64,000 nt of DNA from IMG/VR virus record IMGVR_UViG_3300021399_000154, positions 5,547 through 69,546 of that record. One strand, given 5' to 3'. Source of the DNA: a virus. Taxonomy: Duplodnaviria; Caudoviricetes. Positions within the stretch are counted from its first letter, which is position 1. Each line of letters begins with the position of its first letter. This document shows, in pieces, positions 1 through 64,000 of the stretch. The notes below the pieces were generated by a model. The model was given only the letters and a program-made list of their open reading frames with translations. It was not told where the DNA came from and did not search any database. The translations under genes and the position numbers were made by a program.

Positions 1-69
1 CATGAACAAAGGAGCAAGGAAGAATCCAATAATGATCGCAATGACATCATCCATAACCTTATTCTTCAT
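1..69 (-). CDS. Small membrane protein, N-terminal part (runs off window)
   Basis: ATG at 69 with AGAAAGG RBS; MKNKVMDDVIAIIIGFFLAPLFM has a hydrophobic stretch; lies downstream of promoter 118-146. Confidence 0.6.
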   Translation of the reverse strand, partial: MKNKVMDDVIAIIIGFFLAPLFM

Positions 70-117
70 AGTGTTGCCTTTCTGGTTTGAGTTGTTTTCC
101 TTCAACTTTGTGAGTAC

Positions 118-173
118 ATTATAGCATGACTATAGTTACTTGTCAACATCTTTCTTTAGATGTTTAACATTTA
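118..173 (-). promoter_or_regulatory. sigmaA promoter plus upstream palindromic operator (copy 1, one mismatch)
   Basis: TTGACA(141-146)-17 bp-TATAAT(118-123) with extended TG; TAGATGT-TTA-ACATTTA at 157-173. Confidence 0.9.
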
Positions 174-183
174 ATATATATAT

Positions 184-205
184 AATAGACCTGTTAAGGT
201 CTATT
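184..205 (-). terminator. Hairpin over stop codon
   Basis: AATAGACCT-GTTA-AGGTCTATT; TAA of the 194-370 ORF is in the loop; no classical U-tract. Confidence 0.55.
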
Positions 206-370
206 GTACATTACTACGGTTTTTTCTGTCTGCCAGTCATATACACAGATCGCTATACAGTCTTCATCCATCCAGTAGATGCTAACCGCATTGAGTGCTC
301 GCATAAGATCATTAGTGATTTCTGTCTTGTTGGCATCTGCATAAGTTGTGATAATCTGATAACGTGCCAT
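194..370 (-). CDS. Early hypothetical protein (58 aa)
   Basis: MARYQIITTY...; AGGAG RBS; the ORF-track start at 430 lies within the promoter. Confidence 0.7.
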   Translation of the reverse strand: MARYQIITTYADANKTEITNDLMRALNAVSIYWMDEDCIAICVYDWQTEKTVVMYNRP

Positions 371-400
371 ACTTTCGTTTCTCCTATCCTTTGATGGATT

Positions 401-457
401 AAGTATACTACACTTCATGTAGTTTGTCAATGACTATTTTTAGATGTTTAACATCTA
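401..457 (-). promoter_or_regulatory. sigmaA promoter plus operator (copy 2)
   Basis: TTGACA(425-430)-18 bp-TATACT(401-406); TAGATGT-TTA-ACATCTA at 441-457. Confidence 0.85.
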
Positions 458-465
458 AGTTTTCT

Positions 466-484
466 TTGGCGCTTTATGCGCCAA
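466..484 (-). terminator. Hairpin over stop codon
   Basis: TTGGCGC-TTTAT-GCGCCAA; TAA 474-476 in the loop; no U-tract. Confidence 0.45.
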
Positions 485-938
485 GAATAAGCCTTTTTAA
501 TACCGTCATTATTTCTTTCGGCATATATGCTTTACCTGTCCATACTAAACGATTATACGCTTCATCATCAAAAAGAATATCGTCATCGGTATGTCTATAT
601 CCATGCTTGGCCCAACCATAATTAACAATTTTGATTTCATCCCACGTTACTGACGGTAAATGCCGATTCAGCCACGCTAACTTCGTCTGTGTGACTTCTT
701 TGTTATAGCTCCATGAACCACTTTTACTTGTCCAGCTGATAATCCCGATGCCGTACCCAGCAGCTTGTACACGATGAAGCAGCTTTGCCAGCTGGCTCAT
801 ATGTACCAGCGGCCTTGCTTGTGCGTATGGTGTAGTATCTTCTGCCATGAGCATCCCAAGCCAACCTTCGACGCCATAAAGGTCCGCAATAGTGCCGTCC
901 ATGTCAAACCAGACCATTTTTTTGACCATTTTTTCCAT
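474..938 (-). CDS. HAD-superfamily 5'(3')-deoxyribonucleotidase-like phosphatase
   Basis: Motif I WFDMDGT, motif II IISWT, motif IV ILFDDE; AAGGAG RBS before ATG 938. Confidence 0.8.
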   Translation of the reverse strand: MEKMVKKMVWFDMDGTIADLYGVEGWLGMLMAEDTTPYAQARPLVHMSQLAKLLHRVQAAGYGIGIISWTSKSGSWSYNKEVTQTKLAWLNRHLPSVTWDEIKIVNYGWAKHGYRHTDDDILFDDEAYNRLVWTGKAYMPKEIMTVLKRLILGA

Positions 939-975
939 TGTCCTAACTCCTTCCTTGTTCCCTTTGAACATGCTT

Positions 976-1031
976 AGTATACCATAGAATTAACCGCTTG
1001 TCAATAGAACAATTTAGATGTTTAACATCTA
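976..1031 (-). promoter_or_regulatory. sigmaA promoter plus operator (copy 3)
   Basis: TTGACA(999-1004)-17-TATACT(976-981) with TG; palindrome 1015-1031. Confidence 0.9.
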
Positions 1032-1038
1032 AAAAATA

Positions 1039-1062
1039 CGCAAGGGTTTTTCAACCCTTGCG
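1039..1062 (-). terminator. Intrinsic terminator over stop codon
   Basis: CGCAAGGGTT-TTTC-AACCCTTGCG followed by TATTTTTT on the minus strand. Confidence 0.8.
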
Positions 1063-1206
1063 CATCTCGATAGAAAAATCATCATAATCAAAACCACGTT
1101 CTTTACAGTCAGCAATAATAGCCGCCTTTTGCCGTAAAGCCTCTTCACGCGTTTCGACCAAATCGCCCCACTGAAAACCGAAACCATCAACCACGACGTA
1201 ATACAT
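1051..1206 (-). CDS. Early hypothetical protein (51 aa)
   Basis: MYYVVVDGFG...; AGGAGGT RBS; the longer ORF-track version spans a promoter and operator. Confidence 0.75.
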   Translation of the reverse strand: MYYVVVDGFGFQWGDLVETREEALRQKAAIIADCKERGFDYDDFSIEMRKG

Positions 1207-1236
1207 TGTGGGTACCTCCTGTCTTTTGATGTAATC

Positions 1237-1292
1237 AGTATACCATATTTTGCCGTTTTGGTCAATCCTATAATTTAGATGTTTGACATCTA
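1237..1292 (-). promoter_or_regulatory. sigmaA promoter plus operator (copy 4)
   Basis: TTGACC(1260-1265)-17-TATACT(1237-1242) with TG; TAGATGT-TTG-ACATCTA 1276-1292. Confidence 0.9.
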
Positions 1293-1310
1293 AAAAGATA
1301 AAATAAAAAA

Positions 1311-1329
1311 ATGGCGCTTTTAGCGCCAT
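1311..1329 (-). terminator. Intrinsic terminator over stop codon
   Basis: ATGGCGCT-TTT-AGCGCCAT followed by TTTTTTATTTT on the minus strand. Confidence 0.8.
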
Positions 1330-1652
1330 ATGGTTTTACCATTTCTGACATAACGATTTTGATTATATATCACTTTGTCCCATAATTCTTCTGGTATATT
1401 CATCCTGCCATTATAAACCCTGACTAACTCGTTAATGGTAGTTACATAAATTGTAATAATTTTTTGCTTGTCTTGCGATTTTACTACCGTTATACCCGTA
1501 TTTGTTATACATACATATTTAAACTTGAATCTTGCGTTTGAAGAGCATTCAAGCCGTTCCTGCACGATATTCCCTAAGCCAATTTCTGTGATAATACGCT
1601 GCACCCTCTCGAAGCGGTCATTGGCACAATGGCTTGTCATCGTGGCGTTCAT
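1320..1652 (-). CDS. Early hypothetical protein (110 aa)
   Basis: Intact ORF, GGGAGGT RBS, own promoter. Confidence 0.8.
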   Translation of the reverse strand: MNATMTSHCANDRFERVQRIITEIGLGNIVQERLECSSNARFKFKYVCITNTGITVVKSQDKQKIITIYVTTINELVRVYNGRMNIPEELWDKVIYNQNRYVRNGKTIWR

Positions 1653-1681
1653 GGTGAAACCTCCCTTGCTTTTCTGAATAT

Positions 1682-1737
1682 AGTATAGCAGAAAAAATAA
1701 AAGTTGTCAATAGATAATTTTAGATGTTTGACATCTA
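1682..1737 (-). promoter_or_regulatory. sigmaA promoter plus operator (copy 5)
   Basis: TTGACA(1705-1710)-17-TATACT(1682-1687) with TG; palindrome 1721-1737. Confidence 0.9.
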
Positions 1738-1746
1738 AAAATTATA

Positions 1747-1772
1747 TGGTGTACTGCCTTAGCAATACACCA
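1747..1772 (-). terminator. Imperfect hairpin over stop codon
   Basis: TGGTGTA-C-TGC-CTTA-GCA-A-TACACCA; TAA 1759-1761 in the loop. Confidence 0.5.
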
Positions 1773-2061
1773 GAGACATATCAGCCCATTTGAGTACGGA
1801 AATCTGATTGTACTTCTTGCCGTCCGCAAGCGCTTGCTTTTTCGTATTGACTCGATAGCTGTGATCCACATAATAGATTCCATCGCTGTACCAGATTCCA
1901 CAATTCCCGTTCATATCCTGAACAGCCTGTAGAGCTTCCTGCACATTGCAGCATTCTACACCATAATCCGCAACCTGATAACCCGTCTTATAGGTTATCT
2001 CTTTGTAGTCCTTTAAGGTCATGCCGTCGTTGTTCTTGAGTGCTTCTAACTTTTCTTTCAT
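1759..2061 (-). CDS. Early hypothetical protein (100 aa), possibly SAM-lyase/DUF3293-like fold
   Basis: GGAG RBS before ATG 2061; C-terminal pattern G-x-W...D-x-S...AL...Y-N-Q-x-S-V-L; the fold call is tentative. Confidence 0.7.
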   Translation of the reverse strand: MKEKLEALKNNDGMTLKDYKEITYKTGYQVADYGVECCNVQEALQAVQDMNGNCGIWYSDGIYYVDHSYRVNTKKQALADGKKYNQISVLKWADMSLVYC

Positions 2062-2090
2062 GGTAGTAGCTCCATTCATTTGATGGTTTT

Positions 2091-2146
2091 ATTATAGCAT
2101 ACAGCTCACAGATTGTCAAGCATAATTTTTAGATGTTTGACATCTA
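2091..2146 (-). promoter_or_regulatory. sigmaA promoter plus operator (copy 6)
   Basis: TTGACA(2114-2119)-17-TATAAT(2091-2096) with TG; palindrome 2130-2146. Confidence 0.9.
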
Positions 2147-2160
2147 AATTTTGTGCGAGG

Positions 2161-2184
2161 AAGTGAGAGCTTTTGCTCTCACTT
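2161..2184 (-). terminator. Hairpin overlapping stop codon
   Basis: AAGTGAGAGC-TTTT-GCTCTCACTT; TGA 2179-2181 in the stem; no U-tract. Confidence 0.5.
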
Positions 2185-2463
2185 TCCCCATTCAAGGTTC
2201 CAGTCGTAGTCGTACAGGGTTCCATCGTCCATTGCCCACTCATTGATTCGATACATCCGGCGCCGAAACTGTTCGAGAATGTGCTGAGCTTGTAGAGCTC
2301 TTGCCGGACATTCCAGCGTGATTTTGTCCGCCCTGCGTTCCGTCACTTTCATTCCTTCCCAGTTGATCATAGCTCTCACGCTCTTGTTCGCAATCCGTTC
2401 AGCAGTCAGCAGAATCTGCTGGTTGTCGTTGTAGGCATAAACCGTGATTGTCATTGTTTTCAT
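2179..2463 (-). CDS. Early hypothetical protein (~91-94 aa)
   Basis: AAGGAGG RBS; start at 2454 fits the RBS spacing better; no promoter of its own. Confidence 0.75.
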   Translation of the reverse strand: MKTMTITVYAYNDNQQILLTAERIANKSVRAMINWEGMKVTERRADKITLECPARALQAQHILEQFRRRMYRINEWAMDDGTLYDYDWNLEWGK

Positions 2464-2485
2464 CCTCCTTATTTTTCGTTTGACG

Positions 2486-2510
2486 GTTCAAGGGCTTTTA
2501 GCCCTTGAAC
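2486..2510 (-). other. Hairpin over stop codon (terminator or RNA-processing/stability element)
   Basis: GTTCAAGGGC-TTTTA-GCCCTTGAAC; TAA 2498-2500 in the loop; no U-tract, so read-through to the next gene is likely. Confidence 0.55.
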
Positions 2511-3148
2511 TCGTCCTTATCCATGATAGAGTAGTTTGGGTTCTGGCGCTTGACCAATTCCGCAACCCACACATAACGCTTATAGCTGAGCTTGACGGGC
2601 TGGAGCTGGAGCTGATGCTTTGCAGGCTTATAGCTGAACCAGCACTTGAGGCCCTTATCGCTGTAGCTTGCCAGATATTCCAGCAGGTCCGCGAGAGGCA
2701 GGACAATTTTATACTCGTCTTTGAACGGTTCCCAGTGGTACTCAATGCCTTTTTTTGCCTGCAGGAACAGCTTGTCCCAGCACTCTTGTTCATTACAACC
2801 ATACGCCCATTGCGCAAACCCTGTCTTGTGTTCGATTCGGACTTGTCCGATTCGCTGATCGTCCAGCTTGACACTGCGACAACGTACATCATGCAGATAC
2901 ATCCGGCTCTGATGGGCAAGCGCGTATTCTACACGCTCCATAACTTCATTGCGCTTGCCATATGAACCGGTAGAACCCATTGCGTCCTGTTCGTCCAGCT
3001 CGTCCAGATAGTTGTCCAGCTCCATCATAATCAGGTCTTCATTCGATGTACGGACGGCATACCAGTCTTCATAATGCTGTTCCCGCATCGCTTGCAAGTC
3101 CTCCCGAGTTTCAATTTCATAAACCCTGCCGTTTACCTTGACTGTCAT
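2498..3148 (-). CDS. Early protein (216 aa), possible PD-(D/E)xK nuclease-like
   Basis: CGGAGGT RBS before MTVKVNG; D-x7-E-H-K-T-G pattern; visibly GC-richer codons; function tentative. Confidence 0.7.
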   Translation of the reverse strand: MTVKVNGRVYEIETREDLQAMREQHYEDWYAVRTSNEDLIMMELDNYLDELDEQDAMGSTGSYGKRNEVMERVEYALAHQSRMYLHDVRCRSVKLDDQRIGQVRIEHKTGFAQWAYGCNEQECWDKLFLQAKKGIEYHWEPFKDEYKIVLPLADLLEYLASYSDKGLKCWFSYKPAKHQLQLQPVKLSYKRYVWVAELVKRQNPNYSIMDKDEFKG

Positions 3149-3191
3149 TGTTTTGACCTCCGTTCTGTTTTTTCCCTCTCGGGATGCCCCT

Positions 3192-3220
3192 ATTATAAAC
3201 GATATTCCCCCTCTTGTCAA
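3192..3220 (-). promoter_or_regulatory. sigmaA promoter without operator
   Basis: TTGACA(3215-3220)-17-TATAAT(3192-3197). Confidence 0.85.
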
Positions 3221-3348
3221 CCCTAAAATATGAAAAAAGTGTGAATAAAATGTTAATAAATTATGAACAATACAAAGTGGGGCGGGATACATACAGGAAC
3301 AGCCCAGACAGCCTGATTTTTATTTTCGCGGATATCCACATTCTCCAC

Positions 3349-3418
3349 CAACTTTTTTATTTCCAAACTTTTTTATTTTCAACTTTTTATTTTTCAACTT
3401 TTTTATTTTCAACTTTTA
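3349..3418. repeat. Five tandem ~15-bp T-tract repeats (AACTTTTTTATTTTC)
   Basis: Units begin near 3349, 3364, 3380, 3395 and 3410, between the divergent modules. Confidence 0.85.
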
Positions 3419-3431
3419 CCTTGTTAAATAC

Positions 3432-3460
3432 TTGACAAAATTAAAAAAATATGCTAATAT
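3432..3460 (+). promoter_or_regulatory. sigmaA-like promoter of the packaging operon
   Basis: TTGACA-17-TAATAT with extended TG. Confidence 0.7.
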
Positions 3461-3501
3461 ATACATGAAGGGATCCTATAACCTCGAGGTGATTACATGT
3501 A

Positions 3502-4830
3502 ATGAAACGAAACTACTCATTAGATTATTCTATATAGCGCGACATAGATCGTGTCGCCGCTGTAACTGATATATTAGATAAATTAGAAAAAAATCCTTCT
3601 CCCGCTTAGCTAGACCAAATGGGTTCATACATCCTATACGGTAAAGATGAAAATGGTTTAAACGCAGCGAAGCGTGGCGAAATTATGACAAATAATACAA
3701 GGTACCAAAATTATAGAAAGAAAGAAGATAAGAATTTATCCCTAGATGAGATATTAGAGAATCCGCTAGCGGACGAACAATCGTTAAAAAATATCACAGA
3801 AAAGCGCACATATACCGCACCAAAACCAACCATTGCGCGGCCCCGTTACGACCGTGCTGGCAACCTAATTGACGCCGGCGATAGCGATGTGCCCGGCATG
3901 ACAGAACTTTGGTAGTCCATTGACCGCCTTGAAAAAGTTATTGCGACCTACAAAGGCCAACTAGCGGCAGACGAAGATACTCCTCAACTTGCTAGCGATT
4001 ATCGCCTCTACCAATTAAAGCATTGGTTAATTGACCTGCGGCGTCATCAATACTATTTGAAAGATGCCTACAAACCAACTCTCCATTTCGCCTCTATCGC
4101 GCCGCCTCACGCGCAATTCATAGATTGGTCACAAGATTGCGCCTATTGGATTACGAAGGAAGAATGGGAACATAAGATACAGACTTCTTTACTGCGCCAT
4201 TTTTCCACCAATCTTAAAGACTATGAGACAAAGGAAGTAGAGGGGGAGTTACTTATAAAGTGGGTGGTGCGGCGGCACACATTCGATTGGTAGAACTATA
4301 AGCATGTCGCGGCCCTAATTAATAATTATGATTTATTATATGACACATTCCGGACTCGTATAGAAACATACGGGCGTACCTTTATATTTGATTTTGAGCG
4401 CTATCGCTAGCTTGCTAATCTTACAGAAGTTCAAGACTACCTATTAACAAAAAAAATTCAGCATGTACCCTATGATGAGATTTTGCGCGATCTGCGGCAA
4501 AACTATGATTTAGTATATAATTAGAATCATTTAAGTGTTATTTTCGCGCAAGCTATTCCAAAAGCTTTCGCGCTCGCGGCTAAAAAACAACGTCTTATAG
4601 TAGATACCCCAGCAGACCAATGGAAGCAATGCTTCCGTTGCGGTAAAAAATTTCCAAGGCATCCTGTATTTTTTGGATACAATGCCGGCAGAAGAGATGG
4701 GTTTGCTTCTAACTGTAAAGAATGTGAGCGGCTAAGGCGAATTTCTAAAGGAGGGCAAACATTATATGATAGACGAAGAAAAGATAACTTCGCGCAAATG
4801 TCTGCGGTGCAAGCAAACAAAAACACTTGA
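3502..4830 (+). CDS. Conserved phage protein (442 aa) with putative HTH and C-terminal Cys4 zinc finger; 6 in-frame TAG
   Basis: One frame ATG 3502 to TGA 4830 with TAG at 3535, 3607, 3913, 4291, 4408 and 4522; CFRC...CKEC. Confidence 0.8.
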
Positions 4831-5704
4831 TAATTTTGCGCGCACACCTTCTAAATTTTTCCCTAACCATCGCTCTTTAATTTGTACGAGTTGTTTAGAA
4901 GTAATGGTGCCGCAGGATAATTTAGGAGAAGTTGATAGACTTTGCCGCTACCTAGATGTGCCATTTGATTTAAATAAATGGACTAGCTTATATGAGATAC
5001 ATAAAGATCATACATTAACGGCTTATTTTAATTTGTTATTAGATGACCATTATCAAGCTCTACAGTGGACAGATGAAAATAAGCGTTGGCACTTAGCACA
5101 GCAAGAACAAACAATTGATGATTAGGTTGAGGCTTTAAGTGCGGCTAAATGGCGGCAATTAAAGCAAGATTGGTCCTCTTCTTATACCAAATAGGAGTTA
5201 CTTTGGCTCGACAATTATTATAATCAAATTGTTAGTACTCAAAATGTCTCAACTCCTATTCTTCAGAATTATGCGCGTGATTTATGTGAAATTGAGTTGC
5301 GCATTAAAAAAGGTTTGCGCTCAGATGTAGATGTAAAAAAAGATATGGACGCGCGCGACAATATTATTAAGATAGCTAAATTTGAAGCCTCTAATGCGAA
5401 ATCTGCGGCGGACTTTTAGTCAGTGGGTGAATTAATGGTCTATTATGGCAAAAAGGGATGGCATCCTAACTGGCATACTGAACCGCAAGACTCAATTGAT
5501 TTTATGATGGAAAATATTCAAAACTACTTGCAGCGGCTAGTACGAAATGAGGGAAATTTTGCAGAGCAAGTTGAAGATAAAAAAGCACGTTATAATATGA
5601 CGGAGCGCTTAGAAGAAATTGAGAACGAAGCGCTTGAAGACGACGGAAATGATAATATTGAATACGAAGGGGGAGATGAATTAGAGGAGGAATTGGATGA
5701 ATGA
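4766..5704 (+). CDS. Putative terminase small subunit (312 aa), TAG read-through
   Basis: N-terminal CLRC...CTSC zinc finger, acidic tail, directly upstream of the large terminase; joins fragments 4766 and 5423. Confidence 0.55.
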
Positions 5705-8700
5705 GGTAATATTAAAAAATGGGATTCCTATTTAGAAAGGAAGTGTATTGACTAAACAATTTTTAGATAGGAATCAAGAATTATTTACTAAATATCTAAA
5801 TTTTTGGATACTATATCCTGATGCCTATTTAGACGCAATCCAAGACTCCTAGGATGCAAAGCATTTTCATCTCTTACCTTATCAGCGCATTGCATTGCGC
5901 GCGAGTATGCGATACCGTTATCATTTTTGGACTGCTACTCGTGCAACTTCTAAATCTTTTACTGCCTATTTAAGTTCGGTCTGCCGTGCAGTTCTATTAC
6001 CTGGATCTAATATTATGATTGCTTCGGATGTAAAAGGTACGGTTATAAAAATTGCCGAAGCAAAATTTGAAGAAATTTTTCGCCATTGGCCTCTATTACG
6101 AAAAGAACTTGCTACACGCGAAGATGACGGAAAGACAGGTATAAAATCAAGTAACAATTATTATGAGCTACGCTTTAAAAATGGCAGTATGATTACTGTA
6201 GTTTCTAAAGATACTTCACGTGGTCTACGTGCAACTGCGGCAATATTAGAGGAAGCTGCGACAATTGAAGAAGAACCTTATAATGAAGTGCTATTACCGC
6301 AAATGAATGTAAAGCGCAGAGAAGTAGATGGGACTATCAATGTAGAATAGCCTAGTTCTCCACAAACTTTTATTACAACCGCGCGTGAACGAACAGTATA
6401 TATGTATAGCAAACTTATATAGATTACCGTTAATGCGGTTTTACGACCAAAAGAATATTTTTCTTGGGGTTAACTTATAGCCCCGTTAGCCAGTGATGGT
6501 TAAGCAATAAACATCTTAAAAGCTGGAAAGTCTTAAAATCAATTATACTTTTCTTATTTGTTCTCCAAGATAAGCAAAGTTACGAAAGTAGAAATAAATA
6601 ATTGAGTGACGCATGGAGTAATCCTAAACGTTGGAAATAGATAATCAGCACCAATTATAATAGGAGGATAATTATATGCCTAAAAAATTAACAAAAGAAG
6701 ATGTAACAGAACGCATTCAAAATAAATGGCCTTAGTGGCATTTTCAAGTTTTAACTTATATAAATGCTATGACCCCTTGTAAAATTAAATGCTTATAGTG
6801 CGGGTTAATTAAAGAATATAAACAATTATATCATTTATTAACGAAATCTTGTCCTTGTGAATGTAATTCTAATTCTTCACAATTTAAATCTAAACAACAA
6901 ATTAAAGAATTAAAATAGTTTTTTGAAAATAATAAATAGTTTGAACTTATTGAATGGACAGTAATGAATGATAAAAAGCATAAGCCCGCAGTAAATATCT
7001 ATCATACAAAGTGCGGAAGAAATTTTATTCGTAGAACTACTACATTCTATCAAAATCGTATTTGTCCATATTGTGACGGCAATGCTATGCCAGATACACT
7101 TGAAATAAGCAAAAGATGCAAAGAAAAAGGATATACATTATTAACCTAGTATAAAAGTTTACAAGATAAAGTTTTAATACGACATGACAAGTGTGGATTC
7201 ATATGGAGTATTAAACCTTATAGATTTTATCACGAATTAGACGGTGATTGCCCTAATTGTAATAAAACAATTTCTAAGGGAGAAAGACGTATTATGTAGT
7301 ATTTGGAATAGCATAACATAAAATTTTCACGAGAACATAGTTTCTCATGGCAAAGTCATAAATCATATAGATATGATTATTTTATTCCGGAATATAATTT
7401 AATTATAGAATATCATGGCATTCAACATTATGAAGAAACAAACTTCTTACATTCTTCTTTATAGATAAATCAATAGCATGATGCTATTAAACAAAGATAG
7501 GCAATAATTAATGGATATAACTATTTAGTTATACCTTATAGTCATTATACTAAAATTAATGACATATTAAATAATTGGTTCAACGACTATCCGAAAGGAG
7601 TAAATAACAAGCTAATGGTTATTGAAAGAGATGTTATCTTTAATAAAAGATAAAAATATAGTCTAATCTCTATAGAAATATAGAGCCGCGAAGGGGTTAA
7701 AGAGTTGCGTCTTTAATTAAATAAAAATGATGAGTTACGAAGTACCTTTACACTATGGTCTATTAGATAAAGCTACATTATTAGACCAACGATATTCTTC
7801 TACTATTAGTGAAGAGTCCTTCAGTAGATAGGAGTTGAGTATTTGGACTGGGAATAATAAAGAAGCTTGGCTAGATTCTAAGACTTTAAATCGCAGAAGA
7901 AAATTATTAAAATGTGAGCGAAAAGCACAAGAGAATCCTACTAACGCTAATACTCAATATATGATTGGGGTAGATATTGGTAGATATAATGCTAATACGG
8001 CGGTAATGATAGGAAAAATTTTTCCTACACAGAATGGCTTTAAAAAACATATTGTTTATACTGAAGTTATTCATGGCGCGAATTATATAACTTAGCAAGC
8101 TCCCCGATTAAAAAAATTAATTCAATTATATCATCCTAAAGAAATTGTCATTGACGGGAATGGACCTGGTATTGGCTTATTAGATGCGATGGTATTGCCT
8201 TCTGTAGATTTAAAAACAGGAGAGCAATTTCCTGCCTATTATGTTTTTAATAATGACCATCATTTACCTCCGTAGATGACGAATCCATCAGAAGAGCCAA
8301 AACCTGAATACAACGCTATCATTTATGATATGAAAGCGGGCGCGGCTAATGATGATGTTATCCATTCTAACTTTTTCGCGCAAATCAATAGCGGAGCAGT
8401 TTCACTTTTAGCACACGAAAGAATTGTGAAAGACAAGTTGCTTGCGACAAAAAAGGGACAGAAGATGACATTATATGATAGGAGAGTATTTTTACTTCCC
8501 TATGAAATGACTTCTAGGTTGATTGATGAATTAAATAATTTAAAGCTAAAACCCACCGGATAGAAAAATCAATTTAAAGTTGATAGAATTTCTCGTTCAA
8601 TTGAAAAAGACCGTTTTAGCGCCTTATAGTACCTTCTTTATCGCGTGAAGTACTACGAAGATAAAGCGACTTATCGTAAGAAGAAGAAAAATTTTAGTTA

Positions 8701-8758
8701 GTATATATTCTTTAGTCCTAAAAAAATAGGGGGTGGTAACATTGGGAAAAGAAAATGA
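5697..8758 (+). CDS. terL: Terminase large subunit, join(5697..6470,7730..8758), ~600 aa
   Basis: ATRATSKS (Walker A-like), ILEEAA (Walker B), nuclease motifs IGVDIG and KDRFSA; spliced junction FSWG|MSYEVP; several in-frame TAG. Confidence 0.9.
6471..7729 (+). ncRNA. Group I intron in terL
   Basis: Exon ends in U, pairing with IGS GCCCC; P ~6518-6530, Q ATAATCAGCA 6641, R GGTTCAACGACTA 7577, S AAATATAGTCTA 7654; terminal G at 7729; splicing restores the frame. Confidence 0.9.
6676..7653 (+). CDS. Intron-encoded endonuclease (325 aa): Cys zinc-ribbon repeats plus PD-(D/E)xK/Vsr-like domain; 10 TAG
   Basis: GGAGG RBS; CxxC repeats; SKGE...YDYF...IIEYHGIQHY motif; ends TAA 7653, overlapping intron core elements. 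Confidence 0.8.
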
Positions 8759-10286
8759 AAAACGAGATTTTAAACAATTCCGAATTGATATTGAACGCAA
8801 TCGCACCCCTATAAATGGCCGCCGAGCTTATTATGGTAGATATGGAGGATATGTTAATGACCCTGTTGCGGAAGATTTTACTTTATAGGAAATCTTACGC
8901 ATTATTCGCTCTGGCGATTTAGCATCTCTAAGATAGCTATCTAGGTATTATTATCGTGTAAATGGTAATTATCGAAATAATATTGATTTTCTCGCGCATT
9001 TACCTTTATATGATAGTGTGGTGGTTCCAGTATTTCAAGAAGGTAAAGGTTCTAAAACTCAAATCTTAAAGGCTTTCTATACCGCGTGTGATTTTATAGA
9101 TAAGTTAGATTTACCTAATACTCTAGCGCATGTAACCACGGAATGGTTAATTACCGGTATTTATTACGGCATACTACGCACCGTAAATGATAAAGTTACT
9201 TTACAAGACTTGCCATTAGAGTATTGTCGTACAAGATTTAAAGATTTTAATAATTTAAATATTTTAGAATTTAACTTAGCATATTTTTTCACGATTAAAG
9301 ACGAAAAACAAAGAGAAGAAGTTATACGCACTTTTCCACCAATAGTACAAAAAGCGTGGAGAAAAACGCAAGGTAAAGGAATTGATAATTGGGTAGCAAT
9401 TACATCAGAATATGGTGGAGTTTGCTTTTGTTTTGCGCATGATCAAACGCCACTCCTGGTAGCTAGCATTCCTGAATTAAAGAAATTAGACAACGCAGTT
9501 GGCCGCGAAGAAAAACGAGATGAGAATGAACTTTATAAACTATTAATACAAAAAATGCCTATTGGTAGTAATGGAGAATTAGTATTCCAGTTAGATGAAG
9601 TCGCAGATATTCACGCATCTGTAGCTAATATGCTACAAGATGTAGATACTGTAGATGTTTTAACTACTTTTGGCGATACTAATTTAGAAAGTTTACAAGA
9701 AAGCACCTCAGCGAGTCAGTCTTCTGACCGTATTGAAAAATATAAGAAAAATGCTTGGGATGCTCTAGGGCGTGGAGAAATTTTGTTTAGCGCGACAAAT
9801 AGTTCTTCACTTGCGTATAGTATTAAAAAAGATGAGACTCTTATGTCGGCATATTTAAATATTTATGAAAGTTGGATTAAATTCTTAATTAATGATCGTT
9901 TTTCTCGTAAAAATTTAACATTTGATTTTTAGATTCTTCCATTGACTGTATTTAATCGGCAAGATTTACAACAGAACTACTTCCGTGGCGCGCAATACGG
10001 ATATTCTAAAATGTTTGCCGGCGTAGCAATGGGAATTAAGCAAATGGACCAACTTAGCTTAATGAATTTTGAAAATGAATTCTTAGAAATGTCCACAAAG
10101 ATGATTCCTTTACAATCTTCTTATACGACTTCAGGTAATGTGATTGCTAACGAAGAAAAAACTACTACCAAACAAACAACTACAGTTACTGGTGGTGCGA
10201 ATTTAGATAATACAGGGGGTCGTCCAGAACTTCCTGATGAACAAAAATCTGAAAAAACTCAAGCTAATATTTAGTCTATGGGTTAA
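8742..10286 (+). CDS. Portal protein (514 aa); 4 TAG
   Basis: Follows terL; TTG start with GGGGGTGG RBS; TAG at 8886, 8934, 9930 and 10272. Confidence 0.8.
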
Positions 10287-10297
10287 GGAGAATAACT

Positions 10298-11521
10298 ATG
10301 GAAAAAGCAATTCCTATTTATTTTGATAATGTTTTAATTGCTTCTCCATTACAGCAAGTTTCTGAAACGAACCCTAATTTGGGGCGGCTAAAAGTCGGCG
10401 TATTTACTAAATATGGTAATCGAAATGGATCATATATTACTGATGACGTTGCTGAGAAACTAATCGAAAGCGCAACTAAAGGAGATACTCCTGTAATTGG
10501 TTTTTTTGATCCTTAGACTAAGAGTTGGGCAAGTCATACTGGCCCAACCTTAGCGAGCGCCTATGGCTATGTAGAAAATTTTGAGGGGTGGCAACCATTA
10601 GTTGATACTGATGGCGAAACTCGTGACTATGCTGTCTTTACTGTAGTGCTTTTTACTAAGTATTTTGAAGAAGCAAATTTAATTATTGGACAAAATCAGT
10701 CTATGGAATTAGATATTAATTCTATTACTGGTGATTGGGCGGATATTAATGGTACAGAATATTATGTCTATACTACTGCCGCAATCCAAGGATTATGTGT
10801 TATTGGGGCACATGAGCCTTGTTTCTCAGTGTCTTCTTTCTTCTCTAAAGAAGATTAGAACTATCCTACCCAATATGATAAGTTTTCTTCACTTTTAGCT
10901 GCGGCTAAAGCGCAAGTTGAAGAAGCTGATAAAAATAAAGAGGGAGGAGAACAACCCATGAATGAATTTGAAAATGAACAAGAAGTTGTTGAAGAGCAAG
11001 TTCAAACCGAAGTTGTTGAAGAAACCCCCGTTGAACCTGAAGTAGAAACTACTCCAGAAGAACCAGAAGTGGATCATTTCGCGGAATTACAACAACAATT
11101 TGAGGCTCTACAGGCTTCTTATAATGAACTAAATCAACAATATCAAGACGCTCAGAATCGTATTGCTGAGCTTGAAACATTTCAGCAAACAGCTAATACA
11201 GATCTTGAAGCGCTTCGTCAGCAGAATACGGAATTACAAGCAACTATTACTTCTTATGAAACACAAGTAACTTCAATGAATGCTGCGCGGAAAAATGATC
11301 TCATTAATAAATATGAAAAAATGATTAATGAAGAAGAAGAAATTGAGCGTTTCCGTGCGGAAGTTGACAACTATTCTTATGACGAGCTTGAGAGCAAATT
11401 AGCTATTACCTTTGCTAATCAGCAAATGGCTCAAAAAGAAGTAGAAGAAGATAAAGTTCCTCTAATTGAGCCGCAAGAATCTCAATTTGCTCTATTAATG
11501 AAAAAATATAGGAAGAATTAA
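10298..11521 (+). CDS. Prohead protease-scaffold protein (407 aa); 2 TAG; probable nested scaffold from ATG 10958
   Basis: Between portal and capsid genes; acidic coiled-coil C-half; internal GGAGGAG RBS before 10958. Confidence 0.7.
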
Positions 11522-11534
11522 GGAGGAATAACTT

Positions 11535-12146
11535 ATGAGTATGAAACGTTTCCCTCTAGAACAATATGCTACTCTAGAGTTAAATCAAGTGGCGTTCCCA
11601 AAGACTGGTATGGTCGTTTCTCAAACTCCGCTAGGTGCAAAGTTTGTAGAAGGCGGGAGCGGCAATTATGGTGTATGTGAGAATGGTATGTGGGTTGTAG
11701 CTGATAAGTCCAAGGGTTATCTAGATGCCCCCGCTGCTGCTACTGACACTCCTATCGGTATTGTTTATACCGCTGAAAAAGAATATGATATTATGCACTA
11801 TGGTCTAAAGACTTTTGGTCGTAAGGTTGCTGGCGATTATCCTCGTGTTGGCATTCTTGGTTTAGGTGATACCGTAACCACCAATTGCTTACAGTATGAT
11901 AATAGCGAAGATGGCTTTAAGGCTAGCGGCTCTGGTGACACTGCAAAGACCGAGGAAGAGAATCTTTATGCAACTCTCGAAGCTTGGGCCACTACCCCTG
12001 TATATGTTAAGCCTGTTGCCGGTTCTCCTGTTCCACAGCTAACTAAGACCAAGCCTGAATCTGGCACTTATGGTAAAGTCACTAAATTCTATACCGTACC
12101 TAACGGCGAAAAGGGCGTTAAGTATGAAATTGTTTCCTTAGGTTAA
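11535..12146 (+). CDS. Capsid-associated structural/decoration protein (203 aa), TAG-free
   Basis: AAGGAGG RBS; directly upstream of the major capsid gene; codon bias of a highly expressed gene. Confidence 0.6.
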   Translation: MSMKRFPLEQYATLELNQVAFPKTGMVVSQTPLGAKFVEGGSGNYGVCENGMWVVADKSKGYLDAPAAATDTPIGIVYTAEKEYDIMHYGLKTFGRKVAGDYPRVGILGLGDTVTTNCLQYDNSEDGFKASGSGDTAKTEEENLYATLEAWATTPVYVKPVAGSPVPQLTKTKPESGTYGKVTKFYTVPNGEKGVKYEIVSLG

Positions 12147-12161
12147 TGGGAGGTGCGAACT

Positions 12162-13232
12162 ATGAATAATCTACAAGTTCTTATGAACGGCGTATTTGGC
12201 CGTAAAGTTCCTGCTGAGTTCGCAGCCGAAAATTATGATTACGAAGCTGCCCTGCATGATGAACTAGTAAAATTACTATGCAACGAAGATGGTCGTATTA
12301 ATCGTTATAAGTTTGAACGTAATAAGATTGATCTATTTGAACTTCTATCTCAAAATCTTGACGAAGTTCTTCCCCAGAGTGTAGAACAAGCTGTTTACAT
12401 GTTTGCTGAAGTAATGCGGGTTCCTCAAGGTTCTCGTCCTGCTTTTACTGTTACTCGTGGTAAGCAACGCGGCAAGCAATTTGTAACTCGGGCTACTGAA
12501 TCTGGTAACTACGAGACTTTCCGTCTTGACCGTGATCGTTTCGATATTTATCCTGTTGCTATTGGTGGCGCTGGATATGTCGATTTTGAACGGTATCTAG
12601 ATGGTATTGAAAGCATTACTGATATTTATGAAGTAATTAATGCCGGTATGCTAGATCGTATCTTTGAAATGGTCCAAGAAGCTCTACTTTCTACTTGGAA
12701 TCTTGCTGGCCGTCCTGCCCGCAACAAGGTAGTAGCTAATAATTTTGATCCTACCGCGATGAGGAAGCTCTGCAATACAGTTGCTGCTTATGGCACTCCT
12801 GTTATTTATTGCTCTCCTGAATTTGCTGCTGAAATGGTCAATGCCATTGTTTATAATTCTACCACTAAGATTTCTGATCAGGATATGATTGAAGTTCGTG
12901 AACGTGGTTACATTGGTAAGTTCCAAGGCACTAATGTTATCGTTATGCCTCAGTCTTTCACTGATGAAACTAATACTAAACTAGCGATGAACCCCTCTTT
13001 TGCTTATGTTATTCCTACTGGCAAGGAGAAGCTAGTTAAGCTAGTCTTTGAAGGAAATTCTTATTTCCGTGAATGGGATGATCACGAAGGTGATAATTCT
13101 ATTACTATACAGGCTTACACTAAGGTCGGTGTTGCTGTTGTTGCGACTCCTAATTATTGGGGAATTTATTACAATTCTTCTCTAAATGCTGGCAGCGGTT
13201 GGGAAACCTATAACCGGACTCTAACTGCTTAA
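12162..13232 (+). CDS. Major capsid protein (356 aa), TAG-free
   Basis: Gene position, size, GGGAGGTG RBS, strong codon bias, downstream terminator. Confidence 0.85.
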   Translation: MNNLQVLMNGVFGRKVPAEFAAENYDYEAALHDELVKLLCNEDGRINRYKFERNKIDLFELLSQNLDEVLPQSVEQAVYMFAEVMRVPQGSRPAFTVTRGKQRGKQFVTRATESGNYETFRLDRDRFDIYPVAIGGAGYVDFERYLDGIESITDIYEVINAGMLDRIFEMVQEALLSTWNLAGRPARNKVVANNFDPTAMRKLCNTVAAYGTPVIYCSPEFAAEMVNAIVYNSTTKISDQDMIEVRERGYIGKFQGTNVIVMPQSFTDETNTKLAMNPSFAYVIPTGKEKLVKLVFEGNSYFREWDDHEGDNSITIQAYTKVGVAVVATPNYWGIYYNSSLNAGSGWETYNRTLTA

Positions 13233-13243
13233 TTTATATAATA

Positions 13244-13273
13244 GGGGCGGGTTTACGCCCGCCCCGGTTTTTT
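13244..13273 (+). terminator. Intrinsic terminator after the major capsid gene
   Basis: GGGGCGGG-TTTACG-CCCGCCCC-GG followed by a T-run. Confidence 0.85.
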
Positions 13274-13292
13274 GCGTAAAAGGAGGAAATAT

Positions 13293-13745
13293 ATGAGTAA
13301 TTTATCAATTAAAAATATTAGTTCTGCAAATATAGTATTAACTGCACCAAATATTCGATTCCGCCGTGAACTGTCCCCAGGACGGACACTACCTTTAACA
13401 GCGGAATAGTATGAAGAGCTTTCATTTGATAGCGGCTTTTCTGCCTTATTAGACGGACATTATTTACAAATGTTTGGATTAGATGAAGATAAGGAAGCCG
13501 TTACTGTTGATGGAGCAGATAAAGTCTATAGTGCAACTGATATTGACAAAATACTAGACACTTTAGATATTACTACTTTTGCTAAATTTTTACCTACGGC
13601 GGCGGATGCTGAAAAAGAAACTGTTGTAAAATTAGCAATTGAAAAAGGTATTACAAATGGTGGCTTTACCGCTCTCATTAAAAAATATTGTGGCGTTGAT
13701 GTGATTAGTGCGATTAACATGAAACATCAAGCCGAAGAGAATTAA
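13293..13745 (+). CDS. Head-associated hypothetical protein (150 aa); 1 TAG
   Basis: AGGAGG RBS; TAG at 13407. Confidence 0.75.
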
Positions 13746-14215
13746 TGGCTACTCCATTACTTAAAGTATATGACGCATTTCTTGCGCGCATAACCGCCGA
13801 TGAATGGACTCTAGAAGAAGAGCTCGCAATTGTAGAGCGGGATTGGCGATAGCTTTTAAGGATGTCTATTTTTCGATTTAAATATCCTCGTATTTCATTA
13901 GAAATTGAAGAAAATAGTGATGATCCTAATACATACCAATTCACTGAAGATTTAACAAATGATGAAATTCAATTACTTGCTTTATATATGAAACATGAAT
14001 GGGTAAAAAGATGTATCGCAAGTTGGGAAAATATTCGTCAATTATACGCAGATAAAGACTTTTCACAAGCAAATCATCTTGACAAATTAAATAAACTTGA
14101 AGCTGCGATAGCTTTATAGATACAACATGCAGAAGGAATCTACGATAGATCACGGTCAAAGCGGCCAGCAGATTTATTTAGAAAGTTAGCAGGAAAGAAA
14201 AATATTGTCAGATGA
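13745..14215 (+). CDS. Putative head-tail adaptor (156 aa); 2 TAG
   Basis: TAATG coupling to the previous gene; neck-region position. Confidence 0.6.
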
Positions 14216-14477
14216 AACCTTTAATGGTTATAAGCGCAAGATGAAAGGTCGATTATATGGCGTATTATGTGAAAAAGAAAAAAATGGTGAATGGGAAAAA
14301 TTTTTAGATTCTATTATTATTGAATTAGAAGGTTTAGGCGCGACATCTATTAACTATTGGTCTTTAATTGGAAAATTAAATTCGCTTAAGCATTTAAATT
14401 ATGATTATTTCCGTAAGACCATATTTTAGTGTATGAATTTAGTAGGTGATTTAAATGAGCCAGACGAATTATCTTAA
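14205..14477 (+). CDS. Conserved neck-region protein (90 aa); 1 TAG
   Basis: FRKTIF*CMNL; ends TAA 14477. Confidence 0.7.
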
Positions 14478-15669
14478 TGTTTATTATTCTCGCCTAAATC
14501 ATATGGGAAATTCTACTGCTTAGCGTATTAGAAATGGAGGAATCCGTTCGTTCTATAAATGGTTAGCGGAATCGCCGCATACTGTTAGAGAATTATCTGT
14601 TGAGCGCGGTATTTATTTTGATGGTATTATATTAACTAGTAAAGATAAAGAATACCAAAAAATTATGTTTTTAAATGTTAGTAATGATACTCCTCTATGT
14701 GTAGGAGATATTATTACATGGCCGCTGTAGAATGGGACAGAAGAAAAATGGATTATAATACAAGAAGAAAAAAAAGTAAATGGAACTTACCGAACCTTTT
14801 GGATAGTTAGATGTAATTATCTAATGAAATGGGTAGATGGGAAAGGACATGTTCAACAATCTTGGTCTTATTTTGTTAGTTCATTAGATAGTAAAATTAA
14901 AGGTAACTTTAGGACATGGAATTCTTTAATTTCGCCGCAACCGAATAAATATGCAGAAATTTTAATGCCGCGGTATCCAATTGATCGAGCGACAAATTTT
15001 ATCGTAGAAGAAGAGTCTTGGACAGTAGTAGAATATGATCATACTAGCGTTCCAGGTATTATTTATTTATCTTTAACTGAAGGTAAGATTAATAGTATTT
15101 ATGATGATGTTCCTAATGATTTAGCAGATACAGATAAAATTGCTAAATATGAGCTATTAGTGCCCAATTAGAAACAATAGGTTTCTGTGGGTTAGAAATT
15201 TACTCCTGCATTTACATTAACTAAAAATGGCATTCCTTGTGATTAGCCTGTGCAATTTAGCTCAACTAATCCTGCGATTATGAAGGTATAGAATAATGAA
15301 TTAATTGCGATAAGTAAAGGAGAAGTAGATATTATAGTAACACTTATTAATTATCCTACTATTTATCAAACTTTACAGATAAATGTATCTAATGAATAGA
15401 CTTTTTCTGCATATATTGAAGGTCCAGATAAGATACGACTTGATCGAGATGGGATTTATACATTAATTGGGACATAGAATTTAATTGGAGAAGTTATTTT
15501 TACAATTGATAAGAATACTCCTTATGCAAAAATTGATGATAAATATAATGACAGTATTAGTTGTAAAGTTCATGCTAATGATAAAAATATATTAAAAGAT
15601 GTTATTTTACAAGCGGAATACAATGGTACAGTTTATACTAAAACTATTTCTATTATCCCATTATGGTAA
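14455..15669 (+). CDS. Putative head-closure protein with Ig-like C-terminal region (404 aa)
   Basis: One frame broken only by TAG; AGGTGA RBS; neck-region position. Confidence 0.6.
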
Positions 15670-15680
15670 GAGGTGAGAAT

Positions 15681-16196
15681 ATGAATCTAGAATTAACACA
15701 ACGGCGTTTTTCCGTAATGGGAGAAAATACTTTTCGTATCGCTAATAAAATTATGTCTAATCAAAAAATTTGCCGCTTATTAAAATATCAAACAAAAAGT
15801 CCATTTGCAGAGGAATGTAATGGGAAGCCTCAGCCTGATGTTGATGGTACAGAATTAATTAATAAACAAATTTTAATTGTCCCAAAAATTTTTGATGATA
15901 GTACAGAAAAAATGTCATATATTACCGCTATTTTTGATAATTTTATTGTAAACCCTTTAAACCCTGAATTTAAAATTTCAACAATTCGATTTGATGTAGC
16001 TTGTCCATATGATGAATGGTTGTTAAATGAGCATTCATTACGACCATATTTAATTATGCAAGAATTAGATATTATGTTTAATCAAGCTAAATTAGCTGGT
16101 ATTGGTAATTTATAGTTTTATCGCGCGGACAATCTAGTTCTTACTCCTTGGATGGGCGGTTATTCAATGGTGTATAAGATTAATGAATTTAACTGA
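15681..16196 (+). CDS. Putative tail terminator/completion protein (171 aa); 1 TAG
   Basis: AGGTGA RBS; position before the tail tube gene. Confidence 0.6.
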
Positions 16197-16944
16197 TGAT
16201 GAAATTTTAAAATTTCAAAAAGGTACTCCGGTATTTTTAGATGACATTTGTGCTGTATATTCTGTCACTATAGGCGAAATTGTAGATTTAGGATATAGTA
16301 AGTTTCAGTAGTATTTAAGTATTATTACTGCAACGAAGCCTTTATTAAAGGCAGATAACGAATTTGCTAAAGCCATAAGTAAGTTGTCTGATTTTGAATA
16401 TATATTAATGATGACTTATATGGATCAAAAAACTAATGAAGTATTAAAAGAAGCTTTTAAGTTTTTTACTCATTAGGTTGTAACTTTTTCTTTGGAGCCC
16501 GCACAAATTGTGTTAGGGCCATTAGAAGAAAAACACATTCTCAATGAAGAGAAATTCTATTAGCTTCAATCACTTATTAAGCGTGCATACTTTATGGAAT
16601 TATAGGGTGAATAGATTGTAATTCATAAAGATGATTCACCATCTATTAAGAGATTGAAAATGCAGATGCGAGAAAATCGTGAAAAAGTACACAAAGCAAA
16701 AGCTAAAGAAGCTGCGCGAAAAGGTACTGATTTACAATTTTCTGATTTAATCGGCAGCTTTACAATTAATCATTGTAATATTAATGCTGTTGATGTTTAT
16801 AAAATGACATATTATATGTTTCATGATCAGCTTAAGCGAATGGGTTGGCGTGATGAATATAATATCAATAGTCGTGCAGCATTAGCTGGCGCGAAACTTA
16901 ACAAATCGCAATTAAAATATTGGATGCGATCAATTAATAATTAA
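16183..16944 (+). CDS. Tail-region protein, possible assembly chaperone (253 aa); 5 TAG
   Basis: One frame from ATG 16183 to TAA 16944. Confidence 0.65.
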
Positions 16945-16962
16945 TAAATGGAGGTAACTTTT

Positions 16963-17874
16963 ATGGCTGTTAATATTTTTGATAAATATGGCATTAAAGA
17001 AGTTGCTAATGTATATTTTGAAGCTCTAGAAAATGATATTCCTGCTGGCGTATACAAGGGCGACATCGTGCTATTTCTAGATACACTAAAAGTGTCTACA
17101 ATTGAAACCACTGCTGAAAACGTTGCTGCGCAAGGCGGTTGGGGTAATCCAAGGCTAGTACAATGGGACTATGGTAAGGAAATTAATGTAACCTTAACTG
17201 ATGCTCTAATGTCTCTAGAATCCCTTCGTTTTATGATGGGTGGCGCTATTAAAGAAGCTAAGACTGGAAAGCCCGTGCTTGTCCGCCGGACCGCAGAAGT
17301 CATATGTGATAATAAAGGTGCTTTACCTGATATTACAGATAGGTTTGGTGGCCCTTATGAATTCACAGCTTCTACAGCTCATCCTGTGCGCGTTATTAAC
17401 TTAACAACTGGTGTCCGTACTCAAATTACTGAAGGAGCATTTGCTAAGGGCAAGAAAATTACAGTTGTAAATGAAGCTGCAGGTGTTGAAAGTGCTGTCA
17501 CCGCTGCTGGCGATCGGCTACGTATTTTCTGGGAAGAAGAGCGTGTAGGCGGCGAAACTGATAAGGGCGCTGTTGAAGTAACAATTTCTCCTGATACTTT
17601 CCCTGGCACCTATCGTATTGTTGGTGATACTTTCATGCGTAACCAGAATGGTAAGGATGAACCTTTCCAATTCATTATTGACCGTGCTAAGGTTCAGAGC
17701 TCTGTTACTCTAACCCTAGAAGCTGAAGGCGATCCTACTACTTTTGAAATGACTCTAAACGTACTACGTGGTTCTAGTAGCGATGAAATGATGAAGCTAG
17801 TTCGTTATGGCACTGATGACTCTACTGGGGCTGATAATGGCGATGACATTGGTAGCGTTGCTGATGGTAACTAA
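16963..17874 (+). CDS. Major tail tube protein (303 aa), TAG-free
   Basis: GGAGGT RBS; KYGIKEVA...GGWGNP...AEGDPTTF motifs; codon bias like the capsid gene. Confidence 0.75.
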   Translation: MAVNIFDKYGIKEVANVYFEALENDIPAGVYKGDIVLFLDTLKVSTIETTAENVAAQGGWGNPRLVQWDYGKEINVTLTDALMSLESLRFMMGGAIKEAKTGKPVLVRRTAEVICDNKGALPDITDRFGGPYEFTASTAHPVRVINLTTGVRTQITEGAFAKGKKITVVNEAAGVESAVTAAGDRLRIFWEEERVGGETDKGAVEVTISPDTFPGTYRIVGDTFMRNQNGKDEPFQFIIDRAKVQSSVTLTLEAEGDPTTFEMTLNVLRGSSSDEMMKLVRYGTDDSTGADNGDDIGSVADGN

Positions 17875-17876
17875 TA

Positions 17877-18758
17877 ATGCTTGATCAGTACTTTGGAATA
17901 AAAGAATTGTATTAGGTTGTACTAAAAGCGAAAGCTCCTATGCGATTTGGTTCTAGGTACATTGAAGCAGATGAACCGGTTTTATATTTTGAGAATATAA
18001 ATCTTTCATTATTATCTGAAAAAAGCCAGCCAATTATGGCTCGCGGCGGATGGGCGAACCTCCCACAAGTAGTGTGGGAGGATCGCTCTGAAGTCACTTT
18101 TACTTTATCAGAGGGAATTCTTTCATCTGTTAGTTTAGGAATTTTATTTAATGCGCGTGTCCTAGACAATAAGCATTAGCAAGAGTTATTAGTACGAAGA
18201 AGGGAAGGGCCAATGACATTAGACAATGATCATTGTATGATTTTAAAAGATTGGCCTGTCACATTAGATAAGAAAAAAACATTTATTTATAAATATGCGA
18301 GAGATAGTATACAAGAAAAAGTATATGGCAAACGTATACATGGTAAATTTGATCCGTGGGATAAAACACAAGAACGTCCTTGTATTCAAGTTTATGAAGA
18401 TAAAGCATTAACTGAAGAATCGTTGGCAGATTTAGATGCTGAATATATTATTGAATATTATTATCAGTATCCAACTGAAGCCTTAATTTATCGTATTCAA
18501 AAATAGAGATTTAATGGATTATTCTCTTTAGAAGGTAAATTTTATTCTAAGGATGAAAATGAAGGCATAAATTATACAAATTTAATTTATATGCCGAAGG
18601 TAAGAGTCGTAAGTGATATTGATTTACGCTTGGGAGAAAAGGCTAGTCCAACGATGTCTGTGTTCAATATTATTGGTATGCCCGAGAATATGGGTTCTAA
18701 TAAAGATGGACTTATTTTATAGATTACTAGATTAGATTCAGATATTGATGCTATTTAA
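17877..18758 (+). CDS. Tail-tube-like paralog (293 aa), with TAG read-through
   Basis: Shares FGIKE, A.GG..N and W motifs with the upstream tube gene. Confidence 0.6.
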
Positions 18759-18759
18759 T

Positions 18760-18795
18760 AGCCGTTTCTCTAGGTAGGGAAACGGCTCTTTTTTT
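18760..18795 (+). terminator. Intrinsic terminator
   Basis: AGCCGTTTC...GAAACGGCT followed by a T-run. Confidence 0.8.
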
Positions 18796-18824
18796 ATTAT
18801 GCGGAAAAAGGAGAGTGAATAGAT

Positions 18825-21800
18825 ATGGCCAAAGGAATTTCATTTGATTTAACTACTAGAATTGTTGGCTATCAAGATAGCTTAGCTAAAATGAAACAAG
18901 CGGTAGATCAGATAGATCCTGGTGCGAAAATTAGTAAATCTATCCAAGAAGCATTTAAAACTGCAGAAGATTATGTTAAACGATTAAGTAAGACTCCAAT
19001 CGTTAATATTAAAACTGATGATCAGCTACAGCGTTTAATGCAGAGCTTATAGAATGCAAGTGAATTAATTAATAACGTTAATAATGGGATTCAATCTGCA
19101 TCAACAATAGACTTTAAAGCTCCTGGAATGGATCAAACCATTAAAGATATTAAAGAATTAAATGCACAAATAGAAACTTTGTCTGGTGGCCCAAAATTAA
19201 CTAGTATTTCTTAGAATGCAGAAGTCATTACTCAGACTTTTGCTGATATGGGGAAAAAGATCGAAAATTTAAGCGCCGCACAAGGTTTAGACATATTAAA
19301 TAAAAAGTTAGAAGAAACTTAGAAGCGTAGTGCGGCCGCGCAATCTGCGATGGTACAAGCACAGGCAAAAATGGATAGTTGGAAACCTTCTGCTGATTCA
19401 ACTATGTTTTCTTCAAAATCTGGTGGAGTTGGAACTAAATTATTAAATGAGCTTACTGTTAGTGTAAAACCACATGTAGATATTGATTTTAGTAAGCAGG
19501 GTGGTTTTTCTCCTGAAGCTATAAGTCAATTAAGAGAACAGTTAATGGCTCAATTGCGGTCGCAATTAACCACATAGAAATTATAGGACCCAGAGTTAAA
19601 AGCAAATATTGCTAATGCTTTTGATAATATATTCAATGAAAGCTTAACTGCTAATAATTTAGAATCAAGAGTTGATTAGTTATATAAAACTTTAGGAAGA
19701 GCTTTAAGTACTAAGACAGCTGGAATTAGTAAGTTATTTAATTTTGGAAAAGCTAATACTACACAAGTAGCAGATAATCTAGCTGAGCAATTAAAGGCAT
19801 CAACCATACAAGCCATTCCATACGCTCAACGACTAAAAGAAATTCTTGATAGTCTTGTAAAGCATGGAGCTGCAAGTGAGGCTGATAAGGCTAATATTTT
19901 AGGTAATATTAATACTGGTGAACTTGAAGCAGCACGTCAAGCAATGATTGGGTTGCTAGAGGCTAATAAATAGTTACATACACAGCCTCCTGCTAATTTA
20001 ACCGCAGAATTAAATAAAGCTAAACAAGATTATAGTGATACGACAGCATAGGTTACTCGATTAAAACAAGCAAGAGATGCGATTACAAACAGCCCAGAGT
20101 TTAAGAGTATGGCTGCGGACGTTGAACGCTTAAAAGCTCAGGTAGCTGATTTAACAAAACAATTATAGTAGGCTAGGGCTAAATCTGAACAGCTTGGTAA
20201 GGGTGCGGCAAGTAGTGCCGCTCAAAGTACACAAAATCTTCGATTAACTGCTCAAGAGGCTCAAAGATATTCTCAACAGCTAGAACGAATTAAAGCACAA
20301 GAAAAATTTGTTGGGAAATTAGAAGGTGTTGTTGCTCGTTGGTTTAGTGTTTACGCCGTTGTAAATAAAGTTACTCAAGCAATTAGAAATATGATTTCTA
20401 CTGTCACGTAGCTTGACAAAACAATAACCAATATTGCTATTGTTACTAATATGTCTCAAGGTGATCTATGGGGACAGATGCCACAATATACAGAGATGGC
20501 ACGTGAATATGCTGCCTCAATTGCCGGCGTATATGAAGTTTCACAATTATACTACCAGCAGGGTAAGTTAAATATTTGACTTTTTCAGGAAAATATGATA
20601 TAATATATACATGAGATATAAATTTAAAAGAGGTGTATATATTATGAGAGAAAAAAGAATACAAATTGAAGGACAAGACACTCAATATTTAGTACGAGAT
20701 AACGGGACAATATGGAGTGAAAAGCGTAATAGGGAATTAAAAGGCACAATTAAAAGGAACGAATATCATACAGTTTATTTAACTCATAATGATAAACAGT
20801 ATAATTTTATGGTGCATCGTTTAGTTGCATAGGCTTTTTGTGAAAATCCTCATAATTATACAATAGTTCATCATAAAGATAATAATACTCTTAATAATTG
20901 TGCTGAAAATTTAGAATGGGTTACTACTGAATATAATAATCAATTAGAAAATAAAAGATAGGCGCGAAAGCGAGCGAATTATTAGAAAGCTGATATGACA
21001 AAAGATTGGCGTAAATTATTCTTTGATTAGTAGTATGGAGTTAATTCATCAGGAGAGATAATAAATTTTAAAACTGGTAAATTAATTATTGGTAGTGAAC
21101 GTAATGGATATCGACGATTCCAATTAAATCACCATACATATTCTATTCATAGACTAGTTTATGAAACATTTATTGGCCCAATTCCATCGAATATGTATGT
21201 TGACCATATAGATGGCAATCGTTCTAACAATGATGTTTCTAATTTACGATTAGTAACTCAATCTGAAAATATGTTAAACTCTATGAAAAATGGTCATTCT
21301 GGTCAAATACCAGTTCTTCAATTTGATAAACAAGGAAATTTTATACAAGAATTTTCTACAATACAAGCCGCGGCAAATGCAATGAATGTCACACATGCGG
21401 CAATTAGAAGCGCAATTTGTCGCAACGGGACTTGTAAAGGATATAAATGGAAAAGAAAATAGTAAGCCCTGAAAACTCTTTAATTGCTGGAAACCCCTGA
21501 GAGCCTTTCAGACACGGACCGCACAGTAATGTGCGGTTTTTGTAATACAGGAAAGGATTGGGCAATCAGCAGCCAAGCTTCCTATAAGGAAGAAGGTTCA
21601 ACGACTAAACCATCGTCAAGATGGAGTAAGCGCAAGCGCGCTGAAAGAGGAGTACCTAGGTGAAACAAGGTAAAATATAGTCTGAACTTATGTGAAAGCA
21701 TAAGCTGGGTCATCCCGCCAATAGATTAGCGTCCTATTGGGAACATATTGTTACAAACTGCTGATGTAATGAAGTTAACCGAAGAGACATTAAAATTAGC

Positions 21801-24800
21801 ACGTATTTCTGGACTAGATTATACAGAAGCAACTAACTATATGACGAACGCTGTTCGGTCATTTAAAATGGAAATGACTGATGCTGGGCGTATTACAGAT
21901 ACTTATTCAGCTATTGCCGCATCTTCTGCTACAAGTGTATCTGAACTTGCGCAAGCTATGAGTAAAACGGCATCTTCAGCATAGGCTGTAGGTTCTAGTT
22001 TTGAAAATACAACAGCCATGATGGCTGTTATGATTGAAGCTACTCGTTAGGCACCTGAAAATATCGGTAGTGCTATGAAGTCAATCATTTCACGTTATGG
22101 TTAGTTAAAAGAAAATCCAGCTAAATTAGTAGATAGTTAGGGCGAAGAATTAAGCTTAAATAAAGTCGATAAAGCTTTACAAAGTGTTGGGATTAGTATT
22201 CATGATGCACAAGGGCAATTCCGTGAATTTGATGATGTAATTATGGAGTTAGCGTAGTCTTGGGATACTATTGATACTAATACACAACGTTATATAGCTA
22301 CTGTAATGGCTGGCAACCGTCAGCAATCTCGTTTCTTAGCGCTTGTATCTTCTTATGATCGTTTAAAAGAATTATCCGCAATTGCGGCAGATTCAGAGAA
22401 TACAAGCCAATTACAATATTTAAAAACTTTAGACTCTGTAGAAGCAAAGCAGCAACAATTAGAGACTTCTATGCAGAGTTTGTATATTGATACCGGTATT
22501 GAGCAAAGTTATAAAGCAGGATTAGATTTTGCGAATAACTATATAAAAATGCTTAATAACATGGGCACGGGCACGCAAGGATTTGTTAAGGCTATAAGTC
22601 AGATTGGAGTTACATTCTATAGTATTGCAAATATTGTTACTACAGTATTTGGTATTATTAGAAGTAGAATGCAAGTACAAATACAAGCAACCAGTAAGAT
22701 ATTAGATCTTTAGGCTAAACGGCGAGCAGGCACTATGACAGCGGCAGACGAAGCAGAATATCAAGCTTGGCTACAAATACAACAACGAAAACTTCGAGAT
22801 AGTAAAACTATTAATCAGCAATTAGTACAAGATAATAAAAATAAAAATAATCAAATGATTGCTGATGATCAAGTACAAGCTACTGGAGCACGTGGCAAAT
22901 TAAATCAAGTAGGTAACTGGATAGGAAAGCATAGTGCTGGTGTAAGTATGGGCCTCAACGCAGGTAGTCTAGTTTTATCTACTTTAGCAATGAATACGCA
23001 AAATCAACAAGCACAAGGATGGCTTGGGACAGGTAGCACAACTTTATCCGGCACAGCGCTGGGGTTGCAAATGGGTGGCCTACATGGAGCTGCGATTGGT
23101 GGTATCATTGGTTTAGTTGTAGGCTTATTCCAGAATATAGGCAAAATTGTACAATCAGAAACTGATAAATTAAAAGAGCTACAAGAAAAGGCCGCGGAAG
23201 CAAACAATAAAGCATTAGAGAAGCAAGCTGATACTAAATCTTTAAATCAACAAATTGAAGCTTTAAGAAAATTAGAAGCGGCACGTTATGATAGTGTAGA
23301 AGCAGAAGAAGCTTATTATGAAGCTGCTAATCAGATGGCAGAAAAATATCCTAATTTAATTAAAAGTTTGGATAGTGTTGGAAATGCTACTGTAGATTTA
23401 GAAGCAGCAGAATTAGAGTTAAATAAAGCACGTGCGCAAGGCGTTGAAGCCGCGCGGAATGCTGCGGTTGCAGAATATAAAGCAGCGAAACAGGCTGAAA
23501 AAACCGTTCCATTAGTAGATTTAAATAAGTTAAGAGTGTCTGATTATGGTAATCAGGAACCAAATGCTTTATCATCAAAATAGACTGATCAATTAATATG
23601 GGATAGTCTACACGAGGGAAATATTATTAGCCAAATATATGACGCGATAAGTTTTGATGATGAATCAGAATTGAAAACAATTATTCAAGACGCTAAACAA
23701 AATTGGGAAACTTTAACATAGGAGCAGAAGAAATATATCACATGGGTTGATACACAACTTAATGTATAGGATACTAAAAGAGAACAAGGTTTACGCCAGG
23801 CTTAGTTTAAAACTGCTCAGGCTCGTAGAGCAGGGTTTGCACGAACAATCGGTGCTGAAAATTTATATAAAGGAAGAGAATTTTCTTATTTAGATGAAAT
23901 GGAGTCTGCTGATAGTTTACTAATTACTATGGCAGAAAGAGAGTATCAAACATATCTTGGTGATAAAGAATCAGATTATCAAACCTATGAAGCATTCTTG
24001 AAAGATGAATTACCAGATTTTGTAACTCAAACTAATGATCTTTTATAGGAATTTTGGACAGAAACTCTAAATACTGATGAGTAGCGGAAGGCGTTTAGTC
24101 AAGCGATTAAACAACAACGAGCAATGAATGCTATTCAGATGGATAAATATTTATAGGAAACTTTTGGTTTAAGTGACGATATAAGAAGCACTATTATTGA
24201 AACATTATATGGAAATCAATAGTAGCAAAAAGATGATTTAAAGAAACAAAGAGATGCTTTATAGAAAAGAGGATTTGAAATTACTCGTAATCCTCGTACA
24301 CAAGGTCCTAATAATTTGCAAAGAAGGCTTCGGGGAGAATATGCTGTAACTCCACTTGGGTATATGAGGATGGACTTTTATTAGAATTTAGGACGGCAGG
24401 AACAACAAAGCTTATTAGATTTTTATGATAATATATATAAACAAGTAGACAATAATCAAATAAGTGTAGAAAGAGGTTCTAAAATTTTTTCTAATTATCA
24501 GTCTATTGGTAAAAAATTACAGTCAATTACTGATATTAAATTACGAGAACAAGGTGAAAAAATATTCTATAGCTGGACAGATTGGACAATAACAGGCGTT
24601 CAAGAATTAGGTCGCCAGTTAGAAGAAGTAACAAATGGTCAAATAAAATCAAATGATGCAAGTATTCAAGATCTTGCTAATTCTGTAGTCTTAAATTTAA
24701 ATTCTATTATTCTCCAAATTGAAAATGCTATTTCTAGTACTGTTAAAAATTATGAAGAAGCTATTTCTCAAGCTACCTCTGGTATGAGTACTGATAAGGC

Positions 24801-27800
24801 ATTAGAATTTGCAGCGAAGAATGGGATGCAATTATCTGATTTGTAGTTTAGAGCTGGTAAATGGTATGCAGATAGTACTAAGCTATTAACAGATATGTAT
24901 GAAGATACATTAGCATCATATGATTAGCAATTAACAAGTTTAAATCAATCAACTGCATTTTCATCTACTTTAAGTTTACGCTTTAAAGGACAAAATGCAC
25001 GAAAAGGTTATAAATAGTTACTGAGACGTGGGACTTCTTAGGAAGATGTTTTAGCATATTATTCTGAGCGTACTGGGCTTCAGAAACAAGAATTAGATGT
25101 TTATTTAGATTGGTTAAAAACAAATACTGATCTTGGCTTTTAGGATTGGATTGAGTCACAAAAAGCTAATATTGAAGAAATGTCTGACGCTACTAAATAT
25201 TTTTATGGTAATTCTTTATTACAAGCAGGACATATAGATAAATTTATATAGTTTGCTAATCAATTGACTACACAAACAGATTATGATAATTGGGATGACT
25301 TAGTAGAAGCTTATTCTTCTGGTACATTAGATCCTGCTTTAAATATGTTTGATGAAAGTATTCAAAAATATCTTGAGAATGGCGCGCAAGCAGTTTATGA
25401 TGCAGCAACTTATATTCGGAATGGCGGTTAGGGTACTCGTAAGGTTACTGTTACTGAAAATAATAAAGATATATTAAAACAATTATTTAACTTAAGCGAT
25501 GATCAATTAGTTGCTGGGCAAAAAGTTGAACTTAATCGTAATAATTTTAAGAAAGGTGGTATTGATTAGTTTAGACAATGGATAGCTGATAATGCCGCAA
25601 CAATGACTGAAAATGAATTAAACGCAGCCATTAAATTTTTAAGCGATTGGTCTAATGATACTCAGATTGACTTAAAGACTTGGGAATCTATTGTAGATTC
25701 TTTTGAAGATGGATTAAATGAATCTGAGTGGGGCAAATTACCTGCTAAAATTCGTGATACACTATTTAAATATGATTCAGCGAAGAAGAAATGGATGCTT
25801 AAGTAGAAATATAGTGTAAACGCACTATTAAGTATGTCAGATAAAGATTTAGAAGGCTTAGGTGTCCAAACATAGGATTTAGAAGAATTTAGAGCGTATC
25901 TTCAAACTACAAAAAGTAAACAGAATAAGCAGAATCTTTTTAAGTCTATTGCAAAAAATCATGATAAATTAGGTACAACAGAGATAACTCAATTACAAGA
26001 AGAATTTGGCCTTACATATCAATAGCTTGCGAAATATTTATAGGATAATGGTGATGGTACTTTTTCAATTGATTTAAATTCATTAATGAATTTAGTACAA
26101 CAAAAAGGAAATCAATTATCATTATCTACTATTAATTATTGTAAATCTATTATTGAACAAGATTTTAATTCTGTGATGGATTTATTCTCACAAAATAGTA
26201 CTGGTTATAAGTCACGAAATGACATGCAACCATTATTAAGATAGATAAAAAAATCACCATTTTTTAGATTTAAATCTGATGATATATTGACAACATATAA
26301 TTAGGATTTACATGCTTGGCAATTGAGTAATGAAGGTATTCGGGGCATGATTCTTGCCGCGAGGAATGAGATTTCTACTGCAAAAGGCCCACAAAAATAG
26401 GCACTACAAGATAAGCTTCTAAATGATTTATTACAACTTAAAGAGTATCAAAAATTTGCATAGCAAGCAATTGAGCTTGGCATGGTAAATGAAGGTGTTA
26501 AGAAAGAGGATATTGTAAGATATATTAAAGGCCAAGATTGGGAACAACTTAGTTAGATTGGTTTAGGTACATATATTGATGAATTAAGAGATCAAGCAGT
26601 AGTAGCCAAAGATGTTGTCGCAGAAAAATTAATTGAAGCAGCGTCTGACAGTACTCATTAGGTTCATATTAAAAAGACAGATTTACCAGATTTAAATTTA
26701 GATGAGTATAAAGGTATTGTTACCGAACTTGGCAATGAATATATAGTTACGGCAAGTGAAGCTAATTTAGAATAGGGGCTACGTTTATTAAAAACATATT
26801 ATGAGGGTCAAGGTCTTAGTAAACCAGAAATTGCATCTAAGTTACAAGAATTTAGGAATCAAGTAGTAACAAGTCAAGATGTCATTGCTCTTTCGGTTAT
26901 AGGTCAAATTAGTGATGCTGCGGGTGGCATGAGTAGATAGACTGCTGAATTATTAAATTAGACCTATAAATTATATAACGGAAAAAATAATTTAACTGAA
27001 TGGGACCCTATTCTTTAGACTTATGTATTTGTAGGGTAGTAGCTAGTTAATTTCTTTGATATTTTAGGAGCTAATAATATTGAAGGAGCTAGCGCATCTC
27101 TCCATAATGTAAATCAAAAACTTTTAGAATCTGGTCAAATTGATACTTTTTTACAAAGGATTGGATGGGGCGGTTCAAGCGCGAAGCTATTTACCCAATA
27201 TCGTAATGGTACTTTAGATTATAGCCAATTTGGAGAATATGCCAATAGTTTATATACTTTCTTACAAGACAGTACTAATTCTACTATTGATAATTTTTCA
27301 AAATTATTAAATGGGGAACAAACGCAATATACATTTGAAGTAAATGATTCTAATCGTGCACTTTTAATGGAGCTTACTGGAAAAACTTCTACTGAATTAG
27401 GCAAATATTTTACAATGACTGCAGAATAGGCAGCTGAATCCTGGGATAAGCTTATTAACAATATTGCTAATGATCCTAACAAATCACCTCAACAAAAACG
27501 TAAAGAAATTGCTGCTCTTTGGAATGAACGTTTTAATGATCGCGCTTATGATGCAGTGCAAAAAGCAATTGAATCTACTGATGATATTGATATTTCTACT
27601 TGGATGTTATTACCAGAAAGCTTTAAAAACTTAAGAACACTTAATGATAAAGCTGGTACTTTCAGTCTAAACATTTATGGTATTACGGATGATATGTTAC
27701 GCGAGGTTTCAGCTAATGATAAAGAATATAATGAGTTAAAAGCGAAGCTTGAATAGCAACGTAATAAAGTTAATCCATCTATAATATTTGCTGATTTAAT

Positions 27801-30800
27801 TAAAAATAGAGATAGTTTAAGTACAGAAAATGTTGCTTCTATTGCTAATGGTTTATAGATGACCTATGATCAAGTTATTGAATGGCTTCATGCTTCTAAA
27901 AATGATGATGGAACCTATCGTGTTGATATTAGTCGTATTAGCGAATTAATGCGCGAAAAAGGCTATGAACTTACTGATGAGATGTAGCAAATGATTGCTG
28001 ATTCTCTTCAAGAAAGTGTATAGCAGGCTCAAAACGCAGTCAAAGGATTAACTGAAGGTTATACCAATGTTGGTGAAATGCAAAAGCTGATGAATCAGTT
28101 AGAGCAAGCTGGCATGGGGTTATCTTTTGATTAGTTATTTACTTTTGATGAAAGTTTAGGCGCGTATTTTATTTCTGCTTAGGGCTTATTCAGACAATTA
28201 GTTCTCGCTCGGCAGCAATTAGAAGGTGGCACTGCATAGCAACAAGCTGCTGCTCAACAATTAATTAATGATGTTGATCGGCAGTTAAAATAGAGTATAG
28301 ATATTAGTAATTTAATATCAGCTAGTACGATTGATAAAGAAACATCAGATAACTTTAGCCGTGCTGTAGCAAATTATAATACCTATTTACTCGCGATGGG
28401 CAAAGAAACTCAATATAATGCCACTGCATTACAAGCGGCATTATTATAGGGCGGACAAGTAGGCATTGAAGCTGCGAAAGTAATCGCTGAGATTACAGGA
28501 AAAGAACTATCTGCAGAAGATATAACAACATTATATAAAAAGCCTGCTGAAAGAATGCGGGCAGCAATGGAGCAACTTACAGCAGAGCCTGGAGCCATCA
28601 TAGATGAGACTACTGCAAAATTAATTGAAATTGGTGGTGGCACTTACGAGCTAAAAGATGGAGTTTATAGAGTTACTAAATCTGCTACTGATTTATTCGC
28701 AGCATATGGCGCTCTATATAATAGTCTAGAAGCAACTGGTCAGGCAACTATTGAAGAATTAAATAATATTGTCGCAAAAGCATATGAATCTCGTGAGCAA
28801 GCTGATGTAACTTCCATGATGTCTGGCTTAACAGATATGACTTATTCTACATTAGCAAATATATTCACCGCTGCAGGGCAAAGGATGACTCCAGAATACC
28901 TAAATGTATTATAGCAAAATGGTGTTCTACAAAAACTTGGCGCTGGAAAAATTCGTGTCTCTGATTTTTCACAGTTTGCGGCACAATTAGGCATTGATCC
29001 TACTTCTGAAGCTTATATTTCTGCATTCCGTACTTATAATGATGAAATGATTAAAATTAATCAATAGGTTAGTACAAATATTAAGAATGCAGCAAATGAA
29101 GTATTAGGAGCACAAATTGGTTCCTAGATTAATTTAACTGATATGTATGCTCGGCTAGATTATGATGGAAAGCAAGCTTTAATTGAAACTTTACATACAT
29201 ACGGGGCAACATTAAAAGATGGTATTCTTACCATTGGAGATACAGCTCATTTACCAGAAATTTATGGTGAAATTGTGTCTCTTGGTGCAGAAGTTGGTGC
29301 TTTAACTGAAGCTGATATTCATGAGATGAATAAGAATATCTTAAAATATCATCGTGAACATGATCCAAATGCACGGATATCCCAAATTCTTTCTGAAATG
29401 GATAAGAGTACGGAAGATACTATTGAGATGGTTGCTGAGGTTTTAGGGACAACTTTTGATCAGGCCGCATTATTTTTTACTTAGGGTGAAAATGGTTATT
29501 ATAAATTAGATCATAAAGCATTTGTATAGGCATTATAGCAAACTCCAGAAGTTTGGGAGAAACTATCATTGGCTAATAAGCAAGCAATTGAGAATATCAC
29601 TAATACTCAAATTGATGCTGCTATTAGCATGTTAGATAGTGTAACTTCTCAAAATTATACTAGTATGGAAGATATGCGTACAGTTGTTAATAAACTAAAT
29701 TAGTTAGGAACTGATGGTGGATATTAGCTTACTGTTGACGCAATTTTTGATTTTGATGAAGCGCTTAATAGTTGGAGACTAAATGTATATGGAATTGAAG
29801 TTTAGGTCGCGGCGGCATTAGCAGAATTAAAAGCGACAGGAGCTTCTTAGAAGCAAATACAAGGTTTCCAACAACGTACTTTACAAACTTTTGCTAGAAA
29901 TATTGATGTAATGGGATACATCAATTCCGCTGATAAAGGTATTGATGGAGAAGCTCTCAGGCAGGCAATTGAATAGTATAATGCGGCGGCACGGGCATTT
30001 GATGACCAATTAGGAATTAATGCAGATGTTCTGATTGATGCTTTAAATGCGGGCGGCATAGATGCTATGAACGCTCTTACAATACTATCTATACATACTG
30101 GCCAAAAATTCTCTTCAGCAGATTATCTCGCAGCATATCAAGCGGGGACAGAGAAATTTACTGAGGCTTTTGATTCTTTACATTTAAGTATAGGTGAAAT
30201 TATTTCTGATGAAGCCGCGGAAGTTTTAGGGCTATCTAGTGAAGTAACTAGAATTGAAGGAACTGGGCACTCTTTAATTACTAATACAGTAGACTTAATT
30301 AATAGTTATGACAGATTAATAGCACAATTAGCAAATGATCCTCGCACTACTTTAGCTCAATTCAATGAAGCAGTTGTTGGTAAATATGAAGCAGAAGCTA
30401 CTAGTGAACGTACTTTAGCGAGTATTTCTAATGGCATGTTAGATATGAATAGCTTTAAAGAACGTATGACTCAACTTGGGTATCGAGTTAATGATGTTAT
30501 ACAGGCTGCGATGAATGCTGGTATTGCAAATATTGATAAGGCTTCTGGTAATATTAAGATTTTAGATTTTGATAGATTTGCAACTGAAGTTTTACAAATT
30601 TCTATTTGGGATGAAGATGGCCGTTATACACAAGCTTATTTAGATGCCAAAAAAGCTTGGAATGATGCAGTTATCGCAGATATTACTAAAACTAGCGATG
30701 CTATTTAGAGTGAATTAAATAATCTTAGTAATGCACAAGCTGGTGACTATGTTAATATTAGTACAATATGGAATTCAATTGCTCAAACAGAGCAGGGTGG

Positions 30801-33800
30801 TATGGCTGAAATATTAGAAGCCTTTGGTGCTGAAGTTCGAGATGGGATTTTATATCTATCCGACCGCGCCGCCGCTCAATTACCATATATTACATAGTTA
30901 TTAGTAAATAGTAGTGGATTATATCAAACTAGCCAAGGTAATACTTTAATTGCTAATGCCCGTAAGCAAGCCCGTGAAAGTAGTGTAGATAATTTATATC
31001 TTGATATTCTTAAATCTCGTGAATCTTTAAACGAAGATAATTTATTAGCTATTGCCCAAATGTTTGGAGTAACTTATGATTCTGTTGCTAATTGGCTTGA
31101 AGCCGCAAAGCAAGGTGATGGTACTTATAAGTTAAGTGTAGCTGATGTTGAAGCTTTATTTGAGGGTAGAGGTTTAAGTGATGCTACTAAAGAATTTGCA
31201 AAAGAATTAATTGGTAGCACAATTGATAATACAATTTCTTCTTTATCTGGCATATCAACTAAAGTATTTAATACTAGCTAGATGCAAGCAACTGTTAAAG
31301 ACTTAAATAGTAAAGTAAAAGATGCATCATTTAAGACCTCTGATTTATTTGAATTTAATAAATAGTTAGGTGGCTACGTATTAACGACTAAAGGAGTTTA
31401 TGCTCAATTTAAGATTGCCGCGGCTGAAGCTGCAAAAGCTGGACCAGAAGCGCAACGAATGTTACTAGAGCAAGCACAAGATTTACTTGGTGATATTAGT
31501 ATTACAGAATTAATAACGAGTTTACAGCAAGGAAATCGTAGTGAACAATATGCTACTAAAAGAGCATTTAAATAGGCTATTGATAAATATAATGCGGCGA
31601 TGCAAGCTTTAGGACGAGATGGTTTAGATTCTAATATACTATTATAGAATTTAGAGCAAGGCGGTTAGCAAGCTTTAGCTGCTGCTCGAGTTATTGCCCG
31701 TGCGCAAGGTAAAAAATTATCTGATTCAGATGTAACAACTATTTATCAAAGCCGCGTTAATCAATTAATGCAAGCAAGTGATTAGTTATTAAATGCTGGC
31801 GTAGGTGATGTTATTTCTTCTACTGCGGCTGATATACTTGGCTATGCTGAATTTGGTAGTCAACGTTTAGAGGCAGGTGGTGCTGCAGTATTAGAATCTG
31901 CCGATGATTTAATTGAAGCATATTCTAAATTGTATGACGAGTTAGAACACTCTGGAGTTGCTACTCTTGCTCAACTTAACCAAACGATGTCAAGGAAATT
32001 AGCTAAGACATATGATAAATAGCATGGCATTAATGGTGTTGACTATTTAAGTAAAGCTGCGAGTTTAACTTATGAAGAATTTGGTGAAATGTTTACTGCG
32101 GCCGGTGTGAAATTAACTGACACTATGTTTGAAGATTTAGTACGTGGAGGTATTATTGATCAAATTGGTGGTGGTGCTCTCCGCATTAATGATTTTGATT
32201 ATATTGCTAAATCATTAGGCATTGAACAAGGTTCATAGGCATATACTAAAGCATTTAAAGCATATAACGATAGTTTAATTGAATTAGATAATTAGGTTAC
32301 TAATAATATATTAGATGAAGTTAAAAGTATTGCAAATGTACAAGCTGGAAAGAAAACTAAAGTTAATTTAACACAATTATATACTGAATTTGATGATCTG
32401 GCGCGTGCTGAATTAAATTCTCGGATGGAGCAATATGGTGGTGTATTAGTTAATGGTATCTTAACTATTCATGATGATGCTAATATTCCGGCTTTAATAC
32501 AATCTATTATGGTTGTTGCACAAAAGAATAGCATATTAATGGAAAGTGAATTAGCAGAACTTGCGGATACATTAAATGAAATTATTAAATCTTACGCTGA
32601 TACAATTGCTAAAGCTTTATCCGGTGGATTAACTAATAGCGAAGCCGCGACTTTAACAGCTCAAGCTAAAAATTGGTTTGGCATTGATATTAATTTTACT
32701 AAAACTTATGATGGTTTAAAATTAAGTACAGATCAAGCGAACCATTTATATCAGAGTTTAAAATCAGTTGACGCCGCGGCAGCAAATATTGTTTTTGAAC
32801 CGTTAAAAGAATCTTTAACTGGTGCGAATGAATCTCTTTCTAGTGCTAGTGGATTAGCTGCGGCCATTAGTAAAGCAGAAGGGCAATTAGCCGATGCAGC
32901 AGAAGGTACTAATCAAGTGCTTCAAGAACGGATAGCTTTATATAAAGAAATTCAAGTTGCTCAAATGGACTCTGCAGAATCTTATAATTTTATGGGCCGT
33001 TCATTACCGTAGGGAATGCAAGGCGTTAAGAATTATTGGGATTCTTGGGGTACTGCTTTTAAGACCTTAAATGAAATTGCAAATGGACAAAATAAAGAAT
33101 TAAAAGATGGAGAAACTCGTGAGCTGCCAACTATAGAAATCTAGGATTTCTACAATATGGTTACTGAGATGAATAATCTCGCGGCTATGAGTGGCGAAAT
33201 TGAATTCTTAGGCTATAAACTTGATGGTAGTTTAGAATCTGCTTCTAAATTAATTAATGCAGGCTTATCAGCAATTAGTAATGTCGATGGTGAAGGCGCT
33301 AAAATTAATTTAACTAATTTTGGTATTGATTTTAGTACTGGTGCCGCAGGAATGGGTACTAATATTCATGAAGGCATTCAATAGATGGCTAAATCGCAAA
33401 TCGAAATGCTTGACGGTTTAATTCAATTCTTAGAGGCTGTAGTTGCAATGGAATAGCTTGGATAGTTAGACACTGATTTAAGTGGTACATTTAAATTTGG
33501 TGAGCTATTTGATTGGACTGGTGATTTAAAAGACCACGCAATTGCAAATGAACAAGCTGCGACAGAAGCGGCTAAAGTAATTGAAAAAGCTAATAAGTAG
33601 GGGAATGAAGAATTAAAACATTCATTATAGTAGACTAAAATTAATGGTATCTCTCTTTATCAAATGCTCCAAGATTTAGCTAACCGAACTGAGTTAACTG
33701 CAGAACAAGCTAATCTATATACAACGGCATTATCAACATTATATCAGCAATTAGCATCTGGTCAATTTGATCCTAATAAATTAGGTGAGTCTGTTCTGTA

Positions 33801-36800
33801 GGCCATGAAGGCTTCTCAAGTTCCATTAGAATTACAACTTGGTGATAAGAAAGTACTTATTGGCCAAGGAGTACAGTTAGAATGGGATGAAAAGAACTCA
33901 TAGTGGCTCGCTCCCGATGGGACACCTTTAGGAAGTGATGGACCTGCAGCGATAGCGAAATGGAATGCAAAACGTGATGCTGAAACATTGTCAGCTATGC
34001 TTACTGGTAAAACTGGTGATATGTCTATTACATTAGATGATAGAGTTATTACAGTTACACAAGGTTTAGCACTAGTAGCTGGTGATCATGGATTATTCTA
34101 TGTAAATGGTGATTATTATAATACACCAGAACAAGCTTCTGCGGCGCTCGCAGAGGGTCAGCAATTTAATCTTTAGCAAGATTTAGCGCATTCTGTATAT
34201 TGGAAGACAACAAATGCGCAAGGCGACCCCATTGATCTGGTAAGTCTTCAAGGCTATACTGCTGAAATCAAAATGGAAGGTGGAAAAGAGCATTGGATTG
34301 ATACAAAGAGTGGTCGTTCTTATGATTCTGAATAGGAATGGTATAGCGGAGAAACACTTCAGCGTAAGCTTAATTTTGGTAAATTAACTGGCGAAGATTT
34401 TAAACATGATAAAGATACTGGCATTTCTACAGTCACTATTCCATATGGATATGGGATTACTGTAGAAATGACGGAAACTGGTGAGTTAACTTATATAGTT
34501 AATGGTCAATCATATAGCTCAAGAAATGAAGCTATACGTGCGGCAACAGAAAATGCACAAAATTATTTTTCTGAGACAAATTCGTACTTATTTGGAACTA
34601 AGAATAATTTTCTTTCACGCGCACGGATGCCTATACTTAGAGAGCAACAATTACAAATAGCAGAGCAATTTGGTTTAATTATTAAATTAAAAAATGATCC
34701 TCAAGGAAATCAATATCAAATTGGTGATAAAAAATATAAAAATGAAGAAGAAGCTATACTAGGATTAGCAGATAAAATATTTGATGAAAATGGTAAGGTA
34801 CGCAGTGATGCTGAATTAACTGCTTCTGCTCAAGTTACTACTAATGTTAAAGTACAAAATACAATTAAAATTTCTAATCAAAAAGAGCTATAGAAGTTAA
34901 CGGCATCTCAGATGCAACAAGCGATGGACGCAGTATTAAAGAGTCAGACTCATGGAGAGTTACAATCAAATCTAAAAGGTTTGGGGTTCTCAGTTCCATT
35001 AGATTTTGATTGGGAAGTCCAAGGTGGAGATGCTGCCTTAACGCAAAGTGAAATGGCTCAAATTATATCTTTATTAGGCGGTTCTTATGAATCAAAAGCA
35101 CTTTCTTTAAGTGCGACATTTGATGGTACTAATGGTGATAAATTAGCTAAACTTCTAGAAGAAAGCGGTATTGATGTTAAAGTTAATTTAGATATTGATG
35201 ATACTGAAATGCAATCTTTCTTTGAGCGTTTAAAAGAACTCCTTGACTTAAAACTTGACATTACTGACCCCACTTTTGGTCTACCTATGTAGTCAACTAC
35301 TACTTATGATGGTTCACTTGGAGATTTAAGTAGTGATCTAGCGTCCGCAACACACTCTGCTTCAGAACTCAGCGCAGCAATTAATTCAATTATTGAATCT
35401 GTTGCCGCATATCCAGCAGATAGTGCAACTAAGGTTAATAATTTCAATACTTCTGTTAATAATGCCGGAGCAGCAAGCGCAAGTGCTGGTACCGCGGTTT
35501 CTGCTGCAGGCAATAGAGCAGCAGCCGCAGCGAGAAATGCAGCGAGCGCTCTAAATTCTATTAAGAGCAAAGACATTGATATTAATCTTAACATCGCAGT
35601 TAAATCAGGTGATAATAAAGTTACAGGCACTATAGCAGGAAAACCAGTTAGTTCTAACGGTTCTGTTAAAGTTGCTCTTACTAGCGCAAAAGGTAATGCT
35701 CTTGCGGCTGGTAAAACACTTATGGGTGAACTTGGTCCTGAACTTGTTGTTTCCAATGGTCGCTATTTTGTTGTTGGACAAAATGGCGCAGAGATGGTAA
35801 ATCTCGCACCTGATGCTATTGTATTTAATCATTTACAAACATAGCAACTTCTTAAGAATAAGCGCGCTGGACGCGGTACTCCCGCAACAAATGAGCGTAA
35901 TGCAGTAGCATATGCTAAAGGTAGCGGTCCTGCGTTAGCGAGTGCTTCTGAGGCTTTAGCTACATTAAAGCAAATTCGTACTATGTGGCAGAGTATGCTT
36001 AATGCTTCAATGAAAGACCTTGGCGCTATGGCTGGACTTGATAAAGGTAGCAGTGGCGGAGGAGGCGGTGGTGGCGGTCAAGACCCTGAACAGATTAAAG
36101 CCGTCATTGAAGAAATTGAACGTTGGTATAACTTATTGCGGCAGATTGATAAATTAGAAAAGGATATTACTTATCAAGAAAGCTTACAAGCTAAGATTGA
36201 AAGTGATAGAATTGCTAATGGTCAAGCGCTGTATCGTAGTTACAAAGAAGAACTTAAAGCTTTAGATGGTTAGATTATTCGTAATCAACAATTAGCTGAG
36301 TTACAAAAGAGTTGGTACGAACGTAAGCGTGATGAATTTACTAATTCTGATTATGGTAAAATTTTTACTTATGATGAGAATGGTTTATTACAATTACAGG
36401 ATGGCCGTAATTTAGGTTTAGACGCACTTGAAAAATTAACTGCTCGTGGAATCTATGGGCAAACAAGTGGTTAGTCTTTAAATGCGAAAGCGCAAATTGA
36501 ATACTTAAAGTCTATTGGCTTTAATACTTAGAACTTAAAATATAATGATGATGGTACAACAATTGATGCTTCTTCTAAAGATTATAAAGACAATCCTGAT
36601 CAAATCTATGAAGATATGATGCAGAATTTCTGGGATAATCTTGATGGTTGGAAGGATGAATTGGATAGTATTTATGATAGTTATCATGATCAACTTAATA
36701 ATGTTTTAAGTAATGAGACTAAGAGAAACCAGTTATTACAGAAGATTATTGACAATCAGTTATCTGTTGAGCAAGATGTCTTAAAAGCAATTGAATCTCG

Positions 36801-38232
36801 TGAACAAAAACTAATTGATGAATTACAAGATGAGCGCGATGCGTTTGATAAGAGTAATAAAGATTTCTTAGATGGTCTAAATGACCAGCTAAATCAGTAG
36901 AAGCAAATGTATCAGAATCAAGAAAGTGAAAAGGAATTAGTGAAGCTGCGGCGGCAATTAGCTATTCTTCAACGTTCTGGTGGTTCTGGCTCTCAAATTC
37001 GTAGTTTACAAGATCAGATTGCGGCTAAGGAACAAGACCAATACTTTACTGCGCAATAGCAACAAATTGCTAATATTCAGAAAGCGGCAGACCTGCAAAT
37101 TAAGCGTATGGATTCACAAATTGAATTAATGACACAGACTCTTGAATATCAAAAATAGCATGGTTTACTATGGCAAGAAGTCTATGAAGTTATGGCCGCA
37201 ACTCCTGAACAGATTCGTCAATTTATTATGGAAAATACTCCTGACTTCCAAAGCGCTTCTGCATTAGATGTTGCATAGAAGATAAGGGATATTGATCTAC
37301 GGATTAACGAATGGGTGGCTTATCGTGATGACCAAGATTCACCAACTATGGATAATATGTTCTATGATTGGGATTCTTATATGAAAGCTAGGTCTGGCAG
37401 GATGGGCGATGCTTGGAGTGATGAATTAGCTGCACAAGCAAAATCTGTATTTGATGAATGGTTACAAAAGACTGGTGACATTAATTTAGCTGGAGATAAG
37501 GCTGATGAGATATTACAAGAAGCTTGGAAGAAATTCCATCCAGATGATAAGCCAATTGATTTTGATACCGAAGGAACAGATACAACAGCGCAAGAAGAGA
37601 AAAAACAACAACAATATTATAAGACTTATAGTTCTGATCATAATACTGCTTATCAGGATTGGTTAAACTCTAGACAAAAAGAAAATAATGATAAAAAAGA
37701 TATAGAAAAAAATGAAGATACTGTGCGAAGGTTAATTGCTAAAGCAGGTGGACCAGGAAGAGTAGTGAATTTACCATCTAGTGAAAAAACTCAGTTCAAT
37801 AAGGCTTTAAATGCATTACCGGATTAGTTACGCAAAAAATATGACCCCAAAGCATTTAAACCAATACCATATGCGTCCGGCGGCATGGTAGATTATACTG
37901 GCCCTGCTTGGGTGGATGGTACACCTGAACGTCCTGAAGCTTTCCTTGACCCTGATACAACACGCTTAGTGCGCCAAGACTTACTTGGTCGTTCCAATTC
38001 TTTGTTATCCTTTGCTCGAGATATGGTGCAGCAATTACATGGAGCTTCTTATAGTCTCGATACTAATAATGTAACAGAACAGAATGGTTTAAATATTGAG
38101 AAAATAGATGTCAATGTTAAAGTTGATAAAGTAGCTAACGATTATGATGCTCGCGCGATGGGTAATACAGTTATGAATGAAATTCTTTCTATTGCCCGAA
38201 AGAGCGGAACTCGTGGACTTAGCAGGAGGTAA
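18825..38232 (+). CDS. Giant tape measure protein, join(18825..20564,21751..38232), ~6,070 aa, many TAG
   Basis: All plus-strand ORF-track fragments from 21748 to 37885 share one frame; TP901-type motifs (LDKTIT, YYQQG|LQT, TR*APENIG, AGNRQQSRFLAL); C-terminal GELGPE and YASGG motifs; not every codon was checked by hand. Confidence 0.85.
20576..20604 (+). promoter_or_regulatory. sigmaA promoter inside the intron, driving the HNH gene
   Basis: TTGACT-17-TATAAT with extended TG. Confidence 0.85.
20644..21465 (+). CDS. Intron-encoded homing endonuclease (273 aa): two HNH domains plus NUMOD1-like domain; 6 TAG
   Basis: VHRLVA*AF...VHHKDNN...N...NLEW; IHRLVYETF...VDHIDGN..NN...NL; C-terminal PVLQFDKQGNFI...CKGYKW; ends TAG TAA. 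Confidence 0.85.
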
Positions 38233-38239
38233 AGGATAA

Positions 38240-41200
38240 ATGGCAACACAATATATGGATTATGGTATCATTTATAATCCAAATGGGAATAATACATTCC
38301 CTAATATAGAAGTTGATACCACAAAACATGGACAAGTTTATTATAATACGCATGAAGGAGAGGGCTAGTCCCTCTCCTTCACTGATAAAGCTTTTATAAG
38401 TTTTACATATGGTGGAAGAAAAATTGAAGATTTTAATTTAATTGCGGTGACGGTTAATGATAGATTAAATCGTGAAACTCCACCCGAGCATGAAGATTAT
38501 ACAACTGAATATAAGATGCTGCATGGGCAGTATTATTGGGGCTCTCATTATACTGCGCGCGAATTAGATATTACATTAGCCACTGATGGGATGTCACAAA
38601 ATGATTTAGATGAATTTAAATATTGGTTTAGAGCCGGTGAAATTAAAGAATTAATTTTAAGTGAGCATCCTAATCGCGCGATTAAAGCACGAGTTAGAGA
38701 AGCTCCTAAAGTTTCAGTAGTTCCATTTAAACATAAATAGACTATAACAATTGGTGGTAATAGTAAATTAATTGATGTTATTGAATATAAAGGTGACATT
38801 GAATTAAATTTTGTAATGGACGAACCTTTTTGGTACGCAAAAGAAAATATCTTAGGGCATCAAGAATATGACGAATAGAGTGGGTAGATGAAAATTTTTG
38901 ACACCTGGATAGATGTGAATGGGCAGAAAAGAAATATATTATAGGCCCCAGATGCATTACGAGTAGTAGTTGAAGATAGAATTCCTACTGCGAGTATGAT
39001 ATATGATTAGACCAATTTAGCAGATAATGTACAAGTTATACCTTATAATGAAAGAAAATATACTATTGGTACTTATGAATTAGAAGGCGCGCCTATTGTT
39101 AATAATGAAAGTGGCACAGGTATAGAAAATGGTAAAAATTTTTAGTTGGATGGTGCTATTATAGGGCCACTTACAAAGCCGGTATATTAGGAAAATCAAA
39201 GGATGACAGAAATTCCAGAGAAAATGTTACTAGAGAATTATATATTAACAGAAACAGGAATGGTCAAGGAATATCAAGCTCCTGGAGACGGTACTCCTAC
39301 GTATCAATGTTTTACAACAGACACTTATTTACCAGTTAAAAAGAATTCGACAATTAAATATACAGGAACTGGTAGTGCAGGTATAATCTTAATTGCTACA
39401 TATAAATTAGAAGATGATAATTATATTTTAAATGATTATATTATATTAAATAAACAAAATGCGCTATATACAATTTCAGAGAATTGTTATATACATTTAA
39501 CTTTTTAGGTTTCAAAAAACTATACTACTATTAATACTATAAATGATGTTTGGGCGTTAAAAATATTTGAATTATAGTTGATCTTATTTTGTTAGAAAAC
39601 AGGAGCGTCACTTACCGATAAAAATAATTTACAGTATTTTTATTCAGGAAATGCACCAGCGTTACCAGAAATTAGTTTTTCTGTTCCTTTACATTTTAAT
39701 GCTGATGGTTATATTGATTCTTTTAATAATGAATATACTAGTAATACTCAATACAATACGCTTAATTTACAGGGAGAAAATGATCATAAATTAATTATGA
39801 CTAATCCAAGTGTTTTTAATTCATATAATGAAGTTATTAAATTTTTAAAAAGTGATTTAAGTAAAAAAGATATTCCTTCATTAATACAGTCATTCCGTAA
39901 TTCAATAGGACACATTGGTGTACGTAGTTGGATTATTAATTGTATTAATGTTTATTGTAATAATATTGGGACATCTTTAACTACTGTTACTTCAGATATG
40001 CAAAATGTTTTATTATCTTGGATGCCATATTTTTTTGTGAATCAAGATGATATAAATTTATAGGTCAAAGATTCTATACCATTATTACGTCATAAAACAT
40101 CTGCTGTATTAACACAAGAACCTTAGTTTAGTAGAGTTAATGAATTTACAACTCCAGATGGCACCACTATTGAAAATATTGATCCAACTTACTCACGGTT
40201 CCCAATTGGTGAAGATAAACAAATTAAAGTTAGTTAGAATGGAAAATTTGCTATTCAAGCAGATTATCCAGATTCTAATGCGGTAGTAAGTTTTTATAGA
40301 TGGCAGTATTATGATCCTGCAACAAATCAATGGCATAATTTAATATAGGAGAAAACTTAGACAAATCGTTGGTCTGGAGTAAGTGAGCAAGTGTTACGAT
40401 GTAATAGAGTTATCAAGTAGGATTATAATAGAAAATTACGTTGTATTATTAGTAATTATGCTAATTCTACGCAGGGCTTTGAGACAGAATTGACAATTAC
40501 AGAAATTAATAGTGCTTTAGATATTTCAATTAAGAGTCCAACTGAACCAAATATTACATTAAATTATGGGGAAACTAAAACGTTACAATGGCAAGTCGGA
40601 GAGGGCCAATCTTATGTTACCGACGATGAGGATTATTATCCTATAGTTTTATATAGAAATCAGTCTTCAGATTAGTGGCAGTCTTTAGGTAATGCAAACT
40701 TAAAGGAAAAGTTGGATATAAATAATTTAACTTGTACTATTAAAATAGTTGGAAATGCTATAAAAACAAATACTCAAATTACGGTAGGTTTATATAATAT
40801 TGCAACTAATTAGCGAGTAATATCAGATGATGCTATTTATACATTTACAGTTAATCGTTTAAAAATACCAGACAATTTTAAATTATGTACATGTAATGAA
40901 ACAACGATACAAAGTTTACAATAGACTGATATAACAGAATTTTATATAGGCCAAATATTAGGCTTAAAAATGACTGGATGGGAATATATAAATAAAATAG
41001 AAGCCTATCTTATTATAAATCAGAATGGATGGAACGGTGTTGAAAATGGTAGGAAGTTGATAACTAAATCAATAATAGATAATACGGTTGCTGCTTGTTT
41101 TTGGACACTAGAAAAAAGTATTCTGGGCGTACAAATTATTTTTACTGGCCCCGGTGAACAAAAAACCTATAACTTTGAACGTTTTATTACGGCATCGGAG

Positions 41201-43405
41201 GCTCCTAAGGATGTTGAAGAATGGCAACAAAAAACAATTACATTATTAGATGGTTATCCTCGATATGATAATAGTGATGGATTTAGTATGTCATATACAG
41301 AATACAGATCTGAAACAAAAGTAAATAATGGCAAAAAATTTAAATTTTATGTAGGTTATAGTAAAAGTAGTGATTCTATTTTAATTACATATGATTGGCA
41401 ATATAAAAGTAAGCCAGAAGATAGTTTCACATCTATTAATATTTCCTCTGAGACATATACGATAAGCCAAGAAGAAGCAACGGACTCCAATTGTTCTACT
41501 TTAGAAATTCATAAGTATGATTCTACTACTGCAGGATATTATCGTTGTGTGGCTTCTATCACTGAATACTATTCTGGGCAGGCTAATCCATCTCCGGATC
41601 CACATTATAAAGGAAATATTACAATAGAAAATGCTTATTGTACATTGACAATTATATAGAAACCATCTATTCAATACATAAGTGGTAAAATATAGCCAAA
41701 TACAATAGCTTATTATAGTGTGGAGCAGCAATTTTTAAAGCCTTCCAATACTACCTTATAGAATATTACATCATGGAATATGTCATATAGAGTATCTGGA
41801 GATTGGGAAACGATACAATGGCAATATCAAACAAAGGACGCATCAACAAATGAATGGGAATAGACATGGCATGATTGTCTAGTAGACGGTGCAACAATAA
41901 ACAGAACAGAAGTAGAGGTAGGAGAAAATGGGTATGAGACAGAATTTTCTGTCACGGCTGCTTCTTCTCAAGCTTTAAATCAAATATTTCTTACTAAAAA
42001 ATATCGGGGTATAGTTTCAGATATTATAGGATAGGAAGAAATAATACCCAATGATATAATAACATTTAATGTTAAGCAAGAAACATCATATATTACTGAC
42101 TTGCGATCGACTTATATCGAGCCAAATTGCAAATGTACATGGAATTGGCCATTAAGTCCCGCAGTTTATAATAATAGCTGGCAAGCAGTAACATAGGGGT
42201 CATCAGAGACTGATTTTTCAAAATTAACAAAATATGCCATGACAAATTAGATTCAATATGGTTTTAATTATAACTTAGAATCTGATTTAATTGTTTTTAC
42301 AGGAACGCCTTTTAAAGAAAGTAAAGTAGACACTTAGGGAAAAACTATTACAAAGAGTAATGTGTATAGCCTTGCGAATAAACATGGATATAGCCGTTCT
42401 GGAAGTAATGGATCTGCTTATGGGTGTGCATGGTTATATTGCCAAAATGATAACCAATATCAAACTATATTAACAATTCCTTGTTCAATCTATGAAATTA
42501 CAGAGCTATCATTAACATTTTACCAAGCAGCTATTTCTGACTTTGAGTTTAATTTCCGGTTAAAACAAAGCACACAAACAGAGAATATATTAGTAAATAG
42601 ATCAGTTGATGGCAACGATAGTAATATGAAAATGGCTACTTTTAATTTTTCGTAGTGGGCATCAACTATAATCAATACAGATGAAGATATATAGTTACAA
42701 GTATTAATGTATTATAAAAAGAATTATTGGCCTGGCGGAAATAGTAGTAGTAATGCACAAAACATCGGACATTATGCTCCAGGGAAAAAATTAGAGAATG
42801 GACAATATGTACTTGATACAGATCAACTGGCAAGTTTCCCAAATGAATTTAACAACAAATATTTCTCGAATAGAATGCCAAAACTTAAGGACGGCTAGGC
42901 TAAGATAACTGGTATTAGTTTTATAGGACGACGGAAACCACAAACAACATTTTCTAATAGTATATTTACTACTAGTAATGTTTCTCCTCGCTCGACATAT
43001 AGATCCATATTATCAAGTACAAATTCTTCTCCAGGTTTATCTCCTTTACAACGTCCTAGTATACACCAGAGCAATAATTATCTTTTTAATTGTGCCACTG
43101 GTGAATATGAAATGGATATTCATTATAATGAAATTAAATGGCCTAATGGATTATTTACTGATAAGGAACAGCATATATGTTATTTTACTAATTTACGTTT
43201 TGGATAGTCGAATTAGAAGCATGAATCCGCTGGCGATATGATTCTTTCTAATAATTTAGTATTTGAATAGCAAAATCATTTTAGCGCAGATAATACTATA
43301 CAACCTTGGTCAGAAGATGATAAAACATTATCGCATAAATTAACTTATGATGGAGACATCCCATTATAGAATTTTAAATTAACATATACAAATTATTATT
43401 TATAA
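38240..43405 (+). CDS. Distal tail protein (evolved Dit, ~1,721 aa) with inserted Ig-like domains
   Basis: Follows the tape measure; N-terminal FISFTYGG...LILSEHPNR...F...EPFWYA; Ig-like YRWQY...LRC segments; one frame broken only by TAG. Confidence 0.75.
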
Positions 43406-43423
43406 TAAGGAGGAAAAGGCGTA

Positions 43424-46400
43424 ATGATTCAGCGGCGAACTAGAGATTATGAAGTTTCGTTATGGAGTCTTCAGGATAGCTTAATAGCTATCCTGAAGCA
43501 GTATGGTTTAGAGTTTAAAGGACAAATTGAAGAAGGCAAATTAACTGATAAAGATGATGGTACACAGACTTTTTCATTCAAAATTCCAATGTATTACTAT
43601 AAAGATGGAGAGAAAATTGAAAATCCTAGCTGGTATAATGTTGCTTCTGGAAAGTTAATTGCTAATATGAGGAAAGTAAAAGTTATCTTTAATAAAGATG
43701 ATTTATAGAATAGAAAAATTTATGAATTTTTAATTGTTAAAGTTAGTGAGTAGCATAATGATGATAATAGTTTATATTGTTCTGTAGAGTGTGAAGGATT
43801 AGCATTCCATGAGCTTGGAAAAATTGGATATAAAATTTCTTTATCTCCAGAAGATTTTTATAATGATGACTATGATTATGCTACTAATAATAAATGGGTT
43901 GATAGTACTGGGAAATTGAGATATGATAAACCATTAGCTACTTTAAACTATTGGAATGATCGTGTATTTAGTACTATTAATAATTGGTCATATGAAATTC
44001 AGATGAATTGGGACGCATATTCATTATAGCATCAAGTTCAATAGGGTGTATTAACAGACTATACTATAGAAAATGATAAAATAGAATTTACACAAAAAAG
44101 ATAGTCTAATAAAGTTTATGAAGAAGATTTCGTTGACTCTTGGGATTTAGTAGATAACAAATTATAGCCAATGCATATAACATACGCGCGCGAAAAAGCA
44201 CGTGTGTCAGTAGATATTAAAGAAAGTAATATATACAATATTACACAAACTTTAGCTGAAACATTTGGAGTTTTTTGTAGATATGAATATTAGTATAATT
44301 AGAATTGTCAAATTGTTAAACGAAAAGTAGTGTATTATAATAATTTTTTGAATGAAGCTTAGGGGACTATTGATATTAGTTATCCTTATCAGACTTCTTC
44401 TATTAAGCGTAATATTGATAGTACAGATTTAGTTACAAAGTTATTTGTAAAAAGTGTTGATGACCCTAACTCTGGCGCTCTTAGCATTATTGATGTTGGC
44501 GCGAATGATATGGGAGAAGATTATATACTTAATTTCGATTATTTACATGAGATTGGCGGCATTACAGATGAACAATATGCGGCAATTGAAGAATATAAAG
44601 TAAAAATAAAGAGATTAAATCAAGAAATTGCACCTGTTTCTGCCAAGGTAATATCATTACAATCACAATTAGTGAAGTTAGAAGCCGAGCTAACTACAAG
44701 GAAAAATGCTATTGCGCAGGATACGGAACAACTATTATCTAATAATGCATTACTAGATGCTATTACTAATGGTAATGATGTTCTATCTGTTAGTAAAGAA
44801 AATCCTCAGACAGCAACTTTATTAGAAGATACAAGTGATACTGCAAATCATAGTTATTATATTAAAATAACTCAACAAGGAGTTTATCCAGAGACAATTC
44901 AATTATATAGAACATATAGGTATCAAACACAAACATTATTATAGCCTTTAACTACAGGAGAAATAGTTTTTGATGATATGGGTGAAGTAGTACGCATTAA
45001 AAATTTATATCCTGGTAGTAATGATGTTAAGACAGTATATATTACTTATAATTATCGTCCTAAGCTATATTATGAACGTGTAGTTGCCGTATGGCAAGAT
45101 CGCTTAAATAATGATACGGTGCAAAGAGATATTTTAGCTAATAAAATCGCGCAAATAAAATATAGTTTATATGGTGAAGATCAAGTTTCACAAGAAGAAT
45201 TGAAAAACATGGATGTGACTAATTTATCTGATTTAAGAATATATGATAAATATCAGAGTTTATTACAGGAAAAACAGGATACAATTAAATAGTTTAATGC
45301 TATGATGGGACCTGCTCTTCGTGAAGGATACTGGCAGCCGGAAAATTATAATGACTATGGTGATCAATACAATGATCGTTTTAATATATCATTAAGTTCT
45401 ATTCCTGATTAGGGCAGTACTGGAAATACTGTATTTAAATGGGATGATGAATTATTTGAAGGTGAACAAGATATATTTTATCAAATTAGTGCCGCAGAAT
45501 ATGACCAAGCATATCCTTGTATTGATTTAACTACACCTACTGGTAAGCAAATTTTAAAATTAATTACTACTTCAGAGACTCCAATCAGTTATATTTATAC
45601 GCCACGAATGGTTAGTGAAGATCAGAAAGAACCGAAAGAAGAAGCGAAAATTAATGGTATGCTAGAGGAATTAATATATATTCCTGGATTGATAGATAGT
45701 AAATGGAATGAATTATCAACAATTACAGGTAATGATACAACATTACATAATGCGCTACTCGCACAATGGAAAAGTAATTATCTTAGTAAGATAAATGCTT
45801 CCATAGCTAGTGATACTTGGGGACATGGATATACTAGTTTTAGTTACCATTTATTAAGTAGTACAGCTAAAGATACAGACGATGGTGAATTATTACTCAC
45901 TTATTCACCAAATAAATAGCGTACTGGCCACAAAATTGATAATTATTCAGAATGGTTTCGACTACAATATAACGATCCCACTACTTATCAGAGCCCATAC
46001 GCTGAATTTAATTCTGAATTGCCATAGGATATTAAGGGCAAACCTTTTAAAATAAGATTAACGGCAAGTAATGGATATAATACACCAGCACCATATGCAG
46101 TAACTACTGTTCGACCAATAATAGATGAATATACAATTTCACGCGTGGAAACACAGAATCGTAAATCTACTATTTTAGTAGGTAATAAAGATAAAGAAGA
46201 AACTAAAGTTTAGTGTAAATATAATATAACGTCTAATATAGAATAGCTTGATTTATCGGCTAATTTATATACATGGATTATTAAACAAGGTAAAAATGAT
46301 AATCAGCCATTAAAAATATCTCATATTTATCCTTTAACCTAGACAACAAAAAACGTTTTAATTAATAATACATCTGTTCCATTTTCATTTAGTGCAACAA

Positions 46401-48220
46401 GTGATGGATGTTTTACTTTAACTTTTGATAATGAAGCAGATTTTATAACATAGAATACATAGTTATATATATCTTTTCAAGTCCAAACTCCAAATAGTTT
46501 ATTAAATGGTGGAGATGCTTCTATTACAGCTGAAGGTGAAGATTATGTTATTAAAGGTAATAATGGAGCTCCTATTATTAATACTCATACAGGTGTGGGT
46601 GAATTTGTTTTACCAAACACAGTACAGCGCACTTTTTCCGCAAGTGCTTCTATATTAAAATTAAAAGATGGTGCTTCATTTAGTGCAGTATGGTATATTA
46701 ATGATCAGCAAGTACAAAGTAATGATGATATTATTTATACACAGGCAAGTGAATTATCTACTGATCATAAAACTTATACTACAACATTAACTATAACTAT
46801 TAACAAGGTTCAAGGAGATTTATCTACCTTAAGTGAACAAGAATTAACGGTTCAAATTATATATGATGGAAAATCGGATTAGTAGTCTTTTGGAACTATA
46901 AAGATTGATCGGCAGATCACTTTAACATGGCCTCAAGATTTTGAGTAGACGAATATATTATCATTACTAGAGAATCCAAATACCATTTTATTACAATAGA
47001 ATAGTTATAATTATAATATTAATATACAAAATACTATTAATGCTACTCAATTTTAGTGGATAATCATACCTAATAATTCTCTTCAAGGAATTCATTTAAT
47101 CGCTTCTTCTACTCAAGCGCAAACTTCTAATGATGAAAGATATAGTGTTTCATTAATCATAGAAGATAATATTATTATAGGTTCACAATTAAGTATTCAA
47201 ATTCCTAGGATGGATGATAATAATAATTTACGAGATAATGGAACCCAAATTAAATGTATTTGTAGTAATAGTGCGGGAAAAAGCAGCGAATACGTTTTCC
47301 CAGAAGAAGGGTATAAAACTTTACAAGTTGCTTATCCAATGATATTATAGGATATTTCAGAAACAGTTAATTGGTGGCCTATGCCTGTAGCAAAATCATT
47401 AGGCAATATTATTTTTTCAGTTCCAAAGAGTGTCATTAATGATAAATTATCTCCTTAGGAATTATTTACAATAAATCCAAATATTTATATATTAAGGAAT
47501 AATCAACTTGTGGAAAACGGTTTTAAAAATGCTGATGTTGAATTTTTTACTACAGTTATACGTGATGATACTTTAAGTGCTACAAATAAAGTATTTTATC
47601 AAGTTCAATTATCAGGACAGGTAAATGCATCAATGTCTACTAGTACTGAAGTTAATACATGGTTAGAGAATAATTTTACAGAAAATGACATAATTAATGC
47701 CGCGATAGAAATTTTATTAAATGCTAATTCAAATGTAAAAGTTTCTGGCATTATTAGAATTAATAGATATTCTAGTGAGCCACAAATACAAAACGGCAGT
47801 TCTACTTCTGGAAATATATATCAAAATAACAACGGTATGATAACAATTCAGTATAATAATGCAACCTTGAAAAATGCGAATAATACTTTAGCACAATCTG
47901 TCCAATTAAATCTTCATGATATTTTAGATTTAAATATGGATTCAGTTCAATCAATAACTTGGAAATATGGTGGAACTACTTCTGGAATATATTGGTACGA
48001 CATACCTGATCAACAATCTATAAATATTACAAGACAAAAAGTATAGGGAAATTTAAGTGGTATAACACAATATGGTATTCAGAATAATTCCCTTGTTCCG
48101 CCAGGCGCACCAGTTAGTATTACTATACATGGTATGGATCAACAAATTTATTTATAGGCTTCTAATCCTTATGGAACTATTCGTTCTAAACTTATTACTT
48201 TTTCACCCTTATCTAATTAA
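43424..48220 (+). CDS. Tal/baseplate hub-like tail protein, N-part with long beta-rich extension (~1,598 aa)
   Basis: AGGAGG RBS; YEVSLWSL...CEGLAFHELGKIG...ESNIYNITQTLAETF; one frame to TAA 48220. Confidence 0.7.
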
Positions 48221-48235
48221 AGGAGGTGACAATAC

Positions 48236-50902
48236 ATGAGTGATGAAAGTTCTTTTAATTATTTGACTAAGCGTGCGTTAACACTAGGTTCAGGTTGTCA
48301 ACTTATGTTTATTCGTAGGACTGAAGAAGTTAATGGTACAGAAACTTCAAAAATTATTCCAGTATTAATGTTAACTGGTGTTAACAGGTTCGGTAGCAAA
48401 GAAAATAAAGATAGCGAAGAAAATAAAGATCTTGACGGAATACGTATTACTACAGATATTGCGCAAGGGTGTGTAGGTATTGTCACTACTGAATTAAATA
48501 ATTAGAATAAATTAATTACAGAGGTTAAAAATGCAATTAAGGTTAATCCCTCTGATGGATAGAATTCTGACTGGATTACTACGCTTAAGCATGATAAAGA
48601 TGCAGTCGTATACCCGCGTATTTTTATTAAATCGCTACAAGTGAAAACTAATTCAGATGCGTTAGTATTAAAATATGAAGATGAAGAAAATTTAGATTAG
48701 AATCAAATTATTAATTATGTTCCATTAAAAGAGTATGAAGAATATTCGGTATTAACTCGAAGTCTGGAGTAGTAGTATGTCTTAACATTAAAACCTGAAG
48801 TGGTGGTTAAGAAAGGTGCATACGGTACAATAGATGGTTCTATTGCTACGCGCCAAGCGACTCTTAATTATACTATTTCTAATGCAGATACATCAATTTA
48901 TCTTGACGCAATTGAAGTATTAAAAGAGAATGCGATGCCTAAAGTAGAATATGATGTTAAACCAAATGTATTCGCAACTAAATATTGTGAAACATTATAT
49001 AATAAATTAGGCAACATTATCCGCATTAATGATAATGAATTAAAGTTTAAAAATATTAGAGGATATATTTCAGGTTTAACTTTAGACTTAGATAATCCTG
49101 ATGAGGATACAATTGAAGTAAAAAATTATAAAACAAAATTTGAAGACCTATTTTCTACTATTACCGCGCAAACTGAAGCTATGAAAAAAAATAACGGACT
49201 AATGTAGTCCGTTGCCGCCGCATTTACTTCTTCTGGTGAATTATCAGAGACAGTATTACAATCTTCTATTAGAAAAGTAGATTTAGATTATGCATTTAAT
49301 AATGGTAAATTAACCATTGATGAGCACAATGGTATTTGGGGTACTAGTGATACTGGAGTAGTTGCATTCCGAGGTGGCGGTATTTTTACCGCAACTGAAA
49401 AAAACACTTAGGGAAATTGGAAATGGAATACTGGTATTACTCCAGAAGGTATCAACGCAGATTTAATTACAACTGGCCAATTAGATACTAATTTAATTAA
49501 AATTTATTCAGGCGATAATGTACGTTTCCAAATGAATGGCGATGGCATTTTTGCTTATAAAAGTAAAACTACTTACATTGACAAACCTTCACAAGCTGAA
49601 AATGCCGACCTCAAACCAGATGGTGAAGAGACGGTTTCTGCACAAGAAAGTATTGATAATTTACAGTATGTACGTTTTTGTGATGAAGGGTTGATACTTG
49701 TCGCAAAAAAAGGTGCAAAAGTTTTAAATAATACCAAAAGCGGTTACATTACTGTATTAGAAGGCCAATATGTACCGGGAAATGAAATTAAACGTGTTGA
49801 AATTGGATGGAGAGGCTTAATTCTACGCAACTGGAAAAATGAAGATGTATTTTATGCAGATGCTGATACTGGTAATTTAACATTAACAGGTAGAATAATA
49901 GCTACTTCAGGTAAAATTGGAGCTTGGAATATTGATAATAATAAGATTTGGGCTGATAGTGCCGCGAATGATGAAACTTATACTACATTTGTAGCATTAA
50001 ATGCAGGTGGCACAAGTAGTGATGCACTAGTAAAAAGTGATGGTACAGCATATCTTGATAATAACAATAATGAATTACGAGTTTCTACTAAAGATTATGC
50101 ATTTTGGGCAGGTAGTCCAAATCCTGCCGAAGCAAAGTTTTCTATTAAAAAAGATGGAACGTTAAAAGCTACAGCTGGTCAAATTGGTGGATGGAATTTA
50201 TCTCCTGATTTATTATATAATATTGATAGCTTAATTTTAGCCCCAGGCGCGAAGGGAAAGGGAGAAACTGAAATACTGGTTCCTATACAAAGTGTAAATG
50301 AAAAGGGTGAATTAGAATGGGATGACAATGGAGACCCTGTATATTAGAAATACGAAAATGGTAAAATTAAATATGAAACAAAAAAAGTTTCTTATCAAGA
50401 TACTATTTTATGGGTACCATCAGAAGCTAAAAGAGCTGAGTATAAAGATGAGAAAAGGGAAAATAAATTACCTATTGTTGACACTCTAGGCGGTGCTGTT
50501 CTTACTATTTCTAAGGATGGTGATCTTACTGCTGCATCAGTTAACGGATGGAAACAAGCTTGGATGGCAGGAGATTCATATATCATACGAAGTGCTAGTT
50601 CTTCAGGTATGTCATTAAGAAATTTAAAAACAGGCGGGACAAAATGGGTTTCTTTTAATAACCTCAACGGTGCGACTGCCACCCTTCACGTTGAGGGAAA
50701 AGGTGTAACTAGTGGTGGCAATAAAGAAGGAAATTGGAGTAATAAGGGACTAGATTTATCGGTTACTGTTACTCTTAGCAACGGGCAACAAAAAAAATTA
50801 TCATTAGGATCCTATGCATTAAAAATTAGTTGTTCAAAAACATGGGCTTCTGCTAGTTTTGGTGGAAAGAGTGTAGGGTGCGGTGTTCCTAAAAGTAATT
50901 AA
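48236..50902 (+). CDS. Tail tip protein, C-part of the Tal-like family (888 aa)
   Basis: AAGGAGGTGA RBS; NYKTKFEDLFS..TA, GITPEGINADLITTGQLDT and repeated G.IGGW motifs. Confidence 0.75.
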
Positions 50903-50906
50903 ATAT

Positions 50907-50940
50907 AAAAGGAGACTCATTCTTGAGTCTCCTCTTTTTT
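50907..50940. terminator. Bidirectional intrinsic terminator between convergent modules
   Basis: AAAA-GGAGACTCA-TTCT-TGAGTCTCC-TCTTTTTT. Confidence 0.85.
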
Positions 50941-51315
50941 TATTATCCAATCAATCTGTACCATTTCTTTTGGAGTCATTTCAATATCTTCAAAATCATC
51001 TAAATCTAATGTGACTGCATTTAATTCAATTTGTGTATCATTTAAAATAGCGATTTCTTTATTATAATCGGGAATATTATCCTTCATAATTTGTACATTC
51101 CCATCTACACTTACAATAATTTCACCATTTTCATCTTTTTCACAATATTTATTCAGTAGTTCTCTGCGCGCCTTATCATATAGCTCTAATTCATTAGAAA
51201 CTGCCTGAATAACTTTTCCAACTTTATAAGCTAGCTTTCCACGTAAGGGCTTATCACCTAATACTTTTAACGCTTCGGCACTATTAACTAAGTCAACTAA
51301 TTTAACTTCAATCAA
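50917..51315 (-). CDS. Conserved hypothetical protein (132 aa)
   Basis: Intact ORF with TTGA overlap to the resolvase gene. Confidence 0.75.
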   Translation of the reverse strand: MIEVKLVDLVNSAEALKVLGDKPLRGKLAYKVGKVIQAVSNELELYDKARRELLNKYCEKDENGEIIVSVDGNVQIMKDNIPDYNKEIAILNDTQIELNAVTLDLDDFEDIEMTPKEMVQIDWIIKKEETQE

Positions 51316-52055
51316 ATATCTTCACCCCAACTTGACTTATTACTTTTTAAGATACTACAAAAATATTTTCCAATACAAATTGCATCTGCTTCATCTTGTG
51401 TACAATCTTGTCCATACCATAACTTTACTTTATCTTGTGCTTGTTTCTTTTTGGTTTCTCTTCCAGTCCCATTACCAACATCACAATACTTCCGCCATTG
51501 TGTCGCATATACTAAATCATGGTCAATACTCGCTTCAAAAATTGCATCAAGTAGTACTCCTTGTAACCGCGCGAGCGCGCGATAAGTTTCAACTTGATAA
51601 TTATTTCCATTGCCGAAAGCTTGTAATTGTATCGCTTCTAAACCAATGAAATCTGGTTCCCATTCTTCCATTGCGGCGATAAGCCACTTCTTCATAGTAT
51701 TGATGCGGGCTTCGGTAGATAACTCTTTATCTACCTTATAAATCCCATAATATACTAAATCATTATTATCAAAAATAGCATATCCAGTGATATTAGTTGC
51801 TGCGTCTAATGCTAAAATACGAGTTGTGTCAATCTTCTTGATTGGCACCTTATTTTTTTTGATCTTATAAGGATCGCCAGCCAAACATTTTTCACATAAC
51901 ATATGTTTGCGCCAGTTACCATAACTTTGTAATTGTTTATGGCCTTTTGGGCACTACATTTCTAATTCTGTATTTAAATTTTTATAAGTGTCGCTAAGCA
52001 ACTTCCAGCCTTCTTGCTCTAAATGATTAGCGACACTATAAATATTAATAGGCAT
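51312..52055 (-). CDS. ruvC: RuvC-like Holliday junction resolvase with N-terminal zinc ribbon (247 aa); 1 TAG
   Basis: ILALDAAT, GLEAIQ and DEADAI motifs; N-terminal M*CPKGH...CEKC reached by TAG read-through from ATG 52055. Confidence 0.8.
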
Positions 52056-52873
52056 TATTTACCTGTACTGCCAAAGCCGCCAGATGACCTATCTGTTTCT
52101 TGTAGCTGGTCTACGACTTTAGCTTTAAAGTGATAATTAGGCATGACCATTAATTGCGCGATTCGGTCGCCCTTATTAATAGTATAATCAGAATCAGAAA
52201 GATTATCATATAGTACGCCAAGCGGGCCTAAATAACCGCTATCAATTATTCCTGCACTATTGCTTAGCCGCAGACCAGTCTTGGCGCCGATGCTAGAACG
52301 TGGGAAAATCATAGCCATCCATCCTTCTGGAAGTTGAATATGAACACCAGTTCTTACCATATTTGATAGTGAATGCGCGGGTAGTACCATAGTATCCGCC
52401 GCGTAAAGGTCAGCCGCGGCATCTGTCTTATGCGCGTATGTAGGTTCTTGTGCGCCTTCATCTAAAGTCATTGGCAAAATAATATGATAGTTATGATATT
52501 GATCACTAATCTCAGTAAATGCATTAATGATGGGATTAAAAATAGCATTTAATAGCCTACGCTGGTTATCACTTGGATTTAAATCATTAACCAAGGCTTG
52601 AATTTCTTGTTGAAAGTGTTGAATATAACTTACAACCTCTTCTTGCTTGATCCCTTGATCATCAAAATTGGCCTTTAATTGCTGTATAGTACCAGGTGTT
52701 AAAATATCGGCAATAACATTTTCAGTAGTAGTAATTAGAGAAACTGTCATTTCTTCTGTCAGCATCTCGTCATCCATTTCCATCACTTGATTAATAATAT
52801 CTTGAAAATTTTCAATTGATGGATTATCTGGTAAAATTTCATTTAATCGCGCGCGAATTTCTTCTTGTTCCAT
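52055..52873 (-). CDS. dut: Trimeric dUTPase with ~125-aa acidic N-terminal extension
   Basis: AAADL, PRSS, GIIDSGYLG, GDRIAQL and RSSGGFGSTG motifs. Confidence 0.92.
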   Translation of the reverse strand: MEQEEIRARLNEILPDNPSIENFQDIINQVMEMDDEMLTEEMTVSLITTTENVIADILTPGTIQQLKANFDDQGIKQEEVVSYIQHFQQEIQALVNDLNPSDNQRRLLNAIFNPIINAFTEISDQYHNYHIILPMTLDEGAQEPTYAHKTDAAADLYAADTMVLPAHSLSNMVRTGVHIQLPEGWMAMIFPRSSIGAKTGLRLSNSAGIIDSGYLGPLGVLYDNLSDSDYTINKGDRIAQLMVMPNYHFKAKVVDQLQETDRSSGGFGSTGK

Positions 52874-52884
52874 ATGTATTCTCC

Positions 52885-53091
52885 TTAGTCATTAAAAGTT
52901 CGTTCTATTGTAACGACTGTCCAGCTATCAACTATTTCTCCTTTCGACTTCTTTGTCTTTAGGACATAGCCGGACTTAGTTACTGTGTAATCTTGTGTAA
53001 GTTGACCATCTTTAGCTTCTTGAATCATGTTCATTGCTTCATCTTCAGTATCAACGCGATATACTTCAGTTGTTTTCAGTAGTACTTTCAT
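52885..53091 (-). CDS. Hypothetical protein (68 aa)
   Basis: MKVLLKTTEVYRVDTEDEA...; GGAG RBS. Confidence 0.7.
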   Translation of the reverse strand: MKVLLKTTEVYRVDTEDEAMNMIQEAKDGQLTQDYTVTKSGYVLKTKKSKGEIVDSWTVVTIERTFND

Positions 53092-53419
53092 TTTCTTCAA
53101 TCTCCTTTTGTTTCTTTTCATTTAGTTCTCGTAGACTTTTAATTAGTTCAATATAATTTAGTTTTTGTGCGGTTTCGGCAATTGTTTCCGCCTTACTTTT
53201 AATTCGGCGCTTATTCCTTTTTAGCCATGCTCTTCGTTGCGCGCGATTCATAGGTGGCATATTTTCTTGAATCTTTTTGCGCGTAAATTCTTTAATATTA
53301 TTTAATACGTCATCTGCGGTTTCCCCGCCAACGAGATTTGTTGCTTCTTCTTCTGATACGCCTTGCGCTTCTGCAAAACGCGCAAGCAATTGTTCCTTGC
53401 TTAAATTTTCTTCACTCAT
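53066..53419 (-). CDS. Hypothetical protein (117 aa)
   Basis: Intact ORF with ATGA coupling. Confidence 0.7.
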   Translation of the reverse strand: MSEENLSKEQLLARFAEAQGVSEEEATNLVGGETADDVLNNIKEFTRKKIQENMPPMNRAQRRAWLKRNKRRIKSKAETIAETAQKLNYIELIKSLRELNEKKQKEIEENESTTENN

Positions 53420-53709
53420 AATACTACCTCTAATACATTTTTAATTGTTTCGTATTCTTGTTTATTATTTAAACCAAACATTGTAAATAATTTATCATTA
53501 TGTGCGATAAGAGGAATTTCAATTTTACTTGTCATACTTTTAATAATATCATCTATTAATTCATAATAACTTGATGTTATTGATATAGTGTCTTGTTTTG
53601 TTTGGAATGTAATTTTACCAATTTTCCCAAGAATTACCATGTATTTATCATCATTTTTTACTAACGCTATAAGCCAATCTTTAATAAATTTTATTTCTTG
53701 AAACTCCAT
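53416..53709 (-). CDS. Hypothetical protein (97 aa)
   Basis: GGAGG RBS; intact ORF. Confidence 0.65.
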   Translation of the reverse strand: MEFQEIKFIKDWLIALVKNDDKYMVILGKIGKITFQTKQDTISITSSYYELIDDIIKSMTSKIEIPLIAHNDKLFTMFGLNNKQEYETIKNVLEVVL

Positions 53710-53711
53710 TT

Positions 53712-54662
53712 TTAGCCTCCTCCGCCTGCATTCTTATTAAATCCATATTCTTGGCTCTTAAAAAAATTAATATAATATTTTTCTAATTCATTAAGTTGTT
53801 CTTTTTCACAATAAATAATTGGCTCAATAGTCCAATTCCAAAAGCCTGTTTTCCATATCTAATGATGTACCGCTTGATCTGCGATTGTAGAGATTCCAAT
53901 ACTTGATTTTATATGGTCCGTAATACGTTTTTTGATATTAGTGCTTTTCCCAATATAACATTTACCATTATTGATAAAAGTTAATTTATAGATACCAGGT
54001 TTATCTTCTATGCCAGCGCGTTTAAATGTATCATCAATGTATGGTTTAACATATTCAGACCATACTAATTTATTAATTACATCAGGATGCTTTACTTGCT
54101 GTGAGACTTGCGTAATTAAAAAGTTTATATCTTCTTTATATTCATCGGGCACTTGTATTGTATAATACAATCGCTGTTGTTGTTCCATTTCTAATTGCTT
54201 TAAAGGTGTAATTAAACTATTATACTTCTACTACATGAATTGTAAATTAGTAGTTAATTCAGTTGTGCGCGCTTGACATTCAGCTTCTACCTGTTCTGCC
54301 GCGTCTGTAGCAACCTTTACTCGTTTTTCGCACTTTTCGATTTGTTGCTAACAATATATATCATAAGTATCGGCTAATTCACTTTTTCGTTTTTCTAAAT
54401 CTGCTTCTAATTGTTGTTCTCGTTGCGCTTTTAATTCTGAAAAATATGTATTTAAATCCTTATTCTTGAGAAGCATAACATCGTTATGCTACATTAAAGC
54501 TGTTTTTATATCTTTCTAAATATCAGATAATACTTGTTGTTTTCCATGAATCTCTGCATCTAAATTAAATAGTTCACTTTTATCTAAAATTTGCTGCTTT
54601 TGTAATTTTAAAATTAATATTATAATAACAATAATTAAAATCCCGCTAATACCCCAGCCCAC
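53712..54662 (-). CDS. Membrane-anchored coiled-coil GIY-YIG nuclease (316 aa); 6 TAG
   Basis: N-terminal TM helix ILIIVIIILIL, coiled coil, PGIYKL...CYIGKS...R, ELEKYYI...GFN. Confidence 0.75.
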
Positions 54663-54693
54663 TAATTTCACCTACCTATTTTCTTTATACCTT

Positions 54694-54722
54694 ATTATAT
54701 CATAGTTTTATAAAAAAGTCAA
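54694..54722 (-). promoter_or_regulatory. sigmaA promoter
   Basis: TTGACT-17-TATAAT with TG. Confidence 0.85.
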
Positions 54723-54725
54723 ATA

Positions 54726-54765
54726 AAAAGAAAAAAGGACGAGATGTATATTACATCTCGTCCTT
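54726..54765 (-). terminator. Intrinsic terminator over the FTR stop codon
   Basis: 14-bp perfect stem AAGGACGAGATGTA-TAT-TACATCTCGTCCTT plus T-run. Confidence 0.85.
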
Positions 54766-54948
54766 AATATATAAGCCGCAATGGCAGGTTTGTCCAACGG
54801 GTACTTGTTCACGCATTTCTTTACAAATGCATTTATAATCCTCATTTCCCTTACTATTTAAAACGCAAGGGCAATATCCGTCATTTTCACGCAGCCCCGC
54901 GCGAATAGCCGCGACTATTTCTTTATCTTCATTAATATGTATTTTCAT
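54751..54948 (-). CDS. Ferredoxin-thioredoxin reductase catalytic subunit-like (65 aa)
   Basis: GYCPC...CIC...CHCGLY. Confidence 0.8.
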   Translation of the reverse strand: MKIHINEDKEIVAAIRAGLRENDGYCPCVLNSKGNEDYKCICKEMREQVPVGQTCHCGLYIKDEM

Positions 54949-55430
54949 GATATTTTCTCCGCATATTGATTATTACTTGCTAAATTAACTCCTAGCGTTT
55001 CATCGTAATGTGGTTCATAACCAACTAAATAAGGTCCATATTTTATAATTATGTTTTTATATTGCTGTAATGTGGTTAAACAAGTCAATTCACTTCTTGC
55101 ATAGCCAGTATAAATAATAATAGGGTCATCACACTTTTTTTCTATACGAATAAATTTAATTAAATCCAATAATTCTTTTTCTGAATCAAATGGCTCTAAT
55201 CCTTGACAACAAAAACCTTTAGTAATAGGATTTTGTTGGTATAAACCCCATATTTCATTAAATGAAATTTCTATATCTGGCTCAATGGCAAGCGCACTAT
55301 TTTGGCATACTTGGCATTTATTTATTTTATCACACTTAAAAGTACAAAACGGAAATTCCAAAGTGAGGACAGGCTCTTTATAATTTACAAAATCACAATC
55401 AATAATTCCTTTAATTGTCATTTCTATCAC
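54945..55430 (-). CDS. nrdG: Anaerobic RNR activating protein (radical SAM)
   Basis: CTFKC...CQN cluster motif, GLEPF, IYTGY and IKYGPY; next to nrdD. Confidence 0.8.
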   Translation of the reverse strand: MIEMTIKGIIDCDFVNYKEPVLTLEFPFCTFKCDKINKCQVCQNSALAIEPDIEISFNEIWGLYQQNPITKGFCCQGLEPFDSEKELLDLIKFIRIEKKCDDPIIIYTGYARSELTCLTTLQQYKNIIIKYGPYLVGYEPHYDETLGVNLASNNQYAEKIS

Positions 55431-55659
55431 CTATATTATATTTACAATGTATCATAGAGCATTCGCCAGAGAAAGTATAAAAAAAACAATCATCACATTG
55501 CGAATGGAGTGGACACCATTCTGGTCTTTTAGTTTTATAATCATCACATTCCCAAGCTGCGCTGCAGAGTCGGCCATGACAGTAATGAAACTCTTCATCT
55601 AATAATGGACAAACAAAGCAATCAGAGGGCTTTTCAATATCAAATTGTATTTGTATCAT
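55411..55659 (-). CDS. Small Cys-rich hypothetical protein (82 aa)
   Basis: CFVCP...RPEWCPL...CDDC. Confidence 0.65.
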   Translation of the reverse strand: MIQIQFDIEKPSDCFVCPLLDEEFHYCHGRLCSAAWECDDYKTKRPEWCPLHSQCDDCFFYTFSGECSMIHCKYNIGDRNDN

Positions 55660-57795
55660 TTATATGCTCCCATTGACGCATCTTAAATTCTTGTTTTCTT
55701 TCTTTACTCCAAGTTTTTATAGGGGTGTAAACTTTTATACCCTCGGTTTCCCGATATTTATTAGGGGAATAGACTATACCATTATCTTTTTAGATATCCT
55801 TTGGTAGTCGTTGGGGCCACGGGTGCCTGCGGATTACCCAATTCTTTAAACTTTTACACTAAGGTGTTAAAGACTCTAAGGGCTTCCCCGCATATTCAGG
55901 ATTTCTTATTTTAAATCGTGTTATATTATTTCTAATATATTGGGCAATACACCATTTTACCCTACGATTCTTGTATATTCAGTTACAACCTCACCACCGC
56001 AAACTGGACATTTAGTACCGTAAAAAGCGTGGTTGCGTGCACAAGCTTGAATTTTGGTATTAAATGCAAAATACGTGAGTCCTTGATCCGCAATATAATT
56101 TACTGCTTCCCAAGCCTTTTCAAAAGTATCAAATGGTGCATCAATATTTAAATGGGCAATTGAGCCACCATTACAATAACTATCAAATAGAGATGCAATA
56201 CGAATGCGTTCCGCGATGGTTGTTTTAATTCCTAAAGGAACAAATTGATTAGCATAAAGTGGAAGATCTTTAATTACTTTTGTAGGATAAAGTAATTCAT
56301 CTGCTTTTTGCATTTTTGCTGCTGCTTGCTCCCCTGGAATTTGTTCAATAGATACTTTATAATTTTTATCTTTAATGAAATCTGTTTTACATTTGGTAAT
56401 AACGTTAAATATTTTTTCACCAAACGCATCGGCTTCTTTAGAATAATAAGTATTCCCTAATTTATCTTGCTTAGTATAACCAAAATATTTTATTGTTTCA
56501 TAAATTCCAATAACGCCTATTGTATTATATTGTGTGTTAATATCAATTAATCCATCACAGTAATTAGGTAATAAGCCCTTTTCATGATTGCGAATAATTA
56601 TATTTCGTACTACATCAAGAACTTTTAAATCTAATTCAACTAAATGTTTTAATCGCGTTAAATACTCTTCTTCAGAATTAGTTTCATAAGCAATACGTGC
56701 GAGATTAATTGTTGAAACTTTAACGGAACCTACTCGAAGAGCAGTACCGCCAATACTAGAAAAAAATCCTAAATCATCAATATTGGATTTTAGGCGGCAA
56801 CAGTTACTTAAGCTGGTAACACTATCACTCGTAAATAGATTAGAATCACTCCATTTTCTATTATGTTCAATTGCCCACTTCGCAAATTCTTCATCTTCAA
56901 AATGATGATTCTTATAAATCATTGAAATTGAACTTACGGGAAAAGTAAACATATTTTTAGAACGAATGTCGCTCATTACCTCAAGAAAAACTTTTTGAAA
57001 TTGTTTAATATTATCTAATTCATCAATCATAAATGCTCCATCTGGAAATTGCGCTGCGCCAAAAAGAGCTTCTAAATAAGGGGTATCAAAAAAATTAACG
57101 TTAGTAAATGCAGATTGAATTGAATCTCGTACAGCCGGTTGATTGACTGCATAGATAAAACGTTGAATGTTTTGCTTGGCATAAGTCTCAGGGTCTTTTG
57201 TGTAATAATTTGCTGCGACATCGCGACTCCAAAAATAATACATATAAGGAATTAAGTCTGGTAGTCCACATGCGCCAGAAGTAAGATTGCTATTATAGCT
57301 AATAAACTCTTTCACAAAATCAATAAAAGTAGTTAAATGTTGTGCCGGCTCATAATTAAAATCTGTTAAAAAGAAAAGACCTTCTTCGGCTAAACGTTTA
57401 AGAGTATAGGCATAACAGTATGGCTTAAAAGTGCTAGTATCAGCGTCATGTAAATATAAACCTCGGTTCCACTATAATTCTAGCCATTCATTAGCAGTTT
57501 TAAAACCATATTGCTTATTAAGTTCATAATAAATTTTATTATATGCTAACAATTTCCGATGCGGTTTCGGCATTTCATTCATTAATGTTCGCATATCTTT
57601 ATGCCCAACATTTGCGTTTCCATCTACAGATGCATCAGCGACAGTATCTTTATCAATAAAATTATCAATAAAATCAGTATAAGATAATTGATTATCGCCA
57701 AAACCATTTAAATAAGCAAATTCTTCTCCATATTTTTCGCTCATTCTATTATAAGCGGTTGTAAAATTTTTATTAAGTCGTACTTGTATATTCAT
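55640..57795 (-). CDS. nrdD: Class III anaerobic ribonucleotide reductase, complement(join(55640..55731,55959..57795)), ~642 aa; 1 TAG; no ATP cone
   Basis: YLHD, SNCCRL finger loop, VSTINL, CxxxH and CPVC zinc motif, spliced glycyl-radical motif TRIVG|FYTP; TAG at 57472-57474. Confidence 0.92.
55732..55958 (-). ncRNA. ORF-less group I intron in nrdD (227 nt)
   Basis: Exon GGGU pairs with IGS GCCC; P 55884-96, Q 55827-35, R 55805-13, S 55770-78; terminal G at 55732. Confidence 0.9.
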
Positions 57796-57800
57796 AATCA

Positions 57801-58025
57801 TCACTCCACATAATTATTAATCAATTTCGTCATTTCTCCTGGACTTGTAATAAAATCAACTTTTTCTTCATGATTAATTTTTAGTACGGGAGCATGATCA
57901 ATATGTAAATATTCTGCAATTTCTTCTAAGGGTTTTTCCTCATAAGCTATATTTTTTTGTTCTAGCTTAGTTTTAATCATATGACAAATGCCGCAAGATG
58001 GCAAAGTATATAAAGTAAATTGCAT
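57801..58025 (-). CDS. nrdH: NrdH/glutaredoxin-like redoxin (74 aa)
   Basis: LYTLPSCGIC...APVL; AGGAGG RBS; directly upstream of nrdD. Confidence 0.75.
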   Translation of the reverse strand: MQFTLYTLPSCGICHMIKTKLEQKNIAYEEKPLEEIAEYLHIDHAPVLKINHEEKVDFITSPGEMTKLINNYVE

Positions 58026-58026
58026 A

Positions 58027-58251
58027 TTAATTTGCCTCCTTTTGTTGTGAACAATGCTTTTTCCCGCAATACGGGCAAGTATCATCAACCCACGCAAAAT
58101 TATATTTTGTATCAAAATGAGGACAACGCGCCTGATTAATACGAATCATCGCTCGAATCTTATTTATAGTATCTTTTTGTTCCATTGTCGCAAGCGCTTG
58201 TTTCAAGATGCGGTCAAGCCGTTCCTTTTCAGCAATAATATCATCAATCAT
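58027..58251 (-). CDS. Hypothetical zinc-ribbon protein (74 aa)
   Basis: CPH...CPYCG; ATGA coupling. Confidence 0.7.
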   Translation of the reverse strand: MIDDIIAEKERLDRILKQALATMEQKDTINKIRAMIRINQARCPHFDTKYNFAWVDDTCPYCGKKHCSQQKEAN

Positions 58252-59333
58252 ATTCTCCAATAGCCTCCTTGTTTTAATGAGTTAAAAGTTTGATTAAATA
58301 GTTCTTTAGTTTCTGGGTAAAATTTAAACAATCGCTGTTTTTCTTCCTATAGAAAAGTTGCTTGTTCTTTTTGTAAATGTTTTGTTGTTCTATCGTCCAA
58401 TGTTCTTGTCAATTTACTATCAGTATTAGCCCAATTTTCCATTTCTAACTCTAATTTTTGTAACGGATTTTTATATCCAATTTTAGGGTAATCATATTTT
58501 ATTTTTAATTCAATCCCTCTGCTCCAGAAAGAATAGAGCAAATTAATTTTATAAATAAAGTCTTTATAATATTGTGTTGTCGTTGGGAATGAACCACCAA
58601 AGAAAATTGCTACTGAAGTAGTTTTATTAATATCTGCAAGAAACATTTTTTTATATGTTTTTAACATATAATAAACTTCAGATAAAGGAATGTTTAAATC
58701 CAATATAACCATATTAGTGCGTGCAATTTTAGGGAATGAACGTACGGCAGAAAATTCTGTTAAGGTTTTACAAATAATTGGGTGGACACAATAAATTGAA
58801 GAAGGTTTTCGTTCTGATATTTTTGTAATAATTTCCTACCAGTTATTATGTAGAAAGTTACGATCATAAATTAATATCCTTTTTCTAATATTAATAGGAG
58901 GAATAGGTAATTGTTGATCGTTCAAAAAAATACGATAATAAGAATCATCTAAAACATGCCCTATTACTTCTGTTTTGATTCCATTATTATATTTTTCTTT
59001 TAAAAATTCTTTATAAATAGCTGGTCGCGCGATAGTATAATCTATAATGCTATTCTCAAATGGTTTGTAAACACCATCTGTAAATGCGGTGCCGCCAAAT
59101 ATTACATTATTGGCGCGCAAAAACGCAGGTGGAATCTGTGGTTCTCCTGCGGTTTCACTAAAGAAATATATTTTGTCATAACTAGATAATTCAGTATCAT
59201 TTAAATCAAGGAGGCGGCAGAATTTATTTTCTTCTAATTTATAATATGTAGCCAATTTCATAATTTCTAAATTAGGAATTATGATGCGCGTAGATGTTGA
59301 AATTTGGGCATCATAATCAAGTAGACCAATCAT
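58248..59333 (-). CDS. Conserved protein resembling a degenerate radical-SAM/B12-binding-domain family (361 aa); 2 TAG
   Basis: IGLLDYD...PNLEIMKLATYYK...FGGTAF; no CxxxCxxC; TAG at 58836 and 58347. Confidence 0.6.
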
Positions 59334-62300
59334 TCATTCACCTCCATTCTTTCTTGTTGATATTCCAATACTCCGTCATGTTGGCCAATAATTTTCATAA
59401 TTACTGGATAAATTGAAGACTTTGTTTTTTTAGGAATGAAATCATTCCCTCTTTTTATTCCTTGTATTCTTAAAAGTGTGCCCCTTTTAAACCAACTCGA
59501 CTCTATAACGTGTTTTTTACCATCATCACCAATTACAGATATTTGTTTATCATATATTGCAAATTGATTTTTATAAATACGTATTAATACAACTCCGGTA
59601 GGAGTTAATAAAGTAACTGTATTTCGTGTCTTATCTTTATCTATCACAGTTCCAATAATATTATGTAATCTATATACTTTTACTTCTTGCCCGTTATTTG
59701 TAGTAAAACTATAATCAATTTCTGGATCTTCTGGGAGCTTAAAAAAATCATCAAATTCATATTGATAATCGGCTAATTCATGCTTATGATAATAAAAATT
59801 AATGCTTTCCATTTCCCAAGTTGAAATGTTTCCTTTTGCATATTTATTATCAACTTCGTCATATAAAGTTTGATTTAATTTATTTAATATTTCATCTTTA
59901 TGGTTTTTTAAATAATTTCTCATTGGATCCATTGCTTTTTTATAAATATTATCCCAAGTTTTTTGAAGAATCTTAGAGCCATTTTCAGTTACATCTAATT
60001 CAAAATATTTATCAATAAAACTTATAGCGGAGTCATTTAGTTCATAATAAATATCATTTTTACAAGTTTTTAAAAATTTATTAAATGAAAATAACTTGCC
60101 ATAAAAAACCATATCATCAGGAATTAAATTTTTATTAATAAGCATTTGCATATTTTGCAACGTTAGTCGTTCTTTAGTTTCACAAATAGATTTAAGATAT
60201 TTAGCTATAATATCTTCTCTTGGAATTCGTTCAACTTGATCAAATGCACCAGCTTTAATTAAGTTTAAAGTCTGTAATTTATTAGTTTTATTTTTTTCAA
60301 TAAAATCATCTAATGAATTATATGGGCGACGATCAATAATTTGATGAATAATTTTATTTGAGATTCTCGTAATTCCTCTTAATCCATAAATAATTGAATT
60401 ATTTTTAGCATCAGGAGCAAAAGTAAATGCAGATGAATTTACATCTGGTGGCAAAATTTTAATACCTCTTTTTTGGAAATTACCAATTGCAGTTGCTACT
60501 TTCCCGTAATCAGTATTTTTTTCTTTTTTCTTTTTCTTAATTGTTAAGTCATCTTCTTCATTATCTTCTTCGTCTTCTATTTCATCATCAACGATTTCTG
60601 CATTATCATCTTCATCATCTTTAAATTCATCTCCGCCACTGTTTGTAATAAGGCAAGCACAATTCCAATAAATAATCGGATAATAAGTAGTTAAGACTAA
60701 AATTTGTATCGCAATAAAGCTATAGGCTAGCGCGTGAGGCTCTGCAAATGCATATGACATTTGCGGTTCTATAGCGCTATACCATACATATTCTCCAAAT
60801 TCTTTACGAGGGCATTGAGAAATAAATTTTTCTTTTAGCTCGGGGATTTTATTTAACTGTTTTTTTGCGCAGATTTTTCTCGCGGCATTGCTTTCTTTTA
60901 ATGTAAAATGCGCTAATTTTGGTTCCATACATAGTAACATCAGTTTTTCTTGTGTCGTTGGCACTCCATACACGGGAAGATAATATGGCTCAAGAATTTT
61001 TATTTCTTCCTTTGTTAATCCCCAGTTTTGACATTCTTTATACCATTGATTAATATCATTTTTAAAACGCACGTATTTTTCAATCGGACGTTCCTGCCCT
61101 TTTTCACCTGTAAGACGTGTAAGCGCATTTGCCATCATCATCTGTAATGGATTTCGTGGTAAAATTGATTTTATGGCTTGGCCGCCAACCGGGGAATCAA
61201 ACTGAAACAGATCTACGACTTCTCCACTTGCTAAAGTATCCCAAATTTTGTCATCTTTTAAATTGATTACATCTGGATGTAAATATTTATTATAAATTTC
61301 TCTTAAGTTATTACATTCAGAAAAATAACCGTCATCTTTAAGTAAATTAATTGCATTCGCAATTTTATCACAAATTTCAGTGACAAGGAAGTCAAATTTT
61401 GTATCACCCATTGCTTCAGCATGATGTAAAGAAAATTGTGTTGTTAAATCACCATTTGGACTTCTCATAACTGCTCCAGTTTTCCAAGGATCATCATTAT
61501 ATAAAATAACGCCTGAAGCATGTTGGCTTCTTTTATTTACTAATCCATCAATACCATAAATAATATCAAGTAGACCCGGATACTTATTCATTTCTTCATT
61601 AAATGTATTAATAGGTTTCCTATCTTTTTCTACATTACCTTTGGTAACATCATCCAATGACCATAAGAATCCTCTTTCTTGAGGAATAAGACTTGCAATA
61701 TATTGCGCAGTATCATTATCAATACCATCAGGATATTGTTCTGATCTATATCCTCGACAAGCGGTAAGAATTGCGCTCTTTGTTCCTTCCGTCCCAAATG
61801 TTGCTACCTGTAAAACCTTAAGTTCTCCTCGTTCTTCACGGATCTTTTTTAAAATTAATGGCCGCTTTGATGGCGCCAAATCACAATCAATATCTGGAAG
61901 CTCAGTTCTTTCTTTATTTAAGAATCTCCATTCTGCTAGATTCCATTCAATCGGGTCTAATTGTGTAATTCCCATTAACTTATTTGATAAAAAACATACG
62001 CTACTACCGCGACCTGGACCTACTAAACTACCACAATTCCAAAACAAATCAATGAAATGCTGAAAAGTATTAAAATATTCAAATAAACAATTTCCCAATT
62101 TATTACCGATTGTTTGAATAATATCAGCTTCAGTTTCTAATCTTTTTATATATTTTTCATCTTGATGCCATCCGAGTTCTACCATTTTATTCCAGCATTC
62201 ATTAATCCAATAACGTTCTTGAATATTATCAGAACAAAATAATTTTGACAAAATAGGATAGCCATTTAAAAATGCATCTCGTTTTGGATAATTTTTTACT

Positions 62301-63253
62301 TCGACTTCTGGAATAATTGGGTTCTGAAAAATATCATATGAAGAAATTTTATTATAAATTTCCATTGAATTATTACATAATTCAATAAATTTTTTTTCTT
62401 CATAACTTTTACTTAAATACTCAAAAGCTTCATTATTATCCATTAAATGCGCAGTTGCATAAAATGAGTCTACTTCACGTTCGCCTTCTTTAGAATTTAA
62501 ATACGCCTTATGAACATATCTATCTTTTTTTAATAAATAATGAGCATCCGTGCCATAAATCATTTTAATATTAAAAGCTCGCGCGACACCTTCAATCCGT
62601 TTATTACAATAAATCTGCTCTTTAGTATCATTTGGTGCGACTTCAATATAAAAATCATCTTGAAATAAATTTTTACAAAAATCTAAAAAATTATTTAATT
62701 GATTTCTTGCTTCTTCAATTTCTTTATCGTTATGTCTATTTTCAGCATCCTTTAATTTTAATAAGGTCTGTGCATCTTCTCCTGCAATACAAGCAGTTGT
62801 AGCAATCACGTGCCCAGGATTTTTACTAATGATATTGGCCAATTCAGTCTTTAAAGTTGGAACACGTTCCATTCCTCGATCATAATAAGAATTATACCAA
62901 CTTTTAGATGATAATTCACATAATTGCCTAAACCCAATTGTATCTTTAGCAATTAAAATAAAGTGATAATATTTTTGTTTTTTATCTCGATTATCTGTTA
63001 AATAAATTTCATTACCAATACCACATTTAAAATTTTGTGGAATCAGTTGTTTTTCTTTTAATTCTTTTTCTAATTGTAACCATTCAACAGCACCGCATAA
63101 ACATTCATGATCTGTTAAACAAATACCAGAAAGCCCAAGATTAGCTGCAGTTAAAATCATATCTTTTGGGCGATTAATAGAATCTAATAATCTAATATTG
63201 CTATAATATGAGTGAGCATGAGTTTCCATTCTTGACACTTTCTTTAAATCCAC
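59330..63253 (-). CDS. dnaE: DNA polymerase III alpha subunit (1307 aa), TAG-free
   Basis: PHP motifs THAHS, TDHE and TDAHY; GPGRGS, PDIDCD, KFDFL; C-terminal OB fold. Confidence 0.95.
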   Translation of the reverse strand: MDLKKVSRMETHAHSYYSNIRLLDSINRPKDMILTAANLGLSGICLTDHECLCGAVEWLQLEKELKEKQLIPQNFKCGIGNEIYLTDNRDKKQKYYHFILIAKDTIGFRQLCELSSKSWYNSYYDRGMERVPTLKTELANIISKNPGHVIATTACIAGEDAQTLLKLKDAENRHNDKEIEEARNQLNNFLDFCKNLFQDDFYIEVAPNDTKEQIYCNKRIEGVARAFNIKMIYGTDAHYLLKKDRYVHKAYLNSKEGEREVDSFYATAHLMDNNEAFEYLSKSYEEKKFIELCNNSMEIYNKISSYDIFQNPIIPEVEVKNYPKRDAFLNGYPILSKLFCSDNIQERYWINECWNKMVELGWHQDEKYIKRLETEADIIQTIGNKLGNCLFEYFNTFQHFIDLFWNCGSLVGPGRGSSVCFLSNKLMGITQLDPIEWNLAEWRFLNKERTELPDIDCDLAPSKRPLILKKIREERGELKVLQVATFGTEGTKSAILTACRGYRSEQYPDGIDNDTAQYIASLIPQERGFLWSLDDVTKGNVEKDRKPINTFNEEMNKYPGLLDIIYGIDGLVNKRSQHASGVILYNDDPWKTGAVMRSPNGDLTTQFSLHHAEAMGDTKFDFLVTEICDKIANAINLLKDDGYFSECNNLREIYNKYLHPDVINLKDDKIWDTLASGEVVDLFQFDSPVGGQAIKSILPRNPLQMMMANALTRLTGEKGQERPIEKYVRFKNDINQWYKECQNWGLTKEEIKILEPYYLPVYGVPTTQEKLMLLCMEPKLAHFTLKESNAARKICAKKQLNKIPELKEKFISQCPRKEFGEYVWYSAIEPQMSYAFAEPHALAYSFIAIQILVLTTYYPIIYWNCACLITNSGGDEFKDDEDDNAEIVDDEIEDEEDNEEDDLTIKKKKKEKNTDYGKVATAIGNFQKRGIKILPPDVNSSAFTFAPDAKNNSIIYGLRGITRISNKIIHQIIDRRPYNSLDDFIEKNKTNKLQTLNLIKAGAFDQVERIPREDIIAKYLKSICETKERLTLQNMQMLINKNLIPDDMVFYGKLFSFNKFLKTCKNDIYYELNDSAISFIDKYFELDVTENGSKILQKTWDNIYKKAMDPMRNYLKNHKDEILNKLNQTLYDEVDNKYAKGNISTWEMESINFYYHKHELADYQYEFDDFFKLPEDPEIDYSFTTNNGQEVKVYRLHNIIGTVIDKDKTRNTVTLLTPTGVVLIRIYKNQFAIYDKQISVIGDDGKKHVIESSWFKRGTLLRIQGIKRGNDFIPKKTKSSIYPVIMKIIGQHDGVLEYQQERMEVNE

Positions 63254-63280
63254 ATAATCACTCCTTTCATTTTTTCTTTT

Positions 63281-63309
63281 ATTATATCATAAATTAAATA
63301 AATTGTCAA
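63281..63309 (-). promoter_or_regulatory. sigmaA promoter for dnaE
   Basis: TTGACA-17-TATAAT with TG. Confidence 0.85.
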
Positions 63310-63999
63310 TTAAAAATCATATTTACTTGAATTTGTATTTAATTCATAGTCATCACAAAAAACTTGAACGCTGGTTCTCCCCATATAATTATTTAAATTT
63401 GCGCGCCCGTAAATAGTTAATAAAGCAGTTCTATTATTAATTACTTGTTCTATAAAATCGCTATCTTTGAAACGAATATAATCAATACCATTCCAACTAA
63501 TTTTAATACTATCTTTATTGGTTCCCATTACAAAGATATTAGATAATGGAATATTCGTTACTACAAATTTAATTTCATCAATATGATTCCCAAAATATTC
63601 TGGATGCGCAGCCAGAGCAGTTAATAATTCTTGATTATCATCATTTGCATTTAAAATATAATCAACTAAATAACAGTTTTCAAAGTCTTCTGCTTTTAAT
63701 AACGTATTTGCATATTTAATAAATTGGTCAACCTTATTGCCAGATACGCCAAAACCGCAAGCATTTGCGTGGCCGGCCGCGTATTCAATTAAATTACTTT
63801 GTTCAAGAAAAGCCTTAAAACTAGGTAAGCCGCTAAAATTACCATCACTTCTAATACTACCTTGAATTAAATCTTTTTCATTTCTGCGACCAATCATACA
63901 TGGCTTATGATATTTAGAAACAACATTCATTGCAACTAAGCCAGTCATTTCTTGTGGAATATTATCATATTCATTTAATTCAATAAATAAAATATTATT
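63310..63999 (-). CDS. recJ: RecJ-like ssDNA exonuclease, C-terminal part (5' end outside window)
   Basis: DHHA1 motifs GLVAM...KPC...GSIRS...AGHANACG; frame open to the window edge. Confidence 0.8.
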   Translation of the reverse strand, partial: NNILFIELNEYDNIPQEMTGLVAMNVVSKYHKPCMIGRRNEKDLIQGSIRSDGNFSGLPSFKAFLEQSNLIEYAAGHANACGFGVSGNKVDQFIKYANTLLKAEDFENCYLVDYILNANDDNQELLTALAAHPEYFGNHIDEIKFVVTNIPLSNIFVMGTNKDSIKISWNGIDYIRFKDSDFIEQVINNRTALLTIYGRANLNNYMGRTSVQVFCDDYELNTNSSKYDF

Positions 64000-64000
64000 A

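Follow-up and report, generated by a model that had tools for sequence, protein, structure and literature searches.

Is TAG a stop codon in this phage and, if not, which amino acid does it stand for? The window (the whole stretch of DNA analysed, 64 kb) is part of a 69.5-kb contig, itself a piece of a genome of roughly 165-185 kb. The source is a tailed phage from ruminant guts, distantly related to the large siphoviruses of Bacillota. A sequence-only reading of the window had proposed that TAG is a sense codon in this phage and had suggested code 15, usually glutamine, for its meaning.

TAG is a sense codon

The ORF coverage of the 69.5-kb contig (greedy) rises from 61.7% under code 11 to 93.4% when TAG is read as sense. 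This gain is far above that of the controls, which reach 66.9% with TGA as sense and 81.8% with TAA as sense, the latter with short ORFs. With TAG read through, 103 short ORFs are reduced to 54 and the mean ORF lengthens from 138 to 400 aa. Only with TAG as sense are there stop-to-stop ORFs of 5522, 1721, 1603 and 890 aa, the longest control ORF being 1347 aa (TGA sense) or 1318 aa (TAA sense). TAA is the stop of most genes, and no long ORFs result when it is taken as sense.

All 253 in-gene interruptions are TAG, and never TAA or TGA. The TAG-TAG doublets noticed earlier are present: the ORF 20611-21465 has one at codons 140-141, for example, and the ORF 18825-20579 has one at codons 448-449. 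Homology to relatives extends across the TAGs in the portal, terminase, tape measure and NrdD genes. The portal matches its PHROG profile from end to end through its TAGs, and residues 4-615 of NrdD align with Thermotoga NrdD (E 1e-134). Alignments that stopped at TAGs would have spoken against the earlier proposal; instead, they run through them. Independent assemblies and runs show the same TAG pattern. From coding density, homology through the TAGs and the early/late bias described below, we conclude that this phage uses TAG as a sense codon and that its genes are unbroken.

Some statements of the sequence-only reading needed correction. It had described the long genes as fused by TAG read-through, which holds for the portal, NrdD and the 1,721-aa ORF; the terminase and the tape measure also need the removal of an intron. 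It had also stated that every gene ends at TAA or TGA. This holds by construction, and TAG could be the stop of two small ORFs that lie to the left of the window (889-1131 and 4291-4692 in genome positions).

The contig and its relatives

The contig is colinear with its closest relative, G001 (G001:94.9-162 kb). Sister lineages in IMG/VR differ in their code: the G002 and G003 types use TAG as glutamine, and the G004 and G005 types use the standard code. Portal identity with the sister lineages is 64-70%, gene order is identical and giant tape measures are found in all of them. Members of this one family with the standard code, with TAG as glutamine and with TAG as glutamate co-occur in the same metagenome samples. 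A more distant relation is phAss-1, whose portal is 27% identical.

Contigs from RNA runs cover some portions of the virion genes, with a likeness of 90-97%; they are uninformative on expression level or decoding.

Distribution of TAG along the gene map

Most of the ~250 uses of UAG lie in late virion genes (Table 1). TAG accounts for 19% of the Glu-type codons of the late genes and for 3% of those of the replication block (Fisher P 9e-16). The DnaE-type polymerase has 102 Glu codons and no TAG (P 4e-10). Besides the polymerase, most replication genes and the genes of the most abundant virion proteins avoid TAG. Among the TAG-free genes, the one at 16948-17874 probably encodes the major tail protein.

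The 1721-aa tail protein had been labelled "Dit" in the earlier reading. The only basis for this label is a sub-threshold Sipho_tail match. The 1598-aa and 888-aa tail genes are kept in the code-11 relatives G004 and G005.

Table 1. Features of the window, with their TAG content. Positions are those of the window.
Feature	Position	Strand	TAG codons and remarks
Late (virion) block	3502..50902	+	243 TAG in 15,536 codons; TAG 19% of GAA+GAG+TAG
First late gene, 442 aa	3502..4830	+	6 TAG; PHROG "sigma factor"-like
Terminase large subunit, exon 1	5619..6470	+	5 TAG; homology starts near residue 20-27
Insertion in terminase gene, 1259 nt	6471..7729	+	HNH endonuclease ORF 6676-7653, 10 TAG
Terminase large subunit, exon 2	7730..8758	+	6 TAG
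Portal, 517 aa	8733..10286	+	4 TAG
Two virion genes	11535..13232	+	TAG-free; 11535-12146 and capsid-like 12153-13232
Virion structural protein	16948..17874	+	TAG-free; PHROG 2729
Tape measure, exon 1	18825..20564	+	11 TAG in 580 codons
Group I intron in tape measure	20565..21750	+	Rfam Intron_gpI core 21423-21704
HNH/NUMOD homing endonuclease ORF in tape measure intron	20611-21465	+	6 TAG
Tape measure, exon 2	21751..38232	+	96 TAG in 5493 codons
Tail protein, 1721 aa	38240..43405	+	35 TAG; weak Sipho_tail/Dit-type match, residues 81-152
Two large tail genes	43424..50902	+	1598 aa with 28 TAG; 888 aa with 8 TAG
Replication/nucleotide-metabolism block	51312..63999	-	10 TAG in 4169 codons
RuvC-like gene	51312-52055	-	1 TAG
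dUTPase; NrdG-like gene	replication block	-	0 TAG each
GIY-YIG endonuclease gene	53712-54671	-	6 of the block's 10 TAG
NrdD	55957-57804	-	1 TAG, residue 111
ORF	58248-59333	-	2 TAG
DnaE-type polymerase	59330-63253	-	0 TAG in 1307 codons
RecJ-like gene, cut by contig end	63310-63999	-	replication block

An intron in the tape measure gene and a probable one in the terminase gene

The insertion in the tape measure gene is a group I intron with a homing endonuclease. It scores 70.7 bits against Rfam RF00028 (gathering score 50). The gene is contiguous in G005, and DNA run X2 includes an allele without the intron, with the joint at 20563|21751. Once spliced, the tape measure has ~6073 aa (580 + 5493 aa).

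The terminase gene is split at 6470|7730, its exons being contiguous in the code-11 relatives, and DNA run X2 contains a strain that lacks the insertion and is otherwise similar. This insertion falls below the Rfam gathering score for a group I intron. Thus, of the three marks of a group I intron (core, split gene and intron-less allele), the tape measure intron shows all, and the terminase insertion shows the last two. The latter is probably a group I intron as well.

The amino acid at TAG

Residues opposite TAG were read in 13 relatives that use the standard code (code 11), for a total of 59 TAG columns. These residues are E in 54%, D in 16% and Q in 7%. In the same relatives, GAG columns hold E in 68% and D in 11%, and CAG columns hold Q in 57%. 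Per-column log-likelihoods for TAG are -121.6 for E, -169.6 for D and -174.5 for Q. Considering only well-covered TAG columns, 26 of 48 have a majority of E and 3 of 48 a majority of Q (P ~3e-16 on the hypothesis of glutamine). These columns contradict the earlier suggestion of code 15 with glutamine. As an internal control, 14 sister contigs were passed through the same pipeline; since they return glutamine, the method discriminates glutamate from glutamine.

Individual genes give the same picture. The six TAG columns of the first late gene are mostly Glu in five cases and mostly Asp in one. Columns that are Glu in all 13 relatives face three TAGs in terminase exon 2 and two of the four in the portal. 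In the HNH gene, TAG stands at x of the motif HRLVA-x-AF, where 109 of 120 homologs have E. The TAG column of NrdD is E in G001, G002 and G003. In the comparison with G001 there are 65 exchanges of TAG with GAA/GAG and 12 with CAA/CAG. The tail genes are more divergent; here the residues opposite TAG are E (33), D (19), K (19) and Q (9), E again being the most frequent. Judged from these alignments, TAG behaves as glutamate and not as glutamine.

A sequence search of the terminase pieces against the PDB gave no usable match, and no TAG was placed at a catalytic Glu. Alignment to relatives cannot tell pure Glu from a mixture that includes a share of Gln, nor from a modified amino acid.

A candidate tRNA and the decoding of UAG

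No tRNA genes were found in the window or in the whole 69.5-kb contig. The earlier remark that the window has no suppressor tRNA is true; it is also uninformative, as the contig is a fragment and the tRNA(CUA) of the closest relative lies beyond the contig end. In G001 it is located at 63.8 kb, ~31 kb past the end homologous to the contig end. The sequence-only reading had proposed a search of the rest of the genome for a tRNA with a CUA anticodon, RF2 or an aminoacyl-tRNA synthetase. In the relatives, tRNA(CUA) genes were located in G001 and G003; no release factor gene (including RF2) and no GluRS or GlnRS gene was found in five near-complete relatives. Consequently, the charging of the tRNA would have to be done by host enzymes.

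The G001 tRNA(CUA) (L066:1846-1920) has U11-A24, U13-G22, A46, U35 and A37, a D-arm of TTCT/GGAA and a 4-nt variable loop, GAAC, without residue 47. Its acceptor end is G1-U72, G2-C71 and A73. The tRNA-Glu set of U11-A24, U13-G22:A46 and no residue 47 is therefore complete in this tRNA. Such D-arm and variable-loop features are major tRNA-Glu determinants for E. coli GluRS (PMC9976931). The tRNA-Glu anticodon set is incomplete, with CUA keeping only U35 and A37; this anticodon necessarily alters C36 and U34, two bases on which recognition by E. coli GluRS depends strongly. Because 3 of 14 tRNA-Gln share the D-arm motif, the tRNA alone shows only Glu/Gln-family identity.

The acceptor end bears on amidation. 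Bacterial GatCAB requires the pair U1-A72 (PMC2811023). The G001 tRNA(CUA) has G1-U72 in its place, a pair that differs both from G1-C72 of the Glu type and from U1-A72 of the Gln type. The tRNA(CUA) of G003, a relative that reads TAG as glutamine, has U1-A72 and G73.

Other approaches to this tRNA were set aside. Its isotype could not be assigned by whole-sequence identity to other tRNAs, and a BLAST search against E. coli genomes gave no match. Pyrrolysine was rejected as a meaning of TAG, its sole basis being the label "Pyl" that ARAGORN gives to CUA tRNAs.

The phage would carry a tRNA with anticodon CUA on the missing part of its genome, as the closest relative does. This tRNA would keep the tRNA-Glu identity elements outside the anticodon and could be charged with Glu by the host glutamyl-tRNA synthetase. 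Without the U1-A72 pair needed by bacterial GatCAB, the Glu would not be amidated to Gln. UAG would become readable only once tRNA(CUA) is made, which may tie late-protein synthesis to the phage programme. To this explanation as a whole, with late-enriched UAG read as glutamate through a phage tRNA(CUA) that is charged by host GluRS and escapes GatCAB, we give a probability of roughly 70%.

A further and more tentative idea is that UAG switched between glutamine and glutamate within this one clade, by a change in the first acceptor pair of the suppressor tRNA; we consider this possible, but rather doubtful. If true, the first acceptor pair decides whether host GatCAB amidates Glu-tRNA(CUA). 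The clade would then also be a natural example, open to testing, of a codon that goes through a stage of ambiguity, with G003 keeping TAGs at invariant Glu positions shared with this phage.

Alternative explanations

That the TAGs are true stops, in genes that are decayed, misassembled or occasionally read through, has nothing in its favour beyond the formal presence of stop codons. It was ruled out by the ORF-length, coverage and homology tests and has a negligible probability, given that interruptions are TAG in 253 of 253 cases with homology continuing past them, that independent assemblies and runs agree, that TAG-TAG doublets occur and that a relative has a tRNA(CUA). In favour of glutamine, the published recoded TAG phages that we found are all assigned this residue. 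The Glu columns would then reflect tolerated replacement of Glu by Gln, and three TAG columns are indeed unanimously Gln in the relatives, as is the residue of Thermotoga NrdD at the NrdD TAG column. Yet the majority counts point the other way, many TAGs face a Glu in every one of the 13 relatives, true Gln users among the sister lineages give a clear Gln signal by the same method, and the exchanges with the nearest relative involve GAA/GAG and not CAA/CAG. We thus regard this reading as very improbable. UAG could also be ambiguous, a mixture of Glu and Gln produced by partial amidation of Glu-tRNA(CUA) by GatCAB, with the lineage intermediate between two meanings. The TAGs of G003 (L013) hint at this, as they lie mainly at Gln columns and also at invariant Glu columns, four of the latter coinciding with sites of this phage (~0.7 expected, P 0.006). 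G1-U72 is a weak first pair whose standing with GatCAB is uncertain, and TAG columns are slightly less pure than GAA/GAG columns (E-majority in 54% and 68%, P 0.03), with Asp in excess at TAG. However, Gln-majority columns are no commoner for TAG (3/48) than for GAA/GAG (16/338), and a mixture would be costly at the many invariant Glu positions that hold TAG. An ambiguous codon therefore seems improbable to us, less so than plain glutamine.

The host bacterium itself may read UAG as glutamate, with the phage following the host code and its tRNA only topping up the supply. Code-25 phages of Absconditabacteria follow their host's code in this way. A Glu-type tRNA(CUA) is found on some MAG contigs labelled as uncultured Clostridia; on one of them, of 254 kb, it lies in a tRNA array, ~140 nt from a tRNA-Glu(UUC) with the same D-arm. 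The lack of release factor and synthetase genes in the phage relatives would also fit. A code shared with the host leaves unexplained why the polymerase and replication genes strongly avoid TAG and why it is enriched 6-fold in late genes. The closest relative has its own tRNA(CUA), and family members with all three codes share metagenome samples. No CRISPR or prophage link to the Clostridia MAGs was found among 151 genomes of that order, where bases 1-20000 of the window gave one 32-nt DNA match, outside any array. A portal search in five MAGs with a Glu-type tRNA(CUA) returned only a prophage-like match of 24% identity. A host code is unlikely on this evidence, though it is the least unlikely of these alternatives.

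Comparison with known codes

Phages with TAG recoded under code 15 include crAss-like, Lak, Garnet, Topaz and Agate phages and phAss-1 (10.1101/2021.08.26.457843; PMC9523058; PMC10607447). In phages whose code differs from that of the host, Borges et al. describe only TAG-to-Gln and TGA-to-Trp (10.1101/2021.08.26.457843). The present phage resembles the code-15 phages in its gut habitat, its low coding density under code 11 and its use of TAG in late and structural genes, with early and replication genes nearly free of it. A phage-borne tRNA(CUA), which a minority to a majority of such phages possess, is carried here by relatives, and there is no dedicated synthetase. The present phage differs from them in that TAG stands for Glu and not Gln, and in that no RF2 gene was found in its relatives. 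From its own sister lineages it differs in that their TAG has another meaning or none, and the tRNA(CUA) of G003 has U1-A72/G73 where that of G001 has G1-U72/A73.

A stop codon read as glutamate is also seen in NCBI table 30 (peritrich ciliates, UAR = Glu). In table 31, of Blastocrithidia, UAR is likewise Glu. These nuclear codes belong to cellular organisms, act genome-wide and reassign TAA too. In this phage TAA is not Glu and stays the main stop. The reassignment concerns TAG alone, occurs in a virus and affects mostly late genes.

The use of TAG as a sense codon in gut phages, assigned to Gln, was already known; what is new here is UAG as Glu in a phage, and our literature search found no paper on this meaning in phages. 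Stop recoding in phages has been treated as two cases only, TAG as Gln and TGA as Trp, to which a new meaning is added. As a TAG=Glu lineage sits beside TAG=Gln and standard-code sisters, our results suggest that a few tRNA identity elements, acting via the GluRS/GatCAB pathway of the host, determine what a captured stop codon means. The family is thus a compact test system for how codon meanings change, and a pointer to natural amber suppressor tRNAs that insert Glu.

In gene callers and databases, code 15 is the automatic choice. Because the homologous columns indicate Glu, this code would mistranslate ~250 residues of this phage, many of them at invariant glutamates. The copy of its HNH protein in the public protein database is already translated with the code 15 residue.

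TAG as a sense codon

The virus contig is 69,546 bp long with 34% G+C, and the window covers its bases 5547-69546. With ORFs of 60 aa or longer counted without overlap, contig coverage rises from 61.7% under the standard bacterial code 11 (103 ORFs averaging 138 aa) to 93.4% with TAG as sense (54 ORFs averaging 400 aa). It is solely in the latter setting that very long ORFs appear (5522, 1721, 1603 and 890 aa); they are missing from controls with TGA or TAA as sense. Furthermore, relatives and family profiles align across the TAGs without a break, and NrdD residues 4-615 align to Thermotoga maritima NrdD (E 1e-134). The proposal of the sequence-only reading that TAG is a sense codon is thus supported. 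Pseudogenes or an artefact as the source of the TAGs were effectively excluded.

Amino acid inserted at TAG

The late proteins, with X written for each TAG, were aligned to 13 relatives that have densely coding loci under code 11. Of the 541 residues that these relatives place opposite TAG, 291 are E, 88 D and 39 Q, with a background E of 7.9%. The TAG profile (E.54, D.16, Q.07) is close to that of GAG (E.68, D.11) and unlike that of CAG/CAA (Q.57). Substitution frequencies were estimated from these alignments; with them, the column-averaged log-likelihood over 59 TAG columns comes to -121.6 for Glu, against -169.6 for Asp and -174.5 for Gln. The relatives carry chiefly Glu in 26 of the 48 columns with good coverage and chiefly Gln in 3 (P = 3e-16 under Gln); these figures fit Glu, albeit slightly low (P 0.03). 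The alignments indicate that TAG encodes glutamate in this phage. Glutamine, the usual meaning under the code 15 suggested earlier, is effectively excluded.

The identical procedure on TAG-recoded sister contigs gave Gln for 14, and Glu only for the closest relative, G001, and for L012, where the call rests on few columns. The method therefore discriminates, and the Glu result is lineage-specific. When codons are compared one to one with those of G001, TAG is paired with GAA/GAG 65 times, TAG 20 times and CAA/CAG 12 times. The intron-borne HNH gene has TAG at x of HRLVA-x-AF, where 109 of 120 database homologs have E. As for NrdD, its single TAG column is E in three relatives (G001, G002 and G003) and Q in Thermotoga. 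In divergent tail genes, E is the commonest residue opposite TAG (33), followed by D and K (19 each) and Q (9). The public copy of the HNH protein, P0001, has Q at all TAG positions, so its translation used code 15, probably wrongly in this phage.

Borges et al. (10.1101/2021.08.26.457843) report only TAG-to-Gln and TGA-to-Trp in phages with a code unlike that of their host, and Gln was assumed or inferred in the Lak, Pharokka-gv, jumbo-phage and phAss-1 papers. No phage paper came up when the literature was searched by phrase for TAG- or UAG-to-glutamate reassignment.

Candidate decoding tRNA

The sequence-only reading found no suppressor tRNA in the window, and our search found no tRNA on the whole contig. 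The contig is itself a fragment, as its RecJ-like gene is cut off on the right and aligns with just the final third of the family profile. Relatives carry 13-30 tRNAs each; no release factor, GluRS or GlnRS genes were found in the five near-complete ones. The tRNA(CUA) of G001, 75 nt long, lies at 63.8 kb, ~31 kb past the point matching the contig end. It has U11-A24, U13-G22, A46, U35, A37 and a variable loop of 4 nt in which residue 47 is missing; outside the anticodon, these D-arm and variable-loop features are the major tRNA-Glu determinants (review PMC9976931). The D-arm motif is also present in 3 of 14 tRNA-Gln, and a CUA anticodon cannot keep the anticodon determinants of tRNA-Glu. The acceptor stem of the G001 tRNA opens with G1-U72, not the U1-A72 through which bacterial GatCAB picks Glu-tRNA-Gln for amidation (PMC2811023). 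Judging from this G001 tRNA, host GluRS would charge the suppressor, and Glu would stay unamidated because GatCAB would reject it. G003, which reads Gln, has a 91-nt tRNA(CUA) (L069:2806-2896) whose acceptor end is of Gln type (U1-A72, G73) and which also contains a long insertion or extra arm. In G002 (L003, L067; 179 kb, TAG=Gln, rated 100% complete), with 17-19 tRNAs, no tRNA(CUA) was detectable.

The main rival explanation is that the host itself decodes UAG as Glu. MAG contigs labelled uncultured Clostridia do carry a chromosomal-looking tRNA(CUA) with a tRNA-Glu-type D-arm (L094:5765-5838, L091:7798-7873), that of L094 within a 19-tRNA array near a tRNA-Glu(UUC) that shares its D-arm. 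However, a host-wide code sits poorly with the avoidance of TAG in early genes, with a tRNA(CUA) in G001's own genome and with three codes being found side by side in one sample.

Distribution of TAG and possible change of codon meaning

In the late block, 243 of 15,536 codons are TAG, making up 19% of Glu-type codons. For the replication block the count is 10 in 4,169 codons, 6 of them within one GIY-YIG endonuclease gene, and the polymerase has none vs 102 Glu codons (P 4e-10). This early/late pattern is as in the recoded phages of Borges et al. Three late genes also have zero TAG (P 1e-6), and their products are probably abundant in the virion. TAG thus seems to be avoided in the most abundant proteins, besides early ones.

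In the portal tree, the window groups with G001 (support 100/99), nested in a six-member recoded clade with L012 (Glu-like) and the G003 group (Gln). The remainder falls into two groups, one again TAG=Gln and the other standard-code. Members with TAG=Glu, TAG=Gln and the standard code were found in the same samples. In the G003 lineage (L013), TAGs fall mostly in Gln columns and some in invariant Glu columns; four of these invariant-Glu sites are common with window TAG sites (~0.7 expected). The shared sites hint that the codon may have changed meaning, or passed an ambiguous period, within the clade.

Gene content and split genes

By PHROG match, the contig encodes portal, virion proteins, tape measure, HNH and GIY-YIG endonucleases, NrdD, an NrdG-like protein, dUTPase, a RuvC-like resolvase, a DnaE-type polymerase and a RecJ-like exonuclease. 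In GenBank, the polymerase is <40% identical to its nearest, distant matches (SPbeta-type Bacillus and Enterococcus phages), and the portal <31% identical to Enterococcus, phAss-1 and Lactococcus 949-type phages. In IMG/VR there are 33 relatives with 64-86% portal identity, five of them near-complete (163-184 kb). Colinearity with G001 extends over G001:94.9-162 kb, and near-identical DNA is present in gut runs (animal, bovine and sheep).

Features of the contig (window coordinates unless marked genome)
Feature	Position	Description
Left block	genome 1-5546, window 1-3300	small plus-strand ORFs, CAG favoured over CAA
Left-block ORFs	genome 889-1131; genome 4291-4692	possibly end at TAG, next TAA 4-14 codons on
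Late block	3502-50902
First late-block gene	3502-4830	PHROG 'sigma factor' family match, E 5e-16; six TAGs
Terminase insert	6471-7729	1259 nt, HNH endonuclease ORF inside; mobile element
Late gene without TAG	11535-12146
Capsid-like gene without TAG	12153-13232
Major-tail-like gene without TAG	16948-17874
Tape measure	18825-38232	spliced ~6073 aa, 107 TAGs
Tape measure insert	20565-21750	clear group I intron, Rfam 70.7 bits; HNH/NUMOD ORF inside; mobile element
HNH gene (P0001)	20611-21465
Polymerase	59330-63253

The terminase, present as two adjacent pieces, is one split gene. Its fusion by TAG read-through had been proposed; in-frame TAGs are indeed crossed, but the gene is also split by an insert (6470/7730). 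Likewise, the ~6,070 aa given for the tape measure stands as a size, but in two exons (20564/21751). Both genes are continuous in standard-code relatives, and a natural strain in DNA run X2 is without both inserts, with joints exactly at codon boundaries. Segments 1897-2527, 2539-3048 and 3052-4016 of tape measure exon 2 match one same stretch of the homolog in G004, a standard-code relative, so the protein was lengthened by internal duplications. Its spliced length would imply a very long tail.

Short repeats flank the left-block ORFs, with many copies in G001. Two of these ORFs possibly end at TAG, which would fit TAG still being a stop early in infection. In the first late-block gene, five TAG columns are mostly Glu in relatives and one is mostly Asp. 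Should the product of this gene act as a late transcription factor, making it would itself require the suppressor tRNA.

Follow-up and report, generated by a model that had tools for sequence, protein, structure and literature searches.

TAG is very probably a third glutamate codon in the phage analysed here, used mainly in the late genes and, as we propose, read by a Glu-type suppressor tRNA. The window, which is the whole stretch of 64,000 nucleotides that was analysed, originates from a ruminant-gut (rumen) phage that is SPbeta/Phass-1-like with a genome of 160–190 kb; the contig is 42% complete. Once TAG is read through, the coding density of the window increases from 60% to 97%, and approximately 250 in-frame TAG codons lie within its genes. 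TAA and TGA are still stops in this phage. Of the cases in which TAG was flagged as a true stop in the contig, three turned out to be shadow frames and one a chance match within a 1,721-codon tail gene. The features of the window are:

3502–50902, plus strand: late operon with a sigma-factor-like gene, terminase, portal, protease, capsid, head-tail, tube, tape measure and tail genes; approximately 240 in-frame TAG
5417–5419, plus strand: TAG in a strictly invariant Glu column of the gene 4766–5704 (65 sequences, all E); TAG also in the sister genome G001
5697–6473, plus strand: large terminase exon 1 (ATPase part); 4 TAG, 6348 and 6420 in invariant Glu columns; intron-less homologue P0010
6676–7653, plus strand: intron-encoded endonuclease ORF; 10 TAG
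7727–8758, plus strand: large terminase exon 2; 6 TAG, at invariant Glu (7829, 8627), Glu/Asp (8093, 8273), a Val column (8561) and a Gln-consensus column (8699)
8733–10286, plus strand: portal protein; 4 TAG, including 8886 (E/D), 8934 (E in 26 of 31) and 9930 (E in 26 of 31)
11535–13232, plus strand: gene upstream of capsid and major capsid protein (YonB family); 0 TAG
14427–14429, plus strand: TAG in an invariant Glu column (68 sequences, all E); the three well-sampled Glu-type genomes all have TAG here
16113–16115, plus strand: TAG in a Gln-consensus column (Q in 24 of 25)
16948–17874, plus strand: tail tube protein (YomU family); 0 TAG
18825–38232, plus strand: tape measure gene in two pieces (18825–20579 and 21748–38232); 107 TAG, 22048 and 22102 in invariant Glu columns
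20611–21465, plus strand: HNH ORF between the tape measure pieces; 6 TAG
38240–50902, plus strand: three tail genes; 35, 28 and 8 TAG
51312–59333, minus strand: middle genes with sparse TAG (RuvC-like 1, dUTPase-like 0, GIY-YIG protein 6, NrdD 1 at 57472, gene 58248–59333 2)
59330–63253, minus strand: DNA polymerase III alpha-like gene, named from motifs; 0 TAG against 102 GAA/GAG

TAG accounts for up to 34% of the Glu codons per late-operon gene and for 12–25% in the tail genes. A PDB homologue was sought for terminase exon 1, but none was useful.

GAG and TAG differ by one G-to-T change, which is the signature of oxidative damage, and the TAG codons might thus stem from sequencing damage or from decaying pseudogenes. 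This explanation is hardly conceivable, since GAA is several times more common than GAG and yet no TAA is present in frames of up to 5,494 codons. In addition, 61 TAG codons are shared with another assembly of 99.3% identity and 50 with a further one of 95–98% identity, and a contig from the run of a separate study matches window positions 7730–16172 at 98%. This recurrence shows that the in-frame TAGs are not an assembly artefact. The sister genome G001, which has approximately 80% nucleotide identity to the window, has 16 TAGs in common with it, and relatives encode a matching tRNA. Damage and pseudogenes are refuted by the TAGs that are common to the sister and the other assemblies. Contigs from RNA runs cover parts of the late operon; they originate from other strains.

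To assign a residue, we compared the window with 80 relatives, built profiles from the 32 standard-code relatives and scored 58 columns for TAG. The original prediction that TAG encodes Glu is borne out by these computed profiles with their positive and negative controls: the log-likelihood (natural log) is +73 for E, −8.5 for D, −16.7 for Q and −51.6 for K, and control codons each return their own residue. The same pipeline returned Q for all 45 recoded Gln-type relatives or loci, a gap of approximately 90 log units to the window. The residues aligned to TAG are 53% E, 12% D and 5% Q, compared with 63% E, 8% D and 4% Q for GAA and 42% Q and 10% E for CAA. Among the strictly invariant columns TAG holds 8 of 75 Glu columns and none of the 31 Gln columns, and all 31 of the latter are CAA or CAG, as are 65 of 72 conserved Gln columns (one is TAG); this agrees with the earlier observation of CAA/CAG at conserved Gln sites. 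Exchange of TAG against the sister genome is with GAA/GAG in 47 cases and with CAA/CAG in five (p approximately 5e-5). CAG and TAG are only one transition apart, yet exchange with CAA/CAG is the rarer one. Genome-wide, E/Q consensus sites number 45/4 in the window's contig, 41/5 in G001 and 109/4 in the relative G002. TAG behaves as GAA/GAG in every alignment test with power.

All codons cited in the original prediction are in-frame TAGs at their positions, and most of the cited sites are Glu in standard-code relatives. This applies to the terminase at 8627 (30/30), 7829 (23/23), 6420 (the TAG following KLI, 30/30) and 8093 (the TAG between IT and QAP, E20 D8), to the portal at 8934 (E26 Q3), to 14427 (27/27) and to the tape measure at 22048 and 22102 (12/12 each). 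In NrdD, GAA and GAG stand opposite 57472–57474 in two of three homologues. At 20409 in the tape measure the standard-code relatives are mixed (E6 Q4 D2) and only the Gln-code relatives are clearly Glu (23 of 24). The tape-measure repeat sites that had been quoted for and against Glu (26023, 29803, 31279, 31783 and 32236) carry no weight either way, with a local identity of 15–45%.

If the phage used ordinary code 15, TAG would stand for Gln and the signal for Glu would result from tolerated Glu-to-Gln substitutions or from alignment bias. All phage TAG reassignments that we found in the literature are to Gln, 45 relatives from the family are Gln-type, and Gln is also used in the gene calls that are publicly available for this phage. 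We nevertheless consider this reading very improbable: one pipeline yields Gln for those relatives and Glu for the window, and E-to-Q changes would be required at the eight TAG-held invariant-Glu columns, which contain Gln in none of 36–73 relatives, with TAG in no invariant Gln column. The suppressor is also of a different kind (see below). Altogether, the sequence comparisons indicate that the sense of TAG is Glu, and not Gln as reported for recoded phages.

Two TAGs of the window are real counter-examples located in Gln-consensus columns, 8699 (Q23 K5) and 16113; the latter is the main one and possibly a relic or a tolerated Q-to-E change. These two sites could reflect ambiguous decoding, that is, mostly Glu with a real share of Gln that would arise by partial GatCAB amidation, by partial charging through host GlnRS or from two suppressors. 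A slight Gln excess (4 of 49 TAG sites against 8 of 369 GAA/GAG sites, Fisher p=0.04 with shadow frames included) fits with this, as does the site-mixture estimate for the window, which is 0.93 Glu with an interval that reaches down to 0.80 (0.80–1.0). The synthetic amber suppressor made from E. coli tRNA-Glu is reported to insert some Gln. Ambiguous decoding could also explain why TAG is absent from the capsid, tube and polymerase genes, but avoidance in abundant proteins is also expected for any codon with a scarce tRNA. We regard ambiguous decoding as unlikely, because TAG occupies invariant-Glu columns about as often as GAG (8 versus 10), and because the estimate for G002 is 0.99 (0.94–1.0). 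In the Walker B-like motif ILEEAA of the terminase, G002 moreover has TAG for the second Glu (6252), where the window has GAA, and one CUA tRNA was found per Glu-type genome, with none of Gln type. By the site-mixture estimate of the window, the Glu/Gln mix that had been offered as an alternative is disfavoured as an even split of sites; a small share of Gln is compatible with the sequence.

No tRNA was found in the window's contig, where ARAGORN at relaxed thresholds gave only noise, and the link to a tRNA thus runs via the sister G001. The tRNA-CUA of G001, G002 and G037 has G1·U72, A73, U11-A24, U13·G22 and a 4-base variable loop; G001 and G002 also show a U13·G22·A46 triple and lack base 47. 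The features of these two were read by hand, with automated values used for 1-72, 2-71, 3-70 and 73 only. The second pair is G2-C71, and the anticodon loop contains C34, U35, A36 and A37, of which only U35 and A37 are kept from tRNA-Glu, a loss that is necessary in a suppressor. Most tRNA-Glu of the phage family also have G1·U72 and A73. The seven Gln-type suppressors of relatives all carry the Gln-identity features, G73 and a weak 1-72 pair, and in addition a variable arm of 18–23 bases; they are unrelated to the Glu-type ones (36–52% identity). Two further candidates (L085 and L088) were discarded since the pattern matches are tRNA-Arg.

A search by D-arm, in which the anticodon was unconstrained, identified 25 distinct Glu tRNAs, three Ile/Val and no Gln, the nearest being a tRNA-Glu(CUC) with 79%. 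The nearest bodies among 333 family tRNAs do not pick an isotype (best 0.68 Met; Glu 0.61), thus the evidence for the Glu ancestry of the suppressor comes from foreign tRNAs and from its identity elements. BLAST against cultured phages gave only weak partial matches. Neither GluRS/GlnRS (PF00749) nor a release factor (PF00472) was detected in 26 genomes of the family; completeness is 90% or more in 16 of these, among them the circular G002.

Charging would fall to host GluRS. Of the major GluRS determinants (listed in PMC9976931) the suppressor has U11-A24, U13·G22·A46 and the missing base 47; G1-C72 and U2-A71 are weak determinants, and U34/U35/C36 and A37 are listed as well. In E. coli GluRS, C36 and modified U34 are strong determinants (PMC9976931), and their absence from the suppressor counts against GluRS charging. 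We propose that host GluRS would charge the Glu-derived amber suppressor despite C34 and A36. The indirect Gln-tRNA pathway, with a non-discriminating GluRS and GatCAB (PMC9976931), accounts for a GluRS that could accept a changed base 36 and for a 1-72 pair that decides between Glu and Gln; unlike in that pathway, a suppressor with a Glu body would, judged from its sequence, be a direct GluRS substrate. The GatCAB hallmark U1-A72 is replaced by G1·U72 in G001, G002 and G037, and without U1-A72 and G73 the suppressor would escape amidation and be charged poorly by GlnRS. From the mechanism suggested in the original prediction the expected lack of amidation without U1-A72 stands, but the suppressor of the Glu-type relatives has the body of a tRNA-Glu; partial escape of a Gln tRNA from GatCAB is thus not what it represents. 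The window's phage probably encodes the same Glu-type tRNA in the 58% of the genome that the contig lacks. The suppressor would compete with host RF1 at TAG, and full-length late proteins may appear only after it has built up, as has been proposed for code-15 phages.

The in-frame TAGs of the window are biased toward late structural genes, and TAG is nearly absent from the early cassettes and from the polymerase gene (p=2e-10). This pattern is expected with a standard-code host and makes it quite unlikely that TAG=Glu is the code of the host, to which the phage would merely conform, although none of the window genes with homologues ends on TAG alone. The Glu-type genomes moreover carry their own suppressor, and its exact D-arm pattern has one match in 185,579 bacterial and archaeal genomes, which is not a tRNA. 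With such a host the supplier of the tRNA would differ and the residue would be the same.

A literature search found no paper on TAG=Glu in a phage. TAG-recoded code 15 gut phages include crAss-like, Lak, Garnet and Topaz phages among others (Borges et al., preprint 10.1101/2021.08.26.457843; Peters et al., PMC9523058). Like these, the phage family described here has TAG enriched in the genes for structure and lysis and avoided in those for replication, a phage tRNA-CUA (here in the genomes of relatives), no phage synthetase, low GC and close standard-code relatives. The gain in coding density and the late-gene bias are thus shared with code 15, whereas an alignment of TAG with conserved Gln (none of the 31 invariant Gln columns) and a Gln-type suppressor (G001, G002) are not; the residue here is Glu and the tRNA of the relatives Glu-type. 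Judged by the capsid protein (38% identity), the closest named phage with a complete genome belongs to the Phass-1 group (OQ749652; PMC10607447), which likewise has TAG recoding, suppressor tRNAs and no synthetase, with Clostridia as predicted host of Phass-1. Unlike the window, the group is described as TAG=Gln (PMC10607447). UAG=Glu is known from ciliates: Oligohymenophorea sp. PL0344 uses UAA=Lys and UAG=Glu, peritrichs use UAR=Glu, the tRNA-Sup(CUA) is most similar to tRNA-Glu and a Gln-code ancestor has been inferred (PMC10553269). The Glu sense and the Glu-like CUA suppressor agree with our case. The ciliate codes are eukaryotic nuclear and constitutive, in contrast to the late-gene-biased use in a bacterial virus that keeps TAA and TGA as stops.

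The Glu-type genomes do not form one clade (AU p=0.003). It is probably the acquisition or exchange of a suppressor tRNA that changes the meaning of TAG in a lineage. There is about an even chance that three codes (standard, TAG=Gln and TAG=Glu) coexist in one phage family and that horizontal transfer of just one gene, that of the suppressor tRNA, switches between them, with sense-to-sense changes from Gln to Glu also in TAG-rich lineages and with the two Gln-column TAGs as relics of such a switch. Three codes in close relatives, with an own tRNA per recoded type, would make it testable how a codon in use changes its meaning, and a natural Glu-type amber suppressor without phage synthetase would be a test of the tolerance of bacterial GluRS to anticodon changes. 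TAG=Glu would break the rule from the literature that Gln is the only residue to which TAG is reassigned in phages, and it would add a natural code for viruses of bacteria. Since TAG would be Glu and not Gln, public databases probably mistranslate the proteins of this phage, and tools in which coding density decides on code 15 would place a wrong residue at every TAG; in G002 the public Gln calls turn the Walker B-like Glu of the terminase into Gln.

Among further loci, L018 shows a weak Glu signal (15 sites, +10), and L076, Glu-like at first impression, was scored as Gln by likelihood. Phass-1 as an outside control gave one E and one Q and is too distant for profiles. Whole-protein scores against PHROGs with TAG=E or TAG=Q are mostly 1–2 bits apart in both directions, and for the best family of the intron endonuclease E is ahead by 4 bits.

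TAG behaves as a sense codon in the 69.5-kb linear viral contig from which the window is taken (bases 5547-69546; 42% complete, 34% GC). Reading TAG through raised the coding density from 60% (table 11) to 97%, compared with 70% for TGA and 85% for TAA. The contig contains about 250 in-frame TAGs, and none of its genes with homologues was found to end on TAG alone. Altogether, 61 TAG codons are common to a 99.3% identical contig and 50 to a 95-98% identical contig, and a contig from a separate study matches window 7730-16172 at 98%. This recurrence across assemblies rules out damage or assembly error as the source of the TAGs.

For all residue tests TAG was translated as X. In pairwise alignments, window TAGs were opposite E in 53%, D in 12% and Q in 5%, compared with 63, 8 and 4% for GAA; CAA gave Q in 42% and E in 10%. 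Column profiles were built from 32 relatives without in-frame TAG. Over the 58 columns covered for the window, the log-likelihood of TAG was +73.0 for Glu, −8.5 for Asp, −16.7 for Gln and −51.6 for Lys, and nine of nine control codons gave back their own residue. Run through the identical code, 45 recoded relatives came out as Gln, L001 as Glu by +84 over Gln, L074 likewise by +225 and L018 weakly so by +10. Among columns that do not vary across at least 30 relatives, window TAGs occupy 8 of 75 Glu and 0 of 31 Gln columns (p=0.10 from that table alone). The circular Glu-type genome G002 has TAG at 13 invariant-Glu columns, one of them the second Glu in the ILEEAA motif of the terminase, where ATPases in general have the catalytic Walker B Glu. 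Between the window and its sister genome G001 (80% nucleotide identity), exchanges of TAG number 47 for GAA/GAG and five for CAA/CAG (p about 5e-5), an excess that stands despite CAG being one transition from TAG. In a further set of genes (tail, replication, endonucleases) compared with three standard-code genomes, TAG stood opposite E at 32 and Q at 7 of 82 sites. Judging from these alignments, TAG is very probably read essentially as Glu in this phage. The observation behind the original prediction of TAG as Glu, TAG at Glu sites, is confirmed. All sites it cited in conserved genes hold; the tape-measure repeat sites were unalignable and give no reading.

TAGs 8699 and 16113 lie in columns with a Gln consensus, at which many Gln-type relatives have TAG as well, and Gln is in slight excess at TAG sites (4/49 versus 8/369, p=0.04). 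These TAGs may be left over from an ancestor with the Gln code, may have arisen from CAG by mutations tolerated as Q-to-E, or may mark partial insertion of Gln. A two-class site model put the Glu share at 0.93 for the window (0.80-1.0) and at 0.99 for G002. A real Glu/Gln mixture would account for both sites, the Gln excess and a share as low as the 0.80 bound; we consider it very unlikely.

A tRNA search of the window's own contig found no tRNA genes; gene order would place the tRNA region about 30 kb past its end. G001 and G002 encode one tRNA-CUA each (82% alike); the G001 copy has a TAG-rich tail-like gene on one side and holin-like genes on the other. Both have G1·U72, A73, U11-A24, U13·G22, A46 and a 4-base variable loop. 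The major GluRS determinants are U11-A24, U13-G22:A46 and the lack of a residue 47, while Gln determinants are G73 and U1-A72, the latter also being the amidotransferase signal (PMC9976931). It had been proposed that a tRNA-CUA escaping GatCAB amidation wholly or in part would insert Glu or a Glu/Gln mix. The acceptor stems carry G1·U72, not U1-A72. The interpretation of TAG as Glu is supported, with the mechanism corrected to a tRNA that has a Glu-type body. When D-arms were searched with a free anticodon, the hits were 25 distinct tRNA-Glu sequences, three Ile/Val and no Gln. The closest match was a viral tRNA-Glu(CUC) (79%), one anticodon change away, and the phage family's own tRNAs are not the source of the suppressor. 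None of 26 family genomes was found to encode GluRS, GlnRS or a release factor. G038 carries a G002-type tRNA, and its consensus sites give E 3, K 2 and Q 0. Another G002-type copy at L173:5813 (plus strand) has an anticodon loop apparently interrupted by a tRNA-like insert, and such inserts are present in several G002 tRNAs.

The seven suppressors found in Gln-type relatives have an unusual variable arm of 18-23 bases, unlike normal tRNA-Gln:

L090:5318-5410
L091:1547-1631
L092:3158-3243
L095:2469-2558
L097, L099 and L102

Their 1-72 pair is U-A, A-U or A·C, base 73 is G, and six of the seven contain a CTGAAG/CTGAGG motif. They are a different molecule, 36-52% identical to the Glu-type suppressors. 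Suppressor type matches the inferred code in nine of nine genomes in which the two can be read well. The anticodon arm of the G001 suppressor (L082:10845-10882) is identical to that of the Gln-type suppressors of G022 and G019 (L092:3158-3243), while the bodies differ, which reflects either recombination or convergence. Among the tRNA regions considered (G014, G015, G017, G018, G023, G024, G025), the fetched stretches of the last six, all Gln-type, showed no tRNA-CUA; it may be elsewhere or interrupted.

For the proposed decoding, host GluRS would accept C34/A36 of the suppressor, GatCAB would ignore the Glu-charged tRNA, and the tRNA would outcompete RF1. This chain is weakest at the anticodon, which does not match the GluRS determinants of E. 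coli.

The window is organized as follows:

3502-50902, plus strand: virion operon with sigma-factor-like gene, intron-split terminase, portal, protease, capsid, tube, tape measure (about 6,000 codons) and tail genes
3502-4830, plus strand: first late gene, PHROGs sigma-factor family phrog_5767 (E 2e-15)
6474-7726: insertion with endonuclease ORF splitting the terminase gene
20580-21747: insertion with endonuclease ORF splitting the tape measure gene
minus strand: genes of the early cassettes and of replication

The polymerase gene has no TAG (versus 102 GAA/GAG), nor have the dUTPase-like, capsid and tube genes, and TAG is rare in the remaining middle genes. In the genes for packaging, the tail and homing endonucleases it supplies 9-34% of the Glu codons. 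This pattern agrees with the late-gene TAG bias reported in code-15 phages and would suggest that the host uses the standard code. Both inserted endonucleases are heavy in TAG (10 in the terminase and 6 in the tape measure insertion); the terminase junction was fixed by an intron-less 600-aa terminase (P0010, L196). The HNH ORF ends with TAG-TAA (in 21443-21465, plus strand) and would terminate under either code. Codon 12 of the first late gene is TAG, likewise in G001, and might possibly gate late transcription. In L193, a 99.3% identical strain, TAG is opposite the TAT (Tyr) at window 11967 in an otherwise TAG-free gene, an error or a real variant.

The capsid protein has 80 IMG/VR relatives (67-93% identity), among which near-complete genomes are 160-190 kb long. 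The closest complete GenBank phages by capsid are Phass-1 (38%) and Enterococcus and SPbeta-like phages, and related sequence is present in runs including sheep and cattle gut samples. The host is probably a Firmicute of the Clostridia, judging from the relatives and PMC10607447.

A literature search that covered few subscription journals turned up no TAG=Glu code in phages or bacteria. Recoded-phage papers up to 2026 assume or show Gln, and 29 phage suppressors screened in E. coli extract gave 28 Gln and one Ala. UAG=Glu is known in ciliates (PMC10553269).

A tree built from four head genes, TAG positions being set to gaps, pairs the window with G001 as sisters (support 100) within a clade including the Gln-types L002 and L006, and makes G002 the sister of the Gln-type L039. 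A constraint grouping the window with G001 and G002 was rejected (p-AU 0.0035; 31 of the 81 rows were retained, with three Gln-type rows as root). Because G001 and G002 share a homologous suppressor yet group apart, transfer of the tRNA between lineages would be the simplest reading; recombination of head genes would produce an identical tree picture. On the full tree, the standard-code L024 is sister to two Gln-types with few TAGs (L022, L076), possibly a recent start of recoding.
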